Virus record (IMG/VR): IMGVR_UViG_3300037104_000592
Span: 1 to 64,000 of that record
Length of the DNA: 64,000 nt
Strand: one strand, 5' to 3'
From: a virus
Shown: positions 1 through 64,000 of the stretch, piece by piece
Layout of the letters: every line of letters starts with the position of its first letter
Position numbering within the stretch: the stretch's first letter is position 1
Notes under the pieces: model-generated
What the model saw: the letters and a program-made list of their open reading frames with translations, nothing else
Databases searched by the model: none
What the model was told of the DNA's origin: nothing
Made by a program: the position numbers and the translations under genes

Positions 1-963
1 GGTGAAATTCCTTTGGAAGCTTATGGTGTTTGTTGTTTAGGATCTTTAGTATTACCTAATTTTGTAACAGGTTCAACAAATACAAATTGGAAAAAATTGG
101 AAGGGGTTATAAAATTAGCTGTTAGATTTTTAGATAATGTTTTAGACGTAAATAAATATTCATTAAAAGAATCTGATATTAAAGCTCATAATTCAAGAAG
201 AATTGGATTAGGGGTAATGGGATTAGCTGAGTATTTATTTGCAAAAGAAGCAAGATATGGATCTGAAAAAGCGCTTTTTGAAATAGAAAGATTAATGAGA
301 TTTATAAGGGATGTAGCATATGAAACAGGAGTTGAGTTAGCAGAAGAAAAAGGAGCATTTCCAAAATTTGATCCTATTCAATATGGTAATGCATCATTTG
401 TTAGAAAACTACCAACCGAATTAAGACTTAAAATAAAAGAAAAAGGTATTAGAAATGTTACATATTTAACATGTCCTCCAAGTGGAACTACAAGTTTATT
501 ACCTGAAGTATCAAGTGGAATTGAACCTTTGATATATCGTGCTTATAAAAGATTGGATAGGGTAAGCGAAAGAATTTATGTTCATCCAAAATATAAACAA
601 TTATTATTATCAGGTGATAAAGTTCCTGATTGGTTTGTTGATATGGGAAATTTAAAAGCTTCAGATCATTTTGAAACTCAAAAAATAATTCAAAAATATA
701 TAGATAATGCTGTTAGTAAGACAATTAACTTACCTTTTGGAACTACATATGAAGAACTTGATAAATTACTTCTTGAATATATTTATGATCTTAAAGGAGT
801 AACTGTATATGTTGAAGGATCTAAAGGAGGTCAGGTTTATACCAGATTATCAGAAGAAGAAACAATGAATTATATTTTAAATTCTGAGTTAGAAATAAAA
901 AGCGATTTAACAGAAGAAGATAAAGATTGTGGTTTGTGTGAAAAAAAGGAGGATAAAAAATGA
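1..963 (+). CDS. nrdJ: Ribonucleotide reductase, probably class II (B12-dependent), C-terminal part; gene begins upstream of the window
   Basis: Frame is open from base 1 (GEIPLEAYGVCCLGS, which follows the NPC active site). Motifs RRIGLGVMGLA, CPPSGTTS, SSGIEP, DNAVSKTIN; KGVTVY without the class I YY pair. Confidence 0.85.
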   Translation, partial: GEIPLEAYGVCCLGSLVLPNFVTGSTNTNWKKLEGVIKLAVRFLDNVLDVNKYSLKESDIKAHNSRRIGLGVMGLAEYLFAKEARYGSEKALFEIERLMRFIRDVAYETGVELAEEKGAFPKFDPIQYGNASFVRKLPTELRLKIKEKGIRNVTYLTCPPSGTTSLLPEVSSGIEPLIYRAYKRLDRVSERIYVHPKYKQLLLSGDKVPDWFVDMGNLKASDHFETQKIIQKYIDNAVSKTINLPFGTTYEELDKLLLEYIYDLKGVTVYVEGSKGGQVYTRLSEEETMNYILNSELEIKSDLTEEDKDCGLCEKKEDKK

Positions 964-1169
964 AATTATCTGAAAATGAAATTTGTAAATATTCGACTAC
1001 ATGTCCTTATAATAATACTACGTTAAATTTTTGTAAGGGAGCATTATCAACTAGAAATAAAATTTTTATTTGTGATTTAGTTTCTGAAACAGGAGTATTT
1101 AATGAGTCAGGATTTAGAAGTAGTTTAGATGAAACTGGAAAAATGAAAGTTATAATGGAAAAACAATGA
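960..1169 (+). CDS. Small Cys-rich hypothetical protein
   Basis: ORF overlaps the RNR stop, has an AAGGAGG RBS and four Cys. Confidence 0.6.
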   Translation: MKLSENEICKYSTTCPYNNTTLNFCKGALSTRNKIFICDLVSETGVFNESGFRSSLDETGKMKVIMEKQ

Positions 1170-1307
1170 AATTAGAAGAAAAAATTATAGTAGATACTAT
1201 AGAATTAATGCCTGAGCATTTAAGAAAAAAATTTTTTCGTTTAATATTTACAGATAAAATGAAAAAATTTATAAAAGAAGAAGCAGACAAAATAAGAGAG
1301 GAAAGAA

Positions 1308-1727
1308 ATGACAGAAGAACAAAAAGTAAACAAAAAGATTGAATTAATTGAGGAATTTTCTAAACAAAGAGAACAATTAAAGATAATGGTTACTGAATTA
1401 GAAAAATTAAAAGATGGAATTGAGAAAATTTTTCCAGAAAGATTAGATGCGAGATATTCAAGATTTTTTGAAGAAAAAATAAAAACTGTTACAGAATTAT
1501 TTAAAGCAATTTTAGAAATAAAAAAAGAAATATCTAAAACAATTAAAGATGAAATTGATTTAAGAAATAAATATGAATCTGGTGAAACATTAGATGAAGA
1601 TAATTATTTAGGAGAGGCTGATATAAGAACATTAGTTAAAAGAATAGAACAATTAAATGCTTCAGCTAATCAAATGATAATGGGTAGTAAAAAAATTGAA
1701 GAATCGGAGGATGTAGCGAATGGATAA
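1308..1727 (+). CDS. Coiled-coil hypothetical protein
   Basis: ORF with RBS (GAGGA) and heptad-rich sequence. Confidence 0.6.
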   Translation: MTEEQKVNKKIELIEEFSKQREQLKIMVTELEKLKDGIEKIFPERLDARYSRFFEEKIKTVTELFKAILEIKKEISKTIKDEIDLRNKYESGETLDEDNYLGEADIRTLVKRIEQLNASANQMIMGSKKIEESEDVANG

Positions 1728-3021
1728 AAATATAAAAGAAGATGAAATTTTAGAACTTGAAAACGAGGAACCAAATCAAGAAATACCTATTGAAGAAATT
1801 CAAGAATCGTTAGACTCTTTAAAAATTGAGATAACAGATGAAGATAAGCAGAAATATAATGCTCCTATCCCATCTGAAAAGAAAAAACCAGGTAGAAAAA
1901 AGAAAGAAATTCCATCAGGGAATGAATTAGAAGAAATGAGTGATACAGATGTTATTGAGTCAATGGATAGTGAGTCTCATGATTTGTATATGGAATTTGC
2001 ATCATTTCTGGAAGATAAAGCAAAGATAAAACAAGATACAGGAATAAAAGATGTAATTCCAACTGGGATTGATGTTTTAGACTCAGTTATGGGGGGTGGG
2101 TTTGCATTAGGAACTATGGGAATGGCTATAGGAACTCCTGGATGTGGAAAAAGTATGCTATGTATTCAAACTATGGCTTCTGCTCAAAAAAAATATAAAG
2201 AAAAAGCAATGGTAGCAATGTTAGATTCAGAAGAAGCAACTACTACAATAAGATTGTCAAATTTGGGTGTTAGGTATCCAAAAATAACACCTTATAATGA
2301 TATAACGGTTGAAAAAGTATTTAAATTTCTTGAAGGATTATGTCTATATAAGGAAATGAAAAATATTATAGATCAACCCTCAGTTGTTCTGTGGGATTCT
2401 ATAGCAAATACTTTAAGTCAAAAAGAAAGAGAAGTTGAAGATGTAAATTCTGTAATTGGATATAAAGCAAGATTATTATCATTATTAATTCCAAAATATG
2501 TTTCAAAATTAGCTGTTTATAATATATGCCTTCTAACTGTAAATCAAATGAGAGATAGTATAAAAATTGGACCGTTTCAGGCTCCAAAAGAAATGAGATT
2601 TATGTCTACTGGAAAATCAATTCCTGGTGGAAACACTATGAAGTTTAATGCTTTTCATTTAATTGAAATGAAAGTTACAGAAGCAGTTGATATAAAGAAG
2701 TATGGATTTGAAGGAATAAAAGTAACTGCATGGTGTGTTAAAAATAAATTATTTTCTCCAAATATTCATGTTAAATTGGTTGGAAATTTTGTGACTGGAT
2801 TTTCTAATTTCTGGACAAATTTTGAGTTTTTAGTTGACCTCAAAAGAATAGATACTGGAGCATGGAATAAAATAGTATCAGATCCAAAACAGAAAAAATT
2901 TAGAACTTCGGATGTATATCAATTATATTCTACAGATCAAGAATTTAGAGAAATTTTTGATAATGAAGTTAAAGATGCAATCAAAATAGAAATCATAGAT
3001 AAACATACTGTTACTGACTAA
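1720..3021 (+). CDS. RecA/UvsX-like recombinase with acidic N-terminal extension
   Basis: IPTGIDVLD..MGGG, Walker A GTPGCGKS, LDSEEA, Walker B VVLWDSIA, NQMR, PGG, VKNK. Confidence 0.9.
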   Translation: MDKNIKEDEILELENEEPNQEIPIEEIQESLDSLKIEITDEDKQKYNAPIPSEKKKPGRKKKEIPSGNELEEMSDTDVIESMDSESHDLYMEFASFLEDKAKIKQDTGIKDVIPTGIDVLDSVMGGGFALGTMGMAIGTPGCGKSMLCIQTMASAQKKYKEKAMVAMLDSEEATTTIRLSNLGVRYPKITPYNDITVEKVFKFLEGLCLYKEMKNIIDQPSVVLWDSIANTLSQKEREVEDVNSVIGYKARLLSLLIPKYVSKLAVYNICLLTVNQMRDSIKIGPFQAPKEMRFMSTGKSIPGGNTMKFNAFHLIEMKVTEAVDIKKYGFEGIKVTAWCVKNKLFSPNIHVKLVGNFVTGFSNFWTNFEFLVDLKRIDTGAWNKIVSDPKQKKFRTSDVYQLYSTDQEFREIFDNEVKDAIKIEIIDKHTVTD

Positions 3022-3036
3022 TGCTGTCTAGGAAAG

Positions 3037-3050
3037 AGAACAAATTATAA
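3037..3050 (+). promoter_or_regulatory. Putative phage late-promoter motif AGAACAAA (copy 1)
   Basis: Same 8-mer occurs in intergenic gaps at 3037, 10431, 40106 and 54228. Confidence 0.5.
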
Positions 3051-3085
3051 ATTGAATTATTAATAGTTAAAGGAGAAATTGAGTC

Positions 3086-3382
3086 ATGGGAATGATTGAT
3101 ATTCTAAAGTCTTATCTTGAATCTACTATTAAAATGATAGTTGATAATCCAGAAGAAGTTAAAGTTGAAATTAACACATCTACAAAAACGATTTTGGTTC
3201 AAATTAAAACATCTAAATCTGATTTTGGAAAAGTTATTGGAAGAAAAGGAAAAACAATTGAATCTTTAAAAACTATTTCTTGTGCAATAAAAAATACAAA
3301 GTTTCATGATGATGTCAGAAGTGTAGTTTTAGAGATTTTAGAGGATGAAGTATCAAGTTTTAAAACATTAAAAAAAGAATAA
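3086..3382 (+). CDS. KH-domain RNA-binding protein (KhpA/UPF0109-like)
   Basis: IVDNPEEV...DFGKVIGRKGKTI (KH GxxG loop). Confidence 0.85.
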   Translation: MGMIDILKSYLESTIKMIVDNPEEVKVEINTSTKTILVQIKTSKSDFGKVIGRKGKTIESLKTISCAIKNTKFHDDVRSVVLEILEDEVSSFKTLKKE

Positions 3383-3405
3383 ATTAAATTAGGAGGAATA
3401 TAGTT

Positions 3406-3960
3406 ATGTTAACAAAAGAATCAAAAATTAGAGTTCTTGAGAATTTTCAAGCTATTGATTATGCTCTTTTTGGAAAACCTGTTGGAAAAACAGAAACATG
3501 CTGCCCATTTTTTGTTGAAGAATATATTTCAGCAAAGGGAGCTCTTCTTTCTGTTATGGTCGAAATGTATAAACTAATTGAACATAGACCAAAAGTTTTG
3601 AAAGAAGTTAATCAATCTAAACTTAAAACAATGGCGAAAGTAAGCGCTTCAATTGCTAGAGAAAATTGTAAATTATTAGTATCTTCTGCTGATGGAAGAA
3701 AAGATGTTAAGAAAGCTTTAAGAGAGTCTCTATCAAAAGTTAAAACCAATAAGATTAATATTGATGAAATGGTTCAAACAGAAATCAAGAGAAAAGCATA
3801 TGGTCTAGCTATTGATAATCTTCTTATTGGAAGAGTAGTCAATGAATCCAAAAAATTTAAGAAAATGGATACTTGGAATGGAAGAATTCTTGAAGATGCT
3901 TATAAAGTTTTGAGAGATAATTTAGTTGAAACTGCTTTGACTATTTTAGAAAATGAGTAA
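3406..3960 (+). CDS. Hypothetical protein, possibly a head-associated virion protein
   Basis: Strong AGGAGG RBS; many (I/L/V)xE motifs reminiscent of prohead-protease sites (inference). Confidence 0.45.
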   Translation: MLTKESKIRVLENFQAIDYALFGKPVGKTETCCPFFVEEYISAKGALLSVMVEMYKLIEHRPKVLKEVNQSKLKTMAKVSASIARENCKLLVSSADGRKDVKKALRESLSKVKTNKINIDEMVQTEIKRKAYGLAIDNLLIGRVVNESKKFKKMDTWNGRILEDAYKVLRDNLVETALTILENE

Positions 3961-3993
3961 ATAATCTTAATGTTTTTATGAAAAGGTGGTCCT

Positions 3994-4929
3994 GTGAATG
4001 ATTATGACAAACTTTTAGAATATTTAGATTCAGTAAATCAAAATAATACTTTAGAGACAGATATTAAAATAAAACAAAAAAAAGAAATTGAAGTTGCAAA
4101 AGCAAAAGAAGAATCTGTTTCTAAGGATATAGACAAACTAATAGAGGCGTCTCAAATAACTGATATATTTGAGACGCCTCAAGTTTTACAATCGGTAAGA
4201 GGTTTTGACATCACACGGTTTGAAAATTTAATGCGGTCAAAACTTATAGAAGAATATAAGAAAATTCAATCATATGAAAGACCTTATATATCTGTAACAG
4301 AATTATTTTCTTGTATGAGAAGTAATTATTATAATAGGGTGAAATATCAAGTTGATGTTAAAGATTTATTTAAATTTGCACCATTAAAATTAATTCAAGA
4401 TGTAGCAAATACAATTCATTCAGTTGTTCAATCTGTTTATGATTTTTCTGAGACAGAGAAAACAATAATTAGTGAAAAATATAAAGTTAAAGGAAGAATG
4501 GATGCAAACAAAGAGAACTTTTTATATGAAATAAAAACATTAGATGAAGCAAAGTTTTCTGGTAAATATAATATTGATCATTATAATCAAGGTAATATTT
4601 ATGCTTATATTCTTAACAAAGAATATAATTATAATATAGATACAGTTGTTTTATTATATTTTTTTAGAGATAATTTAAAAAAAAGACCAAGTGTATTTGA
4701 AATAAAAGTTGATGAAAAACAAGCAGAATTTTATGTTTTAAAAGCAAATATATTGTTATCATATATTCAAAGAAAAGAAGTTCCTGATATTATAGGAGCA
4801 ACTGAGGAGCAATGTAAGTATTGTTTATATAAAAAATTCTGTGAAAAAGATGATTCTAAAACAATTAAACCATATTTGAAAAAATCAGAAGAGAAGTTAG
4901 AAAAACCAAAAACAGTTTTTCTTATTTAA
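3994..4929 (+). CDS. Cas4-like / PD-(D/E)xK exonuclease with Fe-S cysteines
   Basis: SVTELFSC, GRMD...YEIKT, QGNIY, C-terminal CKYCLYKKFC. Confidence 0.8.
   Translation: MNDYDKLLEYLDSVNQNNTLETDIKIKQKKEIEVAKAKEESVSKDIDKLIEASQITDIFETPQVLQSVRGFDITRFENLMRSKLIEEYKKIQSYERPYISVTELFSCMRSNYYNRVKYQVDVKDLFKFAPLKLIQDVANTIHSVVQSVYDFSETEKTIISEKYKVKGRMDANKENFLYEIKTLDEAKFSGKYNIDHYNQGNIYAYILNKEYNYNIDTVVLLYFFRDNLKKRPSVFEIKVDEKQAEFYVLKANILLSYIQRKEVPDIIGATEEQCKYCLYKKFCEKDDSKTIKPYLKKSEEKLEKPKTVFLI
4144..4180. repeat. Perfect 15-bp inverted repeat inside the Cas4-like gene
   Basis: GAGGCGTCTCAAATA-N7-TATTTGAGACGCCTC. Confidence 0.85.
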
Positions 4930-4949
4930 ATAAATGGAGGAAATTACAA

Positions 4950-6083
4950 ATGATTGCAGTCTATCCAATGTTAACTACATCAGATGTTCAAAGTCATGTT
5001 TTATCTGGAGTTTGTAAAGTTCTAGAAAGATTTGTAATATTGTATGATATGGATTCTTTAGCTGATAAATTTCATTTAGGTAAAAAAGTAACTTTTGGTG
5101 CTGATGTTTTAGGAAAAGCAGCTCAAGTAGCTGGATTAAAAATTCCAAATAGAGATCCGAAGCAAGAAAGTTATTCTTTTTTAGGTGAAGCAGATTCAGA
5201 TCTACCAGATCTTCAAGGTTATCCCGAATTTGGACCCACAGGAAGAGGTAAAGAAAATGCTATAGAACCAAAGTATAAAGAAACTAAAGAAGAAAGAGAA
5301 GCAAGAGAAAAAAGAGATGAAGATAGAGAATCACACAAAAGAGAAATGGGAAAGGGATTAAAAGCTGTAGAAATTGAATTTCCAAAACAAGAATCTTTAA
5401 CTGTAGAACCAACTTGGGTAATTGTTACAACACCACATGGAACTCAAGTTTTAGGAATAAAAGTTATTCCATATCCTATAAAATCTACTGAGCAATTAGG
5501 AAAAATGTTAATGACAGATATGTCACTTAAAAAATTAGATGCTTATATGTATGGAACAGCTAGAAAAATGGTTAAAGTTTTATATTGGGCAGCAAGGGGA
5601 ATGATTCATAAATTACCATTTCATCTTGAAGATTTGATTTCATTAGATCATGTAATATCTGGAGATCCAGAAAAAGATATTATTTTTGGATCTACTAAAT
5701 ATGAAAGTAATGTTTTTTGTTTGCTTAATAGTCAAGATTTAGAACATGATATTCATTTTAAAAATGCTGGAGGAATTTCAAAGTTATTTCAATTAGGGTG
5801 GAATTCAATTATAATCAATGATGATGTAAATAAAAGAACAAGTTTTTGTATGAAACAATTTGGTGGTTTATGTTCTAGTGTTTCTCATCAATTTTTATTT
5901 TCTAGTTTTGGTAAAGAAAATGATAGAGTTTATGAAAAATTAGAAGATATTCAGAAAGTTACAACTCCATTTTTTAGGTCAAAAATTAATCCATCTAAAA
6001 TATTTGGAGAATCATTATCTTCAGAAAAGTTATTAAAATATTCAGATTATTCAGATTGTAATTCTTGCTTTGGGGTTAAATAA
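4950..6083 (+). CDS. Hypothetical protein, probably virion structural
   Basis: GGAGG RBS; lies in a cluster with baseplate genes. Confidence 0.5.
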   Translation: MIAVYPMLTTSDVQSHVLSGVCKVLERFVILYDMDSLADKFHLGKKVTFGADVLGKAAQVAGLKIPNRDPKQESYSFLGEADSDLPDLQGYPEFGPTGRGKENAIEPKYKETKEEREAREKRDEDRESHKREMGKGLKAVEIEFPKQESLTVEPTWVIVTTPHGTQVLGIKVIPYPIKSTEQLGKMLMTDMSLKKLDAYMYGTARKMVKVLYWAARGMIHKLPFHLEDLISLDHVISGDPEKDIIFGSTKYESNVFCLLNSQDLEHDIHFKNAGGISKLFQLGWNSIIINDDVNKRTSFCMKQFGGLCSSVSHQFLFSSFGKENDRVYEKLEDIQKVTTPFFRSKINPSKIFGESLSSEKLLKYSDYSDCNSCFGVK

Positions 6084-6701
6084 ATGGAAATCTCAGCTAA
6101 TGATATTAAAAGCAATATAGAAAAATTAGAATTATATTCTGATTTATATCCTTTTTCACTACCTTTACGAATTTCTACATTTGAAAATGAAACTGAATAT
6201 AATAAATTTGTAAAAAATTGTGAGAAATTGGTTAGAGGTTCTCTTGAATTTAAACATTGGAGAAATTATCTTATTGATGTTCTTGGAATTAATGAGTGTA
6301 TATTAACTAAAGAAGTTTTAGCTGAGTGCTCAGTTGAGATTCACCATCATATTCCAAGTTTATTTATTTTAGTAAAAGCATTATTAAATAAAAAATTAGA
6401 AGCTAATGAAGAATTTTCAACATTTGATATAGCAATAGAAACTATAGAACTTCATTTTAAAAACCAAATTGGATATGCTCCATTGGTTTCTTCAGCTCAT
6501 GAAAAATTTCATAATGGATTTTTGAAAATACCTATTGAATTAATAAGAGGAAATTATATAGAATTTATTAAAGAATATTCTAAATATTTAGATGATGATG
6601 ATTTAGATACTATTAATGAAAGAATGGCTATCTCCATGAAAGATTTTAAATATGAAGGATGGACTAAGGATGAATATCCTGGGATGGTAGCATGCTCTTA
6701 A
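6084..6701 (+). CDS. Conserved jumbo-phage hypothetical protein with His-rich HNH-like motif
   Basis: C...VEIHHH...HEKFH pattern. Confidence 0.45.
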   Translation: MEISANDIKSNIEKLELYSDLYPFSLPLRISTFENETEYNKFVKNCEKLVRGSLEFKHWRNYLIDVLGINECILTKEVLAECSVEIHHHIPSLFILVKALLNKKLEANEEFSTFDIAIETIELHFKNQIGYAPLVSSAHEKFHNGFLKIPIELIRGNYIEFIKEYSKYLDDDDLDTINERMAISMKDFKYEGWTKDEYPGMVACS

Positions 6702-7081
6702 TTAATACTGAGTCTAGACAAAGAATAAGAAGTCCAATTGAGGTTGACAATTTTAGTCCAAGATTTAAAACTAACAATGGACTTTATACATTTACATCAC
6801 CAAGTCTTTGGACAATTGAAAAGAATTTATTTTATTTGTTAAAAAATTCAGATGAAATAAAATTTGATTTAAAATATAAATATAAACCATCATATTTATC
6901 TTATGATCAATATAATACAGTTGTTTTAGAATATCTTTTAATGTATATAAATAATGTTTATTGTGTAGAAGATTTTAATTTAACCACTGTTATTATTCCT
7001 TCACTATCATCTATAATTGATATATGTCAAGATAAATTTTCTAAGCAAAGTGTTACTAATATGGAGTCAGTCGGATGGTAA
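6692..7081 (+). CDS. Baseplate wedge gp53-like / LysM-like protein
   Basis: YKPSYLSYDQYNT...LLMYINN resembles the gp53/tail-X signature; lies near a gp5-like gene. Confidence 0.6.
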   Translation: MLLINTESRQRIRSPIEVDNFSPRFKTNNGLYTFTSPSLWTIEKNLFYLLKNSDEIKFDLKYKYKPSYLSYDQYNTVVLEYLLMYINNVYCVEDFNLTTVIIPSLSSIIDICQDKFSKQSVTNMESVGW

Positions 7082-7974
7082 TAAAACAAGATTTTGAATT
7101 ACTTAAAGATATTCCTAACTTATTATCATTATCAGCGAGTTCAATAAAAGAGGTTCGTATTGATAATGGACCAAGAAAAGTATTTGTAGTTTTAAAATTA
7201 ATGGAAAATAAAATTAAACATTTTACTAAAGATAAAATAATTGATACTTTAGGTATATTAGAAAAGAGAAAAATGTATGATGTTGTAAACCTTCCAGATT
7301 ATAGTTTACATGTTTCTTATAATAAACCCACCAAACAAATGATAATAAATTTAAGTCCTTTTAACACAGATGATATATACCCAAATAATCCAGATCCAAA
7401 AAATATTTATGCTTTAATGGTTTACGCTATTTGTTTTCATACATTAATAACAGAAAAAGTAGAAATACCAGAAAAACATTTTGCAGTTATATCTAGTTTT
7501 TTAACAAGCATGTTTGTTCAAGTTTTTGGACGAGAGTTTGGATTATTGGGAGCATATTCAAATGAAATTTCTAAGTTAAAATTTCTAATAGCATCATATA
7601 TATTAACTTCATTCTTTGGAGAAGATCAAAATAAATCATTTAGAAAAGCAGCTGTTGTGTCTGGTATTAATTTGAAGAATATACAAGAGGATTTAGAAAA
7701 AGGAAATTATAATTTAAACAATATATTTGATTTTGTAAAGGCATTATCTGATCTTAAAGTTATGCCAGGCATCACTAAATATTCTTTCACTAAAAAATTA
7801 TATAGTTTTATTGGTCCAAGTTTTCTTCCTGGTTTAGAAGATCTTTCAAGATTTATTTCTATCATAACAACATCTAGTATTTCTGGATCAAATGTTGTAA
7901 ATACTATGTTACATAGATATAATAAAGATGATTATATTCAGTTACTTGAAATTTCCAAGATTGTATTTAAATAG
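7075..7974 (+). CDS. Hypothetical protein
   Basis: 299-aa ORF translationally coupled to its neighbours. Confidence 0.6.
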   Translation: MVIKQDFELLKDIPNLLSLSASSIKEVRIDNGPRKVFVVLKLMENKIKHFTKDKIIDTLGILEKRKMYDVVNLPDYSLHVSYNKPTKQMIINLSPFNTDDIYPNNPDPKNIYALMVYAICFHTLITEKVEIPEKHFAVISSFLTSMFVQVFGREFGLLGAYSNEISKLKFLIASYILTSFFGEDQNKSFRKAAVVSGINLKNIQEDLEKGNYNLNNIFDFVKALSDLKVMPGITKYSFTKKLYSFIGPSFLPGLEDLSRFISIITTSSISGSNVVNTMLHRYNKDDYIQLLEISKIVFK

Positions 7975-7985
7975 GAGAATAGTGG

Positions 7986-8873
7986 ATGCCAGATGATAAA
8001 AGTAAACCTTTAAATGGTTTCTATAGAGCTAAGGTTGTAAATCCAGACGACCCTACTGACTGTGGAAGAGTTCAGGTGTGGATTCCTGACACAATGCCAA
8101 AAGTGGACGATTCAAAAGGGTTATGGGCATGTCCTTCTAATAACCCTCTTGGTGGTCTTAATGCTGATGGAGATGTAAGTCATCAATATCAAGGAACATC
8201 ATATATTCCAGCAAAGGGATCATGGATTTGGGTATTTTTTGAAAACGGACGTGCTGATAGACCTTATTATTTTGCATCTTTGGATATTGCAAATTCAAAA
8301 GTTCTTCCTGAAAATAGAGTTGGAGGAATTAAATATAAGAAATGGGTTATATTTAAATCTCATGAGGGAAGAACAATTGTCGTAAGTGATGATCCTGATG
8401 ATTGTAGGGTAGAGATCACTGGAAAGAAAAGACAATTATCTGATCCTCCATCTGGAGACACAGCATCTGTTTATACTGTTGACGGAAACCAAACTACAAT
8501 ATTATTAGATGAAAGAGCAGGAAAAGAAAAACTTCTTATTAGAACTCACAAAGGTGATTTTATAAATATAGATATTGAGAATCAAAAGCTACAAATAAAA
8601 TTTAAAAGTGATATTACAATAGAATCAGATGGATCAATTTTTTTCAAAGCAGCAACCGATATAAATATCAAAGCAGGAGCAAATATAAATACAGAATCAG
8701 GATCAATAATTAATAATAAAGCAGGAGGTAATATAAATATAGATTCTGGAGGAACAATTAATAATAAAGCAGGAGGTCCTATAAACTCAGATGGTTCAGT
8801 AATAGAAGATCAATGTGGCGTTGCAGGTCCAGCAACTTCTGCTGGAGAATCCCCACCGATTGGCGATCGCTAA
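7986..8873 (+). CDS. Baseplate central spike, gp5/VgrG-like
   Basis: YRAKVV..DP..GRVQVWIP, P..GSWIWVFFENG..RPYY OB-fold; C-terminal beta-helix repeats (INNKAGGNINIDSGG). Confidence 0.85.
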   Translation: MPDDKSKPLNGFYRAKVVNPDDPTDCGRVQVWIPDTMPKVDDSKGLWACPSNNPLGGLNADGDVSHQYQGTSYIPAKGSWIWVFFENGRADRPYYFASLDIANSKVLPENRVGGIKYKKWVIFKSHEGRTIVVSDDPDDCRVEITGKKRQLSDPPSGDTASVYTVDGNQTTILLDERAGKEKLLIRTHKGDFINIDIENQKLQIKFKSDITIESDGSIFFKAATDINIKAGANINTESGSIINNKAGGNINIDSGGTINNKAGGPINSDGSVIEDQCGVAGPATSAGESPPIGDR

Positions 8874-8897
8874 TCAAAACCTACCTTTTAGTTAATT

Positions 8898-8932
8898 TTC
8901 ATTATACACCAAAACAACTATATATATTAATT
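8898..8932 (+). promoter_or_regulatory. Putative phage early promoter (TTCATTATA-N11-CTATATATATTAATT)
   Basis: Same bipartite motif recurs at 22575-22608; its TATATTA core resembles the phiKZ early consensus. Confidence 0.55.
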
Positions 8933-8975
8933 TACAATAGAGAATGATTTTTAAACTAAAAAATGAAAGTGGAGG

Positions 8976-10430
8976 TTGTGTAAATTGATAAGATTTCAAC
9001 AATTAGATCAAAGGCGACTTGTTTTTTTATCCGATGATAGGGTTGTATCTATCTTGGAAATGGTAGCTTCAACAGTTACAAATAAATTTTATTTGGTTAC
9101 AGATTTTATAGAAGATATGAGTAAAAACTCAAAAGAATTTACTGAATGGTATACCCAATTTATTGATGATTATATTTCTGTGGTTGATAAATATGAATTA
9201 ATTGAAAAAAATGTTCCATTAATAAAAAAATATTCAGATGAATATATAGACTTCAGAAAAATTGATTTTTCTAAGTTTGTTGATGAAACAAAAGCAAAGA
9301 AAACCACAATACTTTTAAGTGCAGAGGAAATTGAAAAAATTTGTAGATTATCATCATATCTTAAAGTTTATTCTATAATTTCAAATTCTGAAAATTTAAA
9401 ACAAGATAGACGAAGTCATAAAAAGATTTATAATATGTTAGCAAGTGAAGTATTAAATTCAGAAACAATTTTTAAAATATTTAATGTAGTAAAGACAAAA
9501 ACTTTTAGATATAATATGACAGATAAATATATGTGGGATTATATCAAAATGGTTCAATGTAAGAGCATTGATGTTCATGTTATTGAAATATTTAATTTTA
9601 TTATGAATAGTATTTTAATTTTATGTGAACCTGATAGAAACCCAATAACTTATTTTGTTGGTGTAATTGATGAGTCAATAAAATGGTTTTTAGGATCTAT
9701 ATATAAAGGATCAATTATTTATGATGATTCTATTTCAACTGAAGATATTCAGTCTACAAATATTGATAATTTAAAAACATATTCATATAATGATACTTTG
9801 GGTAGATTGAAAGCAATTGCTTATGAAAAAATAAAAGATCACATAATTAAACCATCTATTTTAAAATTTGATGAAAATGAACTAAAGCTTGAAGATGAGT
9901 ATGTAGAGATTCAAAGAAGAGTTGAAAGTGTTAAATTTATTTCACCATTATCTGAATATTTTGTATATCCTCTTTTAGCTAAAATAACTGGTATTCCTTA
10001 TAATCATTTCAAAACTTTATCTCCTGAACATACTATAGTTTTATCAGTATATATTCAAGATATTTTAAGAAAAGTTCTAAAAAGTGATTATAAAAATATA
10101 GTAAGTTTATTGAATTATTATCCCTTAGAACATCCTTCAATTGCAACAACCTATAAGTTAAAAAATATGGAAAGTTTTATAAATACTGCAAATAAATTTA
10201 AAAATTTCTTTGGAATAGATACAAAAATAATCTTAGGAAATATGTTAGGAAATTTTGTTGGAAAAATTTCTAGGATTAAATTTATAAATATATTTGATGG
10301 AAGAGAATTGGTAGGAATTCCATTAAGCAAATTAGAAGCAGAAATGATTGATTTTTACATTTTATTGTTTGCAGATAAGATGAATGACGAGATTGATAAA
10401 ATTAGAAACATTGTTCACTCTGATTTTTAA
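8976..10430 (+). CDS. Large helical protein; candidate sigma-like promoter-specificity subunit of the non-virion RNAP
   Basis: 484 aa, helical composition, stands alone behind the putative early promoter. Function is inference only. Confidence 0.35.
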   Translation: MCKLIRFQQLDQRRLVFLSDDRVVSILEMVASTVTNKFYLVTDFIEDMSKNSKEFTEWYTQFIDDYISVVDKYELIEKNVPLIKKYSDEYIDFRKIDFSKFVDETKAKKTTILLSAEEIEKICRLSSYLKVYSIISNSENLKQDRRSHKKIYNMLASEVLNSETIFKIFNVVKTKTFRYNMTDKYMWDYIKMVQCKSIDVHVIEIFNFIMNSILILCEPDRNPITYFVGVIDESIKWFLGSIYKGSIIYDDSISTEDIQSTNIDNLKTYSYNDTLGRLKAIAYEKIKDHIIKPSILKFDENELKLEDEYVEIQRRVESVKFISPLSEYFVYPLLAKITGIPYNHFKTLSPEHTIVLSVYIQDILRKVLKSDYKNIVSLLNYYPLEHPSIATTYKLKNMESFINTANKFKNFFGIDTKIILGNMLGNFVGKISRIKFINIFDGRELVGIPLSKLEAEMIDFYILLFADKMNDEIDKIRNIVHSDF

Positions 10431-10444
10431 AGAACAAATTAATA
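10431..10444 (+). promoter_or_regulatory. Putative late promoter AGAACAAA (AACA-N6-TA)
   Basis: AGAACAAATTAATA lies in the gap before the 10465 RBS. Confidence 0.55.
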
Positions 10445-10464
10445 AGAATAGGTAGGAGAATAAA

Positions 10465-10731
10465 ATGAGTGAAAAGTTAGGGGTAATTGCTGTATTTTAT
10501 GATAGAAAAAATTTCAGAGAAGTTAAAAATACAGAACTTTGTTTTACAAATTATGTAGTTGATTTAGCAAGATATGATGATGAAAGCTACAAACCAAATA
10601 AAATTAATGGATTTTATGAGTTGGTCCTTGGAGAATTAGGGTATAAATCAGAAAAATGTAATACTTTTTCAAATTTTGATTTAACCTGTATGTATAGTGA
10701 TTTAGTTTTTTTGAGGTTTGAAAATGAGTGA
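10465..10731 (+). CDS. Hypothetical protein
   Basis: AGGAG RBS, 88 aa. Confidence 0.6.
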   Translation: MSEKLGVIAVFYDRKNFREVKNTELCFTNYVVDLARYDDESYKPNKINGFYELVLGELGYKSEKCNTFSNFDLTCMYSDLVFLRFENE

Positions 10732-10753
10732 AAAGGAGTAAATATAAAGATTC

Positions 10754-11569
10754 ATGAAAGTTATCTATTGTGTTATAAATAAACTTACGAACAAAGTTTA
10801 TGTTGGAAAGACAAATAACAACAAAGATAATTACTATGGATCTGGAAAATATATTACAAATTCTCTGAAAAAATATGGGAAAGAAAATTTTTTAAAAATT
10901 ATATTAGATACTTATATAGATGATGAATGGGTTGAAAAAGAAAAAAATTGGATAAATATTTTGGATAGTAAGGTTCCTAATGGATATAATATAGTTGATG
11001 GTGGTATGGGAACCGAAGGTCTTGTTCATACAGAAGTAGCAAAGAAAAAAATAGCAGAAGCTAGTAAGAAAAGAGTTGGTCGTATATTTACTAAAGAACA
11101 TAAAGAAAACATAGGAAAATTTAGAAAAGGTAGATCATATGTAGAAATATTTGGTAAAGAAAAAGCTGAAAAACTTATAGAAAATAAAAAAAGACCTATG
11201 GAAGAAAAATGGACAGAAGATAAGATAAAAAAATATAGAATCAAAACTTGCTTAAACTATGAAGAAAAATATGGAACCGATAAATCAAAAGAAATAAAAC
11301 AAAAGAAGTCTAAATCTATGATTGGAAAAGAACAATCAGAAACCAAAAAAATAAAATGTAGTAAACAAAAAATTGGAAAATTAAACCCACAATACAAAGA
11401 AATTCATGATGATATTAAAAATAAAATAGTATCTTTATTTCATAGTGGAAGCAGCATAAGGGAAATTTCAAAAATAAGTGGAATTAGTGGATATAAAATA
11501 ACTCGTTTTTTAGTTGAAAATAATATAATGAAAGATGGTAAAGTAACATGGGTAACATCAAAATGGTAA
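10754..11569 (+). CDS. GIY-YIG homing endonuclease with NUMOD3-type repeats and C-terminal HTH
   Basis: VIYCVINKLTNKVYVGKT, YYGSG, PNGYNI..GG, HTEVAKKKI. Confidence 0.85.
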   Translation: MKVIYCVINKLTNKVYVGKTNNNKDNYYGSGKYITNSLKKYGKENFLKIILDTYIDDEWVEKEKNWINILDSKVPNGYNIVDGGMGTEGLVHTEVAKKKIAEASKKRVGRIFTKEHKENIGKFRKGRSYVEIFGKEKAEKLIENKKRPMEEKWTEDKIKKYRIKTCLNYEEKYGTDKSKEIKQKKSKSMIGKEQSETKKIKCSKQKIGKLNPQYKEIHDDIKNKIVSLFHSGSSIREISKISGISGYKITRFLVENNIMKDGKVTWVTSKW

Positions 11570-11952
11570 TATGTATGAGAAAAGATCTCAATATGAGAAA
11601 AGGGAAAATGATTGCGCAAGGTTGCCACGCAAGTATGAAAGTAATTTTAGATTTGATGACACCAATTGATTGTGGTCCAAATCATAACTCAAAAATTTTA
11701 CATATGATTAAAAATTCTCCATTAGATCAATGGATAAATGGATTATTTACTAAGATTGTTGTTTCGGTAAATAGTAATTTAGAACTTATAAAAGTTTATA
11801 CTATAGGAGTTGCTTCAGGTATTCCGTGTGCTTTAATTGAAGATTCTGGAAAAACTGAATTTCATGGACATCCTACATATACTTGTTGTGCAATAGGTCC
11901 TGATGAAGAGGAAAAGATTGATAAAATAACAGGTGAATTACCATTATTATGA
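11548..11952 (+). CDS. pth2: Peptidyl-tRNA hydrolase, Pth2 type
   Basis: KMVICMRKDLNMRKGKMIAQGCHAS, KIVV, IEDSGKTEF, TCCAIGP, ITGELPLL. Confidence 0.92.
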   Translation: MGNIKMVICMRKDLNMRKGKMIAQGCHASMKVILDLMTPIDCGPNHNSKILHMIKNSPLDQWINGLFTKIVVSVNSNLELIKVYTIGVASGIPCALIEDSGKTEFHGHPTYTCCAIGPDEEEKIDKITGELPLL

Positions 11953-12130
11953 AAGGATAAAAATGAAATTTATTGAGAAAATAAAATCAATTTATAGAAA
12001 CATAGATCCTTTATATATAAAAATTTTCTTAATGATAACACTTCCAATTTGGTTTCTCCCATTTGCTTTATTTTTATTAGTTCATGGGTTTTGGGAAATA
12101 GTTTCAGATTATGTAGATGGAATACATTAA
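11933..12130 (+). CDS. Small membrane protein
   Basis: Hydrophobic segment IFLMITLPIWFLPFALFLLV; probable start at ATG 11963. Confidence 0.5.
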   Translation: MNYHYYERIKMKFIEKIKSIYRNIDPLYIKIFLMITLPIWFLPFALFLLVHGFWEIVSDYVDGIH

Positions 12131-12164
12131 AATATAAATACTTATAAGTTGGAGGAATAAATAA

Positions 12165-12611
12165 ATGAAAAAAATAAATGAAGATTTTCAACACATAGAG
12201 GAATTAATCAGAAAAGTTCAATCATTAATTTCTCCTATTTCGGTTCATGATGATTATAAATCAATAAGAAGTAAAGAAAATATTGGTAAATTTAAAGAAC
12301 AATTTCCAAAATGCGTTATTCCTGTTAATGTAGGAAGAACAATTATATACGCCCCTATCTGCAATAGACTTGGAGCTGAAGATCCAGATATGATAAGACT
12401 ATCTCATAGGTTAATGTGTAAGTTGTCTGGGCATGAAAAGATGCACGAATATAGAGGTGAGATAGAAATAGCAAAAGTAAAGCTTGAGAGATTATTAAGT
12501 AAATTTTCAAAAGATATTCCAAAACCAGCTGATATGGCTGCTAAAAAAGCAGGAAGTACAATCGCATTAAATAAAATAAAAACATATAATAATGCGTTGA
12601 GGAATAATTAA
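12165..12611 (+). CDS. Hypothetical protein
   Basis: GGAGG RBS, 148 aa. Confidence 0.6.
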   Translation: MKKINEDFQHIEELIRKVQSLISPISVHDDYKSIRSKENIGKFKEQFPKCVIPVNVGRTIIYAPICNRLGAEDPDMIRLSHRLMCKLSGHEKMHEYRGEIEIAKVKLERLLSKFSKDIPKPADMAAKKAGSTIALNKIKTYNNALRNN

Positions 12612-12613
12612 TA

Positions 12614-13375
12614 ATGTTGTGTCATTATGGGTGTGGGAATGAAGCATCTTATAAGTTTAAAAATGGTATAATGTGTTGTTGTAAAAGTCAGAACTCATGC
12701 CCAGAAATGAGAAAGAAAAATATAGGATGCTTAGGTAGAAAATTTACATGGTCTAGAGAACATATAGAAAAAATAAGAATAAAAAATAAAGGAAAGATTA
12801 GAACACCCGAACAAATAAGAGTAAACTCAGAATCACATATTGGAAAACACCATGATGAAAAAACCAAAAAAAAGATAAGCGAAAAACTAAAAGGTAAAAA
12901 CAATGGAATGTTTGGAAAAAAACATACAGAAGAATGGTTAGAAAATCATAAAAAAAGAATGATAAATGGTCAAGCAATTCACATGAATAAATGTAAACCA
13001 ATAGAAGAAAGAGAAAGATCAAGACAACGAATGTTAAATGGAGAAGCAGCGAGAATTCAAAAATTTATAAAAAACCCATCTAATGAAGAAGTTTTATTAA
13101 GAAATATAGTTAAAAAATTATATCCAGATTGTGAATTTCAACATCAAGTTTTTAATTATTCTTTAGATGTTGCTCTATTAGAATTTAAAATTGCTATTGA
13201 ATATGATGGTCATTATCATTTTCATACAGAAGAAGCAAGAAAATACTTTAAAAATAGACAAACTAGAATTGAAAATGAAGGATGGAAATTTATTAGATAT
13301 ACAATATTTGATAAATTTCCATCCAAAGAACAAGTTGAATATGATATTAAAAAAATAATTGAAGGTATAAACTAA
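12614..13375 (+). CDS. Free-standing endonuclease: CxYGCG Zn module, NUMOD3 repeats and Vsr/DUF559-like domain
   Basis: MLCHYGCG..KNG..CCC; NGMFGKKHTEE; LDVA...IAIEYDGHYH...GWKFIRY. Confidence 0.8.
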   Translation: MLCHYGCGNEASYKFKNGIMCCCKSQNSCPEMRKKNIGCLGRKFTWSREHIEKIRIKNKGKIRTPEQIRVNSESHIGKHHDEKTKKKISEKLKGKNNGMFGKKHTEEWLENHKKRMINGQAIHMNKCKPIEERERSRQRMLNGEAARIQKFIKNPSNEEVLLRNIVKKLYPDCEFQHQVFNYSLDVALLEFKIAIEYDGHYHFHTEEARKYFKNRQTRIENEGWKFIRYTIFDKFPSKEQVEYDIKKIIEGIN

Positions 13376-16300
13376 TGATTAGGTTTTTAGATTTGGATGA
13401 TTTTACAAAAGGACTAAAACCAGTATCTAGCACCAATTATACAACAAAAACTGGGGAATTTGATACTCAAGGATTATTTTCAGAACTTATTTTTGGAACA
13501 GTTGGGTCATTAGATAGAAAAACTAAATTCTCATATATAAATTTAAATGCACTTGTGGTTCACCCAACTGCTTTAAAATTATTAATTCAGTTAAATAGAA
13601 AAGTTGAAAAATTTATATCCACCGAAGATTCTTTTATTCTTGATAAAGATGGTTCATTATTAGAAGATAATAAAGGGGCTACAGGAATAACAGCATTTAT
13701 AAAACTATTTCCAAAAATAAAGTGGAGAGGTGAGTCAGGAGAAAGAGATAAGATAGTTCAACTTTTAGAACATGCTTATAAAAATAATAGATTATTTGTA
13801 AATAAACTTCCAGTAATTCCAGTAGATGATAGACCTATATTTCAAAATGAAGTAACCAAAGAATGGACTGTTGATAATCTAAATGAATATTATGTAAAGA
13901 TCATACGTCAATCTTTATCTATGAGAAGTTCGGGTGGAAAAGGTCCATTATATGACTTATTAAATTATGGGTTACAAAAATCTGTTATAAATCATGATGA
14001 ATATATAAGAGCAAAGGTTGGAAAGAAAAGTGGTATTATTCGAAGTCAATTAATGGGCAAAAGAATAGAGTTTTCAGGAAGGGCCGTTATAACTGGAGGA
14101 CCTGAATTAAAAGTTAATGAAATTGGTATTCCATTCAAATTAGCTGTATCTTTATTTTATCCATTTATAATGCATGAACTTTTATATACAAATAAATTCG
14201 ATAAAAAACAATTGGGTGAAGAAATTAAAAGTTATATAGGAACAGATTTATCTGTATCTTCAATTCAAAAAGTTTTAAAAAATATAACAAAAGGAGATGA
14301 AATTCCTGAAGGTCTTTATAAAATAATATATCAAGCAACAGATAACTCAATGGTTAATAGAGTTGTTTTAGCTAAAAGAGATCCTGTTTTACATCCTGAA
14401 TCTGTAAGAGGGTTTAGACCAGTTTTGATTGAAGGAAATACAATTAAATTATCAACTCTTATGGTCGGTGGATTCAATGCAGATTTTGATGGAGATCAGA
14501 TGGCTATATTTCATCCTTTATCAAAAGAAGCACAAGAAGAAGTAAGAACTAAAATGATAAGAGGAGTAGGAGGAACCAATTCTAGTTCTCTTACATTTGA
14601 ATTATCAAAAGAAATGTGTGTGGGATTATATATTTTATCAAAGAATATTGAATCTAAAAAACCACCTATTAAACCAACACCAGAAGATTTAATAAAAGCA
14701 ACGGATCCATATGTTCCAGCTATGTTTAAAAATAGACATACTACAATGGGAAAAGCAATTATAAATAGTTGTTTTCCAGATGATTTTAGGTTTGTTGATT
14801 CTTTAATTACTAAAAAAGTTGCAAATGGATTATTATTAGAAATAATTAATAAATATGGTCAAGAAATAGCATACAAATCTGCAACAAAATTAAAAGATTA
14901 TGGATTTAAATTTGCTACTATCATGGCACCAAATATGTCAATAGATGATATTCAAATGCCTCCAAAAATGTATGTATTAAAAGCTAAATTAGAAAAATCA
15001 TCTACAGAAGAAGCTATTCCTATTTTAGAAGAAATGAAAAAATTAATGATAGAAACTTTGGAGGGATCTGGATTATCTGATTTAACTGAATCAGGAGCAA
15101 CAAAAGGATGGGATCAACCATTTCAGATGTTGTGCGCAAAAGGAATAATTGCAGATCCTGAAGGTAATATATTACCTATAATAAAAGGATCATTTGGTGA
15201 TGGGTTAACAGTTGAAGAATATTTCAATGCAACAGCTGGTGCTAGAAAAGGCATAATTGATAGAGTTTTAAATACATCAGATACAGGATATACTTCCAGA
15301 CAATTGATTTATCTTTTAAATTCTGTTGAATTGGATTGGCATTTAAAAGATTGTAAAACTACAAATTATTTAGAGTTAAAATTAACAGATGATTTGATTA
15401 GAAGGTTAACTGGAAGATATGTAATTATAAGAAATAATTTAGAATTATTTGATAAATCTAAATTTAAATCAGGAGATATAATAAAATTAAGATCTCCTAT
15501 TTTTTGTAAAAGTTTAAAACTATGTCATACCTGTTATGGAAAATTATTAGAAAGACTTAAAAGTCCATATGTAGGTGTAATCGCAGCTCAAGTGGTCGGG
15601 GAAAGAGGAACCCAATTAACAATGAGATCAATTCATGTTGGTGGAGTTGTTAAAGTTGGAGTTAAAAAAATATTAAGTGATATATTAGAAAATGATCCTT
15701 ATATTAAAAAAGAAGAGTTAGAAAAAAATATAGATCAAGTTGATTCTAATTTGGTATCTTTAAAAAAATGTAAAATGATTTTATCACTAGAAGATTATGA
15801 TATAGGTGATAATTTATCTATAAATGAAGAAGATGGTTTTATTTGGGTTAAAAGTTTAATATCTATAATGGAATTTGAGAATGGAGAAAAATTTAATATA
15901 ATATTAGATTATAATGTTGAAATTTCAATGGTATCTGAAGTTATAAATGATAAAAAAACAATAACTATTTTTTTCGGTGAAAATGATAAAATCTTAGAAG
16001 TTCCATTAACTCAAGAGGATATAAAAGCTCAAGTTTTATATTTAGGTAGATTATTGGGTGGAAGAGAATTATTTAAAGATGTAAATCATTTGTTTATGAA
16101 ATTATATAAAATATATGGCGCTCTTCCTGGTGATATGGATCTAGTTCATTTAGAAGTTTTATTATCACAATGTTTAAGAGATAAAACCAATCCAATGTAT
16201 CCAGCTAGAGTTGGAAAAGATCCCTATAATCCAGTTTTAGTAAATATAAAAACAAATGTATTTAGCACGTCCTTCGTGCAGGGACTTTGTTTTGAGAATG

Positions 16301-16407
16301 TCGGAAAAGCAATAAAAACTGGATTATTAGAAGATAAAAGTATGCCTCCGTCTATATTGGAAAAAGTTCTGACTGGCACACTAGTAGAAAAGGAAAAGAA
16401 AGATTAA
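13375..16407 (+). CDS. Phage multi-subunit RNA polymerase beta'-like subunit (set 1)
   Basis: GLFSELIFG, GKRIEFSGRAVI, KRDPVLH, catalytic FNADFDGDQMA, bridge helix ARKGIID..TSDTGY, C-terminal Zn site, trigger loop GERGTQLTMRSIH. Confidence 0.95.
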   Translation: MIRFLDLDDFTKGLKPVSSTNYTTKTGEFDTQGLFSELIFGTVGSLDRKTKFSYINLNALVVHPTALKLLIQLNRKVEKFISTEDSFILDKDGSLLEDNKGATGITAFIKLFPKIKWRGESGERDKIVQLLEHAYKNNRLFVNKLPVIPVDDRPIFQNEVTKEWTVDNLNEYYVKIIRQSLSMRSSGGKGPLYDLLNYGLQKSVINHDEYIRAKVGKKSGIIRSQLMGKRIEFSGRAVITGGPELKVNEIGIPFKLAVSLFYPFIMHELLYTNKFDKKQLGEEIKSYIGTDLSVSSIQKVLKNITKGDEIPEGLYKIIYQATDNSMVNRVVLAKRDPVLHPESVRGFRPVLIEGNTIKLSTLMVGGFNADFDGDQMAIFHPLSKEAQEEVRTKMIRGVGGTNSSSLTFELSKEMCVGLYILSKNIESKKPPIKPTPEDLIKATDPYVPAMFKNRHTTMGKAIINSCFPDDFRFVDSLITKKVANGLLLEIINKYGQEIAYKSATKLKDYGFKFATIMAPNMSIDDIQMPPKMYVLKAKLEKSSTEEAIPILEEMKKLMIETLEGSGLSDLTESGATKGWDQPFQMLCAKGIIADPEGNILPIIKGSFGDGLTVEEYFNATAGARKGIIDRVLNTSDTGYTSRQLIYLLNSVELDWHLKDCKTTNYLELKLTDDLIRRLTGRYVIIRNNLELFDKSKFKSGDIIKLRSPIFCKSLKLCHTCYGKLLERLKSPYVGVIAAQVVGERGTQLTMRSIHVGGVVKVGVKKILSDILENDPYIKKEELEKNIDQVDSNLVSLKKCKMILSLEDYDIGDNLSINEEDGFIWVKSLISIMEFENGEKFNIILDYNVEISMVSEVINDKKTITIFFGENDKILEVPLTQEDIKAQVLYLGRLLGGRELFKDVNHLFMKLYKIYGALPGDMDLVHLEVLLSQCLRDKTNPMYPARVGKDPYNPVLVNIKTNVFSTSFVQGLCFENVGKAIKTGLLEDKSMPPSILEKVLTGTLVEKEKKD

Positions 16408-17442
16408 ATGAAAACTTCAAAAAGAGAATATATTAAGAGCTGGTTTTTAAAAAAATATGAAAATAATAAATTAAAACCAAATACTTTTAGAATAATAAAA
16501 GAAAGCTTTCGAAATATATATGATGATATTATATCAGAAACTACATATCTAAATAAAAATTCAAGAATTTCAGAAAGATTGTTTCATATTTTTAATAATA
16601 TTTTTGAAGTTAAAAGATGTTTTTGTGAAAAAAATTTGGGTTATTTAGATATAAACAGAGGGTATGAAAGATGTTGTAAAAAGTGCAGACGTAAGGGGAA
16701 AATCAAACCAAAACTGTTGATTAATAAAAATAATATTTTATGTGATTATGGGTGTGGAAAATTAGCTAATTATATTTTATCAAACAATAAGAATTGTTGT
16801 AAACCAACTTTTGGAAAATGTGAAGCTATAGAACGAAAAATTCCAAGATCTAAAGTCAAGCATAAATATACATATAGTAAATGGATAAATAAATATCCAA
16901 TTTTGAAAGAAAATGAAGAACTTAGAAGTATAAATGAAATGTTAGAAGTTCAATGTAGAGAATGTAAGAACTGGTTTAGTCCAACTGCGGATCAATTATA
17001 TTTTAGAATTAAAGCGCTAGAAGATAAGAAAACTATCTATAAAAATAGAAATGTAAATTCTTATTTATTTTGTTCAAATGAATGCAAAGAAAAATCTTTA
17101 GAATATAGAAGAAGCAATACTATAGAAACTTCTAAAAAATATGAAAGTTATAGAAATATTGTTAATATAAAAACTATAAAAACTATAAGAAAACATAGAG
17201 ATAAAATTCTTAATATTGAGAATTGGAAAAAAGGAAATGCGATAGATCATAAATTTTCAGTTAGAGCTGGATTTGATAATAATATATCTACTGATATTAT
17301 TTCTCACTGGAAAAACCTTGAAGTTATGACATTTTCTATAAATGCAAAAAAACATAAAAAATGCTCAATAACTATTGATAAGTTGATTGAAGAGATTAAA
17401 AAAGATGATAAAAATTTTATATTTGAAGGAAAAACTAAATGA
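16408..17442 (+). CDS. Free-standing HNH endonuclease with CDYGCG module, inserted between beta' and beta
   Basis: LCDYGCG..KNCC; CRECKNWF..FCSNEC; IDHKFSV..HWKNLEV..N. Confidence 0.75.
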   Translation: MKTSKREYIKSWFLKKYENNKLKPNTFRIIKESFRNIYDDIISETTYLNKNSRISERLFHIFNNIFEVKRCFCEKNLGYLDINRGYERCCKKCRRKGKIKPKLLINKNNILCDYGCGKLANYILSNNKNCCKPTFGKCEAIERKIPRSKVKHKYTYSKWINKYPILKENEELRSINEMLEVQCRECKNWFSPTADQLYFRIKALEDKKTIYKNRNVNSYLFCSNECKEKSLEYRRSNTIETSKKYESYRNIVNIKTIKTIRKHRDKILNIENWKKGNAIDHKFSVRAGFDNNISTDIISHWKNLEVMTFSINAKKHKKCSITIDKLIEEIKKDDKNFIFEGKTK

Positions 17443-20400
17443 TTAGATTTGAAGTTTTCAAGCAATATTCACAAGTTACAGATGGATTGCGATATACTAT
17501 AAAAGAGCAACCATATATGCTGCTGTATCTCTCTGAAAACTCTACATTAATAGATGACTTTCACAAATTAAATATAAGATTAATAGATATTAGAATGGCA
17601 GTTATTCCTAGAACTACAATTCCGAGAACATTCTTAACTCCAGAACTTAGAAAAATATATAATAAAATACTGGGGTTATATTCATATCCAGCAAATATGA
17701 AAATTCCAAAAAATAAAAATTTTATATTTGATCCTACTAATTTTATAAAGGAGGTTGATGAAACCTATCATCCTGATAACTATAGACAAAAAGCAGGATT
17801 TTTAATTAAAAATCAATTAGAAAGCGCCCTTTTAAATTATCCAGGATATAAAAAAGTTTTGATATATTCAATAGATGTTACTAAAACTTTTAATAATTTT
17901 GTTGATAGAAAAATATTTCCTATAATTCAAGACTTAAAAAATAATGATATTAACTTTGATGATTTATTACTTGTAACTTTAAATGAATCTTCAGTTCGAT
18001 ATAGATTATTAGTTAAGGATAGAAAATTTGATTTTCAAAAAATTATGGTATATATAAAAACAATTAAACATATTGATCTTGAAGAAGAAGTTGAAGATGA
18101 AACAAAAGAAGCATCTGAAAAAGTAGCAGCGATTCTTCCAGCTCATATAAAAAATAAAGAAAAAATAAAAGATGCAGTTAAACATTATCTAAAAAAAGAT
18201 TCTAACACATTAGATAAGGTTAATAATAATGAATTTAAACCAGAAGAGTTAAAAACAATTGCTATAAAATCAGTTTTCTTTAGATCAACTAATAATATGG
18301 TAAGAGCAAATAATATAGTTGACAAAGTTAAACCTGAAAAAATTGATACATTATTAAAAGTTGTTGATAAACATTATGCAGATGAATTAATTCCAAAAAA
18401 AGATGTTGTAGACACAACTGATGATTTAGTTGTAAAGTCATATAATGTTAAATCTGCTGTAGGTAATAAAGCTCCAGATCATTTATTTATAAAAAGACAA
18501 ATGGATTTTAAAACAAATCTAAAGCATGATATGACTAATTCATTTAAGACATTAGAAACTAAAGAGATTCCATTAAAAATTGAAAAAATGGAAATTACAG
18601 ATAAACCACTTAAAAAGAATGAAATAATGAAATCAGATTTAAGTTTAGTTAAGGTTTCATTAAAAGATGAATTTGGAAAAAAACATAATGTAACAATTGA
18701 AATTCCAAAAATTGATCCTAATTCAGGAACGTTTAGAGTAAATGGGAGGACCAAGTGCTTAGTTAATCAAATAGTATTATGTCCAATAACATTTTTAAAA
18801 CCATATGACTCAAAATTTGAAAGTTCATATTCTACGTTTCATATTAGAAGTAAACGAACAAAGAGAATGAATTATTTAGAAATTTATATGGGTTCTTTCA
18901 AAAATTTACCTTTATTAATATTGTTAACATATAGTTTTGGATTTGATGAAACAATGAAACAATATGATATAAAGTATGAAATAAAAACAGAAAAACCAAA
19001 AAAGACTGAAAAGTTTGCATGTAAAATAAATGCAACCGAATATATTTACTTTGAAAATATTAATACAGAACTAAAACAAGAATTGATTACATCATTTATA
19101 AATGAAGGTATAGATAAATATGATATAAAACATAAATTTGGAACTAAAGAATATTTAAATGATTTGATTATAAAAATCACTGGAAGAGTTAATTCTACAT
19201 TTCTTTTAAATGCAAACCTTGAAAATATTATTGACCCAGTTGCAAAACAAGTTTTAATAAATAAAGGACTTCCTCATGAGTTGAAATATATAATGCAATA
19301 TATGGCTACCAAAGTTGTATCAGGTTTTTCTGAAAGTAGAAATGATTTAACAAATCAAAGAATTAGAGGATCAGAAGTAATAGTTAATTTAGCTCAAAAA
19401 CAAATTTTATCTGCATATACTGTATATAAAGAACAGGTTTTAGCAGGTAATAAAAATGCAGAATTTTTAGTTAATCCAACAAAAGTTTTGAGTGCATTTT
19501 TAAATTCAGAAATTGTTGTTGATATGGAATATGCAAACCCAATTGAAGAAATGGCGGTTATGACTAGAATATCTCCAGTTGGAAAATCTATTGGTGGTAT
19601 TGCAAATGCAAATGCAATTCAATCAAGCGCTAGAAATGTAAGTCCATCTTATTTTGGGAATATTGATCCTCTTGATACACCAGAAGGACCAAATGTTGGA
19701 ATAACTCAACAATTAGCTTTAGGAGCAATGGTATCATCTTCAAGAGGATTATTTACTACTAAAAAAATATCAAATGAAGAAGGATCTGGAATTTTATCTA
19801 CTTCTACTTGTATGATTCCATTTATTGAAAATAATGATGGAAATAGAATTCAATTTGCAGCTAATCAATCGAGACAAATGTTACCATTAAAAAACCCTCA
19901 ACCTCCAGTTATAAGATCTGGGTATGAATCTGTTTTAACGAATGTCTTATCTGATAATTTTATTAAAAAAGTTCCTGAGAGATCTAAAGTTTTATCAGTA
20001 ACAAGTGACCATATAATATTAGTTGGAAAATCAGGAAAAAAATATGATATTAATTTAACTCCTATTCATTTAAGATCTGGAACTGGTCGAGATACTTTAA
20101 GTATTTTTAAAACTAAAGTTGTTAAAGGTCAAATTGTAAATGAAGGACAAATTTTAGCAGAAGGAAGTTGTATAAAAGATGGAGCAATTTCTTTAGGTAG
20201 AACTTTATGTGTTGGGTATATGCCCTATAAAGGATATAATTTTGAAGATGGAATTATTATAAATGAAAAATTAGCAACAAATGATATGTTAACATCTTTG
20301 CATGGGTTAGAAGAAGAAGTTTTAATTTCTGAAAAAGATAGAGTTTTATTTATAGCAAATATTGGAGATAGACTTAAAAAAGGAGAACCATTACTAAGAA

Positions 20401-21533
20401 AAACTATTGGAGAAATTGAGCAATTAATTGGATTTGAAGATATTGAAGATGATACAACATCAGTATATGGTCAGGATTTAATTAAGACGAGTCCAGGTGG
20501 TCTTATTGTTGATCTTGAAGTTTTTTGTAATGTTAGTGATGAAAAATTTCCAAAATTAAAATTTTATATTGATAGAACAAGAAAAAGATATGGTGTTTCT
20601 GCAGATCAAAAATTTGTAGTAAAGGGAGTATCTATAAAAGGAGCTCTTGTAAGATTTAAAATAGAACAAGAATTAAAAATTGAAACTGGAGATAAATTAA
20701 CTAATAGATTTGGAGCTAAAGGAATCATTACATTAATAGAAAAAGATGATTTAATGCCAAGAACTCCGTGGGGAGATAGATTAGATGTTATATTAAATCC
20801 TTTGGGAATTATTGGTAGAATGAATCTTGGACAATTATATGAGTTATATTGTGGATTAATTTCTAGAGCTTTAGTTATTAAATTACTTTCTTCTAAAAAT
20901 AAAAAGCAAGCGCTAGATGTAATGACAAATGTTTTATCAAAATTAGATACATCTAAAAATAAAGAATATACAAATAAAATGGTTGGATCTATTGCAAAAT
21001 TAAGCGATAGACAATTTTCATTATTAATTACTCAGATAAAAGATAGTGGTTTTATTCCTATTATAATTCCACCATTTAAAGCTCCCAAACCTAATCAAAT
21101 AATGGAAGCTTTAAAAATGTTAGATTTGAAACCAGGATACCATTTGTATCTTCCTGAGTTTGGAATTAAAACACACGATGCAGTTCCTGTTGGATATATG
21201 TATGTTTCAAAACTAGAACATATTGGAGAGATGAAAATACATGGTAGATCAACTGGACCTGTTGTTGGAAAAACATCACAACCAACACAAGGAAAAAGTA
21301 GAGAAGGTGGTCAGAGATTAGGAGAGTCAGATGTTCATGTTTTAATTGGATATAATTGCCCAAAACTATTATCAGAATTAATGGGACCATTGTCTGACGA
21401 TACTATTAGTAAAAATGAAATGATTTCTGATATAATTCAAACAGGAGAAACAACCTTCAGAGTTCCTAAAATTTCTCCTGCTAAAGATTTATTAAACGCA
21501 TATTTTATTTCGTTAATGTTGGAGAATAAATAG
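17439..21533 (+). CDS. Phage multi-subunit RNA polymerase beta-like subunit (set 1) with long N-terminal extension
   Basis: DPLDTPEGPNVG, IPFIENNDGNR, GYNFEDGI, GDKLTNRFGAKG, NPLGIIGRMNLGQ, KLEH, GGQRLGE. Confidence 0.95.
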   Translation: MIRFEVFKQYSQVTDGLRYTIKEQPYMLLYLSENSTLIDDFHKLNIRLIDIRMAVIPRTTIPRTFLTPELRKIYNKILGLYSYPANMKIPKNKNFIFDPTNFIKEVDETYHPDNYRQKAGFLIKNQLESALLNYPGYKKVLIYSIDVTKTFNNFVDRKIFPIIQDLKNNDINFDDLLLVTLNESSVRYRLLVKDRKFDFQKIMVYIKTIKHIDLEEEVEDETKEASEKVAAILPAHIKNKEKIKDAVKHYLKKDSNTLDKVNNNEFKPEELKTIAIKSVFFRSTNNMVRANNIVDKVKPEKIDTLLKVVDKHYADELIPKKDVVDTTDDLVVKSYNVKSAVGNKAPDHLFIKRQMDFKTNLKHDMTNSFKTLETKEIPLKIEKMEITDKPLKKNEIMKSDLSLVKVSLKDEFGKKHNVTIEIPKIDPNSGTFRVNGRTKCLVNQIVLCPITFLKPYDSKFESSYSTFHIRSKRTKRMNYLEIYMGSFKNLPLLILLTYSFGFDETMKQYDIKYEIKTEKPKKTEKFACKINATEYIYFENINTELKQELITSFINEGIDKYDIKHKFGTKEYLNDLIIKITGRVNSTFLLNANLENIIDPVAKQVLINKGLPHELKYIMQYMATKVVSGFSESRNDLTNQRIRGSEVIVNLAQKQILSAYTVYKEQVLAGNKNAEFLVNPTKVLSAFLNSEIVVDMEYANPIEEMAVMTRISPVGKSIGGIANANAIQSSARNVSPSYFGNIDPLDTPEGPNVGITQQLALGAMVSSSRGLFTTKKISNEEGSGILSTSTCMIPFIENNDGNRIQFAANQSRQMLPLKNPQPPVIRSGYESVLTNVLSDNFIKKVPERSKVLSVTSDHIILVGKSGKKYDINLTPIHLRSGTGRDTLSIFKTKVVKGQIVNEGQILAEGSCIKDGAISLGRTLCVGYMPYKGYNFEDGIIINEKLATNDMLTSLHGLEEEVLISEKDRVLFIANIGDRLKKGEPLLRKTIGEIEQLIGFEDIEDDTTSVYGQDLIKTSPGGLIVDLEVFCNVSDEKFPKLKFYIDRTRKRYGVSADQKFVVKGVSIKGALVRFKIEQELKIETGDKLTNRFGAKGIITLIEKDDLMPRTPWGDRLDVILNPLGIIGRMNLGQLYELYCGLISRALVIKLLSSKNKKQALDVMTNVLSKLDTSKNKEYTNKMVGSIAKLSDRQFSLLITQIKDSGFIPIIIPPFKAPKPNQIMEALKMLDLKPGYHLYLPEFGIKTHDAVPVGYMYVSKLEHIGEMKIHGRSTGPVVGKTSQPTQGKSREGGQRLGESDVHVLIGYNCPKLLSELMGPLSDDTISKNEMISDIIQTGETTFRVPKISPAKDLLNAYFISLMLENK

Positions 21534-21566
21534 CGTGTAAAAACTGTTTTATATAGGAGATTAAAG

Positions 21567-21740
21567 ATGAAAACAATTCTCGATGAAATGAAAAATAATG
21601 CTTTAATTTCTGCATATGAAATGGTTGTAGGAAAAGATACACAAAATGATGTAAAGAAAAAAGAAGATGTTTTTAAATTTTTAACAATATTATATCCAAA
21701 AGAAATGACTAAAATAATAAAGGAAGAAGATGGAAAATAA
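21567..21740 (+). CDS. Small 57-aa protein missing from the ORF track (MKTILDEMKNN...)
   Basis: AGGAG RBS; overlaps the start of the next gene. Confidence 0.55.
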   Translation: MKTILDEMKNNALISAYEMVVGKDTQNDVKKKEDVFKFLTILYPKEMTKIIKEEDGK

Positions 21741-22338
21741 ATCACTTAAAGTATTATTTGCTTATTCAGAACCATTACCAGAAATGGAAGATGAGTATGA
21801 TGGAGTTGATGAATTAATAGATGATGCTGAAATGAGATCTACTCTTATAGATTTAATTACATCAATTGGATCTGAAGAATTTGAACATATATATAATCTT
21901 TTTATAAATGAGATAAGAAATTTTGATATCTCATATCAAATAGCATTATGTAATGAAATTATGAAAAAAATAGAGGAAATATATAACTTTGAATTTTTAG
22001 GAAAAATTACATTACATACTCAATCTGACTGTGAAGATATTTATAAATTTTTAAACTTTTTAGAGTTTGATAATATTGATTTTTTTGTAGACTTATTATA
22101 TGGGATAGTTGAAGACTTAAGAAATGAGCCAATTAGAATAATTATAGAAAACAATTGGTTAATGATTGAAAGTAGAATCTTAAAAGAGAACTTATCACAG
22201 TTGGTTATGTTATTTTTGAGAACAAATAATAAAGATGAGTTGATAGACTTCTTTGTATCAAAAATAACTAAAAATAAAGCAATAATCACTATGAAATTAT
22301 TTGAAAGGAGAATAGAAAATGGCGAGAGTAACAATTAG
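21730..22338 (+). CDS. Hypothetical acidic protein
   Basis: 202-aa ORF. Confidence 0.6.
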   Translation: MENKSLKVLFAYSEPLPEMEDEYDGVDELIDDAEMRSTLIDLITSIGSEEFEHIYNLFINEIRNFDISYQIALCNEIMKKIEEIYNFEFLGKITLHTQSDCEDIYKFLNFLEFDNIDFFVDLLYGIVEDLRNEPIRIIIENNWLMIESRILKENLSQLVMLFLRTNNKDELIDFFVSKITKNKAIITMKLFERRIENGESNN

Positions 22339-22573
22339 AAAAGGAAACATGGCTTTAGTGGATATGGATAGGTCAGATCTTATTGATGTGAATCCATCAC
22401 ATGATGGTGTTGTTTTTACGTTTAAAAATAATGCTTATCTTTATTTTACAGATCAGAATCTTCCAACGGCAGTAAAGGAAGTTATGAAGAATACTGCTAA
22501 CAATTTTCCACTCGCGACTTTAGATTTTGATGTTGGAAATTATAAGAAACCAGTTACAGCAGAGATTAAATAA
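22319..22573 (+). CDS. Hypothetical protein
   Basis: AAGGAG RBS, 84 aa. Confidence 0.65.
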   Translation: MARVTIRKGNMALVDMDRSDLIDVNPSHDGVVFTFKNNAYLYFTDQNLPTAVKEVMKNTANNFPLATLDFDVGNYKKPVTAEIK

Positions 22574-22574
22574 A

Positions 22575-22608
22575 TTCATTATAAAAACTTGATCTATATA
22601 TATTAATT
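22575..22608 (+). promoter_or_regulatory. Putative phage early promoter (TTCATTATA-N10-CTATATATATTAATT)
   Basis: Identical 15-mer and 9-mer to those at 8898-8932. Confidence 0.55.
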
Positions 22609-22649
22609 AGTATAAGAGTAAGATTTATATTATAATTTCGCTTTACTGT

Positions 22650-22700
22650 TGAGCATCTATGAATCTTTAAAGTGGCTTCATAGATGCTCACTTATTTTTA
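22650..22700 (+). terminator. 14-bp hairpin followed by a T-tract (terminator, attenuator or sRNA end)
   Basis: TGAGCATCTATGAA-N13-TTCATAGATGCTCA, then CTTATTTTT. Confidence 0.6.
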
Positions 22701-22816
22701 ACTAAAATTTAACTACTTTTTAAAGGATTTTTATGTTTTTTAATTTAACTAATTTTTTAAAAAAGGAGGTATGAATATTTTACGTCAAATTGATAAAGAG
22801 AGGGGGGTGTAAAAGG

Positions 22817-22966
22817 TTGTTTGAAGTAGAAGTAAAAAAAGAAGATCCAGAACACACAAAAAAAGTAAGAAGAAGAATTGAAGAAAAAATAAGACATTTT
22901 AATGGGGAAAAAATTGAAGCATTAGCTGTAGTTCTCGATGTTGATACCAACACGGAGAAGAAGTAA
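22817..22966 (+). CDS. 49-aa charged microprotein with TTG start (not in ORF track)
   Basis: GGGGGTG RBS; MFEVEVKKEDPEHTKKVRRRIEEKIRH...; preceded by a 13-codon ORF at 22771-22812 with a perfect AAGGAGGT RBS. Confidence 0.55.
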   Translation: MFEVEVKKEDPEHTKKVRRRIEEKIRHFNGEKIEALAVVLDVDTNTEKK

Positions 22967-22997
22967 ATTATTTATTTTGCAATAATATTATCTATCG

Positions 22998-23090
22998 CAG
23001 CAACCTGTTTACTATTAGGTGCATTGATCGGATATATTCGATTAATTCGCTTAATAGTAAACAGGTTGCTGATTAATTATTTTTTGGTTT
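22998..23090 (+). terminator. Very long RNA hairpin (~34 bp with G-U pairs) followed by T-tracts
   Basis: CAGCAACCTGTTTACTATTA (22998-23017) is perfectly complementary to 23052-23071; the stem continues inward through G-U pairs to a TATA loop. Confidence 0.7.
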
Positions 23091-23123
23091 TTTGTCATTA
23101 AAATATTTAATTAAGGAGGAAGA

Positions 23124-23711
23124 ATGAGAGTTATATCTGTTGAAAAAATTATTGAGAACTTAAATGTACATGTTTATCCTATTACTATTGTTAAATTTCT
23201 TTTAAATAAAAGAAGAATTTTATCTTATTTCGAAAAAGCTGCTTCTAATGATTTTGAAATAAGAGGAGTAAAGTATAAACTTGATAATTCTGATTGTGTA
23301 ATTTGTAATGAGAAAAAGAATGAAGAAGTTTCATGCAGACAGCATACTTCAATAAATAGAGTATTAGAGTCAGACAATGTAATGTTTGATTTGGATACAA
23401 ATACCTATTTTTATAAAAATGAAATTTTTAGAATTGTTGGAGATAAAGTAGTTATTGTATATTGTCCACATCCAAAATTAATTACTTCTCCAATAACAGA
23501 TATTAAAGTTCGAAAGATAAACCCAATAACAGTTGAAGATCCAGAGCTTTTAAAGAAAATGTCTGAATCTAAATTAAATAAAGTTAGTGATTTTATTTCA
23601 AGTAAATTTTTAGATCAATATATGAAATGTTGGTTTAATGATGAATTCTCAATCGTTACAATTCCTGAAGATAGGAACTTTTCAAATTTTTGCTTAGTAC
23701 CAAATAGATAA
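23124..23711 (+). CDS. Hypothetical protein with CxxC..C..H motif
   Basis: AAGGAGG RBS; CVIC...CRQH. Confidence 0.65.
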   Translation: MRVISVEKIIENLNVHVYPITIVKFLLNKRRILSYFEKAASNDFEIRGVKYKLDNSDCVICNEKKNEEVSCRQHTSINRVLESDNVMFDLDTNTYFYKNEIFRIVGDKVVIVYCPHPKLITSPITDIKVRKINPITVEDPELLKKMSESKLNKVSDFISSKFLDQYMKCWFNDEFSIVTIPEDRNFSNFCLVPNR

Positions 23712-23752
23712 AAATTTTAAAAATTTTAAATAAACAAAGGAGAATTAAACAA

Positions 23753-24649
23753 ATGGAAATTAGTGATTATTCAGAATTATCAGGGATGGCTTTTGAAGCC
23801 AAAGAACAAATAGCACCAGAAGATGAGTTTTTTCACTCAGTTTATATTTCTGGACAAACAAGAAAGAACCATATTGGAATTACAGAACAGGTTGGTAAAC
23901 TTCAAATTAGAGGGGTAGATTATAACCTTGATGAAGTTTTTGGAATTATTACTCATATTAAATCAGTTTTGGTCAAATCTGTTCAAAAACAAAACAGAGA
24001 AAGTACTGAATGTTTTTCTTGGTGTCAAGGAGCAGCACCATGGAAAAGTAGTACGGGAAGAATGTGTGGAAAAAATGCTGCAGAAAGAGCATCTGTAGAC
24101 TATTGTAGTGGTTGCAGATCTCAAATTATTGTAGCAATGATTAGATGTAATCCAGATGGATCTTTATTTTTGAGTGAAAATAAAAAACCTATTTTTATTT
24201 TCATTAGAGGAAAAGGAACTAAATATTCAAATGTATCTGAATATTTAAATAATCTTTCAAAATTAGATTTAGATCCTATTTTTACACCAGCAACTCCTGA
24301 ATCTCTAAAATTTGAAAAGTCTACTGTTAATCATAAGAGATTTATAACAAAAATTAAAGTTGGATTTACTCCGACTAAATTTGGAAATAAATCTGTGTAT
24401 GAACTTGAAAAACTTTCTGAACTTCAAAAGCAACAAGTTCCTTCATTGCTAAAAGCAGCTAAAAATACAGTAACTAAATTTAATGAAAAGTTTGATTGGT
24501 CTCTTAAAGCTGGTGCAAAAACTACTGGATATTCAAATGTACCTGAAGCAGAATCTTTTGGAGAAATTGGAAACGACTCTGTTAAAACGGAATCTAAAAA
24601 AGAAGATCCAAAACCACAAAGCTTTAATTTTGATGATGTTGATTTTTAA
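23753..24649 (+). CDS. Probable single-stranded DNA-binding/annealing protein
   Basis: Acidic-aromatic tail SFNFDDVDF, Cys cluster, strong RBS, early-region position. Confidence 0.55.
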   Translation: MEISDYSELSGMAFEAKEQIAPEDEFFHSVYISGQTRKNHIGITEQVGKLQIRGVDYNLDEVFGIITHIKSVLVKSVQKQNRESTECFSWCQGAAPWKSSTGRMCGKNAAERASVDYCSGCRSQIIVAMIRCNPDGSLFLSENKKPIFIFIRGKGTKYSNVSEYLNNLSKLDLDPIFTPATPESLKFEKSTVNHKRFITKIKVGFTPTKFGNKSVYELEKLSELQKQQVPSLLKAAKNTVTKFNEKFDWSLKAGAKTTGYSNVPEAESFGEIGNDSVKTESKKEDPKPQSFNFDDVDF

Positions 24650-24661
24650 TTAAAAGTAATA

Positions 24662-24711
24662 TTGACCAAGAATTTGGTATTTATAGAAAGTTCAATTCTT
24701 TCCTTGGTCAA
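24662..24711 (+). promoter_or_regulatory. Hairpin abutting the RBS of the HNH gene
   Basis: TTGACCAAG (24662-24670) pairs with CTTGGTCAA (24703-24711). Confidence 0.45.
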
Positions 24712-24731
24712 CATATTTGGAGAATACAAAA

Positions 24732-25631
24732 ATGTCTAAATATAATTTATGTGATTATGGGTGTGGTAAACCAGCAAAGCATAGATTTAAGAATGGTAAA
24801 TGGTGCTGTGAGGATTTTTTTACAAAATGTTCGAATTTTAAACCTAAAATTAAACGTTCTGGAAAAGATCATGGAATGTTTAATAAACATCATACTCAAG
24901 AAGTTAAAGATAGAAATAGAGAAATTACAAATAATTTTACCTTATTTGAAAATCTTGAAAATATATTATGCGATTATGGTTGTGGGAAAGAAGCAAAATA
25001 TATTTTGAATAATGGAAAATATTGTTGTAATGGATATACAGTCCAATGTACAAATATTATAAAACGAACAATAGTTGGAGGATTTAAAAACAAACTTACT
25101 TTTGATAAATACAAATTGAAGCACCCAAAACTTTTTGAGGTTGAAGAGATAAGAGAAAATAATGGAATTATTGAAGTTAAATGTAAATTTTGTAGAAAAT
25201 GGTTTAATCCAAAATATGAACAATTGAGAGCAAGAATTGGTTGTATAGAAAATAAAATTAGAAAAGAGAATTGCTATTTCTTTTGTTCTGAAAACTGTAA
25301 AATAAAATCCCCTGATTATTTAAGTGGATTAAGAAAAGATCCTGTTGAAGTAAAAAATTTGAATAGTTATAGAGAAGAAGTTATTAGATTAACAGGAATT
25401 ACTACAAGAAAGAATAAAAATAAAATAAAATTTATAGAGTTAAGAGGTAAAAAATTTAAAAAAGCTCTTGATCATAAATTTTCAGTAATTGATGGTTTTA
25501 AAAATAATGTTGATCCAAAAATAATGGCTAATATAAATAATTTAGAAATAATAGATGAATCTTTAAATAATTATAAAAGAGGAAAATCTTCAATAACATT
25601 AGAAGAATTATTAAAAACTTATGAAGAATAG
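24732..25631 (+). CDS. HNH endonuclease with two CDYGCG modules (paralog of 16408)
   Basis: LCDYGCG occurs twice; CKFCRKWF..FCSENC; LDHKFSV..NINNLEI..N. ATG start at 24732. Confidence 0.78.
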   Translation: MSKYNLCDYGCGKPAKHRFKNGKWCCEDFFTKCSNFKPKIKRSGKDHGMFNKHHTQEVKDRNREITNNFTLFENLENILCDYGCGKEAKYILNNGKYCCNGYTVQCTNIIKRTIVGGFKNKLTFDKYKLKHPKLFEVEEIRENNGIIEVKCKFCRKWFNPKYEQLRARIGCIENKIRKENCYFFCSENCKIKSPDYLSGLRKDPVEVKNLNSYREEVIRLTGITTRKNKNKIKFIELRGKKFKKALDHKFSVIDGFKNNVDPKIMANINNLEIIDESLNNYKRGKSSITLEELLKTYEE

Positions 25632-25646
25632 CGAGAAATTAATCAT

Positions 25647-26873
25647 ATGTCAAAAACAACTGAAGAAGCGAAGCATTTTGAAAGATTAGATATATCAATT
25701 CTTAGTATTGGTAAAATTAAAAATCTTATAAAACAAAATATTAAAAATAATTTAAGGTGCTTAGATAATGGAGTGGATTTAGAACGAATAACTATCCACA
25801 TAATTGGTCCTGCTGGTGTTGGAAAAACTTTTTGCATGAAACAAATTGCTGATGAATTATCTAAAGAATTAGGAGTAAATTTTCAATGTACTATAATTAA
25901 AGCGCCAGTAATAAGTAGAGATGATTTACTTTGCCCATTTCCTGAAATAAATAATGGGTCAACTAAATTTAAAATGTTATATTCAGATTTTATTCCCACA
26001 GATAAAGATAGTTATGGATTATTTGTAATTGATGAATTTGAAAGAGGAGACACACAACTGAAACAACTTTGCTGGCAAATTCAAAATGAACAGAAAATTC
26101 ATGTATATGATTTTCCTCGTAGATGGTTTGTGTTATCACTTGATAATCCAGATGATTCAGAATATTCTATGGACTATCTAAGTGATGCAGCTGGATTAAG
26201 AAGAATGTTACATATTTATACAGATGTCTCAGTTCCCGATTTTCTATCATATGCTGTTTCTAATAATTTTCATCCATATGTAATAGAATTTATTCAGGTT
26301 CATCCAGAATATCTATATGATTTTACCAGTCAGAAACTTGGTAGAATTTTTTCAAATCCAGCATCTTGGCATAAGGTAAGCAATATTTTATGGGGTTATG
26401 GAACTGAAAATGAAATATTTAAAAATTTTAATGATATTGATGCACAATGTTCTGGACTTTTGAATAATTCAATGACTAGATTATTTACTGATTTTATGAA
26501 AAATAAAGACAATGATATTAGACCAAAAGATATTGTTAATAATTATAAAGATGAACGAAAGAAAATTAAGACACTGATTGAAGAATCAAATAATACAAAA
26601 ATTGGACAAATAATGCAATCATTTTTGACATATCTTTCTACTTCAAAACCTGATATAAATTCAAAAGAATTACAAAATATTTCCAGATTTCTCCTTGATG
26701 TTCCAGCAGATATTGGGGCAACTTATTTTACAATGGTAAAAGAAATAAAAGAGAGAGATGAATCAGCATTTAAATATTTAACTAAAATTCAAATGGATTT
26801 AATGAAAGATGATGAATATAGAACTAAGTTTTATGAAGCAATGGTTGATATGTCTAAAAGGTCAAGGAGCTAA
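25647..26873 (+). CDS. MoxR-like AAA+ ATPase
   Basis: GPAGVGKT, LFVIDEFERG, LDNP, LRRM; adjacent to a vWA protein. Confidence 0.8.
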   Translation: MSKTTEEAKHFERLDISILSIGKIKNLIKQNIKNNLRCLDNGVDLERITIHIIGPAGVGKTFCMKQIADELSKELGVNFQCTIIKAPVISRDDLLCPFPEINNGSTKFKMLYSDFIPTDKDSYGLFVIDEFERGDTQLKQLCWQIQNEQKIHVYDFPRRWFVLSLDNPDDSEYSMDYLSDAAGLRRMLHIYTDVSVPDFLSYAVSNNFHPYVIEFIQVHPEYLYDFTSQKLGRIFSNPASWHKVSNILWGYGTENEIFKNFNDIDAQCSGLLNNSMTRLFTDFMKNKDNDIRPKDIVNNYKDERKKIKTLIEESNNTKIGQIMQSFLTYLSTSKPDINSKELQNISRFLLDVPADIGATYFTMVKEIKERDESAFKYLTKIQMDLMKDDEYRTKFYEAMVDMSKRSRS

Positions 26874-26875
26874 GA

Positions 26876-28225
26876 ATGACTCCATTAGAGACAGGACAAG
26901 TAACTGTAAGTCCAGCAGAAAAAATTAAAGATATTATAGGACAATTAGTTCTAAGAGATTCCTTTTGGGGATATCTATTTTCAAGAGTTGGAAAAATAGA
27001 AGATGAAAGTTTTCCTTCTGTTGCAGGAATTGGCGCCTTAAAAGATGGAATGCTTTATCTGTTTTATAATCCAATTATGGTTTCAAAAATGAATGATAAA
27101 GATATTGAAGTTGTTTTATCTCATGAAGGAATCCATATCTTAAATAAACATATAAGTAGATTAATAAAAATATGGGCAGATGAAACTATAGAATCTGAAA
27201 AACAAAAGAAAATGTTAGTTTGGAATTTTGCAACTGATTTTAATGCAAATGCTATGATTAATGCACCTGATAAACTAATGGTTGGTGATAAAGAAATAAA
27301 ATTATTAAAAGCTAAAGATTATAAATTAAAAGATGGTGAAACATCTGAATTCTATTATTATAAACTATTAGAAGAATATGAGAAGCAAAAGAAAAATTTT
27401 GATAAAAGTGGATCTGGATCTTCTCATGAAAAATGGTTAATAGAAAAAGAAGGTCAGGGATCAGGAAGTGAAACAGGAGTAGGTCATGGAAAATGGACTA
27501 GTGATATAAAAGAAGTTTCAGATTTATATTCATTTGCAAGAAGAGTTGAGCAATCAACAAAAGAGATGGTTTTTAAATCATCTAAAGCTGTTAGAAACAG
27601 AGGGACTCTACCTGGTAATTTACAAGAATTAATTAATCAATGTTTGAAGCCACCAGAAGTTCCTTATTATCAAATAATTAAAAAATTGGTTAGAGGGTCA
27701 AGACTTGCTAAATATAAAATGGCATATACAAAAATAAATAGAAAAAGAACCTATTTATTTTTAACAGGAGAAAAGAAAGGATTACCTCAAATTTCTCCTT
27801 TCCCAGGTAAGACTAAAGATACGACTTTTAATATTTCATTAATATCTGATACATCTGGAAGTATGTCACAAGAGGATATTTTAGAGTCTTTAAAAGGATT
27901 GAAAAGTATTATTGAAAGTGATAGATATTGTGTTACAACTGTAATTCAATGTGATACTGATGTTCGTAAAGAATATACAGTTAAAAGAGTAAAAGATATT
28001 GATTTTGAAATAAAAGGAAGAGGCGGAACAACTCTAGCACCTGGTTTATTTAGAGCTAAAGAATTAGATACAGATGTTAGTCTTGTTTTTACAGATGGAT
28101 ATTGTGATAATATAAATCAAATTGAAAGGAAGTTATTACCTAAAAAAATAATTTGGGTTCTAACTCCAGATGGTAATAAAAATACTATTGATAAAACGGG
28201 ATATATAGTAAGGATACCTAAATGA
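26876..28225 (+). CDS. DUF2201-type metallopeptidase plus vWA-like domain protein
   Basis: HEGIH (HExxH), WNFATD..N; MIDAS-like DTSGSM, GRGGT, FTDG. Confidence 0.85.
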   Translation: MTPLETGQVTVSPAEKIKDIIGQLVLRDSFWGYLFSRVGKIEDESFPSVAGIGALKDGMLYLFYNPIMVSKMNDKDIEVVLSHEGIHILNKHISRLIKIWADETIESEKQKKMLVWNFATDFNANAMINAPDKLMVGDKEIKLLKAKDYKLKDGETSEFYYYKLLEEYEKQKKNFDKSGSGSSHEKWLIEKEGQGSGSETGVGHGKWTSDIKEVSDLYSFARRVEQSTKEMVFKSSKAVRNRGTLPGNLQELINQCLKPPEVPYYQIIKKLVRGSRLAKYKMAYTKINRKRTYLFLTGEKKGLPQISPFPGKTKDTTFNISLISDTSGSMSQEDILESLKGLKSIIESDRYCVTTVIQCDTDVRKEYTVKRVKDIDFEIKGRGGTTLAPGLFRAKELDTDVSLVFTDGYCDNINQIERKLLPKKIIWVLTPDGNKNTIDKTGYIVRIPK

Positions 28226-29478
28226 AAAATATATTATTTATTGAATTTTATTATATATTACCCAATAATAGTATAATGGTATTAAATAATGGTTTTTCTC
28301 CTTGTTATAATTTATGTAATAATATAATTTCTATAGAAATAAGATTAGATGATCTTGATTACACATTAAACTTATTACGAAAAGCTCTCACTTTAGAAAA
28401 GTTTGATATGGTATATGTATCATCTTTTTATTTATGGCATACTATTTTTGTCTATAAAATAGCATCAGAATTTCCAAATATAAATTTTATAGTGGGTGGA
28501 CCAGATGCAAGTTCTTCTAAAGTAAATACAAAATTATTATTTGAACAAGATAATTTTAAATTAACATCTGAACCATTAAGATCTATATTTCCTGAGATAT
28601 ATCATGAAAGAAAATGGGGCCTTAATTTTCCAAAATTAGAAAGTAATATTAAAAATATTGAATTTTCAATGTGTAATTCTAGAAGAACCTGTAGTTGGGG
28701 GAAGTGTAAATTTTGTACATCAAATAGTAAATTTCCAAGAATAAATTCTGGAGATGACCCCATAATAAATTTTATTGAAAATATTCCTACAGAACTAAGA
28801 GAAACTAAACAATTGCTTATTCATACTCAATTTCCTGATATTACTTTTAAGGAACTAAGAGAATTAACACCCATTTTTAATTATGATATAAGAATTAATT
28901 ATTGTTCAGCACTTAGAGCAGTAAAAATTGATAGACTAAAAAAATTTAAGGATGTTTTAGTTGAAATATTAAATCCTAATAGAATTTCATTTCAAATAGG
29001 GATAGAATTTTTATCAAATAGAATGTTAGAGTATATGAATAAAGGATTAACTGTTGATGATTATGTAGGAACTATTACTTTATTACAAGAATTAAATTTT
29101 TCTATAAATTTAAATATTATTCTTGGATGGAATAATTTAACTTTTAATGATGTTAAAGAATTTAATAATGCATTGGAAAAATTTGATAGTTCTAAAGTTC
29201 GTATAGTTTTAGGTAGATTTTATGCTACTAATGAAACTAAACCTTATTTTGAAAAAGATATAATTGAGTGTGAAGAAGAAGATAGAGGAAAACTTATTTT
29301 TAATCGGTATTATTTTAAATTGTCAGATAAAAAACAAATAAGTTTTAATAATTTAATTGAAAAAATATGTAAAAATAAGTTTGAAGTATTAAATTATAAT
29401 AATAATATATTATTGTCAAAAGCTGTTTTATGTATTGATAAACTATATAAAGATGCTAATTTAACTTTTAAAACTTAA
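28222..29478 (+). CDS. B12-binding-type radical SAM protein
   Basis: IVGGP motif, CSWGKCKFC, GIEFLSNRMLEYMNKG. Confidence 0.75.
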   Translation: MKNILFIEFYYILPNNSIMVLNNGFSPCYNLCNNIISIEIRLDDLDYTLNLLRKALTLEKFDMVYVSSFYLWHTIFVYKIASEFPNINFIVGGPDASSSKVNTKLLFEQDNFKLTSEPLRSIFPEIYHERKWGLNFPKLESNIKNIEFSMCNSRRTCSWGKCKFCTSNSKFPRINSGDDPIINFIENIPTELRETKQLLIHTQFPDITFKELRELTPIFNYDIRINYCSALRAVKIDRLKKFKDVLVEILNPNRISFQIGIEFLSNRMLEYMNKGLTVDDYVGTITLLQELNFSINLNIILGWNNLTFNDVKEFNNALEKFDSSKVRIVLGRFYATNETKPYFEKDIIECEEEDRGKLIFNRYYFKLSDKKQISFNNLIEKICKNKFEVLNYNNNILLSKAVLCIDKLYKDANLTFKT

Positions 29479-29489
29479 AGGATACCAAA

Positions 29490-29978
29490 ATGAAAAAAAG
29501 TGAAAATAGAAAAATTTTTGAAAACTTTAAAAAAGAACTTGATAAAATAGAAGAAAGATTTAGCGAGTTATCAGCATCTAGAATGAACTTAGAAGACGCA
29601 ATTAAAAATTTTGCATTAAAAATACTTAAGGAAGAAAAAGTTTTAACTAATTATCATTATGGAATAAATTTTAGAAATAAAAAATATTCATTATTTGTTG
29701 ATGAAGATATACGACCAGATTTCAAAAAATTAAAAGAATTATCACTATCAAGTTGGCCGAGTTTTTATATACCCGAAGATATAACAGTAAGTCTCGATGT
29801 AGATGATAATGAGTTATACATTTATGGATTTAAATCATTTCAAAGTTTAATAGATTTTGTAAATGAATATGAGTTAAAGGTTGATTTTTCAAAAATGTAT
29901 GATGAGTCAAAAAATTTAAAAAATGAATTAAGAAGTATAACCAGATTGATTAAAAAATTAAGTCGGGGTAAAAATTAA
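29490..29978 (+). CDS. Hypothetical protein
   Basis: 162-aa ORF. Confidence 0.55.
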   Translation: MKKSENRKIFENFKKELDKIEERFSELSASRMNLEDAIKNFALKILKEEKVLTNYHYGINFRNKKYSLFVDEDIRPDFKKLKELSLSSWPSFYIPEDITVSLDVDDNELYIYGFKSFQSLIDFVNEYELKVDFSKMYDESKNLKNELRSITRLIKKLSRGKN

Positions 29979-29980
29979 AT

Positions 29981-30238
29981 ATGAAAATTACATCAAAATT
30001 TCATTGCTCAACTTGTAAAACTGAAGTTGAGCTTAAAAGAGAATGTAAAATAGGACCAATGTTATTTGAGAGGCATACAAACCGTTGTAGTTGCTCATAT
30101 TGTATGGGTCTAAAAAAGAAAATTGGATTATGGTTACCAGAAGATAAATCTTGGAATAGTTGGAGAGTTATATATTTTAAATTATTTGGATATAATTTTT
30201 ATTTAAGATGGACCCTACCAAAACCTAAAGGATTGTAA
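29981..30238 (+). CDS. Small Zn-ribbon-like protein
   Basis: CSTC...CSCSYC. Confidence 0.5.
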   Translation: MKITSKFHCSTCKTEVELKRECKIGPMLFERHTNRCSCSYCMGLKKKIGLWLPEDKSWNSWRVIYFKLFGYNFYLRWTLPKPKGL

Positions 30239-30239
30239 T

Positions 30240-30437
30240 ATGGGATATAATGGTGAAGATAAATGGGAAATGTATGGAAAAGAATTTAGCACTTCAGTTA
30301 GAACATTATCTGAATTAAAAAGTTTACTTATTAAACACCTTGAAAGTTTTGATGTAAATAAAGCAACTTCTAGTATTAAATCCGAAGATTATAAAATAAC
30401 TAATATTAGATTTTCTATAAAAAGGATATCAAAATGA
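30240..30437 (+). CDS. Hypothetical protein
   Basis: Translationally coupled small ORF. Confidence 0.5.
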   Translation: MGYNGEDKWEMYGKEFSTSVRTLSELKSLLIKHLESFDVNKATSSIKSEDYKITNIRFSIKRISK

Positions 30438-30919
30438 AAAGATGGGGAGTTGGGGTAAACAATTATTATTTTACAGGTTCAATAATTTTAGAAGAAGCAC
30501 CTTGGTATATTTTTCTAATTGAATATTCTATTCATTTTATTTGTCATTGGATTCCGAGAATTCCTCTTTCTAAACATATTAAAATTATACGAGAAGGGGA
30601 AGAATATACTTTAAGAGATTATTATGGAACAACTGGAGATCTTTTTCATATTTATATTTGTAGTCCAATTTTTGAATGGTGTTGGAATAGAATTAAATGG
30701 CAGACTATTTCGTTTCCGTATACTATGTTAAAAGAACAATTTCCTGATAGATTTGAAGATGAAAATGAATATTTAGATAAAGATAGTGATGAAGAAGAAA
30801 AAAAGAATGTAAAAGATAATCTTGAATATTCAACAAAAATAGGTGATGAATTTAAAATTGTATATGATAAACTAAGTAATATATCAACTGTAAGAATGAA
30901 AAAGTTACATTATATATAA
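30434..30919 (+). CDS. Hypothetical protein
   Basis: AAGGA RBS, 161 aa. Confidence 0.55.
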   Translation: MKRWGVGVNNYYFTGSIILEEAPWYIFLIEYSIHFICHWIPRIPLSKHIKIIREGEEYTLRDYYGTTGDLFHIYICSPIFEWCWNRIKWQTISFPYTMLKEQFPDRFEDENEYLDKDSDEEEKKNVKDNLEYSTKIGDEFKIVYDKLSNISTVRMKKLHYI

Positions 30920-30931
30920 GGAGATAAATAA

Positions 30932-31657
30932 ATGCACTTCACAGTTTTAGTTATTGGGGATGATTTTGAATCTCAGCTAGAACCTTTTTGGGAATTGGAT
31001 CTACCAAAAGAAACAATAAAAGATGATTATAGAGCTGAATTTCATTCTGATGTAGTAAAAGAAATATTAGAAGAAGATTTTATAAAATATAAGCAAGAAC
31101 TAAAAAGAGATTGGGTTGATAAAGTAGTTCCTTTAGAAGATGATTATAATACTTTAGATGAATATGCATTAATTCAACATGGATATTATTTTGATGAAAA
31201 AACAAATTCTTATGGGTATTATTTAAATCCTAATTCTAGATGGGATTGGTTTACTGTTGGTGGAAGATGGACTGGTTATTTCAAACTAAAGGAAGGACGA
31301 ACTGGAGATATAGGACAACCAGGAACTGGAAACAATAAACCAATAGAAGGATATGTTGATATAGTTAGAAAAGGCGATATAGATTTTGAAGGAATGACTA
31401 AAGATAGTATAGAAACTGCTAAAAGAAGTTGGGAAGAAGCTAAATCTGAAAAAGATAAAGCAATGAAGAACTTTAGTTATGGTATTGAAGAAAATGACAC
31501 AGAAGAAACATATATAAAAAGAATGTCTAATTTTAAACCCAATTCTATTTTGTATAACGGAGAGTGGATTGAAGATATGCTAGATAGAGAATTTAAAGAA
31601 TTAATAGAAAGAATTCCTAATAATACAATATTGACTATTGTAGATTGTCATATATGA
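30932..31657 (+). CDS. Conserved phage protein (HFTVLV...NPNSRWDW..GGRW...VDCHI family)
   Basis: Characteristic motifs of a common uncharacterised phage family. Confidence 0.7.
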   Translation: MHFTVLVIGDDFESQLEPFWELDLPKETIKDDYRAEFHSDVVKEILEEDFIKYKQELKRDWVDKVVPLEDDYNTLDEYALIQHGYYFDEKTNSYGYYLNPNSRWDWFTVGGRWTGYFKLKEGRTGDIGQPGTGNNKPIEGYVDIVRKGDIDFEGMTKDSIETAKRSWEEAKSEKDKAMKNFSYGIEENDTEETYIKRMSNFKPNSILYNGEWIEDMLDREFKELIERIPNNTILTIVDCHI

Positions 31658-31669
31658 AAAGGTGCTTAA

Positions 31670-31876
31670 ATGGATAAAGAAAAAGAGTTTCATAGTCAAC
31701 CAATTTATAAATGTATTTTACCAAATGAAGTTTGTAAATATTCATGTAGTCTTACAAGAATTGTAGTTTGTTCAAAGAAAGAATCTCCATGTTGGATTGG
31801 GACAAAAGAACATAAAGAATGGGAAAAATTTGTTTTAGGTCCAGATTCACCTGCTAGAGGATATGAATTTTATTAA
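31670..31876 (+). CDS. Small Cys-rich protein
   Basis: AAGGTG RBS; five Cys. Confidence 0.5.
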   Translation: MDKEKEFHSQPIYKCILPNEVCKYSCSLTRIVVCSKKESPCWIGTKEHKEWEKFVLGPDSPARGYEFY

Positions 31877-31884
31877 GGAGGACA

Positions 31885-33681
31885 ATGTCTAAAACTTATA
31901 CATCTAAAGATATAAAAGTAATGGATGAAATTGAGCATATAAGACTTAACAGTGGTATGTATATTGGAGAAACCACTAATCCAGTTCATTTGATAGAAGA
32001 ATGTTTGGATAATGCTTTGGATGAAGCAATTGCTGAATATGCTAAAATAATTGCAATTAATATAAACACCAAAAATAATACTTTTTGTGTGATTGATGAT
32101 GGGAGAGGAATGCCCTTTGATAATGATATAGCAATAACTATTGCAACCAAAATGTTTTCTGGTGGAAAATTCAAAGGATCTAAAACTGCATATGAAGTAT
32201 CAGCAGGAAAGCATGGAATTGGATTAGTTGCTGTAAATGCATTAAGTGAAAATTTCACAATTGAAATATATAGAGATAATAAACATGCTAAATATATATT
32301 TCAAAATGCTATCTTAAAAGAAAAAATAATAGAAAACTTTAAAGATAAAAAACCATTTAGCACTAAAATTCAATTTAATCCATCTAAAAAATATTTTGAA
32401 AGTTTAATTCCTAATATTGATAAGTTAAGAAAAAGATTATTAATATCTTCAGCTGAAATTCCAAATTGCACTTTTATTTTGAATATGGATAAGAAAAGAG
32501 AAATTATTAAACTATCAAAAGGTGAGTTTTTTAAATCTTATTGTATGACAGATGTGGATAAAGAAACATCTCCTGTTATAAATATAGTTTCAACTGACGA
32601 TAAAGAAAAATTTGATATTACATTTGGTTATTCGTTTGATGGTCCAATAACTCCAAAAGTAATATCATCTGTTAATTTACTTCCTGTTGAATCTGGTGGA
32701 ACTCATATAAATTTATTCTTTGATATGGTTAAAGATATATTTACAACTAAAGGGAAAAAATTAAATTTGAAATTTACACCTCAAGATTGCTTATGTGGTT
32801 TAAGGGTTTATTTTTCACTTTATTTGAAAGAACCGGAGTTATCAGGTCAAGTAAAGGATAAGCTAATAAATAGAAAAGAATATTTTGATAAATTAGTTGT
32901 AAAATTAAGAAATCAATTAGATTCATATTTTAATAATAATTCCGAAGTTTTAGAGTCAATGTTAAATTTCTTTGTTGAGATTAGAAGGAAAGTTGACTCT
33001 AAAAAAGTAAAGAGTGAAACTCATGGAAGAAGATCTTCAACTAAATTTACAAAACTAAGAGATTGTTCAGGAATTCATGGAGAGTTGTATGTGGTTGAAG
33101 GAGATTCAGCTGGTGGTGGGTTTATAGATTGTAGAGATGCTAAAAGACATGCTATAATGCCATTAAAGGGAAAAATTCCATCTATTGCGAATAAAGAAGA
33201 TATTTTGAAAAATAATGAAATAAAAGAATTTATTCAAGCGTTGGGTTGTGGTGTCGGTCCAGCTTTTGATATTTCAAAATTAAGATATAATAAAGTAATA
33301 TGTGGAGTAGATCCTGATGCAGATGGGGGTCACATATTTTGTTTATTAACAATTGCTTTAGCAGCTCTAGCACCTGATGTTATAAAAAAAGGCCATTATT
33401 ATTTAGTTCAAGTTCCTCATTATGCATTAATTCATGGAAAAGAATTTACTCCATTATGGACAGCAGAAGAGGTAACTAAATCTAAAAGTCATAAAGGACA
33501 AGTAATACTTGTGAAAGGCTTAGGGCAGCTCAACCCAGATCAATTAAAAGTATGTTGTCTTGATGAAAAAACAAGAAGATTAATTAAAGTTGTATATACA
33601 TCAGATTTAAAGGAAATAATGGAACTTTTTACGAATGTAAATAAAAAAAGAGAACTTTTGAATGGAGAATTAAATGGATAA
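31885..33681 (+). CDS. Type IIA DNA topoisomerase, ATPase/TOPRIM subunit (GyrB/ParE-like)
   Basis: EHIRL.SGMYIG, ECLDNALDE, DDGRGMP, SAGKHGIG, VVEGDSA, PLKGK, DPDADG, KGLG. Confidence 0.95.
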   Translation: MSKTYTSKDIKVMDEIEHIRLNSGMYIGETTNPVHLIEECLDNALDEAIAEYAKIIAININTKNNTFCVIDDGRGMPFDNDIAITIATKMFSGGKFKGSKTAYEVSAGKHGIGLVAVNALSENFTIEIYRDNKHAKYIFQNAILKEKIIENFKDKKPFSTKIQFNPSKKYFESLIPNIDKLRKRLLISSAEIPNCTFILNMDKKREIIKLSKGEFFKSYCMTDVDKETSPVINIVSTDDKEKFDITFGYSFDGPITPKVISSVNLLPVESGGTHINLFFDMVKDIFTTKGKKLNLKFTPQDCLCGLRVYFSLYLKEPELSGQVKDKLINRKEYFDKLVVKLRNQLDSYFNNNSEVLESMLNFFVEIRRKVDSKKVKSETHGRRSSTKFTKLRDCSGIHGELYVVEGDSAGGGFIDCRDAKRHAIMPLKGKIPSIANKEDILKNNEIKEFIQALGCGVGPAFDISKLRYNKVICGVDPDADGGHIFCLLTIALAALAPDVIKKGHYYLVQVPHYALIHGKEFTPLWTAEEVTKSKSHKGQVILVKGLGQLNPDQLKVCCLDEKTRRLIKVVYTSDLKEIMELFTNVNKKRELLNGELNG

Positions 33682-36196
33682 TTTAATCCCAAAACTTTAT
33701 AGGGAATATGGATTATATGTAAATGAGTCTAGAGCATTTCCATTATCACAAGATGGATTAAAACCTGTTGAAAGAAGAATATTATTATCAGCATATCAAG
33801 TTGCAAAAGATAAATTTGTAAAATCTGTAAGAGTTGATGCACATTGTTTGGTTGGAAAAACAAAAATTAAAATAACAAATGGAATAAAAACAATTGAAGA
33901 ATTATATAAAGAAAATTATAGAAATTTCTATATTTTTGGATATGATTTAAAATTAAATAAACCCATTATTACCAAAGCAGATTGTGTTAGTCTGACAAAA
34001 TTTGTTAATAAAATAATAAGAATTACAACGGAGAGTGGTATAATTGAGTGCACAGAAGATCATTTATGGTTAACAAAAGAAGGAGAATATAAAGAAACTA
34101 AAGAATTGATAATAGATGATTCTTTGGAAGTTATGGAATTTGGAATTCCAGATAAAAACAATATATTTAAAAATAATTGGGTTGGCTGTTATCCATATGA
34201 AGTTGTTGAAAACAATGGAAATTTTTATAAAAGTCATTTTTTAGCAGATGAATATAATTGTAAAAATAATTTAGAAATATTATTTGAATTAATTGATGGT
34301 TTTGATAGACATCATAAAGATAAAAATATATTAAATAATGACCCAGATAATATAACAAGAATGATTGTAGGAGATCATTTAAAATTACATTATAATTTTT
34401 GGTTTAATTATAAAAATGGAAAAATATTTTTATCTGAAAACGGAAAAAGAATTCAAAGAGAACATCCAGAAATAGCTAAAGCTCTTGTAGAATTTACTAA
34501 ACAAAAAAGTATAGATGATCCCACATGGCTGAGCAATAATGGAAAAAAATGTTGGAATAATCTTAACGAAGAAGATCGTAAAAAACTTTCAAGAAAAATA
34601 GGAGATGGAATAAGAAAGTTTTATAGAGAAAATGGATCAGAAGAAAAAAGTAAAAAAACAATTGAGTACTGGAAACAAGATTCAGAGTTAGTTAAAATTC
34701 ATAGAGAAAAAAACAGATCAGCTGGGGTAATAACATCAAAAAAGAATTTTGAAAATAACCATAAAATTAAAATATTAAAAACTCTAAAAAAAATTATTGA
34801 TAAAAATTTAGATCTGAATGAAGAAACATATAACTCTAATAGAGAAAAACTTTATCCACTGTATAATAAAATTTTGAAATATTTTAATTCATATGAAGAA
34901 GCAAATGAAGAAGCAAAAAAATATACAAATCATACTATACTAAATATAGAAGAAATTAATTTAGAAACTCCAATTCCAGTGTATGACATAATAAACTCAG
35001 AAAATTACCACAATTTTGTTGTTATGTTTGATGATAATACTGGAGTAATTTCCCATAATTGCTTGGGGCATTTTCATCCTCATTCTACCGTATATCAATC
35101 AATTGTTCAATTAGTTCATCAAGGATTTTTAGATGGTCAAGGAAATTTTGGAAACAATATTGGACTAGAACCGAGTCCAGCGGCTGCTATGCGGTATACT
35201 GAATGTAAACTTTCTAAATTTATTAATAATATAGCTTTTAGATTAATTGATTATGTTCCTTGGGGTGAGTCAGAGTTAGATGATGAACCAGAATATATTC
35301 CATCAATGTTTCCTTTGTGTCTTTTAGGAAAAGAATATACGGTTGGAATTGGATTTGGATATAAAACTTTAATTCCTTGTTATACTCCTGAAGATCTTAA
35401 AAGTAGATTGTTTTATTTATTAGGAAAAACAAAAGAAAAACCTATAATTAAACCAATCACAGATTGTAAGATTTTATCAACTGATAAGGATTTTGAAGAA
35501 TTATTAACAACTGGAAAAGCTGTTATTTCATTTCAAGGAATTCATAAAATTGATAATGTTAAAAGTAAAGCTGTAATAAAAAATTGGCCACCTGGAAAAC
35601 GATTTGAATCTATTTTATCAAAGTTTGATAAAGAATTAACAAATCAAGATATTGGATTTATTGATGAATCATCAAAAGACAATGGTGGAACTCATATAGT
35701 TTTTGAAGTTTTAAAATCTAGAAATAAGAATGATATTTTTAGAACATTTTCTAAAAAGTTAGGGGATGTTTTAAAAGGTTCTATTTCTTTTGAAATGATT
35801 GTAGTTGATTCTGAATCAAGAACTCCAAAATTGATGTCCGTTGATGAGATGTTGCTTAAAACTTATAATATGTATAAAGCAACAAATGAGATAATGTTAA
35901 AGTCTGAAGAAAAAAGATTTAAAGATTTAATAAATGAAAATAAATTGATTCAAAAGATAAAACCATCTTTGTCTAAACAATTACAATCAAAAGAAACTGA
36001 TGTTGATAAAATAATTGATGCAATAAGTGCAGATACATTTATTGATAGAAATGTGGTTAAAGATATTATTCAAAAACATAGAATTTCTAAGTTGTTATCT
36101 GTTAAAAATGATTTGAAAGAACTAGAAATAAGAATAGTAGATATAGTTGATTGTATAAAGAATATAGATAAGTTTGTTTTGAAACAATATACTTAA
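33674..36196 (+). CDS. Type IIA topoisomerase, breakage-reunion subunit (GyrA/ParC/gp52-like), intein-containing
   Basis: SRAFP..DGLKPVERR, FHPH, GQGNFG, AAAMRYTE; 435 aa after splicing, with no C-terminal pinwheel. Confidence 0.93.
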   Translation: MDNLIPKLYREYGLYVNESRAFPLSQDGLKPVERRILLSAYQVAKDKFVKSVRVDAHCLVGKTKIKITNGIKTIEELYKENYRNFYIFGYDLKLNKPIITKADCVSLTKFVNKIIRITTESGIIECTEDHLWLTKEGEYKETKELIIDDSLEVMEFGIPDKNNIFKNNWVGCYPYEVVENNGNFYKSHFLADEYNCKNNLEILFELIDGFDRHHKDKNILNNDPDNITRMIVGDHLKLHYNFWFNYKNGKIFLSENGKRIQREHPEIAKALVEFTKQKSIDDPTWLSNNGKKCWNNLNEEDRKKLSRKIGDGIRKFYRENGSEEKSKKTIEYWKQDSELVKIHREKNRSAGVITSKKNFENNHKIKILKTLKKIIDKNLDLNEETYNSNREKLYPLYNKILKYFNSYEEANEEAKKYTNHTILNIEEINLETPIPVYDIINSENYHNFVVMFDDNTGVISHNCLGHFHPHSTVYQSIVQLVHQGFLDGQGNFGNNIGLEPSPAAAMRYTECKLSKFINNIAFRLIDYVPWGESELDDEPEYIPSMFPLCLLGKEYTVGIGFGYKTLIPCYTPEDLKSRLFYLLGKTKEKPIIKPITDCKILSTDKDFEELLTTGKAVISFQGIHKIDNVKSKAVIKNWPPGKRFESILSKFDKELTNQDIGFIDESSKDNGGTHIVFEVLKSRNKNDIFRTFSKKLGDVLKGSISFEMIVVDSESRTPKLMSVDEMLLKTYNMYKATNEIMLKSEEKRFKDLINENKLIQKIKPSLSKQLQSKETDVDKIIDAISADTFIDRNVVKDIIQKHRISKLLSVKNDLKELEIRIVDIVDCIKNIDKFVLKQYT
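33845..35059 (+). mobile_element. Intein (405 aa) with HNH-type homing endonuclease
   Basis: Starts CLVGKTKI; block B CTEDHLW; PVYDI..YHNF; ends SHN followed by +1 Cys; internal HHKDKNILNNDPDNI..HLKLH. Confidence 0.92.
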
Positions 36197-36208
36197 AAGG
36201 ATTATGTT

Positions 36209-36535
36209 ATGGAAAAGATGAAATTTTACGAATATGAGTGCAAGGATTGTAAAAATGGAAGTTTATTTGTAAACATTCTTTTAAACTATCCTTGTCCTAA
36301 TTGTTTTGATGGAAAAAGAACATGGTTAGATGATATAATTCCTCCATCAAAAAAGAAATATGAGTCATTAAAAAAACATTCTATAAATAAAAACATACAG
36401 GAGTTAGAGTCACGATTAAAACTAGAATGTTCAAAAATTGGAATAGAAACTACATTTGAAGCAATATTTACAAAAGATAATCATAAAACTGTATGTATAA
36501 AAGAAATTTACCCAGATATTGAGGACTTGGATTAA
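36209..36535 (+). CDS. CxxC Zn-finger microprotein (W-x-D family)
   Basis: CKDCKNG..CPNCFDGKRTWLDDII. Confidence 0.65.
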   Translation: MEKMKFYEYECKDCKNGSLFVNILLNYPCPNCFDGKRTWLDDIIPPSKKKYESLKKHSINKNIQELESRLKLECSKIGIETTFEAIFTKDNHKTVCIKEIYPDIEDLD

Positions 36536-36538
36536 ATT

Positions 36539-36889
36539 ATGAATGAAGAATTTGATGAATGTAATCAATGTAAAAATGGAGTTATATATAATAATATAAA
36601 ATTGTCATATCCTTGTCATAATTGTTTTGATGGAAAAAAATCTTGGTTGGATAGTATAATTAAACCACCAAGAGAAAAATATCACCGGTTATATCTTAAA
36701 TATTTCTGGGATAATTTTTATATTTTAAGAAGTGCTATATATAGTGAATGTTCTAAAGTTGGATGTTTTGCAAAAGTTGAAATTGAACCTAGCAGATATG
36801 ATAGAGATTTGAAATTTGTAGTTGATAAATCTGTTGCTATAGAATCTGCTACAAATTATATACTAAATAAGGATAAGGTGAGATTTTGA
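36539..36889 (+). CDS. CxxC Zn-finger microprotein, tandem paralog of 36209
   Basis: CNQCKNG..CHNCFDGKKSWLDSII; shares ECSK(I/V)G with 36209. Confidence 0.65.
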   Translation: MNEEFDECNQCKNGVIYNNIKLSYPCHNCFDGKKSWLDSIIKPPREKYHRLYLKYFWDNFYILRSAIYSECSKVGCFAKVEIEPSRYDRDLKFVVDKSVAIESATNYILNKDKVRF

Positions 36890-36890
36890 A

Positions 36891-37148
36891 ATGCCATATA
36901 TAAAACCAGAACTAAGAAGAAAGTTTGATACATGTTTAACTGAACTTCAATCTAAGATTCTTGAAAAAGGTGAATTAACATATTGTTTATATAAATTATG
37001 TTCATTAGTTTTAAAAACTAAACAATATAATTATGAAAGTTTATCGTCTATTATGTCTTGTTTAGAGGACTCAAAATTAGAGTGGTATAGGAAAAAAATG
37101 GCACCATATGAAAATATGAAGATTGATGAAAATGGAGATATATATTAA
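36891..37148 (+). CDS. Conserved phage protein (MPYIK..R family)
   Basis: MPYIKPELR..GELTY..KLEWYRK..PYE..KI.ENGD. Confidence 0.7.
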   Translation: MPYIKPELRRKFDTCLTELQSKILEKGELTYCLYKLCSLVLKTKQYNYESLSSIMSCLEDSKLEWYRKKMAPYENMKIDENGDIY

Positions 37149-37543
37149 TGAATAAAAAATTTACTGGAATTGGAGTAGATGCTGGAATGATTATGATTTG
37201 TGATGAATCATATTATGAGCAATATAATTATACAAAAGATCCTTTATTAAGTCAAAAGTTTAAACTTAAAAATGGTAATTATAATTGTGATTGGAAGATA
37301 CCAAAGTCTTGGAATGGAAAAGTTGAAGGAAGAGGAATTTTAACTGTAAATTCAGAAAAAGTAATTATTTCTGACCCATGTTATTGTATTGGTGGAAAAA
37401 GTGATGGGTTTCAAACTGATGGTTGGGATAGATGGTTATCTGATACAGATTACGGAAATAATATTCCAATGGGTTGTTTAATTCTTGATAAGATGGGTGG
37501 AGATGGTTGTTATACTGTTCATTTAAAGTTAAAGGAGATATAA
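37148..37543 (+). CDS. Hypothetical protein (GVDAG / SDPCY / GGDG motifs)
   Basis: Motifs typical of a small phage/bacterial family. Confidence 0.6.
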   Translation: MNKKFTGIGVDAGMIMICDESYYEQYNYTKDPLLSQKFKLKNGNYNCDWKIPKSWNGKVEGRGILTVNSEKVIISDPCYCIGGKSDGFQTDGWDRWLSDTDYGNNIPMGCLILDKMGGDGCYTVHLKLKEI

Positions 37544-38232
37544 TGTCTTTAAAAATATCAAAAGGAAATATGTATCCTTGGGTTACACACATGCATGCTC
37601 ATCTGGGTGGAGAATGTAGTCATAAATGTTCTTATTGTTATGTTGATAATCCGATTGGTGGAAGATTGGGTAAATTTCAAGGACCAATAAGATTATTAAA
37701 ACCAGAATTTGATGTAAAATATGGGTCAGAAAAAGCAATTTTTATTGAGCATTGTAATGATCTTTTTGCATCAGATATTCCTGATAATTTCATTGATAAA
37801 ATAATAAAACATACAACACATTATCCAAAAAACTTTTATGTTTTTCAAACAAAAAACCCTATAAGATACAAAGATTTTTTGGATAAATTTCCGCCGAAGT
37901 GTATAGTTGGCTGCACAATTGAAACAAATAGAGATATGAATAAAATATCTAAAGCTCCGAATCCATTTAATAGATATTTGGAAATGAAAGAATTAAGTGG
38001 AAAAATTCAAACATTTATAACTTGTGAACCAATTTTAGATTTTGATATAGAAGTTTTAGCAAACTGGATTGTAAATATTAAACCAGTTTTTGTAAATATT
38101 GGCGCCGATTCAAAAAATCATAATCTTGAAGAACCATCAATTGAAAAGGTTATGGAATTAGGAAAAATGATTTCAGATGCTGGAATTGAAGTAAAGGAAA
38201 AAAGAAATCTCGATAGATTGAGAGGTAAATAA
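37543..38232 (+). CDS. Radical-SAM-like protein (DUF5131/gp37gp68-like)
   Basis: CSHKCSYCY, DLF, FQTKNP, ITCEP; AAGGAG RBS before ATG 37543. Confidence 0.7.
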   Translation: MSLKISKGNMYPWVTHMHAHLGGECSHKCSYCYVDNPIGGRLGKFQGPIRLLKPEFDVKYGSEKAIFIEHCNDLFASDIPDNFIDKIIKHTTHYPKNFYVFQTKNPIRYKDFLDKFPPKCIVGCTIETNRDMNKISKAPNPFNRYLEMKELSGKIQTFITCEPILDFDIEVLANWIVNIKPVFVNIGADSKNHNLEEPSIEKVMELGKMISDAGIEVKEKRNLDRLRGK

Positions 38233-38660
38233 TGTTTACGGTAACTAAAAGCTTTAAAATTCCTATTGGACATCGTCTTAGTTTGCATAAAGGACTTTGC
38301 AATTCAATTCATGGGCATAATTTAAAAATTGATATTGAAATTGTAAGACAAGAATTAAATGAAAATTTTATGGTTATAGATTTTTATGATCTTAAGAAAA
38401 TATCTAATGAAATTATAGATAAATGGGATCATGCTTTATTATTAAATGATACAGATAGGCGTTTTATTGATAATTCAAAGAAGTTAATTAATCCTGAAAA
38501 AGTTTTCTGTCTTTATTTGGGAGATCCAACTTCTGAGAATATGTGTTTTGTATTATATAATTTATTATTTCAAAAATTTAAAGAATTTGATCCTTGGTTG
38601 AGATTAAAATCAGTAACTATATGGGAATCAGATGAATCAAAAGCAAAGTATGAAGGATAA
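38232..38660 (+). CDS. queD: 6-carboxytetrahydropterin synthase
   Basis: HRL..HKGLCNSIHGHN, MVIDF, DHALL, PTSEN, WES. Confidence 0.92.
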   Translation: MFTVTKSFKIPIGHRLSLHKGLCNSIHGHNLKIDIEIVRQELNENFMVIDFYDLKKISNEIIDKWDHALLLNDTDRRFIDNSKKLINPEKVFCLYLGDPTSENMCFVLYNLLFQKFKEFDPWLRLKSVTIWESDESKAKYEG

Positions 38661-38674
38661 AAAAAGGATAAATA

Positions 38675-40102
38675 ATGTCTCAAGATAAAATAATAAGAAA
38701 CTCAGGAATTGTTATACCAAAATCAGTTGTTGGTGCAGATCAGATAACTTACATAAAAGATTTTCTGACTAGAATAGTTCCTTCATATCAAAACTCTCCA
38801 CCAGTAAGATTGAAATTTTATTTGGAAAACGATGAAGCTATTAAAGTTCCTAGATATTTTCCAATACAACATTTTACAGATTCAGAAGTTATTGATATTA
38901 GAAAAGAAGGACAGGATATAGATATAAAACATAATATTGTATTAAGAGATGATTTACAGAAAAATGTTGTAAACTATATGTTAAATAATACTAATGGAAT
39001 TGTTCGTGCTGCACCGGGTTCTGGGAAGACGATTATTGGGGTTTTTGTTGTTTCTGAGTTACGAAAAAAAACAATAATATTAACTCACCGTGATAATTTA
39101 GTGAATCAATGGATTGGACCAGGAACTAAAGAAAAAACTCAAGGATTTCTTGGATTTACAAATATTTCTTCTGATGAAATAGTTAGATTAACTTCATCTA
39201 ACTTTAATGAATGTTTGAAAAAATCAATTATAGTATCTACAACACAAACTATTTTATCTTTACTAAAGAGAAATAGAGATGAATTTCTTTACGAATTAGC
39301 AAATAGTGGTATTGGAATATTAATTTCGGATGAAGCGCATGTTGTAACAGGAGCTCCAACATTTTCTGAATGTTCGTTACATATCCCTGCATATAGAACT
39401 TATGGACTCAGTGCAACGCCATCACGACATGATGGAACGGAAGATGTAATGGAATATCATCTTGGTCCAATTTATTCACCAGAGGGTGCTGCATCGGTTA
39501 TGAATGGTCGTGTTGTAGTTGTTCTATTTGATTCTGGTCTTCTTCCAAAAAGCACAGCGTATATTTATTGGGGTGGAATGTTTCAGAGATCAAGGTATTT
39601 ATCTATTCTTAAAAAATCAAAAATATTTATGAACATTTGTGAAACACTACTAAATAAATTTTATAAAGAAGGTCGAGATATTTTATTTGTTGGGGAAAGA
39701 ATAAAATTATTAGAAGAACTTTTTAAAAGAATTAAATCTAATGATAAAGGATTATTTATTGGAAGTGCTAAATTAGATATGATTGAAAATAAAGTTACTT
39801 TTTCAACTCCTAATAAATGTCGAGATGGTATCGACCTCGTGAGTAAGAATTTAGTTATAATGTCAAGTCCTATAGGTAATGTTGAACAAATGACAGGTAG
39901 AGTTTTAAGAATACAAGAAGGAAAACTTGAACCTATAATAATTGATATGGTTGATATAAATATTCATGAAATCAGTGGAACTTTAAATAAAAGATTGGAT
40001 TTTTATAAAACAAAAAACTGGGATATTAAATATATCTTAGTATCAAGTGATGGAAACAAGAGAGAAATATCTAGTGACGAACTAGAAACAATTTTAAAAT
40101 AA
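38675..40102 (+). CDS. Superfamily II helicase (UvsW/XPB-like)
   Basis: APGSGKT, DEAH, GLSATP.R.DG, DGID, QMTGRVLR. Confidence 0.88.
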   Translation: MSQDKIIRNSGIVIPKSVVGADQITYIKDFLTRIVPSYQNSPPVRLKFYLENDEAIKVPRYFPIQHFTDSEVIDIRKEGQDIDIKHNIVLRDDLQKNVVNYMLNNTNGIVRAAPGSGKTIIGVFVVSELRKKTIILTHRDNLVNQWIGPGTKEKTQGFLGFTNISSDEIVRLTSSNFNECLKKSIIVSTTQTILSLLKRNRDEFLYELANSGIGILISDEAHVVTGAPTFSECSLHIPAYRTYGLSATPSRHDGTEDVMEYHLGPIYSPEGAASVMNGRVVVVLFDSGLLPKSTAYIYWGGMFQRSRYLSILKKSKIFMNICETLLNKFYKEGRDILFVGERIKLLEELFKRIKSNDKGLFIGSAKLDMIENKVTFSTPNKCRDGIDLVSKNLVIMSSPIGNVEQMTGRVLRIQEGKLEPIIIDMVDINIHEISGTLNKRLDFYKTKNWDIKYILVSSDGNKREISSDELETILK

Positions 40103-40105
40103 TCT

Positions 40106-40119
40106 AGAACAAACAAATA
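40106..40119 (+). promoter_or_regulatory. Putative late promoter AGAACAAA (AACA-N6-TA)
   Basis: AGAACAAACAAATA directly after the helicase stop. Confidence 0.5.
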
Positions 40120-40160
40120 TATACATATATTTAAATAAATATATTTAGGAGGACTAGATT

Positions 40161-40298
40161 ATGCAGATTTTTACGAATAATATTGATGCGGATGTTTATG
40201 ACCAGATTAAAATTTTAGCAATCAAAAGAAAGAAGAAAATATCTGAAATTATATCAGAAGCGCTTGTTGATATTTTGAGGAAATACGAAAATGAGTGA
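40161..40298 (+). CDS. 45-aa ribbon-helix-helix protein (not in ORF track)
   Basis: AGGAGG RBS; MQIFTNNIDADVYDQIKILAIKRKKKISEIISEALVDILRKYENE has a beta-alpha-alpha RHH pattern. Confidence 0.75.
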   Translation: MQIFTNNIDADVYDQIKILAIKRKKKISEIISEALVDILRKYENE

Positions 40299-41109
40299 AT
40301 ATAATCTTTGTAGTTATGGTTGTGGAAACATAGCAACATTTCAATTTAAAAATGGTAAATGGTGCTGTTGTAAAAATTTTAATTCTTGTCCTAATCAAAT
40401 TATAAAAACTAAAGAAAAAACATACGAGAAAATATATGGTATTGAAAAAGCTGCTGAATTAATAAACTTAAGACGAAAAGCATTTGAAGGGGATAAAAAT
40501 CCATCTAAAAAACTAGAAGCAAGAATAAAAATGTCAAAAAAATTAAAAGGAAAAAAATGTTGGTGTAAGGGACTAACAAAAGAAACTAATTTATCTTTAA
40601 AAGCATCTAGCGAAAAAATGAAAAAAACTCCAAAAACAAAAGAACATAATCAAAAAAATTCAATTTCTCATAAAGGAAAAACTCCTTGGAATAAAGGGTT
40701 AACAAAAGAAACAAATTTATCTTTAAAATTAATGAGTGAAAAATTGAAAGGAAGGAAAAGACCAGATGCATCATTGTATATGATAAATGGCGGATCTTGT
40801 CATGCATCATCTTTTATTAAAAACCCATCCAAACCTCAAGTTTCTTTATATAATTTAACTAAAGAGATTTTTCCTGAAGCTATTTTGAATTATCCTGTTG
40901 AAGAAGTAAATAAAAATTTAGATATAGCAATTCCTTCTTTAATGATTGCAATTGAATATGATGGGTCATATTGGCACAAAAATAAAGAGGATGATGATAA
41001 AAGACAAAAACTTCTAGAAAGTTTTGGTTGGAAATTTATAAGATATAGAGATCGTATCCCATCGTCAGATGGTTTATTAAAGGATATTCAAATAATAAGA
41101 GGTGAATAA
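40291..41109 (+). CDS. Free-standing endonuclease: CxYGCG module, WNKGLTKET repeats and Vsr/DUF559-like domain
   Basis: LCSYGCG..KNGKWCCC; LDIA..IAIEYDGSYWH..GWKFIRY; paralog of 12614. Confidence 0.8.
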   Translation: MSEYNLCSYGCGNIATFQFKNGKWCCCKNFNSCPNQIIKTKEKTYEKIYGIEKAAELINLRRKAFEGDKNPSKKLEARIKMSKKLKGKKCWCKGLTKETNLSLKASSEKMKKTPKTKEHNQKNSISHKGKTPWNKGLTKETNLSLKLMSEKLKGRKRPDASLYMINGGSCHASSFIKNPSKPQVSLYNLTKEIFPEAILNYPVEEVNKNLDIAIPSLMIAIEYDGSYWHKNKEDDDKRQKLLESFGWKFIRYRDRIPSSDGLLKDIQIIRGE

Positions 41110-41453
41110 TGAAATTTAAGAGAGATTTTATAACAAATAGTTCATCAACTTCTTTTGTATTAGCAGGATTTAATATTTCAGAAGAAGGTCATAGTTATGA
41201 AGAAGTAGAACGAAAAATACATGAGTTTGAAAAACATAGAGAAAAATCATATTATTATGGATTTGGACTTGAAGGTGGTGCTGATACCAATGATAATCTA
41301 ATTATAGGTAGAATTCTTATTGATATTGATACTTATCAAGAATATGAAGAAATAGATTTTAATACTGATATTAGTGATGTTATTGAACTTGCGAAAGAGT
41401 TTGGAGTCAATAAAAAAGATATTAAGTTTATTGTTTCTACTAGACAATCGTAA
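41109..41453 (+). CDS. DFITNSSS-family protein
   Basis: MKFKRDFITNSSSTSF. Confidence 0.7.
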   Translation: MKFKRDFITNSSSTSFVLAGFNISEEGHSYEEVERKIHEFEKHREKSYYYGFGLEGGADTNDNLIIGRILIDIDTYQEYEEIDFNTDISDVIELAKEFGVNKKDIKFIVSTRQS

Positions 41454-41468
41454 TTAAAGGAATGAAAA

Positions 41469-42494
41469 ATGAAATTTTTATTTTCAGCTGACTTACATTT
41501 ATCAGGTTATCTTCAAGATAAAGTCGTCAAAGAGTCTAATCTTCCTGAGAGATTAGACTCAATTAAAAATATAATGTATCAGATGTCCGACTATTGTAGG
41601 ACTAATGATATAGATAAAATAATTTTAGGTGGAGATTTATTACATAACAAGTCAGTAATTTATACTGATGCTCAAAGTGTATTACTTAATTATTTTCGTA
41701 ATAATAAAGATTTATATTTTTATGTAATAGATGGTAATCATGATTTGGGAAGTCGTGGTGAAAATCCAAATTCTGCTCTTGAATCTTTAGATTCTGAATC
41801 AAATGTTTATAGATTTAAACAATCTGGGTATCTTGAGAATAATAAAGAAATCTTTATTGTTCCTTATAGCACTAAAATGACTACAGAAATTAAAGAGAAT
41901 AGTTGTAAATATTTAATATCTCATTTCGGATTAAATGAAGCGTTTCTAAATTCTGGAATAAGTCTTGTGTCTGATTTAGGAATAAAAGATTTAAAAAATA
42001 AATATAAATTTGTGTTACTTGGACACTATCATTCTCCGCAAGAAGTTCCATCAGAAGAAATTGATATTTATTATGTGGGTTCTCCGATCCAGCGAGATTG
42101 GGGAGAAAAGAATGAAATCAAGAGGTTCCTGGTAGTTAATACAGAAAAAGATCAAATCGTAAGTATTCCTACAACTGGATATAAGAAGTATATAGAATTA
42201 CAATTAACTAAGGAAAATAAAGATGAAATTGTAAATCAAGCAAATGAATATAAAGCAAATGGGCATGATGTTAAACTTATCAAAAAAGAAATATTTGATA
42301 CAGATGATATTTCACAAGATTTAAGGATTGTTGAAAAAATTGAAAAAGATATTACAAATCGTGGAATTGATTCATCTATGTCTATGGAAGAAAAGATCTT
42401 AAAATATCTTGAGATTAAAAATATTCCTAAAGATAAAATTGATAGATATAAAAAAATTGGAATTGAAATAGTATCATCTATTTCAGGAGGATAA
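41469..42494 (+). CDS. SbcD/Mre11/gp47-like nuclease
   Basis: ADLH, GGDLLH, GNHD, SH, LGHYH, YVGSP.Q..WGE. Confidence 0.9.
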   Translation: MKFLFSADLHLSGYLQDKVVKESNLPERLDSIKNIMYQMSDYCRTNDIDKIILGGDLLHNKSVIYTDAQSVLLNYFRNNKDLYFYVIDGNHDLGSRGENPNSALESLDSESNVYRFKQSGYLENNKEIFIVPYSTKMTTEIKENSCKYLISHFGLNEAFLNSGISLVSDLGIKDLKNKYKFVLLGHYHSPQEVPSEEIDIYYVGSPIQRDWGEKNEIKRFLVVNTEKDQIVSIPTTGYKKYIELQLTKENKDEIVNQANEYKANGHDVKLIKKEIFDTDDISQDLRIVEKIEKDITNRGIDSSMSMEEKILKYLEIKNIPKDKIDRYKKIGIEIVSSISGG

Positions 42495-42495
42495 A

Positions 42496-42759
42496 ATGGA
42501 CGAGAATGAAAGAAATCCTATTAATGTAAATGTTCTTTTTACTGATATACTTACTCTCTTATTAAATTTAGATAATGGTGTAAATTTATCAATTTGTAAA
42601 AATATAGTTTCATGTGTTATGCATAATTTAACACCAGAAGATTTCAGTGAAGAAGTAAAATTACATTTTTATGGAACTGCATATGGGGGTGATCTTAAAG
42701 TAGATTATCCAAAAGAATATGATAAATTATGTAAATTATTTGGGTGTCTTGCACTATGA
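42496..42759 (+). CDS. Hypothetical protein between the sbcD-like and sbcC-like genes
   Basis: AGGAGG RBS, 87 aa. Confidence 0.6.
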   Translation: MDENERNPINVNVLFTDILTLLLNLDNGVNLSICKNIVSCVMHNLTPEDFSEEVKLHFYGTAYGGDLKVDYPKEYDKLCKLFGCLAL

Positions 42760-44945
42760 GAACTGTAAACTTCAGAAAAGTAGTGATGGAAAATTTCTGT
42801 TGCTATAAGAATAGATTAGAATATGAGTTTAAGAATGATACAATAGTTTTAGTAACAGGTCCTAATGGTGTTGGAAAATCTACAATCTTTTCTGCTGTTC
42901 CTTATACTTTATATGGCGTTAGTCCTACAGGACTCAAGGGTGAAGATGTCGTAAATAATGAAGTAGGAAAAAATTGTTATACAGCATTAGAGTTTGATAT
43001 TGATGAAGATAAATATCTTTGCGAAAGATATGTTAAAAACTCTAAATTAGGAAATACAGCAACTTTAAAAAAGAATACTGTTTTAATTAAAAAAGGTCAT
43101 ACAGAAGTTATTGCAGAAATTGAAAGAATTTTAATCCCCCAGAAACTATTCTTAAATACTCTTCTATTTGGTCAGAAAGTTAAAACATTCTTTACAGATC
43201 TTAATGACACAGATCAAAAAGATATTTTTAGAAAAGTTCTCCAACTTGATGATTATATTCTTTATTATGATGAATCTTCTGATAAATTGAAATCATTCAA
43301 AAAAGAATTAGATAAAACTAAAGCTGAGATTAATTTAACAGTTGGTTTAATTGAAGGAGTCAAAAATCAAATATCTCAACTAAAAGAATCTCAAACTAGA
43401 TTTAAAGTATCTAAAAATACTGAAATAAAAAAATTAAAAGATGAAAAATTAGAAATAGAATCTCAAATAGATGAAAACAATAAAATTCTGCTAGAGTTTG
43501 GAGATGAAGATTTAAACTCTAAATCTAAAGAGTTAAATGAAAACTATTTTCTATTAAAAAATTCAATTGATATTATAAATAATGATCTTAAAAATTCTTT
43601 AAGTCAAGCATTATCTAAAAAAAATGAAAAAGAAAATGAAATCAAAAATGAATATTCTTTAAGAAATTCTGAATTAACTTCAATAAAAGATTCTAATATT
43701 CACAAAGAATTTTCTGATTGTCAAGAAAAATTAAAAGATATAAAAATAGAGTTATCAAAAATAGAAACTAGTCTTGATAATGTAAGAGAAGATCATAGAT
43801 TAAAAACAATAGATTATGGGATGACTCTTGAAAAAATAAAAAAACTTCAAGATAATTTAAATTCTGACTTAGTAATATGTCCATTATGTAAACAAGAAAT
43901 AGGAAAAGAAAATATTTCTCATTTACAAAAAGAATTAGAAGCAACCGAGCAATCTGCAACTTTTGTAAAAAATGCAATTGATAAATTGAAAGAAAAAGGT
44001 ATTGAGTTAAGAGATAAAATAACTATAATGAAGGAAGAAGTAAACGAGATTTCAAATACAAGTTCTTCAAAAACTAAAGAAATAGAAAAAGAATTCACAA
44101 TCAATAGTAAAGAGAATAAAGATAAATATCTAGCAGTATTATCTAAAATAGATACAATATATAAAAATATGGTTTCTTCTATTGATGAAGAAGCAAAAAA
44201 TAAATCAAAAGAAGTTAAAGATAAAATATCTAAAGTCGAATCTGAAAGAGATAATATTTTAAAAAAGATAACCGAAAAACAATTTTTTATAGAAGTTATC
44301 ATATCCTTAAAGAACCAAGTTATTTATACAGAAAATTTGATAAAAAGTAAATCATCTGAAAAATTTGATGATTCTGTTTTGAAGAAATCAGAAGAAAAGT
44401 ATATTGAGTTACAAGATAATTTATTTGATTTAGAAGGAGATGAAAGTGATCAAGAAGATCTAATTGAAATATATGATTTTTGGAAAACTGGATATTCAAT
44501 GTCTGGTATTCCTTCAATGCTTATAGATGAAGCAATTCCATTTATGAACGAAAAAATTGGATTTTATTTAGATCAAATTGGTGGAAGATATATTGTCTCA
44601 TTTGATACTCTAAATCAAAATAAAAGTGGAGATTTTAAAGATAAAATTTCTGTAAATGTTTATGATACAGTTACAAAAGCAAATACAAGAAAACAGTTCT
44701 CGGGTGGTCAAACCAGAATTGTTGATATCGCAACCATTTTAACTTTAAGAGATTTACAAAGTAATATTCAAGATATGAGAACTAATATTATTATTCTTGA
44801 TGAAATATTTGACTCTTTAGATTCAAAAAATATTGAATATGTATCAACTGTTTTAAGAAAAATGACGAAAGGAAATTCAATAAATATCATTAGTCATACT
44901 CAAATTGATCAATTAGATGTTGATGATACATTGAGATTTCTATAG
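42756..44945 (+). CDS. SbcC/Rad50/gp46-like ATPase
   Basis: GPNGVGKS, coiled coil with CPLC zinc hook, FSGGQ, IILDE, ISH. Confidence 0.92.
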   Translation: MRTVNFRKVVMENFCCYKNRLEYEFKNDTIVLVTGPNGVGKSTIFSAVPYTLYGVSPTGLKGEDVVNNEVGKNCYTALEFDIDEDKYLCERYVKNSKLGNTATLKKNTVLIKKGHTEVIAEIERILIPQKLFLNTLLFGQKVKTFFTDLNDTDQKDIFRKVLQLDDYILYYDESSDKLKSFKKELDKTKAEINLTVGLIEGVKNQISQLKESQTRFKVSKNTEIKKLKDEKLEIESQIDENNKILLEFGDEDLNSKSKELNENYFLLKNSIDIINNDLKNSLSQALSKKNEKENEIKNEYSLRNSELTSIKDSNIHKEFSDCQEKLKDIKIELSKIETSLDNVREDHRLKTIDYGMTLEKIKKLQDNLNSDLVICPLCKQEIGKENISHLQKELEATEQSATFVKNAIDKLKEKGIELRDKITIMKEEVNEISNTSSSKTKEIEKEFTINSKENKDKYLAVLSKIDTIYKNMVSSIDEEAKNKSKEVKDKISKVESERDNILKKITEKQFFIEVIISLKNQVIYTENLIKSKSSEKFDDSVLKKSEEKYIELQDNLFDLEGDESDQEDLIEIYDFWKTGYSMSGIPSMLIDEAIPFMNEKIGFYLDQIGGRYIVSFDTLNQNKSGDFKDKISVNVYDTVTKANTRKQFSGGQTRIVDIATILTLRDLQSNIQDMRTNIIILDEIFDSLDSKNIEYVSTVLRKMTKGNSINIISHTQIDQLDVDDTLRFL

Positions 44946-44953
44946 GTGACATA

Positions 44954-45304
44954 ATAAAAACTAAAAGCGATTTTATAACCAATAGTAGTTCTACAAGTTT
45001 TATCCTTTCAAAAAGCAAAGATAAAGAAGTTGGAACTATTAAAATTAATTTTGAGGTAGATTTTAGAGACTTTAGATCTAAAATTTTTAAAACTGAAGAA
45101 GAAATAATAGAATATTTTGGGAATGATCATCCTGAAATAAATGAAATGTTAGAAGAAATTAAATATGGAAGAGAAATTGTAGTAATGAATTGTTATTCAG
45201 ATAGTGATAATCCAATAGAGGTTGCTCTTTGTTTTGATGGAATAGATAATTTTAATTTTGAAGGTGATGATATAAAAGTAATTTGTGGCGAAGGTGGATA
45301 TTAA
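44954..45304 (+). CDS. DFITNSSS-family protein with apparent ATA start (not in ORF track)
   Basis: Reads (I)KTKSDFITNSSSTSF... for 116 open codons; AGGTGA RBS; stop overlaps the next ATG. Confidence 0.65.
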   Translation: MKTKSDFITNSSSTSFILSKSKDKEVGTIKINFEVDFRDFRSKIFKTEEEIIEYFGNDHPEINEMLEEIKYGREIVVMNCYSDSDNPIEVALCFDGIDNFNFEGDDIKVICGEGGY

Positions 45305-45900
45305 TGAAAATTAAACAAGATTTTATAACTAATAGCAGTTCAACAAGCTTTACTTTAAGAGTATCTATAACATCTGAAATAGAATTATTAGATAAATTTG
45401 AAAAATTTGATGTGAAAAAATTAAAATTAAAAAACTTTAAATTTGAAAATTTAAAAGAATATAGTAATTCTGTATTTTTTGATCTAGCACTTAAAGAAAA
45501 AGAATATGATGATGAAGATGAAGTAGGAATGTTAAAATATATATCAGGTTGTCTTGAAGTAGGTAATACCTGTCACCCAGATACTGATGAATTAATTGAA
45601 TTAATATATGTAAATATACTTTTAAGATATTTTTGCTGTTGTTATAGTCCAAATACAGAAGAGGATTTAATTACCATTTTTAAAAAAATAATCAAATCAA
45701 TTGGTGGGAAAGTTAGATATCCATTTGGAATATTATTTACTCAAACACCAGATGCTGAGGGTGATGGGTATGGTGGAGATCCTCAAGGGTTATATACTAG
45801 TTATAAAGAACTATTTTTAGGAGAAGCTAAAGTAGGAAGAATTATTTTTATAAACGAAAGAGAAAGTCCAATAATAGAAACATCTAAAATAGGTGGGTAA
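45304..45900 (+). CDS. DFITNSSS-family protein
   Basis: MKIKQDFITNSSSTSF; true start is ATG 45304. Confidence 0.7.
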   Translation: MKIKQDFITNSSSTSFTLRVSITSEIELLDKFEKFDVKKLKLKNFKFENLKEYSNSVFFDLALKEKEYDDEDEVGMLKYISGCLEVGNTCHPDTDELIELIYVNILLRYFCCCYSPNTEEDLITIFKKIIKSIGGKVRYPFGILFTQTPDAEGDGYGGDPQGLYTSYKELFLGEAKVGRIIFINERESPIIETSKIGG

Positions 45901-45904
45901 ATAA

Positions 45905-46243
45905 ATGGGATATGTAAGAAGATCAGAAAGAATTAAACATTTGAAACAGTATAAAGATATTAGATTAATTTTTAAGAATTTATTTGATACTCCAAATTTT
46001 ACAGATAATATTGTATATGGCGCAAGCTTTAAATGGTATTTTAATTCATTTTTAAGAAACAAATGGGGAAATGAAAAAAAAATAAAAGATAATGTTAAAA
46101 ATTTTCTAGAAAATAATTTGCGAGGTATAGGGTTTATTTTTGAAGTTAAATTATTACCTCATCCTTGGGCATCAAGATCAGGAATGTCTCCTAGTTTTAG
46201 AATTTTGACGAGGTTATATAATGGACCAAATTCAAATAGTTAG
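45905..46243 (+). CDS. Hypothetical basic protein
   Basis: 112-aa ORF with RBS. Confidence 0.5.
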   Translation: MGYVRRSERIKHLKQYKDIRLIFKNLFDTPNFTDNIVYGASFKWYFNSFLRNKWGNEKKIKDNVKNFLENNLRGIGFIFEVKLLPHPWASRSGMSPSFRILTRLYNGPNSNS

Positions 46244-47246
46244 TTGGCTTCTTACACGAAGATGTAATCTTAGATGTTCATATTGTAGAATATCTAGAGA
46301 TTATAAAGCACCTCCAGAATATAATTCAATGAAATATTTTCATCAATTAGAAATGAAAACGGAAGATATTTTAGAAACATTAAGAAGATTAAAGCTTCAT
46401 AATCCTAATGTTTTCCATATCTTTTACGGAGGAGAACCAACCCTTAGAACAGACTTATCAGAAATAATAGGATATTGTCATAAGGAATATATTAATTATA
46501 CCATCATTTCAAATATGACTGATAGACCCAAAGAAGTAATTGATAACTTAATTAAAGAACACGGATTCCTTCAAGGATTAACAGCGAGTATAGACCCTAT
46601 TATCATGGAAGAATATTCAAATGAGGATAGATGGAGAAAAACTTGGGGAGGATATAGCTTAAGAAAATATAGAGGAAAAGTAAAGGATTTAGTTGCTGAG
46701 ATAACTGTAAGTAATGATAATCTAAAGAATTTATATTCATTAGTTAGAAAATTAACAGATGATGGAATAAATTCTGATATTACTTTTGTTGATATAGCTA
46801 AATCTCCATATTATGATTTCTCTAATGTTACAGATGATGATTTATTAGTTTATAAATCAGCCGAATTAAGAGATATTATAAATAGAATAATTGGTGAAAA
46901 ATTAGATGTTCATATGAGAGATATTCTTTTACCTGCTATTTATGATATTCTTCCTTCTGAATTAGATTGTAAGATTGAAGATGATGTTCATAATATAACA
47001 ATTGATGCAGATGGAAGTATTCGATTATGTTTAAGAATTTGCGGAATTATAACTCCTGGATCTTTTAGGACTTCAAACTTTTTAGATGAAAATGGAAAAA
47101 TTCATGAAAGTTTAAAAGATGTATTAGGTCAAGATAAAAAAAGACTATGTCAAAAATGTAATTGGACCTGCCAGATTATGAGTTCTTTATTATCAAAAAA
47201 TGATGGAAATATTGAAAGTCTTCTTCATTCTGAAAGGAGATTATAA
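46221..47246 (+). CDS. Radical SAM protein with C-terminal Cys-rich (SPASM/twitch-like) region
   Basis: LTRRCNLRCSYC, GGEP, C..ITIDADG.I.LC, CQKCNWTC. Confidence 0.85.
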   Translation: MDQIQIVSWLLTRRCNLRCSYCRISRDYKAPPEYNSMKYFHQLEMKTEDILETLRRLKLHNPNVFHIFYGGEPTLRTDLSEIIGYCHKEYINYTIISNMTDRPKEVIDNLIKEHGFLQGLTASIDPIIMEEYSNEDRWRKTWGGYSLRKYRGKVKDLVAEITVSNDNLKNLYSLVRKLTDDGINSDITFVDIAKSPYYDFSNVTDDDLLVYKSAELRDIINRIIGEKLDVHMRDILLPAIYDILPSELDCKIEDDVHNITIDADGSIRLCLRICGIITPGSFRTSNFLDENGKIHESLKDVLGQDKKRLCQKCNWTCQIMSSLLSKNDGNIESLLHSERRL

Positions 47247-47468
47247 ATGAGTAATCCTGCTACAAGTTCAACATTATTAGAGAAGTTACTTGGAATAGAC
47301 AAAGATAGAAAAAATAAATATCTTTTAAAAGAAATTAATAAACTATTAAATGAAAATAAAAATATGAAAATAGCAATAACTATGTTATTGAATGATCTTC
47401 CATCAAATAAAGATTGGTTAGATCCTGTTTTAGAAAAGCAACTAAAAGAATATAGACTGGGGAAATAA
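47247..47468 (+). CDS. Hypothetical protein
   Basis: AAGGAG RBS. Confidence 0.55.
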   Translation: MSNPATSSTLLEKLLGIDKDRKNKYLLKEINKLLNENKNMKIAITMLLNDLPSNKDWLDPVLEKQLKEYRLGK

Positions 47469-47471
47469 TAA

Positions 47472-47810
47472 ATGGAAGAAAAGAAAAATCTAGATGAAAT
47501 ATCTTCTGCTATAGACTTTTTACAAAAAATAATTTTGGAGGATGTCATTTTTATAAAATTTAAGAAAAAAGATGGAAATGATAGAATTATGAAATGCACC
47601 TTAAATTTTTCTAGAATTCCAGAAGAATTGAGACCAAAAGGTGTTAATTTAAAAAATATTTTAAAGCAAATAAAGGAACATAAAATTCTTAAAGTTTTTG
47701 ATCTTGAAAGTATGGGGTGGAGAAGCGCTCCATTTGATAGAACAGAATGGCTACAAACAATTGATAAAATCTATTCTATAAAGAAAGTTGAGGAGCTCTT
47801 TGAAAAGTGA
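47472..47810 (+). CDS. WYL_2/Sm-like SH3 beta-barrel protein
   Basis: FKKKDG.DR.MKCTL...VFDLE..GWRS. Confidence 0.75.
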   Translation: MEEKKNLDEISSAIDFLQKIILEDVIFIKFKKKDGNDRIMKCTLNFSRIPEELRPKGVNLKNILKQIKEHKILKVFDLESMGWRSAPFDRTEWLQTIDKIYSIKKVEELFEK

Positions 47811-47993
47811 CAATTATAAAATATTTTACTTCAGCAGAATTAATAGTAGATCCAGCACAAGGAAAAATCTGGGTAAATGCACCTAATTGTATTTTAAGAA
47901 TTCAAGGACTAAAATTTAATAATGAAATAGAAAAGTTTTCAATGATTGACATAAATGGAAGTGATTCTTTTATGATGGAAGGAGAGATATAAA

Positions 47994-48368
47994 ATGACAA
48001 TGTTAGAAGAAATTCTAGAAAAAACAAAAACTTTACCCACTGATGATCAATTAAAACAAATTTGTGATCAAATACAAAAAGAAGAAGAAGAAAAATTTAG
48101 AGATTATTTAGGAGAGATGCCAAAAGGACCCAATATGTTTCTAGCAATTTGGGTTCCTGGAATTACAGGAAAAGAATTATGTTATGTATGTTTAGAAAGA
48201 GAATTTCCTGGTAAATATTTAGTAACTCTTTGGTCTAAATTATCCGAAAAAAGTATAATAAAAAAGAAATCATTAATAAGAACAAAAGTTTGGGAAGTTA
48301 AAGAAAGCGCTCCAAAAAAGATTTTAGAAGAATATGCTAAAATACTTAAGTTCATGAGAGGAAAATAA
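47994..48368 (+). CDS. Hypothetical protein coupled to the E2 gene
   Basis: AAGGAG RBS; stop overlaps the E2 ATG. Confidence 0.6.
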   Translation: MTMLEEILEKTKTLPTDDQLKQICDQIQKEEEEKFRDYLGEMPKGPNMFLAIWVPGITGKELCYVCLEREFPGKYLVTLWSKLSEKSIIKKKSLIRTKVWEVKESAPKKILEEYAKILKFMRGK

Positions 48369-50992
48369 TGGCCGAGCAAATATCACCTATATTTATTGAT
48401 GAAAATACAATTAAAGAAATATTTATAAATAGAGATTATACAAGACTCATAAGATCTTCTTATGATTCTAAAGCTAGAGATGTAAAATTGGATGAAACTA
48501 AACCAAAACTTGTAACATCTAAGATGAGAACAATAGATTTTTTTAATAAATTAAATAGTACAGATAGTAAACTAACAATTCTTCCTAGAAATTGTAGATT
48601 TACTAATAAAATAACTGATAGAACAATATACGTAATTGAAGATCCTCCTATGTTAAGAACAGTTAAATTTAATATAGGATTAGAATCTGAAATTGAAAAT
48701 TTAAGGAATAATGGTTTACTTACAAAGTTTGGATATGAAAATTTTCTAAATGATAATCCAAGTCCACCTTATAAAATACAACTTTCATTCCCGTATGTTA
48801 TTTATATTATAACTTTTGGGCAACATAATGAATTTTCAAATATGAAGTTATTTTATAGATTGCATCCTTTAACTGGAATAAAAGATTATTTACTCACAAG
48901 TAATTTATTGAATGTAGATTCTAACGGTTCTGTATGTTTAGGTCCACAAAATTCAAAAGATGTTACAGAAGTAAGTGATAAAGTAGATAATATTATAAAT
49001 TCTTTTTGGGGAAATGAGTTTAATAATGATATTACACATTCATATTTATCATATTCTAATCAAAGAGAAATTTCTACAATTCTAGCGTGGAAATATTATT
49101 CGAAAGTTGATCCAATGTTTATATTTGATGTGGAGTGGATAAAAAATACATATAATTTAGACTCATTTTTAAATTTTAAAAATTCTGGTGATGATATAAG
49201 AAGTTGTGAAAATATAATGTATAAACTTGAAGAGTATATTTTATATGATAAAGAAGATGAAGGACAAAAAGTTGTTGATAGAAGATATACTTATACCAGT
49301 CTTCCATTATTTGAAGATGAACAAAAGGGTTCTGACTATCTTGTAATTGGAGATGAAATTATATTTGAAGGGAAAAAATATTTTATATATGAAATAGTTC
49401 ATGAATCAGATGGAAAAATTATTGTTTCATTGGAAGACGAGAATGGAAAGTTAATTTATAAAAAATATAATACAGATTTTAGAGACAAAATAAGAAAAGA
49501 AACTTTGAAAAATAAAGAGCTTACAGAAATTAAAATTGATGGTCTTACTGTAAAAAAAGGAACCGTTTTAGAAGCATTTGATGGTTATAAAAAGAGATTA
49601 AAACATGTACAAAAAATAAGAAAGACCAGAGATGGAAAAATAGAAATACAATGTGAAAAAAGTTTCTACATGATTGAAGATGGGAGTTTAGCTGGAGTAA
49701 AAGTTTTTGATATTAATAATTTAACTATTTCTAATGGTTTAAAAATTGTTAATGGAAATAAGTACATGATTTTTAATAATATAACTAATCCTATATTTGA
49801 TATTCAAACTGGAATTTTTACAGATTTAAAAGTAACTAACGACACTGTCTACTATAATTTTAAATATGTCAGACCTGCTGATAAAAAAGAATCTACAATT
49901 AATTATAGTGGAGATACTCAAACAACTGAAGTTTTTGATTATGATGAAAAACTTTTAAATAATTCCATGTTTCCTTTCTTTAGACTTGGAAAAATGATCA
50001 TATCAAATATTGATAAAGATTATAAATTTCATATAATTAAAGGAAAAGGTATTGGGGTTACATCTTCTTCGGGTAATGTAATTGATAGATATGATTTTGG
50101 GAGATATTTAAATTCTGATAAAGATATAAAGGAGAAAATTTTAAAAGATAATAAATTAAGAATTCCATCATTTGATTTGGATATAGAATTTGATATTGGT
50201 GATAGAGTAGTTATAGCTGATTATTCTAAATCTTTAAAATATATTACTACAATAAGAACTATAACTGGATTTAAAATTGCAGGGGATAATCTTTTTGTAG
50301 ATACTGTAGATGAAAATAATATACCAGAAAGTACTCCTTATATAAATTTTAAAATTTATGATAAAAGTTATATTTATTCAAAATCTCCTAAAGTTAATAT
50401 TGGGTTAATTAGAAAAATAATAGATAATGATTTATTCAAAAGAGGAACTAAAGTAAGACCTAAGGTAAAAGGAATTTCATCATTTAAGAAAAAAGATGTT
50501 CATGAAATAGTTGGACTAATTACAGATACTGGGTCTAAACCTATTATTCTATGTTCAAATGGTCATACAATTTGGTGTGATGAAAAATCACTTGAAAATT
50601 TTGAACTTATAGATAAGAAATCTAAATTATATAATAAATCAAAATTAACAGAAATATTAGAAAATGAAAAAATATATTGTAAATTTCAATCTGGAGATTT
50701 AGCTGATATTAAAGATGTATATGATAGAACTTCATATGAAGATTCAATTCATCTTTGCGGTATAGGAGCAAATAATAGAATAATATTTAAAATTTTAAAT
50801 TCTTTAAATGTATATGGTTCATATAATAGATCTGGAAGAAGAATTATAAGTCAACAATATCAAACTATTCCTATGCCAAGATATTTACCAACAACTGAAT
50901 TAATAAGAGGGATTGGAGTTATTCCTAATTATCATGGTTGGTTTACTATTTCAAATAATTCGCTGTTTAAAATACAATTGGAGAAAATATAA
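48368..50992 (+). CDS. Prokaryotic E2 (family D / PRTRC-B-like) with ~600-aa beta-rich C-terminal extension
   Basis: LSFPYVIY..LFYRLHPL..LLNVDSNGSVCLG..FWGNEFN; adjacent to JAB, E1 and Ubl genes. Confidence 0.75.
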   Translation: MAEQISPIFIDENTIKEIFINRDYTRLIRSSYDSKARDVKLDETKPKLVTSKMRTIDFFNKLNSTDSKLTILPRNCRFTNKITDRTIYVIEDPPMLRTVKFNIGLESEIENLRNNGLLTKFGYENFLNDNPSPPYKIQLSFPYVIYIITFGQHNEFSNMKLFYRLHPLTGIKDYLLTSNLLNVDSNGSVCLGPQNSKDVTEVSDKVDNIINSFWGNEFNNDITHSYLSYSNQREISTILAWKYYSKVDPMFIFDVEWIKNTYNLDSFLNFKNSGDDIRSCENIMYKLEEYILYDKEDEGQKVVDRRYTYTSLPLFEDEQKGSDYLVIGDEIIFEGKKYFIYEIVHESDGKIIVSLEDENGKLIYKKYNTDFRDKIRKETLKNKELTEIKIDGLTVKKGTVLEAFDGYKKRLKHVQKIRKTRDGKIEIQCEKSFYMIEDGSLAGVKVFDINNLTISNGLKIVNGNKYMIFNNITNPIFDIQTGIFTDLKVTNDTVYYNFKYVRPADKKESTINYSGDTQTTEVFDYDEKLLNNSMFPFFRLGKMIISNIDKDYKFHIIKGKGIGVTSSSGNVIDRYDFGRYLNSDKDIKEKILKDNKLRIPSFDLDIEFDIGDRVVIADYSKSLKYITTIRTITGFKIAGDNLFVDTVDENNIPESTPYINFKIYDKSYIYSKSPKVNIGLIRKIIDNDLFKRGTKVRPKVKGISSFKKKDVHEIVGLITDTGSKPIILCSNGHTIWCDEKSLENFELIDKKSKLYNKSKLTEILENEKIYCKFQSGDLADIKDVYDRTSYEDSIHLCGIGANNRIIFKILNSLNVYGSYNRSGRRIISQQYQTIPMPRYLPTTELIRGIGVIPNYHGWFTISNNSLFKIQLEKI

Positions 50993-52020
50993 TGTTTAAA
51001 ATAGTTTGTTTAGATGGAACACAAAAAATACCAGAAGATGATATTTGTTATATTATAGCTAAGGGTGGGGTATATCTTAAGAAAAAAGTTGGAATGATTG
51101 AATCTTTAGCTCCAGTAAAGAATATTTCAATTTTAGAAGATGTTCAACCATATGCTAAAATGAATATTCCAAAAATCTCTGGTGAAGATTTTGGAAAAGT
51201 TATGAGTTTTTTCAAAAAAGTTTATGAAGAACATAAATCTGAAGCAATAGTTCTTTTATATTATAATCCAAAAAAAGCAACTTATAAATTTTATGTTCCA
51301 CATCAAAAAGTAAGTGGTGCTGGAGTTGATTATGTAAAAGGAGTTTCTATAGCAAATCATATTCAAGTAGGAACTATTCATAGTCATGCTAATTTTTCAG
51401 CATTTCATTCTGGAACAGATGATAGTGATGAAGAACATTTTGATGGAATTCATATAACAATTGGTGATAACACCGATGCTTTTCCATCTATCACTGCATC
51501 AATTGTTATAAATGGAACCAGATTTACAATAAATCCTATTGATTATGTAACAAAAATGGAAATTGTAGAATATACTAATTATTTTCCTCATATGTTCAGA
51601 CCATCTTTCACAGAAATAAATGGAGTCAGAGAATATAAATCTAATGTAAAAACTCAACTTGGATATCAGCTAATGATTTCAGACCAAGATAAAAAATTTA
51701 ATGAAGCATGGTTAAAAATGATTGAGAATGTTAGACCTACTATAACTAATATCCCATTTTATACACAAGAACACTATTTGGATTTATTTGATCCTAATAG
51801 AAAAGATAAGCAAGACAGATCTTATAGATACACATGGACTCCAGGTTCTACTAAAAAGAATAATCGTCCTGCTTATAATCCTTGTGAAAGTTGTGTTTTT
51901 AAAAAATATAAATCAGACGATGAAAGAAAATCAATAACACAAGAGGACATACAACAAAGTTTCTCTGATATTTGGGATGATTATAATGTGTATGATGATC
52001 CTTGGGGAAATTTAATATGA
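50992..52020 (+). CDS. JAB/MPN+ metallo-isopeptidase (deubiquitinase-like)
   Basis: Upstream SEA Glu; GTIHSHANFSAFHSGTDDSDE (HxH-x7-S-x2-D). Confidence 0.9.
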   Translation: MFKIVCLDGTQKIPEDDICYIIAKGGVYLKKKVGMIESLAPVKNISILEDVQPYAKMNIPKISGEDFGKVMSFFKKVYEEHKSEAIVLLYYNPKKATYKFYVPHQKVSGAGVDYVKGVSIANHIQVGTIHSHANFSAFHSGTDDSDEEHFDGIHITIGDNTDAFPSITASIVINGTRFTINPIDYVTKMEIVEYTNYFPHMFRPSFTEINGVREYKSNVKTQLGYQLMISDQDKKFNEAWLKMIENVRPTITNIPFYTQEHYLDLFDPNRKDKQDRSYRYTWTPGSTKKNNRPAYNPCESCVFKKYKSDDERKSITQEDIQQSFSDIWDDYNVYDDPWGNLI

Positions 52021-52721
52021 GATTTAATGATATTTCTATAGTGGGTTTGGGTGGAATAGGCTCAATTTTAAGTAATACTATTTCAAGATTTATAAGTAAC
52101 GATGCTAGAGAAAATGATCCAAGACAAATTATAAATTTAATTGATGGAGATTATTATGAAGAAAAAAACTTAGTTAGACAAGAATTTTTAAGATTTGGAA
52201 ATAAAGCAGAATCTAAATTAAATGAATTAAGACCAAAATTTAATAATATTGAATTTAAAGATTATCCATATTTTATAGATGATATAACTATTTCTAGAAT
52301 AATTAAAGATAAAGATTTAGTATTTTTAGCAGTTGATAATCATAAAACAAGAAAATTAGTAAGTGATTATGCAAAAAAACTAAATGATATAATTATAATT
52401 TCAGGAGGAAATGAGCTAGAAGATGGTAATGTTCAATTGTATATTAGAAAAGATGGAGAAGATGTTACTCCATCTTTAACTGATTATCATCCAGAAATCA
52501 GAAACCCAATTGATAAATTACCAAATGAAATGAGCTGCGAAGAGTTACAAAACTCTGAACCACAACTATATTTTACAAATTTAGGAGTGGCAACTTTTAT
52601 GGCTTTTGCATTTTACAATGTCCTAAAAGGCTCAAATAATTTTTCAGAAGTATATTTTGATATGAACACAATGAAAGCTGATTCAAAAACAAGAAACTTA
52701 AAAAAAGAAAAAGGAGAGTAA
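52017..52721 (+). CDS. ThiF/E1-like activating enzyme
   Basis: IVGLGGIGS, LIDGD, KNLVRQ, NKA, AVDNHKTR, SGGN, candidate catalytic Cys in MSCEE. Confidence 0.9.
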   Translation: MRFNDISIVGLGGIGSILSNTISRFISNDARENDPRQIINLIDGDYYEEKNLVRQEFLRFGNKAESKLNELRPKFNNIEFKDYPYFIDDITISRIIKDKDLVFLAVDNHKTRKLVSDYAKKLNDIIIISGGNELEDGNVQLYIRKDGEDVTPSLTDYHPEIRNPIDKLPNEMSCEELQNSEPQLYFTNLGVATFMAFAFYNVLKGSNNFSEVYFDMNTMKADSKTRNLKKEKGE

Positions 52722-52730
52722 GGATTTATT

Positions 52731-53204
52731 ATGGCTAAAAAAGTATATTCGGCAGAGGAACTTTATAACAAAACAGTATCAGAACTTCGTGAAATGTGTG
52801 TTAAGTTTGGGATTACGGGTATGAGTAAAAGGAGAAAAGATGAGATTGTAGATGCTCTTTGTGATTATTATGAAGATACAGCACCTGAACCCCAAGTTAA
52901 AACACCAGTTTCTTCTTCATCTATCGTTTCTATGAATGCTCAACTTTCGAGTTATAGAAACCCCGATTCAAAAAATGATGACGATAAATACATCACCAAT
53001 ATTTTTGTGTCTTGCGGCGCAGCTTCTGGAAACTTCCCAGTTGTTGGAAAGAAAGTTGGAGCAGTTGCTGAATTCCTAAGAGAAGTTCTTAATATCGACC
53101 GTTTAAGTGTTGGAGTTGTGAATGGTGAAGAAGTTGAAGATAGTTATCTTCTTGCATCTGGAGATTCTCTTGAATTTCTAAAAGCAGGTGGTCGTAAAGG
53201 TTAA
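52731..53204 (+). CDS. Ubiquitin-like protein with N-terminal Rho-N-like (helix-extension-helix) domain
   Basis: N-terminal KTVSELREMCVKFGITGMSKRRKDEIVDAL; C-terminal beta-grasp VNGEEV..SYLL.SGDSLEFLKAGGRKG ending in Gly. Confidence 0.85.
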   Translation: MAKKVYSAEELYNKTVSELREMCVKFGITGMSKRRKDEIVDALCDYYEDTAPEPQVKTPVSSSSIVSMNAQLSSYRNPDSKNDDDKYITNIFVSCGAASGNFPVVGKKVGAVAEFLREVLNIDRLSVGVVNGEEVEDSYLLASGDSLEFLKAGGRKG

Positions 53205-53249
53205 TTTGTATTATTAAAAATATTATATTATAAAGAATCGGAGTTACTT

Positions 53250-53768
53250 ATGAAAGAAACACTAGATAAGCTTACAGATGAAGGTGTAAAGCAACTAAAA
53301 TATTATTATAAGAAAACAAGGCTCTTTGGAAATATTTGCACTGTTTGTTTACTTATTGGAGAAAATAATGAACTTATTTCAAGAGGAGTTTCTATTTGTT
53401 CATTATTAGATTCTCATAAAAAATCAACAGGAAAAAATATTGCTTTAGGAAGAGCAATAAAAGCTCTAAAAAATAAGAAAACAACAGATGAAATAAATCC
53501 AAATAGAGATTCTTTAACACATTGGATGTATACTAAAAATATAAATAAAAAAGATCCTTATTTTAGCGATATGTTTGAAGAAATTAAATATAATTGCTTT
53601 TCTACAAAACCTTTAAAAATTAATAAAGAAGAAGTTTTAAAAGTTGAAATACCAATGGATTTTCCATTGTATGCAACTGTATCATTATTTACACATAAAT
53701 CTTCATTTAAACCAACTCCTACGGATGAAGAAGTTAAAATAATTGAAAAAAGAAAAAAGTTAGATTAA
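53250..53768 (+). CDS. Conserved phage hypothetical protein
   Basis: SRGVSICS..D...K.TGKNIALGRA motif. Confidence 0.6.
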   Translation: MKETLDKLTDEGVKQLKYYYKKTRLFGNICTVCLLIGENNELISRGVSICSLLDSHKKSTGKNIALGRAIKALKNKKTTDEINPNRDSLTHWMYTKNINKKDPYFSDMFEEIKYNCFSTKPLKINKEEVLKVEIPMDFPLYATVSLFTHKSSFKPTPTDEEVKIIEKRKKLD

Positions 53769-53777
53769 ATTTTTAGA

Positions 53778-53945
53778 AAAATTGGGGTGGATAATCATAC
53801 TGAATAAGTGGTTTTGAAACCTGGTACTAAGAAAGAGTGCGAACTCTGGGGCAGGAACCCAGATAGAAGCTTTAGATGGCTCGATAGCTGACTGATAGAT
53901 ATTGCACCCAAAGTGCCTTATCCAGTATTATTCCACCCCAATTTT
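53778..53945 (+). ncRNA. Putative structured non-coding RNA (~170 nt, multibranched)
   Basis: GC-enriched intergenic island. Long closing stem (AAAATTGGGGTGGA..ATACTG.ATAAG with CTTAT.CAGTAT..TCCACCCCAATTTT) and internal hairpins including GAGT-GCGA-ACTC. Confidence 0.65.
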
Positions 53946-53957
53946 AGGAGATTAAAA

Positions 53958-54200
53958 ATGGGTAGTTATAATCAAGATAAAGATGTTTTAATAAAAATGT
54001 TTGAAATGATTACAGATGAAAAGGGTTCTTCTCTAATGTTGTCTATTTTTTCATACGACAATGGACCGAAAAAATTAGCAATGACAAGATCATATAATAA
54101 AAAAGATGGATCTGTTGGATATTCTTCAGCAGGTAGATTAAGTCTTATGGAAGTTAATTTTCTAAAAGATAAATTAGATGAAATAATTAAAGAGATGTAA
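53958..54200 (+). CDS. PC4/YdbC-like ssDNA-binding protein
   Basis: LSIFSYDNGPKKL..TR..KKDG...GRLSLMEV; AGGAG RBS before ATG 53958. Confidence 0.6.
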   Translation: MGSYNQDKDVLIKMFEMITDEKGSSLMLSIFSYDNGPKKLAMTRSYNKKDGSVGYSSAGRLSLMEVNFLKDKLDEIIKEM

Positions 54201-54227
54201 CCCTCCCGATAACTATTTTTGATTTAA

Positions 54228-54240
54228 AGAACAAATAAAA
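54228..54240 (+). promoter_or_regulatory. Putative late-promoter motif AGAACAAA
   Basis: Lies in the gap before the GGAGG RBS of the second E1. Confidence 0.45.
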
Positions 54241-54256
54241 GTCGTGGAGGAATAGA

Positions 54257-55132
54257 GTGTATAAAGATATAGCGATTATAGGTTTAGGAAGTATAGGAGG
54301 TTTTTTATCGAGCAATATCATAAACATAGACACAATAAAATCTTTGGTTTTAGTTGATTATGATAGAGTAGAACTGGAAAATTTGAAAAATTCAATTTAT
54401 AAAAAATCAGATGTTGGGAAATTTAAAGTTGAATGTGTATCTTCCGTTATAAAATTGTTCAATAGTGAAATAAATATTACAGCAATAAAAGATAGATATA
54501 TAGAGGGAAAAACAAAAATTCCAAAATGCGATTTAGTTATTGATTGTAGAGATTTTGTTTATGATAGAGGTTCAGAAATAAATATGAGATTATATATCTC
54601 TTCTAGACATTTAATAATTGATTGTAGAAAAGATATAAAATATCAATTACACTATGAAGGAAAATATATAGATACATTAACAAAATCTGATATTTATTCT
54701 GCTACAGCTAATTTGTCAAGATTGATATTTAATGAAGAATTAAATGATATAATTAAAAACAATTTAGTTCATACAATAGATATGGATGAATGCTTAAAAT
54801 CAAGTGAAGAAACTTTAAATAACTATAATAATAAAATGGAAGTTGTTATGGATTATCATAAAAAGAATGATTGTTTCATAAATTTTCTTGAAAATGCAGA
54901 AAATATAATAAATTTCAATAAAAAAAGTGAAGTGAAAATTTGTCTAAACGATAAAAGATTTCCATTATCTACTAAAATAATACCAAAAAATTATATTCAA
55001 AATGTAAATGACTTAAGTAAAAATTTTTTATCAATAATACCAGCTAAAAATCATAGTAGTTATATAGTTAAATCAATTATAGAAAAAAATATTTGTTATG
55101 TAATTTTAATACCAGAAACAGGGGCTGCTTAA
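54257..55132 (+). CDS. Second, divergent ThiF/E1-like protein
   Basis: IAIIGLGSIGG, LVDYDRVELENL, DVGKFKV, DLVIDCRD; GTG start with GGAGG RBS. Confidence 0.8.
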   Translation: MYKDIAIIGLGSIGGFLSSNIINIDTIKSLVLVDYDRVELENLKNSIYKKSDVGKFKVECVSSVIKLFNSEINITAIKDRYIEGKTKIPKCDLVIDCRDFVYDRGSEINMRLYISSRHLIIDCRKDIKYQLHYEGKYIDTLTKSDIYSATANLSRLIFNEELNDIIKNNLVHTIDMDECLKSSEETLNNYNNKMEVVMDYHKKNDCFINFLENAENIINFNKKSEVKICLNDKRFPLSTKIIPKNYIQNVNDLSKNFLSIIPAKNHSSYIVKSIIEKNICYVILIPETGAA

Positions 55133-55134
55133 AA

Positions 55135-55476
55135 ATGAGCATAAAAACTATTACTATTGAGAAAAAAATAACACCAAGAATTGCTATTTATAAACGAGAT
55201 GCCTTTGATATTTTAGAGGTTGATCCAGAATTCATGATAAATAAATATGAGATAACTTTAAAAGAATCAAAAGTAGTTTCTTTAAAATTATTTGCTTTAC
55301 ATCCAAATTGTAATCCAGATACTGGAGAATTTTGTTTAGGTCCTGACATAATTGAAAATCAAGCAAATGAATATCTTTTAGAAAAAGTTATTCCTTATAC
55401 ACTATCAGTATATAATTTAGATAGTTGTTATTTCAGGCCAAAAAATGGAAAAGTAAAATATGGAATAATGAAATGA
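55135..55476 (+). CDS. Minimal UBC/E2-like protein
   Basis: LHPNCNPDTGEFCLG (HPN-x8-C); immediately downstream of the E1-like gene. Confidence 0.65.
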   Translation: MSIKTITIEKKITPRIAIYKRDAFDILEVDPEFMINKYEITLKESKVVSLKLFALHPNCNPDTGEFCLGPDIIENQANEYLLEKVIPYTLSVYNLDSCYFRPKNGKVKYGIMK

Positions 55477-55495
55477 TTAGAGAGGTGGTGATTAT

Positions 55496-55711
55496 TTGAA
55501 AAATGCAACCAGATATAAAGAGAAAGTTATTAATGTTGTATCTGATATTATTGATGAATTAGAACCAATTATAAAAAAAGCAGGGAATAGTTTTATACAC
55601 TTTGCTAAAGAGTTATCAGAGGAAAAATTAGAAGAATTATTGAATAAAGGAAAAAATAAAGTAAAAAGCAAATTAAAAAAAGGAGAAAACAATGCCTCCA
55701 AAAAAGAATAA
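55496..55711 (+). CDS. Small helical protein
   Basis: GAGGTG RBS, TTG start. Confidence 0.5.
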   Translation: MKNATRYKEKVINVVSDIIDELEPIIKKAGNSFIHFAKELSEEKLEELLNKGKNKVKSKLKKGENNASKKE

Positions 55712-55919
55712 GGATAAAGAGCAAAATTTCTTCAATGAATATTTTGAAAAAGAGATGACTAAGTTTGTAGACTCAAGAATAAAAGAAAACATTGAGAAAG
55801 ATTCAAGTGAGATAGTTAGTACTTTATTTCCTTATATAGATAAAGTTATAAGTGATAAAATTAAAGAGCATATACAATTTTTAGGAGAGACTTTAATAAA
55901 AACATTCAAACAGGAGTAA
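55692..55919 (+). CDS. Small helical protein
   Basis: AAGGAG RBS. Confidence 0.55.
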   Translation: MPPKKNKDKEQNFFNEYFEKEMTKFVDSRIKENIEKDSSEIVSTLFPYIDKVISDKIKEHIQFLGETLIKTFKQE

Positions 55920-55926
55920 AAACTAA

Positions 55927-58623
55927 ATGCCAAATATATTAAACATAGATAAGTTTTGTGAAAACTTAAAAGGAATTTCTTCTTTAAAAGCTATTGATAA
56001 AAGAAAATTCCATCCAAATGGATTATTCTCAGAGCAGATATTTGGTCCTTTAAAAAATTATACATGTCAATGTGGAATATATCATGGAGTATCCAATGCA
56101 GGTGGAACTTGCGAAATATGTGGAGTTGATATTGTTCATAGTATTGAGAGAAGAAGAAGATTTGGAAAAATTGTTCTACCTTTGAAAGTTGTTAATCCAA
56201 TTTTTTATGATTTGGTTATAAAATTGGGTGGAAATATATTAAAAAAGAATATAGATGAGTTAATGAAAAATGAAAAAAGTTATTTATATAAAGATGAAAA
56301 TGATTATATTGTAGAAACTAAGTTACCCCATCCTACTAATACTCAAATATGGGATAGATCTGAAGCAATTTTTGAATTAGTAAATGGACTTGCTACAGAG
56401 TTGGGAAATAATGAAAGTGGAATGGGAATTAAAGAATGGGAATTAATAAAAAATAATATTGATTGTTTATTTATTAAAAATGTTATAGTGTTACCACCTG
56501 ATTTAAGACCTGCTGCAAAAGGAATGGATAAGAACGATCAACGAATGGATAAGATAAATAGATTTTATGTTCAAATTCTTACAAAAAAAGAAAGTATGAG
56601 AAATACTCCTATAAATATAGAAACTGATAAAAGCGTATATTACAATTTTTTCAAGCAATTACAGAGAGATGTTAATGAATTATATGAACATATTATTTCA
56701 AAAATATCCAAGAAAGAAGGTTTAATAAGAGGAAATATTTTAGGGAAGAGAATAGATTTCTCAGGTAGAGCTGTTATTGTTCCAGAACCTTCTTTGAAAT
56801 TAGATGAATGTAGTCTTCCATATTTAATGGTTTTAGAATTATTTAAAATTCAATTATCTAAAAAACTTATAGATTTAAAACAGTTTAAATTATTAAATGA
56901 AGCAATTGATTTTGTTGATAGGTGTATAGAATTATCAGATCCTATTTTATTTAATATTTGTCAAGACATAGTTAAAAATGAAGTTTGTTTACTTAATAGA
57001 CAACCAACTTTACATAGATTAGGAATGATTGGATTTAAGATAAAAACTTCTTTAGATAAAGTTATAAAGATACACCCCCTAGTTTGTCCAGGATTTAATT
57101 CGGATTTTGATGGAGATCAAATGGCAGTATATATTCCGATTTCTGATAGGACAAAAGCAGAAGTTAGAGAAAAATTTATGTCAACTAAAAATTTATCTAA
57201 TCCTTCAAATGGAAGTTTAATTACTATTCCAAGTCAGGATATGGTTTTAGGAATTTATATGTTGACTACATCATCATTTGGAGAAGTTGAATATAAAGGT
57301 GAAAAAATAACAATTGGATCCAAAATATTCAATGAATGTTTACCAAGTGATTATCCATTAATAAATGGTTCAATAAATAATAAGATCTTAAAAGAAACAT
57401 TAAATGATATTAAAAATAAATATCCAGATGAAATAGTAACTGAAGTATTAGATAAAATAAAAGAAGTTGGTTTTAGATTTTCAACAATATATGGAACCTC
57501 AATGTCTTTGAAGCATATTTCAATTGATGGAATTGATAAAATTAAAAATGATATTTATTCATTGGATAATATTCAAGATCAATTATCTGCAATCTCTAGT
57601 AAAAAAACTGAAGATATAATGAGGAAAAACTTTAAATATTCTTATCTTATAGATTCAGGTGCAAGAGGAAAATGGGATCAGGTAAGACAAATAATTTTAA
57701 CAAGAGGATATATTTCTAATTTTCAAGGAGATATTCTCCCAACCCCAATAAAGCATAATTTAATAGAAGGTTTAGATCAACAAGAGTTTTTTAATTCAAC
57801 ATACGGTTGTAGAAAAGGATTATTAGATGTTGCATTAAATACAGGTGATTCTGGATATTTATCTAGAAAATTAATTTTCACTTGTGTTAACTTAATAATT
57901 GGGGAAGAAGATGATTGTGGAACAACAGATTATCTTGATATATTAGTTACTAGTGAAAAGAAAGCAAAAATGTTAATTGGAAGATATTATTTAAATGATG
58001 GAAATTTATCTGAAATAACAGTTGAAAATCATAAAGGATTTGTTGGAAAATTAATTCAACTTAGAAGTCCTATTTTCTGTAAAAATGAAGAACTATGTCA
58101 TAAATGTTATGGAAACTTATATAAAAATTTACATAGTAAGTTTGTAGGAATTATAGCTGCTCAAGCATGTGGAGAAGCTGGAGTTCAGCTAATTTTGAGA
58201 ACATTCCATACAAGTGGTGTAGCAAAGATTTCGGAAGATCAAACAGATATGAGACAGTCAGATATCGTAAGTGATTTATCTTCTGTATCAAAAGTTCTTC
58301 ATAATAAAGATAAAAAGGAATATAAAGAATTAGTTTCTAATTTATTTGACTTATATATTATAAATAGAGATATTCACCATATTCATTTTGAATGTATAAT
58401 TTCTCAAATGATGTGGAAAGGTTTTAGAAAATGGAGACTTCTACCAAATAGAGATAAAATTTCTTCAGACTATTATTCAATTCAAACAGTTCCTGAAAAA
58501 GAAAGTTGGATTGTAGGATTAGCTTTCTCAAATCCAAAAAACCATATTTTAAAAGGAATTGTTCAAGATGGAAATTATAAAGGAATTTTTGATAAAATAA
58601 TGCTAGGAGAAATACCTAGATAA
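55927..58623 (+). CDS. Phage multi-subunit RNA polymerase beta'-like subunit (set 2)
   Basis: GLFSEQIFGP, Zn finger CQC..CEIC, VLPPDLRP, GKRIDFSGRAVI, NRQPTLH, FNSDFDGDQMA, RKGLLD, LRTFH. Confidence 0.95.
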   Translation: MPNILNIDKFCENLKGISSLKAIDKRKFHPNGLFSEQIFGPLKNYTCQCGIYHGVSNAGGTCEICGVDIVHSIERRRRFGKIVLPLKVVNPIFYDLVIKLGGNILKKNIDELMKNEKSYLYKDENDYIVETKLPHPTNTQIWDRSEAIFELVNGLATELGNNESGMGIKEWELIKNNIDCLFIKNVIVLPPDLRPAAKGMDKNDQRMDKINRFYVQILTKKESMRNTPINIETDKSVYYNFFKQLQRDVNELYEHIISKISKKEGLIRGNILGKRIDFSGRAVIVPEPSLKLDECSLPYLMVLELFKIQLSKKLIDLKQFKLLNEAIDFVDRCIELSDPILFNICQDIVKNEVCLLNRQPTLHRLGMIGFKIKTSLDKVIKIHPLVCPGFNSDFDGDQMAVYIPISDRTKAEVREKFMSTKNLSNPSNGSLITIPSQDMVLGIYMLTTSSFGEVEYKGEKITIGSKIFNECLPSDYPLINGSINNKILKETLNDIKNKYPDEIVTEVLDKIKEVGFRFSTIYGTSMSLKHISIDGIDKIKNDIYSLDNIQDQLSAISSKKTEDIMRKNFKYSYLIDSGARGKWDQVRQIILTRGYISNFQGDILPTPIKHNLIEGLDQQEFFNSTYGCRKGLLDVALNTGDSGYLSRKLIFTCVNLIIGEEDDCGTTDYLDILVTSEKKAKMLIGRYYLNDGNLSEITVENHKGFVGKLIQLRSPIFCKNEELCHKCYGNLYKNLHSKFVGIIAAQACGEAGVQLILRTFHTSGVAKISEDQTDMRQSDIVSDLSSVSKVLHNKDKKEYKELVSNLFDLYIINRDIHHIHFECIISQMMWKGFRKWRLLPNRDKISSDYYSIQTVPEKESWIVGLAFSNPKNHILKGIVQDGNYKGIFDKIMLGEIPR

Positions 58624-58644
58624 AAAATTTTAACACCTCAGGAG

Positions 58645-61600
58645 GTGAAATTAGTGGATATAATAAATCCAAACTATAAAATAAATGAAGAAAACAATAT
58701 ATTTTCAATAAGAGAAAAAGAATATAACTTAATAAAAGATAATGTAAGAGAAATTTTAAAAGCAGCAGAAGAAGTTGGTTTTTTAGTTAATGAACTTGGA
58801 ATAACGGAATCTAAATTCTCATCTGGAGAATTACAGAAAACATTAAAGAAAAATTTAGTTATAAAATTAAGACGAGGATCTTCTGACATAGACTTATCTA
58901 TGGCTATTCCAAAATTAATTGATAAAAATTATGTTATAATTGGAGGAAGGAAAAAAGTTCCTTTATTTCAATTATTTGATATTCCTGTAGTTACAAGAGG
59001 AAAAACTATAAAAATCAGAACCAATGTAGCAAGTATGATGATAGTAGATGAAAAAGAATTTCCATTTATTCATCTATCAATTTTTAATAAAAAAGTTCCA
59101 TTGTCCTTAGTCATATTTGCTTACTATGGTTTAGAAGAAACAAAAAATAAATTTAGTTTAGATAAAATAGAAATTCCTGAAATAAAAACTTTACATGATA
59201 AATTAATGACAGATTTAAAAGATTTTTATGAAGGATCAGAAGGGTTTACAAAAGAAGAATTTATCAAAGAAGTTGGTAAATTCTTCTCAACAAATGATGC
59301 AAAAAATAAAGGTGAAGATTTAATTTATGCTCTAGATCTTATTTTAAAGACCGATATAATGTCAGCTAAATTTTTCAAAACTGGAAACATTTTAGATGAA
59401 ATTGTTGAGGTTATTAAATTAGGTGGTTATGATGATACTGATTTAAGAAATAAAAGAGTAAGGTGTTTTGAATATGTAATTTTAGCTAAAGTATCTAAAG
59501 CAATATTTGATCTATGTATGTCAAATAGATCAACCACAAGACAAGCTAAATTTAATGTAAATTCCAGTCAAATTTTATCAGATTGTAATGTTTCAGATAT
59601 TGTTCAATTTGATTTTTCAATAAATCCAATTGAACAATTAACAAAATTAACAAGAACAAGTTTGGTTGGTCCTGGTGGGTTTGACAGAGAAAATGTTCCA
59701 GAATATCTAAGAGATATTAATCCATCAATGTTTGGAAGAATTTGTCCTGTTGATACTCCTGATAGAGATAACTGTGGAATATTACAAAGTTTATTACCAA
59801 ATACACCATTAGATGAAAATTTAAAATTTACAGATGAATCATTAGAAAAATCACCTATTTCTATTCCAGTTTCTTTAGTTCCATTTTTAGAACATGATGA
59901 TCAAACTAGATTACAAATGGCATCATCACAAATGAGACAGTCTATTATGTTATCAGAGTTTGAAGTTCCTATGGTTCAATCGGGATGTGAAGGGTTATAT
60001 ACAGATCATAGTAGCTTTATAAAAAAGGCTAGAAAAAATGGAAAAGTATCTTATGTAGATCAGTTTAATATAATTATTGTTTATGATGATAATGATTATG
60101 ATATTTTTGATGTATCAAATAGAAGAATATATGTTGAAAATATGGATGTTATGAACATATATGTTTCTAAAGGAGATAAAGTTAAAAAAGGAACGATTAT
60201 TGCTGAAAGTAATTATTGTAAAGATGGAAAAATAAATTTTGGAAGAAATTTATTAACAGCTGTTATGCCATATTATGGATATAATTATGAGGATGCAATT
60301 GTTATTTCTGATAGATTAGTAAAAGAAAATATTTTTACATCTATTCATTATATTGATTTATCATTTGTATTACCAGCAGATAAAATTTTACTTAGTTTAG
60401 AAAAAGATAAATATAAACCCCTTCCAACTCCAAAACCATATATAGATTTGGAAGAAGGAATTACAGAAGAAGAAAAAAGAAAAAGAAAAAGAGAATTAGT
60501 TTTAAAGGGTCAACATTATGCTATAATTAAACAAATTCCATCTACTACTTTGGATTACAATTCTATTTTCGAGGAAGAGATACCTTTAACTGCTAAAAGA
60601 GATATTTTAGTAACTGAAGTAAATATTTATCCTAATAAATGGAATGACTCAATTCCAAAATTTAATGAATGGATAGATAAAAAATCTAAAGAACAAATAG
60701 ATCAAGAGAATAAATTTAAGAGAATTATTTATGAAAATCTACCAAAAAGAAATGCTGATCAATATATAAGAGATCATAATCTAGATAGATTTTCTCATAT
60801 TGGAAAGTTTAAAATTAAAGGTGAAGAAATAAAAGGAACTTTAATTGAGATGTTTGGTTTTTATGTTAGACCAATTACTATTGGAGATAAGATTGGAAAC
60901 AGACATGGAAATAAAGGTGTAATTTCAAAAATAGTTCCACATAATCTTATGCCTAAATTAGAAGATGGAAGAAATGTTGATATATGTATAAATCCTTTAG
61001 GTGTTCCTTCGAGAATGAATGTTGGTCAAATATTTGAGTTACATTCTGCAATGTCTTTATATGATTTAAAAAAGACTATGTTAAAAATGATAAAAGAAGG
61101 AAAATCCAAAGACGAATTGAAAACATATATTTTAAATTATATTAAAATCATTGATAATACAGAAAATAATTGGTATTATAAACAGTTTGAAAAAAATATA
61201 AAAACTATAAATAAAAAGTTTATAGAAGATCTTACTATTCTTGCTCCACCATTTGAATCATCAACTAGAAAAATGATATTAGATGCTTGTGAATATACAA
61301 ATACCAAAACTGAATTTAAAGTATACGAACCATATGAAAAAATTGATATTCATGATATAGCTTGTGGGTTTATATATTTCTTTAGAATGGTTCACATAGC
61401 TGAAAATAGATTAGCAGCTAGAGGGATTGGTTCATATGGAAGAAGAACAATGCAACCAGGTGGTGGTCGTAAACACAAAGGAGGACAACGTTGTGGAGAG
61501 ATGGAAATCGCAGCAATCATTGCTCATGGTGGACTTGAAAATCTATATGAAACTTTAACAACCAAGTCAGATTGTATAGATCTTAAAAATAAACATATTA

Positions 61601-61710
61601 AGCAAGAAATAGGATCAGATTTCTTTAGAGAAAAAGAAGGAGATATTATAAAACCTGAAGCAGTTCAGCTTTTAGAGAATTATCTAACTGTTTTGGGTAT
61701 AGAAAAATAA
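58645..61710 (+). CDS. Phage multi-subunit RNA polymerase beta-like subunit (set 2)
   Basis: GRICPVDTPD, PFLEHDD, GYNYEDAI, GDKIGNRHGNKG, NPLGVPSRMNVGQ, GGQRCGEME. Confidence 0.95.
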   Translation: MKLVDIINPNYKINEENNIFSIREKEYNLIKDNVREILKAAEEVGFLVNELGITESKFSSGELQKTLKKNLVIKLRRGSSDIDLSMAIPKLIDKNYVIIGGRKKVPLFQLFDIPVVTRGKTIKIRTNVASMMIVDEKEFPFIHLSIFNKKVPLSLVIFAYYGLEETKNKFSLDKIEIPEIKTLHDKLMTDLKDFYEGSEGFTKEEFIKEVGKFFSTNDAKNKGEDLIYALDLILKTDIMSAKFFKTGNILDEIVEVIKLGGYDDTDLRNKRVRCFEYVILAKVSKAIFDLCMSNRSTTRQAKFNVNSSQILSDCNVSDIVQFDFSINPIEQLTKLTRTSLVGPGGFDRENVPEYLRDINPSMFGRICPVDTPDRDNCGILQSLLPNTPLDENLKFTDESLEKSPISIPVSLVPFLEHDDQTRLQMASSQMRQSIMLSEFEVPMVQSGCEGLYTDHSSFIKKARKNGKVSYVDQFNIIIVYDDNDYDIFDVSNRRIYVENMDVMNIYVSKGDKVKKGTIIAESNYCKDGKINFGRNLLTAVMPYYGYNYEDAIVISDRLVKENIFTSIHYIDLSFVLPADKILLSLEKDKYKPLPTPKPYIDLEEGITEEEKRKRKRELVLKGQHYAIIKQIPSTTLDYNSIFEEEIPLTAKRDILVTEVNIYPNKWNDSIPKFNEWIDKKSKEQIDQENKFKRIIYENLPKRNADQYIRDHNLDRFSHIGKFKIKGEEIKGTLIEMFGFYVRPITIGDKIGNRHGNKGVISKIVPHNLMPKLEDGRNVDICINPLGVPSRMNVGQIFELHSAMSLYDLKKTMLKMIKEGKSKDELKTYILNYIKIIDNTENNWYYKQFEKNIKTINKKFIEDLTILAPPFESSTRKMILDACEYTNTKTEFKVYEPYEKIDIHDIACGFIYFFRMVHIAENRLAARGIGSYGRRTMQPGGGRKHKGGQRCGEMEIAAIIAHGGLENLYETLTTKSDCIDLKNKHIKQEIGSDFFREKEGDIIKPEAVQLLENYLTVLGIEK

Positions 61711-61715
61711 TTAAT

Positions 61716-61752
61716 TGGGAGATTAATTGTGAAATTAATCTCCCACATTTTA
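61716..61752 (+). terminator. Intrinsic terminator after RNAP set 2
   Basis: TGGGAGATTAATT-GTGA-AATTAATCTCCCA (13 bp, GNRA loop), then CATTTT. Confidence 0.75.
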
Positions 61753-61937
61753 TGGTGAAAAATATGCCTTGCAATTTATGTAAAGGGTTTGGATATGAAA
61801 AATGGTTTATATATAATCCTGGTTCTAGTCAAGCAATTATTGAACCACGTGATTGTCCAGAATGTAAAGGAACTGGATTAGATTGGACTGATATAATCTT
61901 AGAAAAACCAGAACTATATAATAGTAAAATATATTAG
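61752..61937 (+). CDS. DnaJ-type CxxCxGxG Zn-finger microprotein
   Basis: CNLCKGFG..CPECKGTGLDWTD. Confidence 0.65.
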   Translation: MVKNMPCNLCKGFGYEKWFIYNPGSSQAIIEPRDCPECKGTGLDWTDIILEKPELYNSKIY

Positions 61938-61949
61938 ATGGTGTAATAG

Positions 61950-62189
61950 ATGGTTTTAATATGTAAAAAATGTAACGGAGCAGGAAAAAAATTAAAAACT
62001 GAACTAATTCATAAACATTCATTTCCAGTATATCCAAGAGATTATAGATCATATTCTGCTGGTCCTTGTAAACTATGTAATGGAAATTCTTGGTATTATG
62101 TTAATTGGGTAGATTTAGTTTTAGAATATCCAGATTTATATAATAAAAAAATATATAGGTTAGAAGAAGATGAAATGTCCGTTTTGTAA
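61950..62189 (+). CDS. DnaJ-type Zn-finger microprotein
   Basis: CKKCNGAG..CKLCNG..NWVD. Confidence 0.65.
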   Translation: MVLICKKCNGAGKKLKTELIHKHSFPVYPRDYRSYSAGPCKLCNGNSWYYVNWVDLVLEYPDLYNKKIYRLEEDEMSVL

Positions 62190-62355
62190 TAAAGGGTTTT
62201 ATGAATATATAGCAGGAAGTGAAAAAACTGATTTTAATATTAATGATATAAATCCTGATAATATAATATATAAAAAAGCAAAGTGTATAGTATGTAAAGG
62301 CTCTGGAATTTTGGATTGGGTTGATTCAATTATATATGGTTATATGGGAGAATAA
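62170..62355 (+). CDS. DnaJ-type Zn-finger microprotein
   Basis: CPFCNKG..CIVCKGSGILDWVD. Confidence 0.65.
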   Translation: MKCPFCNKGFYEYIAGSEKTDFNINDINPDNIIYKKAKCIVCKGSGILDWVDSIIYGYMGE

Positions 62356-62357
62356 AT

Positions 62358-62642
62358 ATGCTATGTCCAAGATGCAATGGAGTTAAAGAAATAATTGTTG
62401 CAAATTTTAATTCTTATTCAGTATTTGAAAGATGTAAAATGTGTAAAGGAACAGGGGAAGCAGATTGGTTAGATATAGTAGTATGTGAAAAAAATTCATC
62501 ATTTTTGTTTGATGAAGAAGAATTTTCATATTTTATTAAAGAAAATGAACCGAACGTTGATATTTTTGCTGTAAAAGCTCAGATGGAAGAACTATTATCA
62601 AGTTCAAAATATAGATATAAAATTCATCATTTAAAAGATTGA
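62358..62642 (+). CDS. DnaJ-type Zn-finger microprotein
   Basis: CPRCNG..CKMCKGTGEADWLD. Confidence 0.65.
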   Translation: MLCPRCNGVKEIIVANFNSYSVFERCKMCKGTGEADWLDIVVCEKNSSFLFDEEEFSYFIKENEPNVDIFAVKAQMEELLSSSKYRYKIHHLKD

Positions 62643-62657
62643 GGTGCAAATTGAAAT

Positions 62658-62915
62658 ATGTTAGGTAAACAATATTGTCCTGAATGTGGAGCAGAAATAG
62701 GATTTGATATTAAAATCCCAGAAAAGTCTTATTTAATTGATTATGATAAAGGATTTTCTAGAAATGATAATAATGATGCTTGGAGTCCAAATGGAGATGG
62801 TTTATATTTTGAGTTTTATTGCACGGAAGATATGATGCATGAATTAAATGATAGTATATCAGAAGAGTGGAAAGACGAAGTTATTAAAAATTTTAAAGAT
62901 TGGATAAAAAAATAA
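62658..62915 (+). CDS. Small Zn-ribbon protein
   Basis: CPECG..C....H. Confidence 0.55.
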   Translation: MLGKQYCPECGAEIGFDIKIPEKSYLIDYDKGFSRNDNNDAWSPNGDGLYFEFYCTEDMMHELNDSISEEWKDEVIKNFKDWIKK

Positions 62916-63313
62916 TGCATATAGATGAACTTATTTTTGATGATTTATGTAAAGAACGTGGATTTAAACAATTTAGAAATGGACATCCTGATAGATATGT
63001 TGCATTAATAAAAAATAAATTTATTTATATAGCTAGAGTCGAAATTAAAAGTAAAAATGGAACTTTATCAAAATCTCAAAAAAGAATGGAAAAATTCTCT
63101 ATTTTTGATTTCATACCATTCTTTAAGGTTAATAGCAATCAATTTAATAAATTTTTAAACCCAATAATTTTTAAAAAAGAAGCTTTTAAAACAAAATGGA
63201 AAAAGAGTATGGAATTTTTTCCATTTGATGAACCCACTATATATGATAGATTGTCTGTTATTTCAAAACAATTAAAAAAATTATCCAAAGTTATAGAAAA
63301 GAGTATAAAATGA
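62900..63313 (+). CDS. VRR-NUC-like PD-(D/E)xK nuclease
   Basis: NGHPDR..VEIKSKNGTLSKSQK. Confidence 0.65.
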   Translation: MDKKIMHIDELIFDDLCKERGFKQFRNGHPDRYVALIKNKFIYIARVEIKSKNGTLSKSQKRMEKFSIFDFIPFFKVNSNQFNKFLNPIIFKKEAFKTKWKKSMEFFPFDEPTIYDRLSVISKQLKKLSKVIEKSIK

Positions 63314-63684
63314 ATAAAGAAAATACACAAAGATTAACAGAAAATTTTCCTAAACTATATGGAGAAAACTTTCGATTTTCATGTATGGATGGGTGGTTTA
63401 ATCTTATATATGATTTGTCAGAAGAAATAACTAAATTGGATCCTGAATGTCAAGCAGCTCAAGTTAAAGAAAAATTTGGCGGATTAAGATTTTACATAGG
63501 TGCAAGACCAAAAGAAATATGGAACTTAATTGCTAAATATGAAAATGAATCTTGGAAAATTTGTGAGAGTTGTGGATCATCTGAAAATGTAAAAAGAACC
63601 AGTGGTGGGTGGGTTCATAGTTTTTGTAATAATTGTACAGAAGAGTATTATAAAGAAAGGAAAAAAGATATAAATGACAAGTGA
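63310..63684 (+). CDS. Conserved phage protein (QVKEKFGGLRFY family)
   Basis: DGW..QVKEKFGGLRFY..CESCG..W..FC..C. Confidence 0.75.
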   Translation: MNKENTQRLTENFPKLYGENFRFSCMDGWFNLIYDLSEEITKLDPECQAAQVKEKFGGLRFYIGARPKEIWNLIAKYENESWKICESCGSSENVKRTSGGWVHSFCNNCTEEYYKERKKDINDK

Positions 63685-64000
63685 ACTTCCAGATATACAG
63701 CACTCTGAAATTCCGAAATATAAAATATATATAAATCAAGTTGGTGTTGATCATGTTAAAGTTCCATTTTTATTAGATAGTTTGTATGGGGGAACTCATA
63801 GTCTTATAGCTGATGTTGAAATGTCTGCTGATTTAAGAGAAGATATTAAAGGAATATCTATGTCTAAACTTTTAAGAACTTTAATTAAATATTTAGATAA
63901 ACCTTTAAAACATGAAATAATTCAACAAATTTTAGAAGAGTTTAAAACAGCTGTTGAAACTGATTCAGAACATAGTGTTATTAAATTTGAGTTTGAATTA
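63674..64000 (+). CDS. folE2: GTP cyclohydrolase IB (FolE2/MptA family), truncated by the window end
   Basis: My translation: MTSELPDIQ..INQVGV..VKVP..ADL...KGISMSK, matching the FolE2 N-terminal LPDxQ and KGxxMS motifs. Confidence 0.8.
   Translation, partial: MTSELPDIQHSEIPKYKIYINQVGVDHVKVPFLLDSLYGGTHSLIADVEMSADLREDIKGISMSKLLRTLIKYLDKPLKHEIIQQILEEFKTAVETDSEHSVIKFEFEL

Follow-up and report, generated by a model that had tools for sequence, protein, structure and literature searches.

Two unsplit beta'/beta RNA polymerase sets in an mReC jumbo phage and the likeness of one of them to phiKZ/AR9-type virion RNA polymerase

The present analysis identified two complete two-subunit RNA polymerases (RNAPs) in the window (the whole stretch of 64,000 nucleotides that was analysed), encoded by four unsplit single open frames with beta' preceding beta in each set. 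The source is an uncultured jumbo phage of ~300 kb, of which the window is a genome fragment, and it belongs to the mReC clade (multi-subunit RNAP-encoding Caudovirales; Weinheimer & Aylward 2020, Nat Commun 11:4506, PMC7481178). One enzyme, set 1, shares derived characters with the virion RNAP (vRNAP) of phiKZ/AR9-type phages. By analogy with these phages, we give a probability of roughly 55% to the reading in which set 1 is an undivided counterpart of the vRNAP with a virion role and set 2 has a non-virion role.

Two undivided polymerases conserved as a pair

The RNAP genes of the window are:
13375-16407, + strand: beta'1, 1010 aa (Pfam Rpb1; NADFDGD at aa 368)
17439-21533, + strand: beta1, 1364 aa (Pfam Rpb2 domains 3/6/7; GDK...GAKG)
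55927-58623, + strand: beta'2, 898 aa (Pfam Rpb1; NSDFDGD at aa 391)
58645-61710, + strand: beta2, 1021 aa, compact (Pfam Rpb2 domains 3/6/7; GDK...GNKG)

The initial annotation had described two distinct unsplit beta'/beta pairs, with NADFDGD and NSDFDGD motifs and in beta'-first order. This is borne out by the Pfam search, which detected Rpb1 domains in both beta' genes and Rpb2 domains 3/6/7 in both beta genes, and by the motifs, including the active-site lysine motif GDK...G(A/N)KG kept in both beta subunits. The trigger helix 1 of beta'1 is GERGTQLTMRSIHVGG (at about aa 745-760) and the trigger helix of beta'2 is GEAGVQLILRTFHTSG. The two sets share about 30.6% identity for beta' and 26.0% for beta. 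Residues 374-1362 of beta1 align with residues 41-1020 of beta2 (blastp), the N-terminus of beta1 carrying about 333 extra residues compared to beta2. The two sets are old paralogues rather than recent duplicates. Set 2 is a compact, slowly evolving, almost never split and more bacterial-like enzyme, whose two genes are both intact in 79 of 80 related loci. The lack of an alpha gene, initially reported for the window, extends to five long relatives (two of them complete), in which neither alpha (PF01000) nor Sigma70_r2 (PF04542) was found; both were detected in the control genomes.

The whole 82-kb contig, which carries exactly two beta' and two beta genes, is a metagenomic fragment with a completeness of 26% (CheckV), and this speaks for two loci misassembled from different phages or for one set being a decaying duplicate. 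However, exactly two beta' genes are present in all three complete genomes with terminal repeats, and both sets occur together on at least 12 independent contigs from different samples. In five long relatives, they lie on the same strand, 34-44 kb apart. Furthermore, GC3 is alike in all four RNAP genes (0.106-0.120), giving no chimera signal from composition, the catalytic motifs are intact and the clade-wide identity is 50-58% for both sets. Misassembly or decay is thus effectively refuted, and the chimeric assembly envisaged in the initial annotation was not found. The two unsplit pairs are conserved as a syntenic pair across the clade.

As described for mReC phages, beta and beta' are unsplit and of at least 800 aa (Rpb1/Rpb2 matches above Pfam cut-offs in four single ORFs of 898-1364 aa), and all phage RNAPs form one clade versus 14 (beta') or 10 (beta) bacteria, whose RNAPs form a separate clade (100/99 support). 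The NADFDGD of beta'1 passes the NADxDGD filter applied to this clade, whereas the NSDFDGD of beta'2 would fail it if taken literally. A complete relative of the contig, WOR52_10000459 (277,131 bp, GC 25.7%), gives a 61% match to beta'2 and corresponds to IMG/VR 3300001782_000005, which is included in the mReC dataset. The T4-type major capsid protein PF07068 (Gp23-type), searched in relatives, was found in all five long ones, in place of the phiKZ-type major capsid protein that characterizes Chimalliviridae. With phiKZ gp54 as query, no chimallin match was obtained in these five relatives, this single-sequence search of a fast-evolving protein having a low sensitivity. With such a capsid and no detectable chimallin, the infection biology may differ from that of phiKZ.

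The presence of two unsplit pairs, whose novelty was implied initially, is not new as such: the clade is published and Supplementary Dataset 2 of the mReC study already holds sets marked 'a' (about 1362/1005 aa) and 'b' (about 1007/904 aa) that share one contig (PMC7481178). The text of that study is silent on two RNAPs per genome, and likewise on virion/non-virion roles (PMC7481178). The connection between set 1 and the phiKZ/AR9 virion RNAP appears to be new.

The set 1 and set 2 loci

Around the RNAP genes, the following features were found:
6692-7081, + strand: baseplate-wedge-like ORF (PHROGs; cluster 6692-8873)
7075-7974, + strand: virion structural protein (PHROGs of this cluster: phrog_22056, phrog_21032, phrog_9992/13211/430)
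7986-8873, + strand: gp5-like baseplate hub / tail lysozyme OB-domain protein (PHROGs; Pfam Phage_base_V)
8976-10430, + strand: 484-aa ORF (o484) preceding the set-1 module (tblastn matches in 20 of 24 set-1 loci)
10431-10438, + strand: AGAACAAA element, candidate set-1 promoter, directly after the o484 stop
10754-11569, + strand: GIY-YIG homing-endonuclease-like ORF (weak Pfam GIY-YIG match, under the curated cut-off)
12165-12611, + strand: o148, 148 aa, candidate set-1 accessory factor (matches in 16 of 24 loci)
12614-13375, + strand: NUMOD3 + DUF559/MTES_1575 homing-endonuclease-like ORF (Pfam; in 1 of 24 related loci)
16408-17442, + strand: 'mid' ORF, 344 aa (family phrog_5104, shared with the ORF at 24717-25631)
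21730-22338, + strand: o202, candidate accessory factor directly downstream of beta1 (matches in 18 of 24 loci)
22319-22573, + strand: o84, candidate accessory factor, conserved downstream of beta1 (matches in 17 of 24 loci)
55093-55476, + strand: o127, upstream of beta'2 (matches in 61 of 80 set-2 loci)

The conserved set-1 module, o148-beta'1-beta1-o202-o84, lies behind a AGAACAAA-type element. In relatives, o148, which has two invariant Cys, directly precedes beta'1 and ends 10-50 nt before it. In the window, the GIY-YIG ORF is inserted between the promoter-like element and o148 (no homologue there in 24 related loci) and the NUMOD3 + DUF559/MTES_1575 ORF between o148 and beta'1. Neither o484 nor o127, whose true product is probably about 111 aa, matches Pfam or PHROG, and no PDB match was obtained for the models of o148 (AlphaFold, pLDDT 82.7) and o202 (all-helical, pLDDT 82.3). 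The 'mid' ORF is a sporadic mobile gene and no RNAP subunit: none of 24 related loci has a homologue between beta'1 and beta1, and homologues occur in only three loci, in one case inside the beta'1 split of locus L021. The description of set 1 as a pair therefore stands for its intact subunits but not for tight pairing in the window, where this ORF intervenes; in 20 of 24 relatives, beta'1 is followed by beta1 after less than about 55 nt.

Five of the 10 + strand copies of AGAACAAA fall in the intergenic 3.9% of the 82-kb contig, and its total count in the window shows no excess over chance. The connection of this motif with set 1, proposed in the initial annotation, is strengthened by the relatives, since 13 out of 13 of them have AGAACAA(A) in the interval from the o484 homologue to that of o148, just upstream of the set-1 module (background, 0.45 per kb). 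A copy of AGAACAAA is also found upstream of the set-2 region in the window (54228). As AGAACAA(A) precedes set 1 but reaches only about chance level upstream of set 2 in relatives, the two operons differ in their upstream signals. Set 1 had also been placed near structural genes. A small structural cluster (wedge-like, virion structural and gp5-like hub proteins) does lie 4.5-6.7 kb upstream, but the remaining surroundings of set 1 belong to the replication/recombination block that also contains set 2, and in one relative (G004) the capsid gene is about 96 kb away from the set-1 beta' gene.

Relationship to virion and non-virion polymerases

The zinc-binding domain (CxC...CxxC) is missing in 12/12 set-1 and 7/7 virion beta' pieces, with identical deletion boundaries and similar flanks. 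It is kept in 15/15 set-2 sequences, being intact in beta'2 (C47, C49, C62, C65), and also in the non-virion pieces from phiKZ, Goslar and EL. As a diagnostic of the vRNAP, this loss is observed here on seven phages and is not a published criterion. For each of the seven virion beta' N-terminal pieces, beta'1 gives a higher score than beta'2, e.g. 102.8 vs 39.4 bits for LPJP1, 85.2 vs 20.9 bits for AR9 gp144 and 70.3 vs 29.5 bits for phiKZ gp180, those of PB50 and EL being matched by beta'1 only. In LPJP1, Goslar and PB50, the long virion beta also scores better with beta1. In AR9, the N-terminal region of virion beta gp188 is matched by beta1 only, and the N-terminal piece of the non-virion beta, gp104, by beta2 only. 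The exception is the SPLA5c virion beta, which scores with beta2 and not with beta1; the PB50 non-virion beta' piece gives a tie between beta'1 and beta'2.

In relatives, a break at about aa 780 divides beta'1 within its trigger loop, and beta1 is broken at three other sites. In AR9, gp263, the C-terminal piece of the virion beta', stops at a position corresponding to about aa 770 of beta'1, and the non-virion C-terminal piece extends 237 aa beyond it. Tail-lysozyme-type genes abut vRNAP genes in phiKZ, EL and SPLA5c, and the gp5-like hub cluster lies upstream of set 1. The core of the vRNAP is described as consisting of five or more polypeptides, one of them a small C-terminal piece of beta' (PMC7598289); in the window, beta'1 and beta1 are each encoded by one ORF.

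The initial proposal of the same two-enzyme strategy with intact subunits holds in that two distinct intact cores are present and in its analogy with the two phiKZ/AR9 enzymes. This mReC jumbo phage encodes two catalytically intact RNAP cores, without detectable alpha or sigma70, and we propose that the first corresponds, in undivided form, to the virion RNAP of phiKZ/AR9-type phages. On this analogy, set 1 would probably be made late, packaged in the particle and injected, and would then transcribe early genes. Set 2 would probably have a non-virion role, being made post-infection for middle or late genes. We infer the packaging, the timing, the promoters read by each enzyme and the roles of the flanking ORFs.

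It is also conceivable, although distinctly less likely, that both enzymes are made post-infection and share middle/late transcription, with host RNAP reading the earliest genes and neither enzyme packaged, in the manner of an N4- or T7-like relay that lacks a multisubunit virion enzyme. For T4-type phages, the normal start is with host RNAP, and the T4-type capsid protein together with the lack of detectable chimallin would agree with this, as would the location of both RNAP operons in one co-directional replication/recombination block and the existence of cultured phages with a single unsplit set (GN1/YerA41, and Carin-5 with its annotated sigma factor gene). However, set 1 has the same zinc-domain deletion as known virion-borne enzymes and a split site near that of those enzymes; the complete relatives searched yielded no phage sigma70-type factor, and upstream of the set-1 module lies a conserved element of its own, missing at set 2.

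The phiKZ-type enzymes were left out of the mReC trees owing to long-branch artefacts (PMC7481178). In our beta' N-terminal tree, set 1 groups with the virion and non-virion enzymes (96% bootstrap) and, within the ML tree, with the virion ones (67%), set 1 + set 2 receiving 0%. In the beta tree, set 1 groups with GN1/Carin-5 and the virion and non-virion enzymes (70%), the phiKZ-type virion and non-virion enzymes grouping together (69%); set 1 + virion and set 1 + set 2 receive 0.4% and 0.5%. The trees favour an association of set 1 with phiKZ-type enzymes (96%, 70%), but AU tests reject none of the alternatives (p = 0.106 for set 1 + set 2). The assignment of set 1 to the virion type gains homology support from the zinc-domain deletion, the score asymmetry and the trigger-loop split, but the two trees differ on a specific grouping with the virion enzymes. 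As for the assignment of set 2 to the non-virion type, its grouping with non-virion enzymes is recovered neither in the beta' N-terminal tree (2%) nor in the beta tree (0%), but it is not rejected either (AU p = 0.20 and 0.21). Long-branch effects are likely, because the non-virion branches are very long.

These groupings (96% in the beta' N-terminal tree and 69% for virion + non-virion in the beta tree) would suit a third and rather improbable history, in which virion and non-virion enzymes both derive from a set-1-like ancestor and set 2 is an mReC-only lineage without phiKZ counterpart; the similarity between set 1 and the vRNAP would then be uninformative on a shared division of labour. 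Against it, the Cys4 zinc domain is retained by the non-virion beta' of phiKZ, Goslar and EL, so that nesting them in a zinc-less lineage needs a second, identical deletion. Moreover, it requires three paralogue lineages with differential loss, and both the length of the non-virion branches and the unrejected set 2 + non-virion grouping weaken the argument from the trees. The zinc domain common to set 2 and these non-virion enzymes is an ancestral state.

Implications and comparison with known systems

The phiKZ-type RNAPs are unusual in that their beta and beta' subunits are cut into 4-5 proteins (PMC7598289) and in that they function without alpha or sigma. Whether this split state is ancient or derived is debated (PMC7824862), a pre-LUCA relic having been proposed (Iyer et al. 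2021), and the origin of the virion/non-virion pair is stated as unknown in a 2026 review (PMC13282480). Tentatively, and with a little less than even confidence, we suggest that a two-polymerase system made of a zinc-less packaged enzyme and a zinc-bearing post-infection enzyme predates phiKZ/AR9, and that mReC phages keep the undivided ancestral state. Fragmentation may be in progress in these phages, invasion by homing endonucleases and inteins splitting set-1 genes, at sites of which one is close to a vRNAP break. If true, this would answer whether a duplication in an ancestral jumbo phage gave rise to vRNAP and nvRNAP (PMC13282480), and the split state would be derived, contrary to a pre-LUCA relic. 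A putative undivided virion-type counterpart bears on how the fragmented phiKZ/AR9 enzymes arose, and undivided homologues, the vRNAP-type deletion in set 1 and multi-stage splits make the question testable by phylogeny and structure. Furthermore, no vRNAP had been purified as of a 2020 review (PMC7598289), and enzymes made of two gene products should pose far fewer difficulties in expression and reconstitution than those made of five pieces.

Compared to the bacterial RNAP core (alpha2-beta-beta'-omega), the phage enzymes have homologous catalytic subunits of the double-psi-beta-barrel type, with the DFDGD triad that binds Mg, the lysines of beta and the region of the bridge helix and trigger loop; set 2 also has the zinc-binding domain. 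However, the phage gene order is reversed (beta' first), no alpha or sigma70 region 2 was found, and the phage subunits are shorter and about 30% identical to the bacterial ones. Unsplit beta'-beta pairs are also known in the cultured phages YerA41/vB_Yru_GN1 (Yersinia), Carin-5 (Cobetia) and RHph_TM30 (Rhizobium). The RNAPs of GN1, Carin-5 and RHph_TM30 belong to the same phage-wide clade, apart from bacteria; GN1 and Carin-5 have the order beta' then beta and join set 1 in the beta tree (72%). In contrast, these three phages have a single set per genome (145-208 kb), a kept zinc domain and the active-site motif NLDYDGD, and in Carin-5 an annotated sigma factor gene adjoins beta'.

The mReC phages are the same clade, with unsplit beta/beta', PF07068 T4-type capsid protein, jumbo size and a low GC content. 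The mReC study (PMC7481178) contains neither the connection between set 1 and the vRNAP nor the zinc-domain character or the natural splits. The phiKZ/AR9 systems differ by their 4-5 pieces per enzyme (PMC7598289) versus one polypeptide per subunit here, and by the T4-type capsid without detected chimallin of the present system; a set 2 + nvRNAP grouping is not recovered by the trees. The nvRNAP of phiKZ and AR9 also has a fifth subunit for promoter specificity (phiKZ gp68, AR9 gp226). Nevertheless, in both groups a single jumbo phage encodes a pair of paralogous enzymes that lack alpha and sigma70, and homing endonucleases and inteins invade the RNAP genes of both groups. The zinc domain is retained in set 2 and in several nvRNAPs, and set 1 shares with the vRNAP the same-boundary zinc-domain deletion, the long beta, the hub/tail-lysozyme neighbour and, in its relatives, the break inside the beta' trigger loop.

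Two undivided RNA polymerase gene pairs in one genome

The source record (82,376 bp, its first 64 kb forming the window) has a CheckV completeness of 26%; therefore, the full genome is about 300 kb. The GC content of the window is about 26% and all of its 42 ORFs of at least 150 aa are carried by the + strand, including the four genes of two RNA polymerases (RNAPs), set 1 (beta'1 and beta1) and set 2 (beta'2 and beta2):

13375-16407, + strand: beta'1, 1010 aa, Rpb1 domains (Pfam)
17439-21533, + strand: beta1, 1364 aa, Rpb2 domains 3, 6 and 7 (Pfam)
55927-58623, + strand: beta'2, 898 aa, Rpb1 domains (Pfam)
58645-61710, + strand: beta2, 1021 aa, Rpb2 domains 3, 6 and 7 (Pfam)

These four single ORFs, their Pfam domains and their catalytic motifs (in beta'1, NADFDGD at aa 368; in beta'2, NSDFDGD at aa 391) bear out the initial annotation, which had proposed two unsplit beta'/beta pairs in one phage. 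Both beta1 and beta2 keep the lysine motif GDK...G(A/N)KG, and the whole 82,376-bp contig carries exactly two beta' genes and two beta genes. The two sets share 30.6% (beta') and 26.0% (beta) identity, the N-terminus of beta1 is about 333 residues longer than that of beta2, and GC3 is the same in all four genes (0.106-0.120).

In IMG/VR, beta'1 has about 290 relatives and beta'2 about 200, and both sets are present on at least 12 independent contigs. Each of the five long relatives has exactly two beta' genes, located on one strand and 34-44 kb apart (43 kb in the window), and two of these five, G001 (312,420 bp) and G004 (277,131 bp), are complete genomes with direct terminal repeats. More divergent relatives, including a third complete genome (G006, 284 kb), likewise carry two sets. 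Since both sets are syntenic in complete genomes, the window is not an assembly chimera. A T4-type capsid protein (PF07068) is encoded by all five long relatives, in which neither chimallin nor sigma70 region 2 (Sigma70_r2) was detectable; the alpha subunit, initially reported as missing from the window, was not detectable in them either. In cellular assemblies, the best 80 of at least 600 matches are ordinary bacterial rpoC genes (about 30% identity) and therefore give no hint about the host. One 193-kb two-set relative, G009 (IMGVR_UViG_3300027847_002834, locus L025), is classed as a "provirus" by IMG/VR; this class, unexpected for such a phage, might be a host clue or a misclassification.

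The clade is known as "mReC" from Weinheimer and Aylward 2020 (PMC7481178), whose dataset lists G004 as WOR52_10000459. In their Supplementary Dataset 2, there are contigs with both an "a" set (e.g., 1362/1005 aa) and a second set, "b" (1007/904 aa), while their text nowhere takes up the presence of two RNAPs in a genome or a role in the virion (PMC7481178). The two-pair finding is thus real and falls within a known clade, and as a bare fact it was already listed, uncommented, in the supplementary table of a publication. We found no paper on two unsplit RNAPs per phage; a "moraphage" paper proved irrelevant, as those phages are devoid of RNAP genes.

Gene neighbourhoods and upstream signals of the two sets

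Set 1 had initially been placed near structural genes and set 2 among early and replication genes. This holds in part: a small structural-looking cluster (a baseplate-wedge-like ORF, a virion structural protein and a gp5-like hub) is located 4.5-6.7 kb upstream of beta'1, but the capsid gene of G004 is about 96 kb away from its set 1 beta' gene and the window is mostly devoted to replication, recombination and nucleotide metabolism (RNR, a RecA-like protein, a PD-(D/E)XK nuclease, topoisomerase II subunits, an SF2 helicase, SbcCD, QueD, radical-SAM enzymes and a ThiF/JAB cassette). A tail-lysozyme-type gene is the direct neighbour of the virion RNAP (vRNAP) genes in phiKZ, EL and SPLA5c, so that the loose synteny of the gp5-like hub cluster with set 1 is suggestive. 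The window genes encoding a DUF5131 protein, a QueD-like 6-pyruvoyl-tetrahydropterin synthase and two radical-SAM proteins (37507-38660, 46221-47246 and 28222-29478) may hint at a 7-deazaguanine-type DNA or nucleotide modification.

Judging from gene order in related loci, the conserved set 1 module is o148-beta'1-beta1-o202-o84 (o148, o202 and o84 being flanking ORFs), with the beta'1 and beta1 genes directly adjacent in 20 of 24 loci. The o148 and o202 proteins give confident structural models (pLDDT about 82) without any PDB match (best E 0.19 and 0.65), and BLASTP revealed no resemblance of either to the sigma factor of phage Carin-5. The conserved neighbours of set 2 are a ThiF gene (74/80 related loci), o127, a small ORF upstream of beta'2 (61/80), and a 284-aa ORF (72/80). 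A ThiF/JAB (E1/E2-like) cassette accompanied by a Rho_N-domain protein (48368-55132 in the window) lies beside set 2 in 63-74 of the 80 loci, so that this ubiquitin-like cassette is a stable neighbour of the set 2 RNAP operon.

The element AGAACAAA (10431-10438, + strand, directly after the stop codon of the flanking ORF o484) had been noticed upstream of set 1. It is not over-represented (10 copies compared to 8.2 expected), and five of the 10 + strand copies fall in the intergenic 3.9% of the contig. With its total at chance and copies before both sets in the window, it was rejected as a simple discriminator of the sets; only the comparison across relatives separates them. The form AGAACAA(A) is present between the o484 and o148 homologues in 13 of 13 relatives (background of 0.45 per kb), which upholds the motif upstream of set 1, and is near chance upstream of the set 2 module (13/72 and 18/61). 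Therefore, the upstream signals of the two operons differ. In several relatives (L022:3808-3925, L024, L021), AGAACAA comes immediately after a GC-rich hairpin and a T run that, by eye, resemble a terminator; this points to a terminator-promoter junction where the set 1 module begins, the promoter being putative. The AR9 late consensus AACA-(6N)-TA/G, read by eye, is matched at only two of the five intergenic AGAACAAA copies, and AGAACAAA does not directly precede the G004 capsid gene.

Mobile insertions in and around the set 1 genes

Three ORFs of the window are homing-endonuclease-like, the first two being sporadic insertions between the promoter-like element and beta'1:

10754-11569, + strand: GIY-YIG-like ORF
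12614-13375, + strand: NUMOD3 + DUF559/MTES_1575 ORF
40291-41109, + strand: DUF559/MTES_1575 ORF, directly preceded by a copy of AGAACAAA (40106)

The 344-aa ORF "mid", located between beta'1 and beta1, was considered as a third subunit and rejected: no homologue occurs at this position in any of 24 related loci, one homologue lies inside the split beta'1 of L021 (one of three related loci with homologues), and its family is shared with another sporadic ORF. Indeed, 16408-17442 ("mid") and 24717-25631 belong to the same uncharacterised family, phrog_5104, and each is found in only three related loci; this family looks mobile and is possibly homing-endonuclease-like.

The frame of the set 1 beta' gene stops at about aa 780 in seven of 24 relatives, with an insertion nearby in three others. 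Where the ends were read (L014, L017, L018), the stop is about 25 residues past trigger helix 1 and beta'1 is therefore split inside the trigger loop. In L020 (781-4914), L025 and L028, an in-frame insert of about 377 aa interrupts the trigger-helix motif (…AIMR|C…HN|SFHTGG) and has canonical intein ends (Cys first, His-Asn last, then Ser). Splits or frameshifts affect beta1 in three relatives (L010, L026, L028), at about aa 455, 300 and 1088. Of 80 set 2 loci, 79 have both genes intact, the sole break being in beta2 of L035 (about aa 720). By these counts, set 1 is far more prone to fragmentation than set 2, and we consider the insertions as evidence that mobile elements are fragmenting set 1 genes within the clade.

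Affinities with the phiKZ/AR9-type enzymes

Virion (v) and non-virion (nv) pieces of phiKZ/AR9-type phages were sorted by the annotations of their records and by phiKZ gp180 orthology of the virion beta' N-terminal pieces. Each of the seven virion beta' N-terminal pieces has a better score against beta'1 than against beta'2 (LPJP1, 102.8 vs 39.4 bits; AR9, 85.2 vs 20.9; PB50, 79.4 vs none; phiKZ, 70.3 vs 29.5; EL, 56.9 vs none; SPLA5c, 39.3 vs 10.2; Goslar, 28.2 vs 22.0). Of four non-virion beta' pieces, three prefer beta'2 and one ties. The long virion beta subunits of LPJP1, Goslar and PB50 prefer beta1, SPLA5c being the exception; the AR9 virion beta's N-terminal part is matched by beta1 only and the N-terminal piece of its non-virion beta by beta2 only.

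The bacterial-type CxC...CxxC zinc-binding domain of beta' is present in all 15 set 2 sequences, in the three single-set cultured phages and in the non-virion pieces of phiKZ, Goslar and EL; it is missing from all 12 set 1 sequences and all seven virion pieces. Set 1 and virion pieces share the same deletion boundaries exactly, and the flanks are similar (...IFGx | xGSxD/E-Rxx.F.YIxL), and AR9 nv has a different deletion. No paper on this vRNAP deletion was found. The unsplit beta' of GN1 and Carin-5 (L164:5884-9156, L165:5896-9147) keep the zinc domain and carry NLDYDGD, not NADFDGD; directly upstream lies an annotated sigma factor gene in Carin-5 and a 200-aa ORF in GN1.

In the beta' N-terminal tree (58 rows, 474 columns, LG+C20+F+G4), all phage sequences form one clade against bacteria, with bootstrap values of 96% for set1+v+nv, 67% for set1+v (ML topology), 22% for v+nv, 2% for set2+nv and 0% for set1+set2. 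In the beta tree (42 rows, 677 columns), set 1 groups with GN1/Carin-5 and v+nv (70%), and the values are 69% for v+nv, 0.4% for set1+v, 0% for set2+nv and 0.5% for set1+set2. Strict one-to-one orthology (set1+v, set2+nv) was thus not recovered, although AU tests do not reject set2+nv (p 0.20 and 0.21); set1+set2 is not formally rejected either (log-likelihood difference of 24.2, p 0.106). The trees favour set 1 belonging with phiKZ-type enzymes and set 2 being a separate lineage; they settle nothing alone. The non-virion branches are very long. In the mReC study, phiKZ-type enzymes were omitted from the trees owing to long-branch artefacts (PMC7481178). The zinc-domain deletion common to set 1 and v speaks against a placement of nv within the set1+v lineage; we infer that an old duplication, giving one lineage without the zinc domain and one keeping it, is the most economical reading.

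Taken together, these comparisons provide evidence for set 1 as the phiKZ/AR9 virion RNAP's counterpart in undivided form. By reasoned analogy, set 1 would be packaged and act early and set 2 would be made after infection. This evidence is added by the present analysis, as is that for mobile-element fragmentation of set 1 genes inside the clade. No paper joining the mReC sets to the phiKZ-type pair was found, reviews mention nothing but split subunits for the phiKZ group (PMC7598289, PMC7824862), and according to a 2026 review it is unknown how the v/nv pair originated (PMC13282480). In AR9, the virion beta' C-terminal piece stops at the equivalent of about aa 770 and the non-virion piece runs 237 residues on, in keeping with the additional small virion piece at the C-terminus reported in PMC7598289.

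Follow-up and report, generated by a model that had tools for sequence, protein, structure and literature searches.

A large stem-closed intercistronic hairpin with a replaceable interior in an uncultured AT-rich jumbo phage, and its possible release as a small RNA

The element described here lies between two genes of an uncultured phage represented by an IMG/VR record of 82,376 bases (IMGVR_UViG_3300037104_000592), of which the first 64 kb (64,000 nucleotides) constitute the window, i.e., the whole stretch of DNA that was analysed. The completeness of the record is 26% by CheckV, which would put the full genome at about 315 kb, the GC content of the genome is about 26%, and nearly all genes of the window are carried by the plus strand. 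The element and both flanking ORFs sit within a gene island composed of JAB, ThiF, Rho_N-Ubl and ThiF genes, and a phage-encoded, bacterial-type RNA polymerase beta' subunit is located at 55927–58623 (27–30% identity to bacterial and jumbo-phage beta'). The upstream ORF in the program-made list encodes 172 aa (53250–53768, plus strand; stop codon TAA at 53766–53768). Pfam and PHROGs searches with this ORF were both empty, and an IMG/VR search with its protein returned no relatives; homologs with the C-terminal pattern ...YKSEF.P.PT.EE..MFKL sit ahead of the hairpin slot described below in most of the related phages. The downstream gene encodes 80 aa (53958–54200, plus strand; ATG at 53958), and its family was used to define the orthologous slots. 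This gene had been called PC4-like, which is appropriate at the level of the fold only: its AF2 model (pLDDT 91) has a predicted four-strand-plus-helix PUR/PC4-type fold, and PUR-alpha repeats rank first among solved structures (Z 6.6, rmsd 2.2, 65 aligned), with the bacterial PC4-like proteins SP_0782 and YdbC ranking below them. A Pfam search with the 80-aa protein, however, gave no match.

The gap between the two genes is occupied by a long inverted repeat with a GC-enriched interior. The outer closing stem pairs a 5' arm, AAAATTGGGGTGGA (53778–53791, plus strand), with a 3' arm, TCCACCCCAATTTT (53932–53945, plus strand), and the inverted-repeat search found these 14 nt to be 100% complementary. 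An inner tier pairs 53793–53808 with 53917–53932 in the same search (both on the plus strand; 16 nt, 88% complementary), of which the MFE structure uses six pairs. The terminal inverted repeats are nested, and the sequences flanking the arms (TAGA and AGGA) show no target-site duplication. In the MFE structure, the 14-bp stem is flanked by a helix on its inner side and a weak one of 7 bp on its outer side, giving about 20 bp or more of coaxial double-stranded RNA, as in the RNase III hairpins of the T7 type. The Shine-Dalgarno (SD) sequence AGGAG of the 80-aa gene (53946–53950, plus strand) directly follows the stem. These features agree with the sequence-only reading, which had described an interrupted closing stem of ~27 bp, a GC-enriched gap (GC of 0.43 in 53800–53949 against 0.20–0.29 in the flanks) and an end of the stem immediately before the ribosome-binding site.

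The folding signal of the element comes from its closing stem. The 181-nt stretch has an MFE of −58.1 kcal/mol compared to −39.5 ± 3.9 kcal/mol for dinucleotide shuffles (n = 200; z −4.75, 0/200 as good), and its minus strand is slightly more stable (−59.8 kcal/mol, z −6.4). Four small inner hairpins (53810–53821, 53835–53846, 53845–53863 and 53904–53916) had also been proposed. All four are present as described within the 108-nt interior (53809–53916, plus strand), but the stability of this interior alone is at the level of its shuffles (−24.3 versus −23.1 ± 3.4 kcal/mol; z −0.35; 74/200 as good; minus strand, z −1.78). The statistical signal is that of the closing stem and not of the inner hairpins. 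A terminator consensus scan did not call the element, whose stem encloses 140 nt and not a loop of ~3–8 nt. The four T at 53942–53945 pair with AAAA at 53778–53781 inside the stem, and neither an attached promoter nor a clear U-tract terminator was found at the element.

The element has no counterpart among catalogued RNA families. Rfam 15 gave no match at the gathering score across the 64-kb window and no match at E ≤ 10 in 53600–54100, ribozyme families included; nothing relevant was found in the rest of the record, the group I intron family RF00028 had no match anywhere in the window, and ARAGORN detected no tRNA or tmRNA. The earlier statement that the element could not be assigned to a known RNA is borne out by these searches. 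Rfam was also applied to the loci of eleven relatives and found nothing in their slots, the lone match being a sub-threshold S15 leader in L032 (60–135), outside the slot. Searches for copies and sources of the sequence were equally empty: blastn with the element against INPHARED phages gave no homolog, blastn-short and nhmmer against all fetched loci gave chance words of 10–13 nt only, an exact 23-mer of the interior gave no match in IMG/VR, and no second copy occurs in the 82-kb record, i.e., in 26% of the genome. No source of the interior 20-mers was found among the 185,579 species genomes of GTDB, where the sole match, 22 nt common to two orthologous Eubacterium genes, is read as chance. 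Five loose matches to the arms occur in the genome, where 1.5 are expected, and no two of them form a pair; other hairpins of the genome are unrelated in sequence, and no target or partner of the interior was found.

A strong hairpin at this position is a general feature of related phages. An earlier metagenome scan with two sequences only had given no relatives. The family of the 80-aa protein has 23 members, and the 23-sequence alignment was used to find loci L005–L042; in total, 38 loci were fetched from IMG/VR and JGI metagenomes, and 24 non-redundant slots were compared, the comparison being made without the closest relatives P0003–P0005 (76–81% identity) and the 201-kb contig of P0001. 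The slot, bounded by the stop codon of the upstream 172-aa homolog and the SD that serves the 80-aa gene, contains a strong hairpin in all 24 non-redundant loci, with stabilities of −11.5 to −58 kcal/mol and stems of 11–24 pairs. The hairpins range in size from ~35 to 170 nt, and sequence, loop and size are all unconserved. Plain stem-loops with 4–9 nt in the loop make up about half of the relatives' hairpins. The range extends from plain stems of 13–20 bp with such loops (L004, L006, L012, L015, L017, L020, L022 and L030) to stem-closed interiors of 60–135 nt (L009, L024, L025, L028, L031, L032, L033, L035 and L040). L004, which is nearest to the phage studied here (81% protein identity), has a gap of 58 nt that holds a stem of 17 bp and a loop of 5–7 nt. 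The large versions are all GC-rich (0.42–0.57, compared to about 0.26 for the genome). Eleven interiors shared no motif beyond that of shuffles, and the interiors of L025 and L028 were not more stable than shuffles. The stem is followed by a T-run in about half of the relatives and by A-runs in the other half, and the gap between the hairpin and the SD is 0–12 nt, into which no promoter fits. Over the slots, the stem pairs comprise 373 Watson-Crick and 30 G-U pairs, and the plus-strand fold is the more stable one in 17 of the 24. The homologs thus show an interior that is unconserved in all 24 slots, with unrelated sequences and sizes, contrary to what a conserved structured RNA would lead one to expect. 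A strand-specific G-first bias of the stems (24/24) was dropped, as an inverted repeat reads identically on both strands, and the idea that the stem in the window shares its origin with the plain L004 and L020 hairpins was dropped because the local alignments were at noise level.

The hairpins are exchanged wholesale among close relatives. Around the slot, L024, L025 and L028 are close to one another (L028 is shorter, and its unaligned ends dilute its alignments), and L025 and L024 are 85% identical over 5 kb, yet their slot hairpins are unrelated. Among these three loci, the slot is the sole sustained internal stretch below 60% identity; the comparison of L025 with L024 adds isolated windows of 0.53 and 0.58. 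L025 and L028 have a common closing stem (ATGGCCGTG and CCACGGCT) around unrelated interiors, and the hairpin of L024 is entirely different. The element of L025 is also found in L023 and L026 behind another upstream gene, with homology beginning at the first base of the stem. L016 is without the 172-aa gene and has one hairpin, and many relatives have a second ("sister") hairpin upstream of the 172-aa gene. The sister hairpins of L024, L025 and L015 differ at six positions, each of which is compensated on the opposite arm, and of the three G-U pairs in the inner hairpin of L025, two are Watson-Crick pairs in L007. Pairing at a fixed place is kept and the content is replaced, and the hairpin marks a cassette border. 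The slot has the arrangement that characterizes promoter-early stem-loop (PeSL) elements, i.e., a stop-to-start stem-loop at a cassette border with breakpoints at the motif. The unrelated hairpins of close relatives and the lack of conservation in the interior also leave a conserved riboswitch or ribozyme unsupported.

The element is represented in environmental RNA. Public runs holding the stretch are mostly peat metagenomes, with small shares in six metatranscriptomes, and contigs were placed on the stretch from the RNA runs X15, X16 and X19, which belong to three studies, and from one DNA run. Parts left uncovered in X15, X16, X19 and X9 should not be read as absent. A contig of X15 (53677–53890) extends from the upstream ORF into the element, and a 157-nt contig of X19, a bioreactor run, covers the element only (53794–53938). 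The 213-nt contig of X16, a peat run, also covers the element only (depth 13.6; flanking genes uncovered), and it reads 53912–53950 and then 53768–53941, a back-jump of 183. As 213 = 183 + 30, the contig fits a closed cycle of 183 k-mers if the assembly k was 31, which is an assumed value. The proposal of a discrete transcript therefore gains from RNA contigs in three studies, element-only in two of them, but such contigs show neither strand, RNA ends nor levels. The X16 joint (53950 to 53768) implies a 183-nt circular or multimeric head-to-tail RNA on the basis of one contig from one run. At a mean depth of only ~14, a rare library artefact would not be expected to yield junction k-mers, and we therefore read the joint as real head-to-tail RNA; alternatively, it could reflect a strain with a tandem duplication or a jump of reverse transcriptase between the stem-held ends. 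A length of 183 = 3 × 61 would suit an endless ORF around the circle, but each of the six frames contains 1–8 stops, which rules out a concatemer-coding template RNA.

The ends of the 183-nt unit fall in the sequences just outside the stem. The unit (53768–53950, or possibly 53769–53951 owing to a 1-nt ambiguity; assigned to neither strand) consists of the whole hairpin with 10 leading and 5 trailing nt, the SD included. Its first position is the final base of the stop codon or the base next to it, and it ends right after AGGAG. Relative to the predicted outer helix (53768–53774 with 53947–53953), the ends would have a 3-nt 5' overhang, a geometry derived from a weak predicted helix and one contig. 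Cutting by RNase III as in T7 does not fit these ends, which under this pairing have no 2-nt 3' overhang in the stem and which fall outside the 14-bp stem; the RNase III Pfam model had no match in four phage records. Archaeal bulge-helix-bulge splicing was rejected, given that no such site is present and the beta' subunit is of the bacterial type. For a permuted group I intron, the unit does end in G (53950), but the preceding base is A (53767) and RF00028 is absent, and this candidate was also discarded. If the joint is shifted to the right by one base, U occupies the +2 position at each of the two cuts, within an AU-rich single strand, a resemblance that carries little weight in AU-rich DNA. 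U at +2 in an AU-rich single strand is the signature of RNase E sites (PMC5222698).

The phage probably encodes an RNA ligase. A 383-aa ORF at genome positions 65331–66482 (L045:1331–2482) contains the motifs KLDGTN, FELFG, EGMV and KCK and is a probable Rnl1-like RNA ligase, as judged from the sub-threshold PF09414 match of a 56%-identical ortholog and from ESM Atlas features (0.98 to clusters of RNA_lig_T4_1, the T4-Rnl1 type). Pfam, PHROGs and PDB sequence searches with the 383-aa ORF itself were empty, and its AF2 model (pLDDT 43) was too poor for a structure search. The T4-Rnl1 Pfam model was silent in the four phage records and equally silent in control genomes, so that its silence in the phages carries no information. 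The relative G001 encodes both RtcB and a PF09414 ligase. T4 Rnl1 seals breaks in a loop that is closed by a stem. In archaea, an ATP-dependent Rnl circularises stem-closed C/D box sRNAs (PMC9014305).

We consider the element to be a hairpin cassette at a module boundary that acts in mRNA processing, is expanded in this phage and gives an excised piece that is stable and ligatable, and we assign this reading a probability of about one half. The element would be an unusually large local version of an intercistronic hairpin module in a clade of uncultured AT-rich jumbo phages, with a position fixed after the stop codon of the 172-aa gene and ahead of the ribosome-binding site that serves the 80-aa PUR/PC4-like gene. 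The long near-perfect stem alone is retained in this module, and sequence, loop and size are swapped wholesale, with homology breaking at the stem. In the phage studied here, the 14 + 16-bp stem wraps ~108 nt of GC-richer filling that has no conserved or above-chance fold. The module may be co-transcribed with the upstream gene, presumably from the plus strand, and the stem would then turn it into a nuclease-resistant piece. A nuclease would cut in the AU-rich single strands outside the stem, at the stop codon and just past the SD, and the excised piece may outlive the flanking mRNA. As the stem keeps the 5' and 3' ends adjacent, the ends could be joined to form a circle of 183 nt. An RNA ligase would be the most plausible agent, for which the phage has the probable Rnl1-like candidate. 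The likely role is the separation of two cistrons through mRNA processing, mRNA stability or control of the downstream SD, rather than ligand sensing.

Several observations do not sit easily with a processing cassette. A cut after the SD would strip the downstream gene of its ribosome-binding site, which is odd for a simple insulator, and a "neutral filling" leaves the GC-richness of all the large versions unexplained. The joint comes from one contig of one run, the minus strand folds slightly better, there is neither a promoter nor a clear U-tract terminator, and the end geometry fits neither RNase III nor bulge-helix-bulge cleavage.

The same data allow other explanations, among which a functional discrete ncRNA of a new kind, linear or circular, is possible though doubtful. 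Its interior would be a payload (decoy, sponge or anti-defence) that is swapped in an arms race, and the stem would be the handle for processing or circularisation. Stable RNAs are usually GC-rich, and so are all the large versions in an AT-rich genome. Element-only RNA contigs in two studies and the one circular joint are consistent with a payload RNA, as are the retention of the stem with exchange of the interior in L025 and L028, the G-U pairs of L025 of which two turn into Watson-Crick pairs in L007 (strand-specific RNA pairs), the more stable plus-strand folds in 17/24 slots and a second large stem-closed element in the same genome (67197–67405). However, about half of the relatives carry a plain 4–9-nt loop in place of a payload, the interiors are unrelated, motif-free and fold at the level of shuffles, and a target, a partner or a second copy was not found. 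We think it unlikely that the element is a feature of the DNA alone, i.e., a palindromic, MITE-like or recombination hotspot in the form of a fragile palindrome with filler or of a small mobile inverted repeat, with RNA arising as incidental read-through that survives as a double strand. This would account for stems that are almost all Watson-Crick (373 versus 30 G-U), for wholesale replacement in near-identical phages with breakpoints at the stem, for the nested terminal inverted repeats and for an interior whose GC content looks foreign. A mobile or repeated DNA agrees poorly with a single copy in the 82-kb record, with the lack of an IMG/VR 23-mer match, of a repeated arm family and of a target-site duplication, and with 185,579 species genomes that provide no source of the interior (22-nt chance match only). 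Moreover, the occupation of the slot in 24/24 relatives at a fixed distance from stop codon and SD argues for selection at the transcript level, and the head-to-tail RNA joint would be left unexplained.

An ordinary intrinsic (rho-independent) terminator of the upstream transcription unit is improbable. The GC-rich stem is followed by TTTT, a T-run is found past the stem in about half of the relatives, and other hairpins of the window are accompanied by T-runs as well (22650–22690 and 22998–23071). But a branched loop of 140 nt is far from the form of a terminator and was not called by the scan, the four U are paired with AAAA in the stem, and A-runs take the place of the T-run in the remaining half of the relatives; with 0–12 nt before the next SD, there is no room for a promoter, and the downstream genes need read-through. 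The sequence-only reading had proposed a new ncRNA or cis-switch, and its two halves fare differently. A new ncRNA agrees with the absence of a catalogued family and with RNA in three studies, whereas a riboswitch-like cis-switch of a new class, or a self-cleaving ribozyme, is very improbable. The place directly before the ribosome-binding site, the GNRA-capped hairpin and the two defined ends implied by the joint would suit a switch or ribozyme. Against these stand the lack of an Rfam match at E ≤ 10 and an interior that is unconserved in every orthologous slot and not above chance in stability, and a single ribozyme cannot explain two cuts at unlike sequences.

Among known systems, the element comes closest to PeSL cassettes, which are found in T4-type phages (Arbiol et al. 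2010, PMC2839356; Comeau et al. 2014, PMC4122927), and to the Correia repeat-enclosed elements of Neisseria, which are co-transcribed inverted repeats cut by RNase III (PMC2649163). Like the PeSL elements, the slot hairpin is a stem-loop that fills a stop-to-start gap and borders dispensable cassettes in large phages, and differences between close relatives map to the motif, with exchange and deletion at the hairpin. The PeSL elements, however, are a repeated, conserved family with a sigma-70-like promoter, whereas the element has no promoter, no repeated consensus and an interior of up to 140 nt. The circular by-products reported for PeSL are DNA carrying ORFs, in contrast to a 183-nt joint without an ORF in an RNA library. 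Correia elements resemble it in their size (~100–150 nt), intergenic location and inverted repeats of ~26 nt. Co-transcription, processing of a long RNA hairpin and altered expression of adjacent genes would be common to both, with processing of the element being our inference. Correia elements are multi-copy, conserved in sequence and inserted at TA with duplication, unlike the single-copy element with its lack of duplication, and their processing by RNase III differs from the ends deduced here, which have no 2-nt 3' overhang under the predicted pairing. The element is a member of neither the PeSL nor the Correia class, having no promoter, no repeated consensus and a single copy.

The head-to-tail joint invites comparison with small circular RNAs. 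As in the archaeal C/D box sRNA circles (PMC9014305) and the substrates of T4 Rnl1, a terminal stem holds the ends together for closure by a ligase, which is a candidate in this phage. In contrast to the archaeal circles, the element has no C/D boxes, the beta' subunit of the phage is bacterial-like, and circularity is represented by one contig. Retrozymes and viroid-like RNAs are DNA-encoded small circRNAs with self-cleaving ribozymes (PMC7761336), and they are similar to the 183-nt RNA in being <200 nt and highly self-paired, with a head-to-tail joint in a transcriptome (in the single run X16) and a DNA template. Unlike these RNAs, the element has no hammerhead, twister, hairpin or HDV-like motif and occupies a single-copy, gene-flanked locus without tandem or LTR arrangement, and no sign of replication of the 183-nt RNA was found.

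The conservative part of our interpretation would by itself extend hairpins as recombination borders of gene cassettes to a jumbo phage outside the T4 group. It also cautions against assuming that any GC-rich gap with a good fold in an AT-rich phage is a conserved RNA. More tentatively, the phages of this clade may excise the hairpin cassette from polycistronic mRNA and ligate it to a circRNA (183 nt, SD-bearing, with no intron or ribozyme) whose swappable interior is a payload, representing a new DNA-encoded class made by a nuclease and an Rnl1- or RtcB-type ligase. Should the joint be real and general, ordinary intergenic hairpins would be a source of small circular RNAs in bacteriophages, with neither introns nor ribozymes involved, for which no description was found in the literature searched. 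Phage RNA ligases would then gain a role beyond tRNA repair, and the stem would serve as a naturally occurring "stem handle" by which arbitrary inserts could be circularised.

The second large stem-closed element of this genome, at 67197–67405, has no similarity to the slot element (score of 15 compared to a shuffle mean of 17), and its slot showed no synteny in the relative G002. Long hairpins followed by T-runs are also present within the window at 22650–22690 and 22998–23071.

The slot hairpins share a strong G-first bias. All 24 non-redundant slots, comprising those of the relatives (L004–L040, from IMG/VR and JGI metagenomes) and that of the window (53769–53957), carry a hairpin of this type, and their 5′ arms contain 146 G against 14 C. 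The bias gives no strand, because an inverted repeat reads alike on either strand. The more stable fold lies on the plus strand in 17 of the 24 slots (Wilcoxon p 0.03). The window's element is represented in a bioreactor metatranscriptome (run X19) by a contig that matches window 53794–53938 with zero differences and leaves six unaligned bases at either end. These ends may be left over from an adaptor, reflect strain variation or belong to a different context.

The region upstream of the slot is hyperplastic, and the gene preceding the hairpin varies among relatives. The hairpin follows the ubiquitin-like (Ubl) gene directly in L016, and in L023 and L026 the 172-aa gene is replaced by short, unrelated ORFs of 77 and 85 aa together with a GC-rich terminator-like hairpin. 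In relatives, the gap that separates the Ubl gene from the 172-aa gene is also a conserved hairpin slot, the second of its kind, with the sequence AAATTGGTGGGTGAAT and variants (L024:1838–1880, L025:1791–1829, L028:1268–1306 and L015:1862–1899), in which six substitutions are compensated on both sides of the stem. The corresponding 45-nt gap of the window (53205–53249) contains no hairpin (fold −1.4 kcal/mol).

Immediately 3′ of the purine-rich hairpin arm lies the gene for the 80-aa protein (window 53958–54200), which is modelled with high confidence (pLDDT 91) as four strands and a C-terminal helix. The model represents a single-strand nucleic-acid-binding fold, because its top solved-structure matches are PUR-alpha repeats (Z 6.6), followed at lower rank by SP_0782 and YdbC, which are bacterial PC4-like ssDNA binders. 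Autoregulation by this putative nucleic-acid-binding protein is conceivable.

The same phage carries a second large stem-closed intergenic element beyond the window (L045:3197–3405, genome 67197–67405). Its outer stem of 12–13 bp (arms AATGTAAGCGAC and GTCGCTTACATT) and an inner stem of 10 bp enclose ~185 nt, the element includes a GC-rich hairpin with a GAAA cap, and the folding energy of the whole is −61.7 kcal/mol (z −5.6). Rfam gives no match to it, and its sequence shows no similarity to the 53769–53957 element. Within the window, further long, perfect intergenic hairpins of 13–24 bp occur at 22998–23071, 22650–22690, 61716–61745, 4144–4180 and 13280–13324, and these five have unrelated sequences. 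In the first, a stem of 24 bp is combined with a hairpin inside it, and the fold reaches −52 to −60 kcal/mol at 26% GC. T-runs follow several of the five.

A 383-aa ORF of the same phage (L045:1331–2482, genome 65331–66482) probably encodes an Rnl1-like RNA ligase and carries the motifs EKLDGTN, FELFG, EGMV and FKCKPEE. A Pfam search of the ORF returned no match; its ortholog in the related phage record G002 (56% identical) has a sub-threshold match to PF09414 (RNA_ligase), and the ESM Atlas feature score to RNA_lig_T4_1 clusters is 0.98. The AF2 model (pLDDT 43) is too low in confidence for checking the assignment. The related 269-kb phage record G001, from which L008 derives, contains genes for a complete RtcB (414-aa frame, E 1.5e-46; G001:C1:77539–78660) and a PF09414 RNA ligase (G001:C1:93242–93730); RNA end-joining enzymes are therefore present in this clade.
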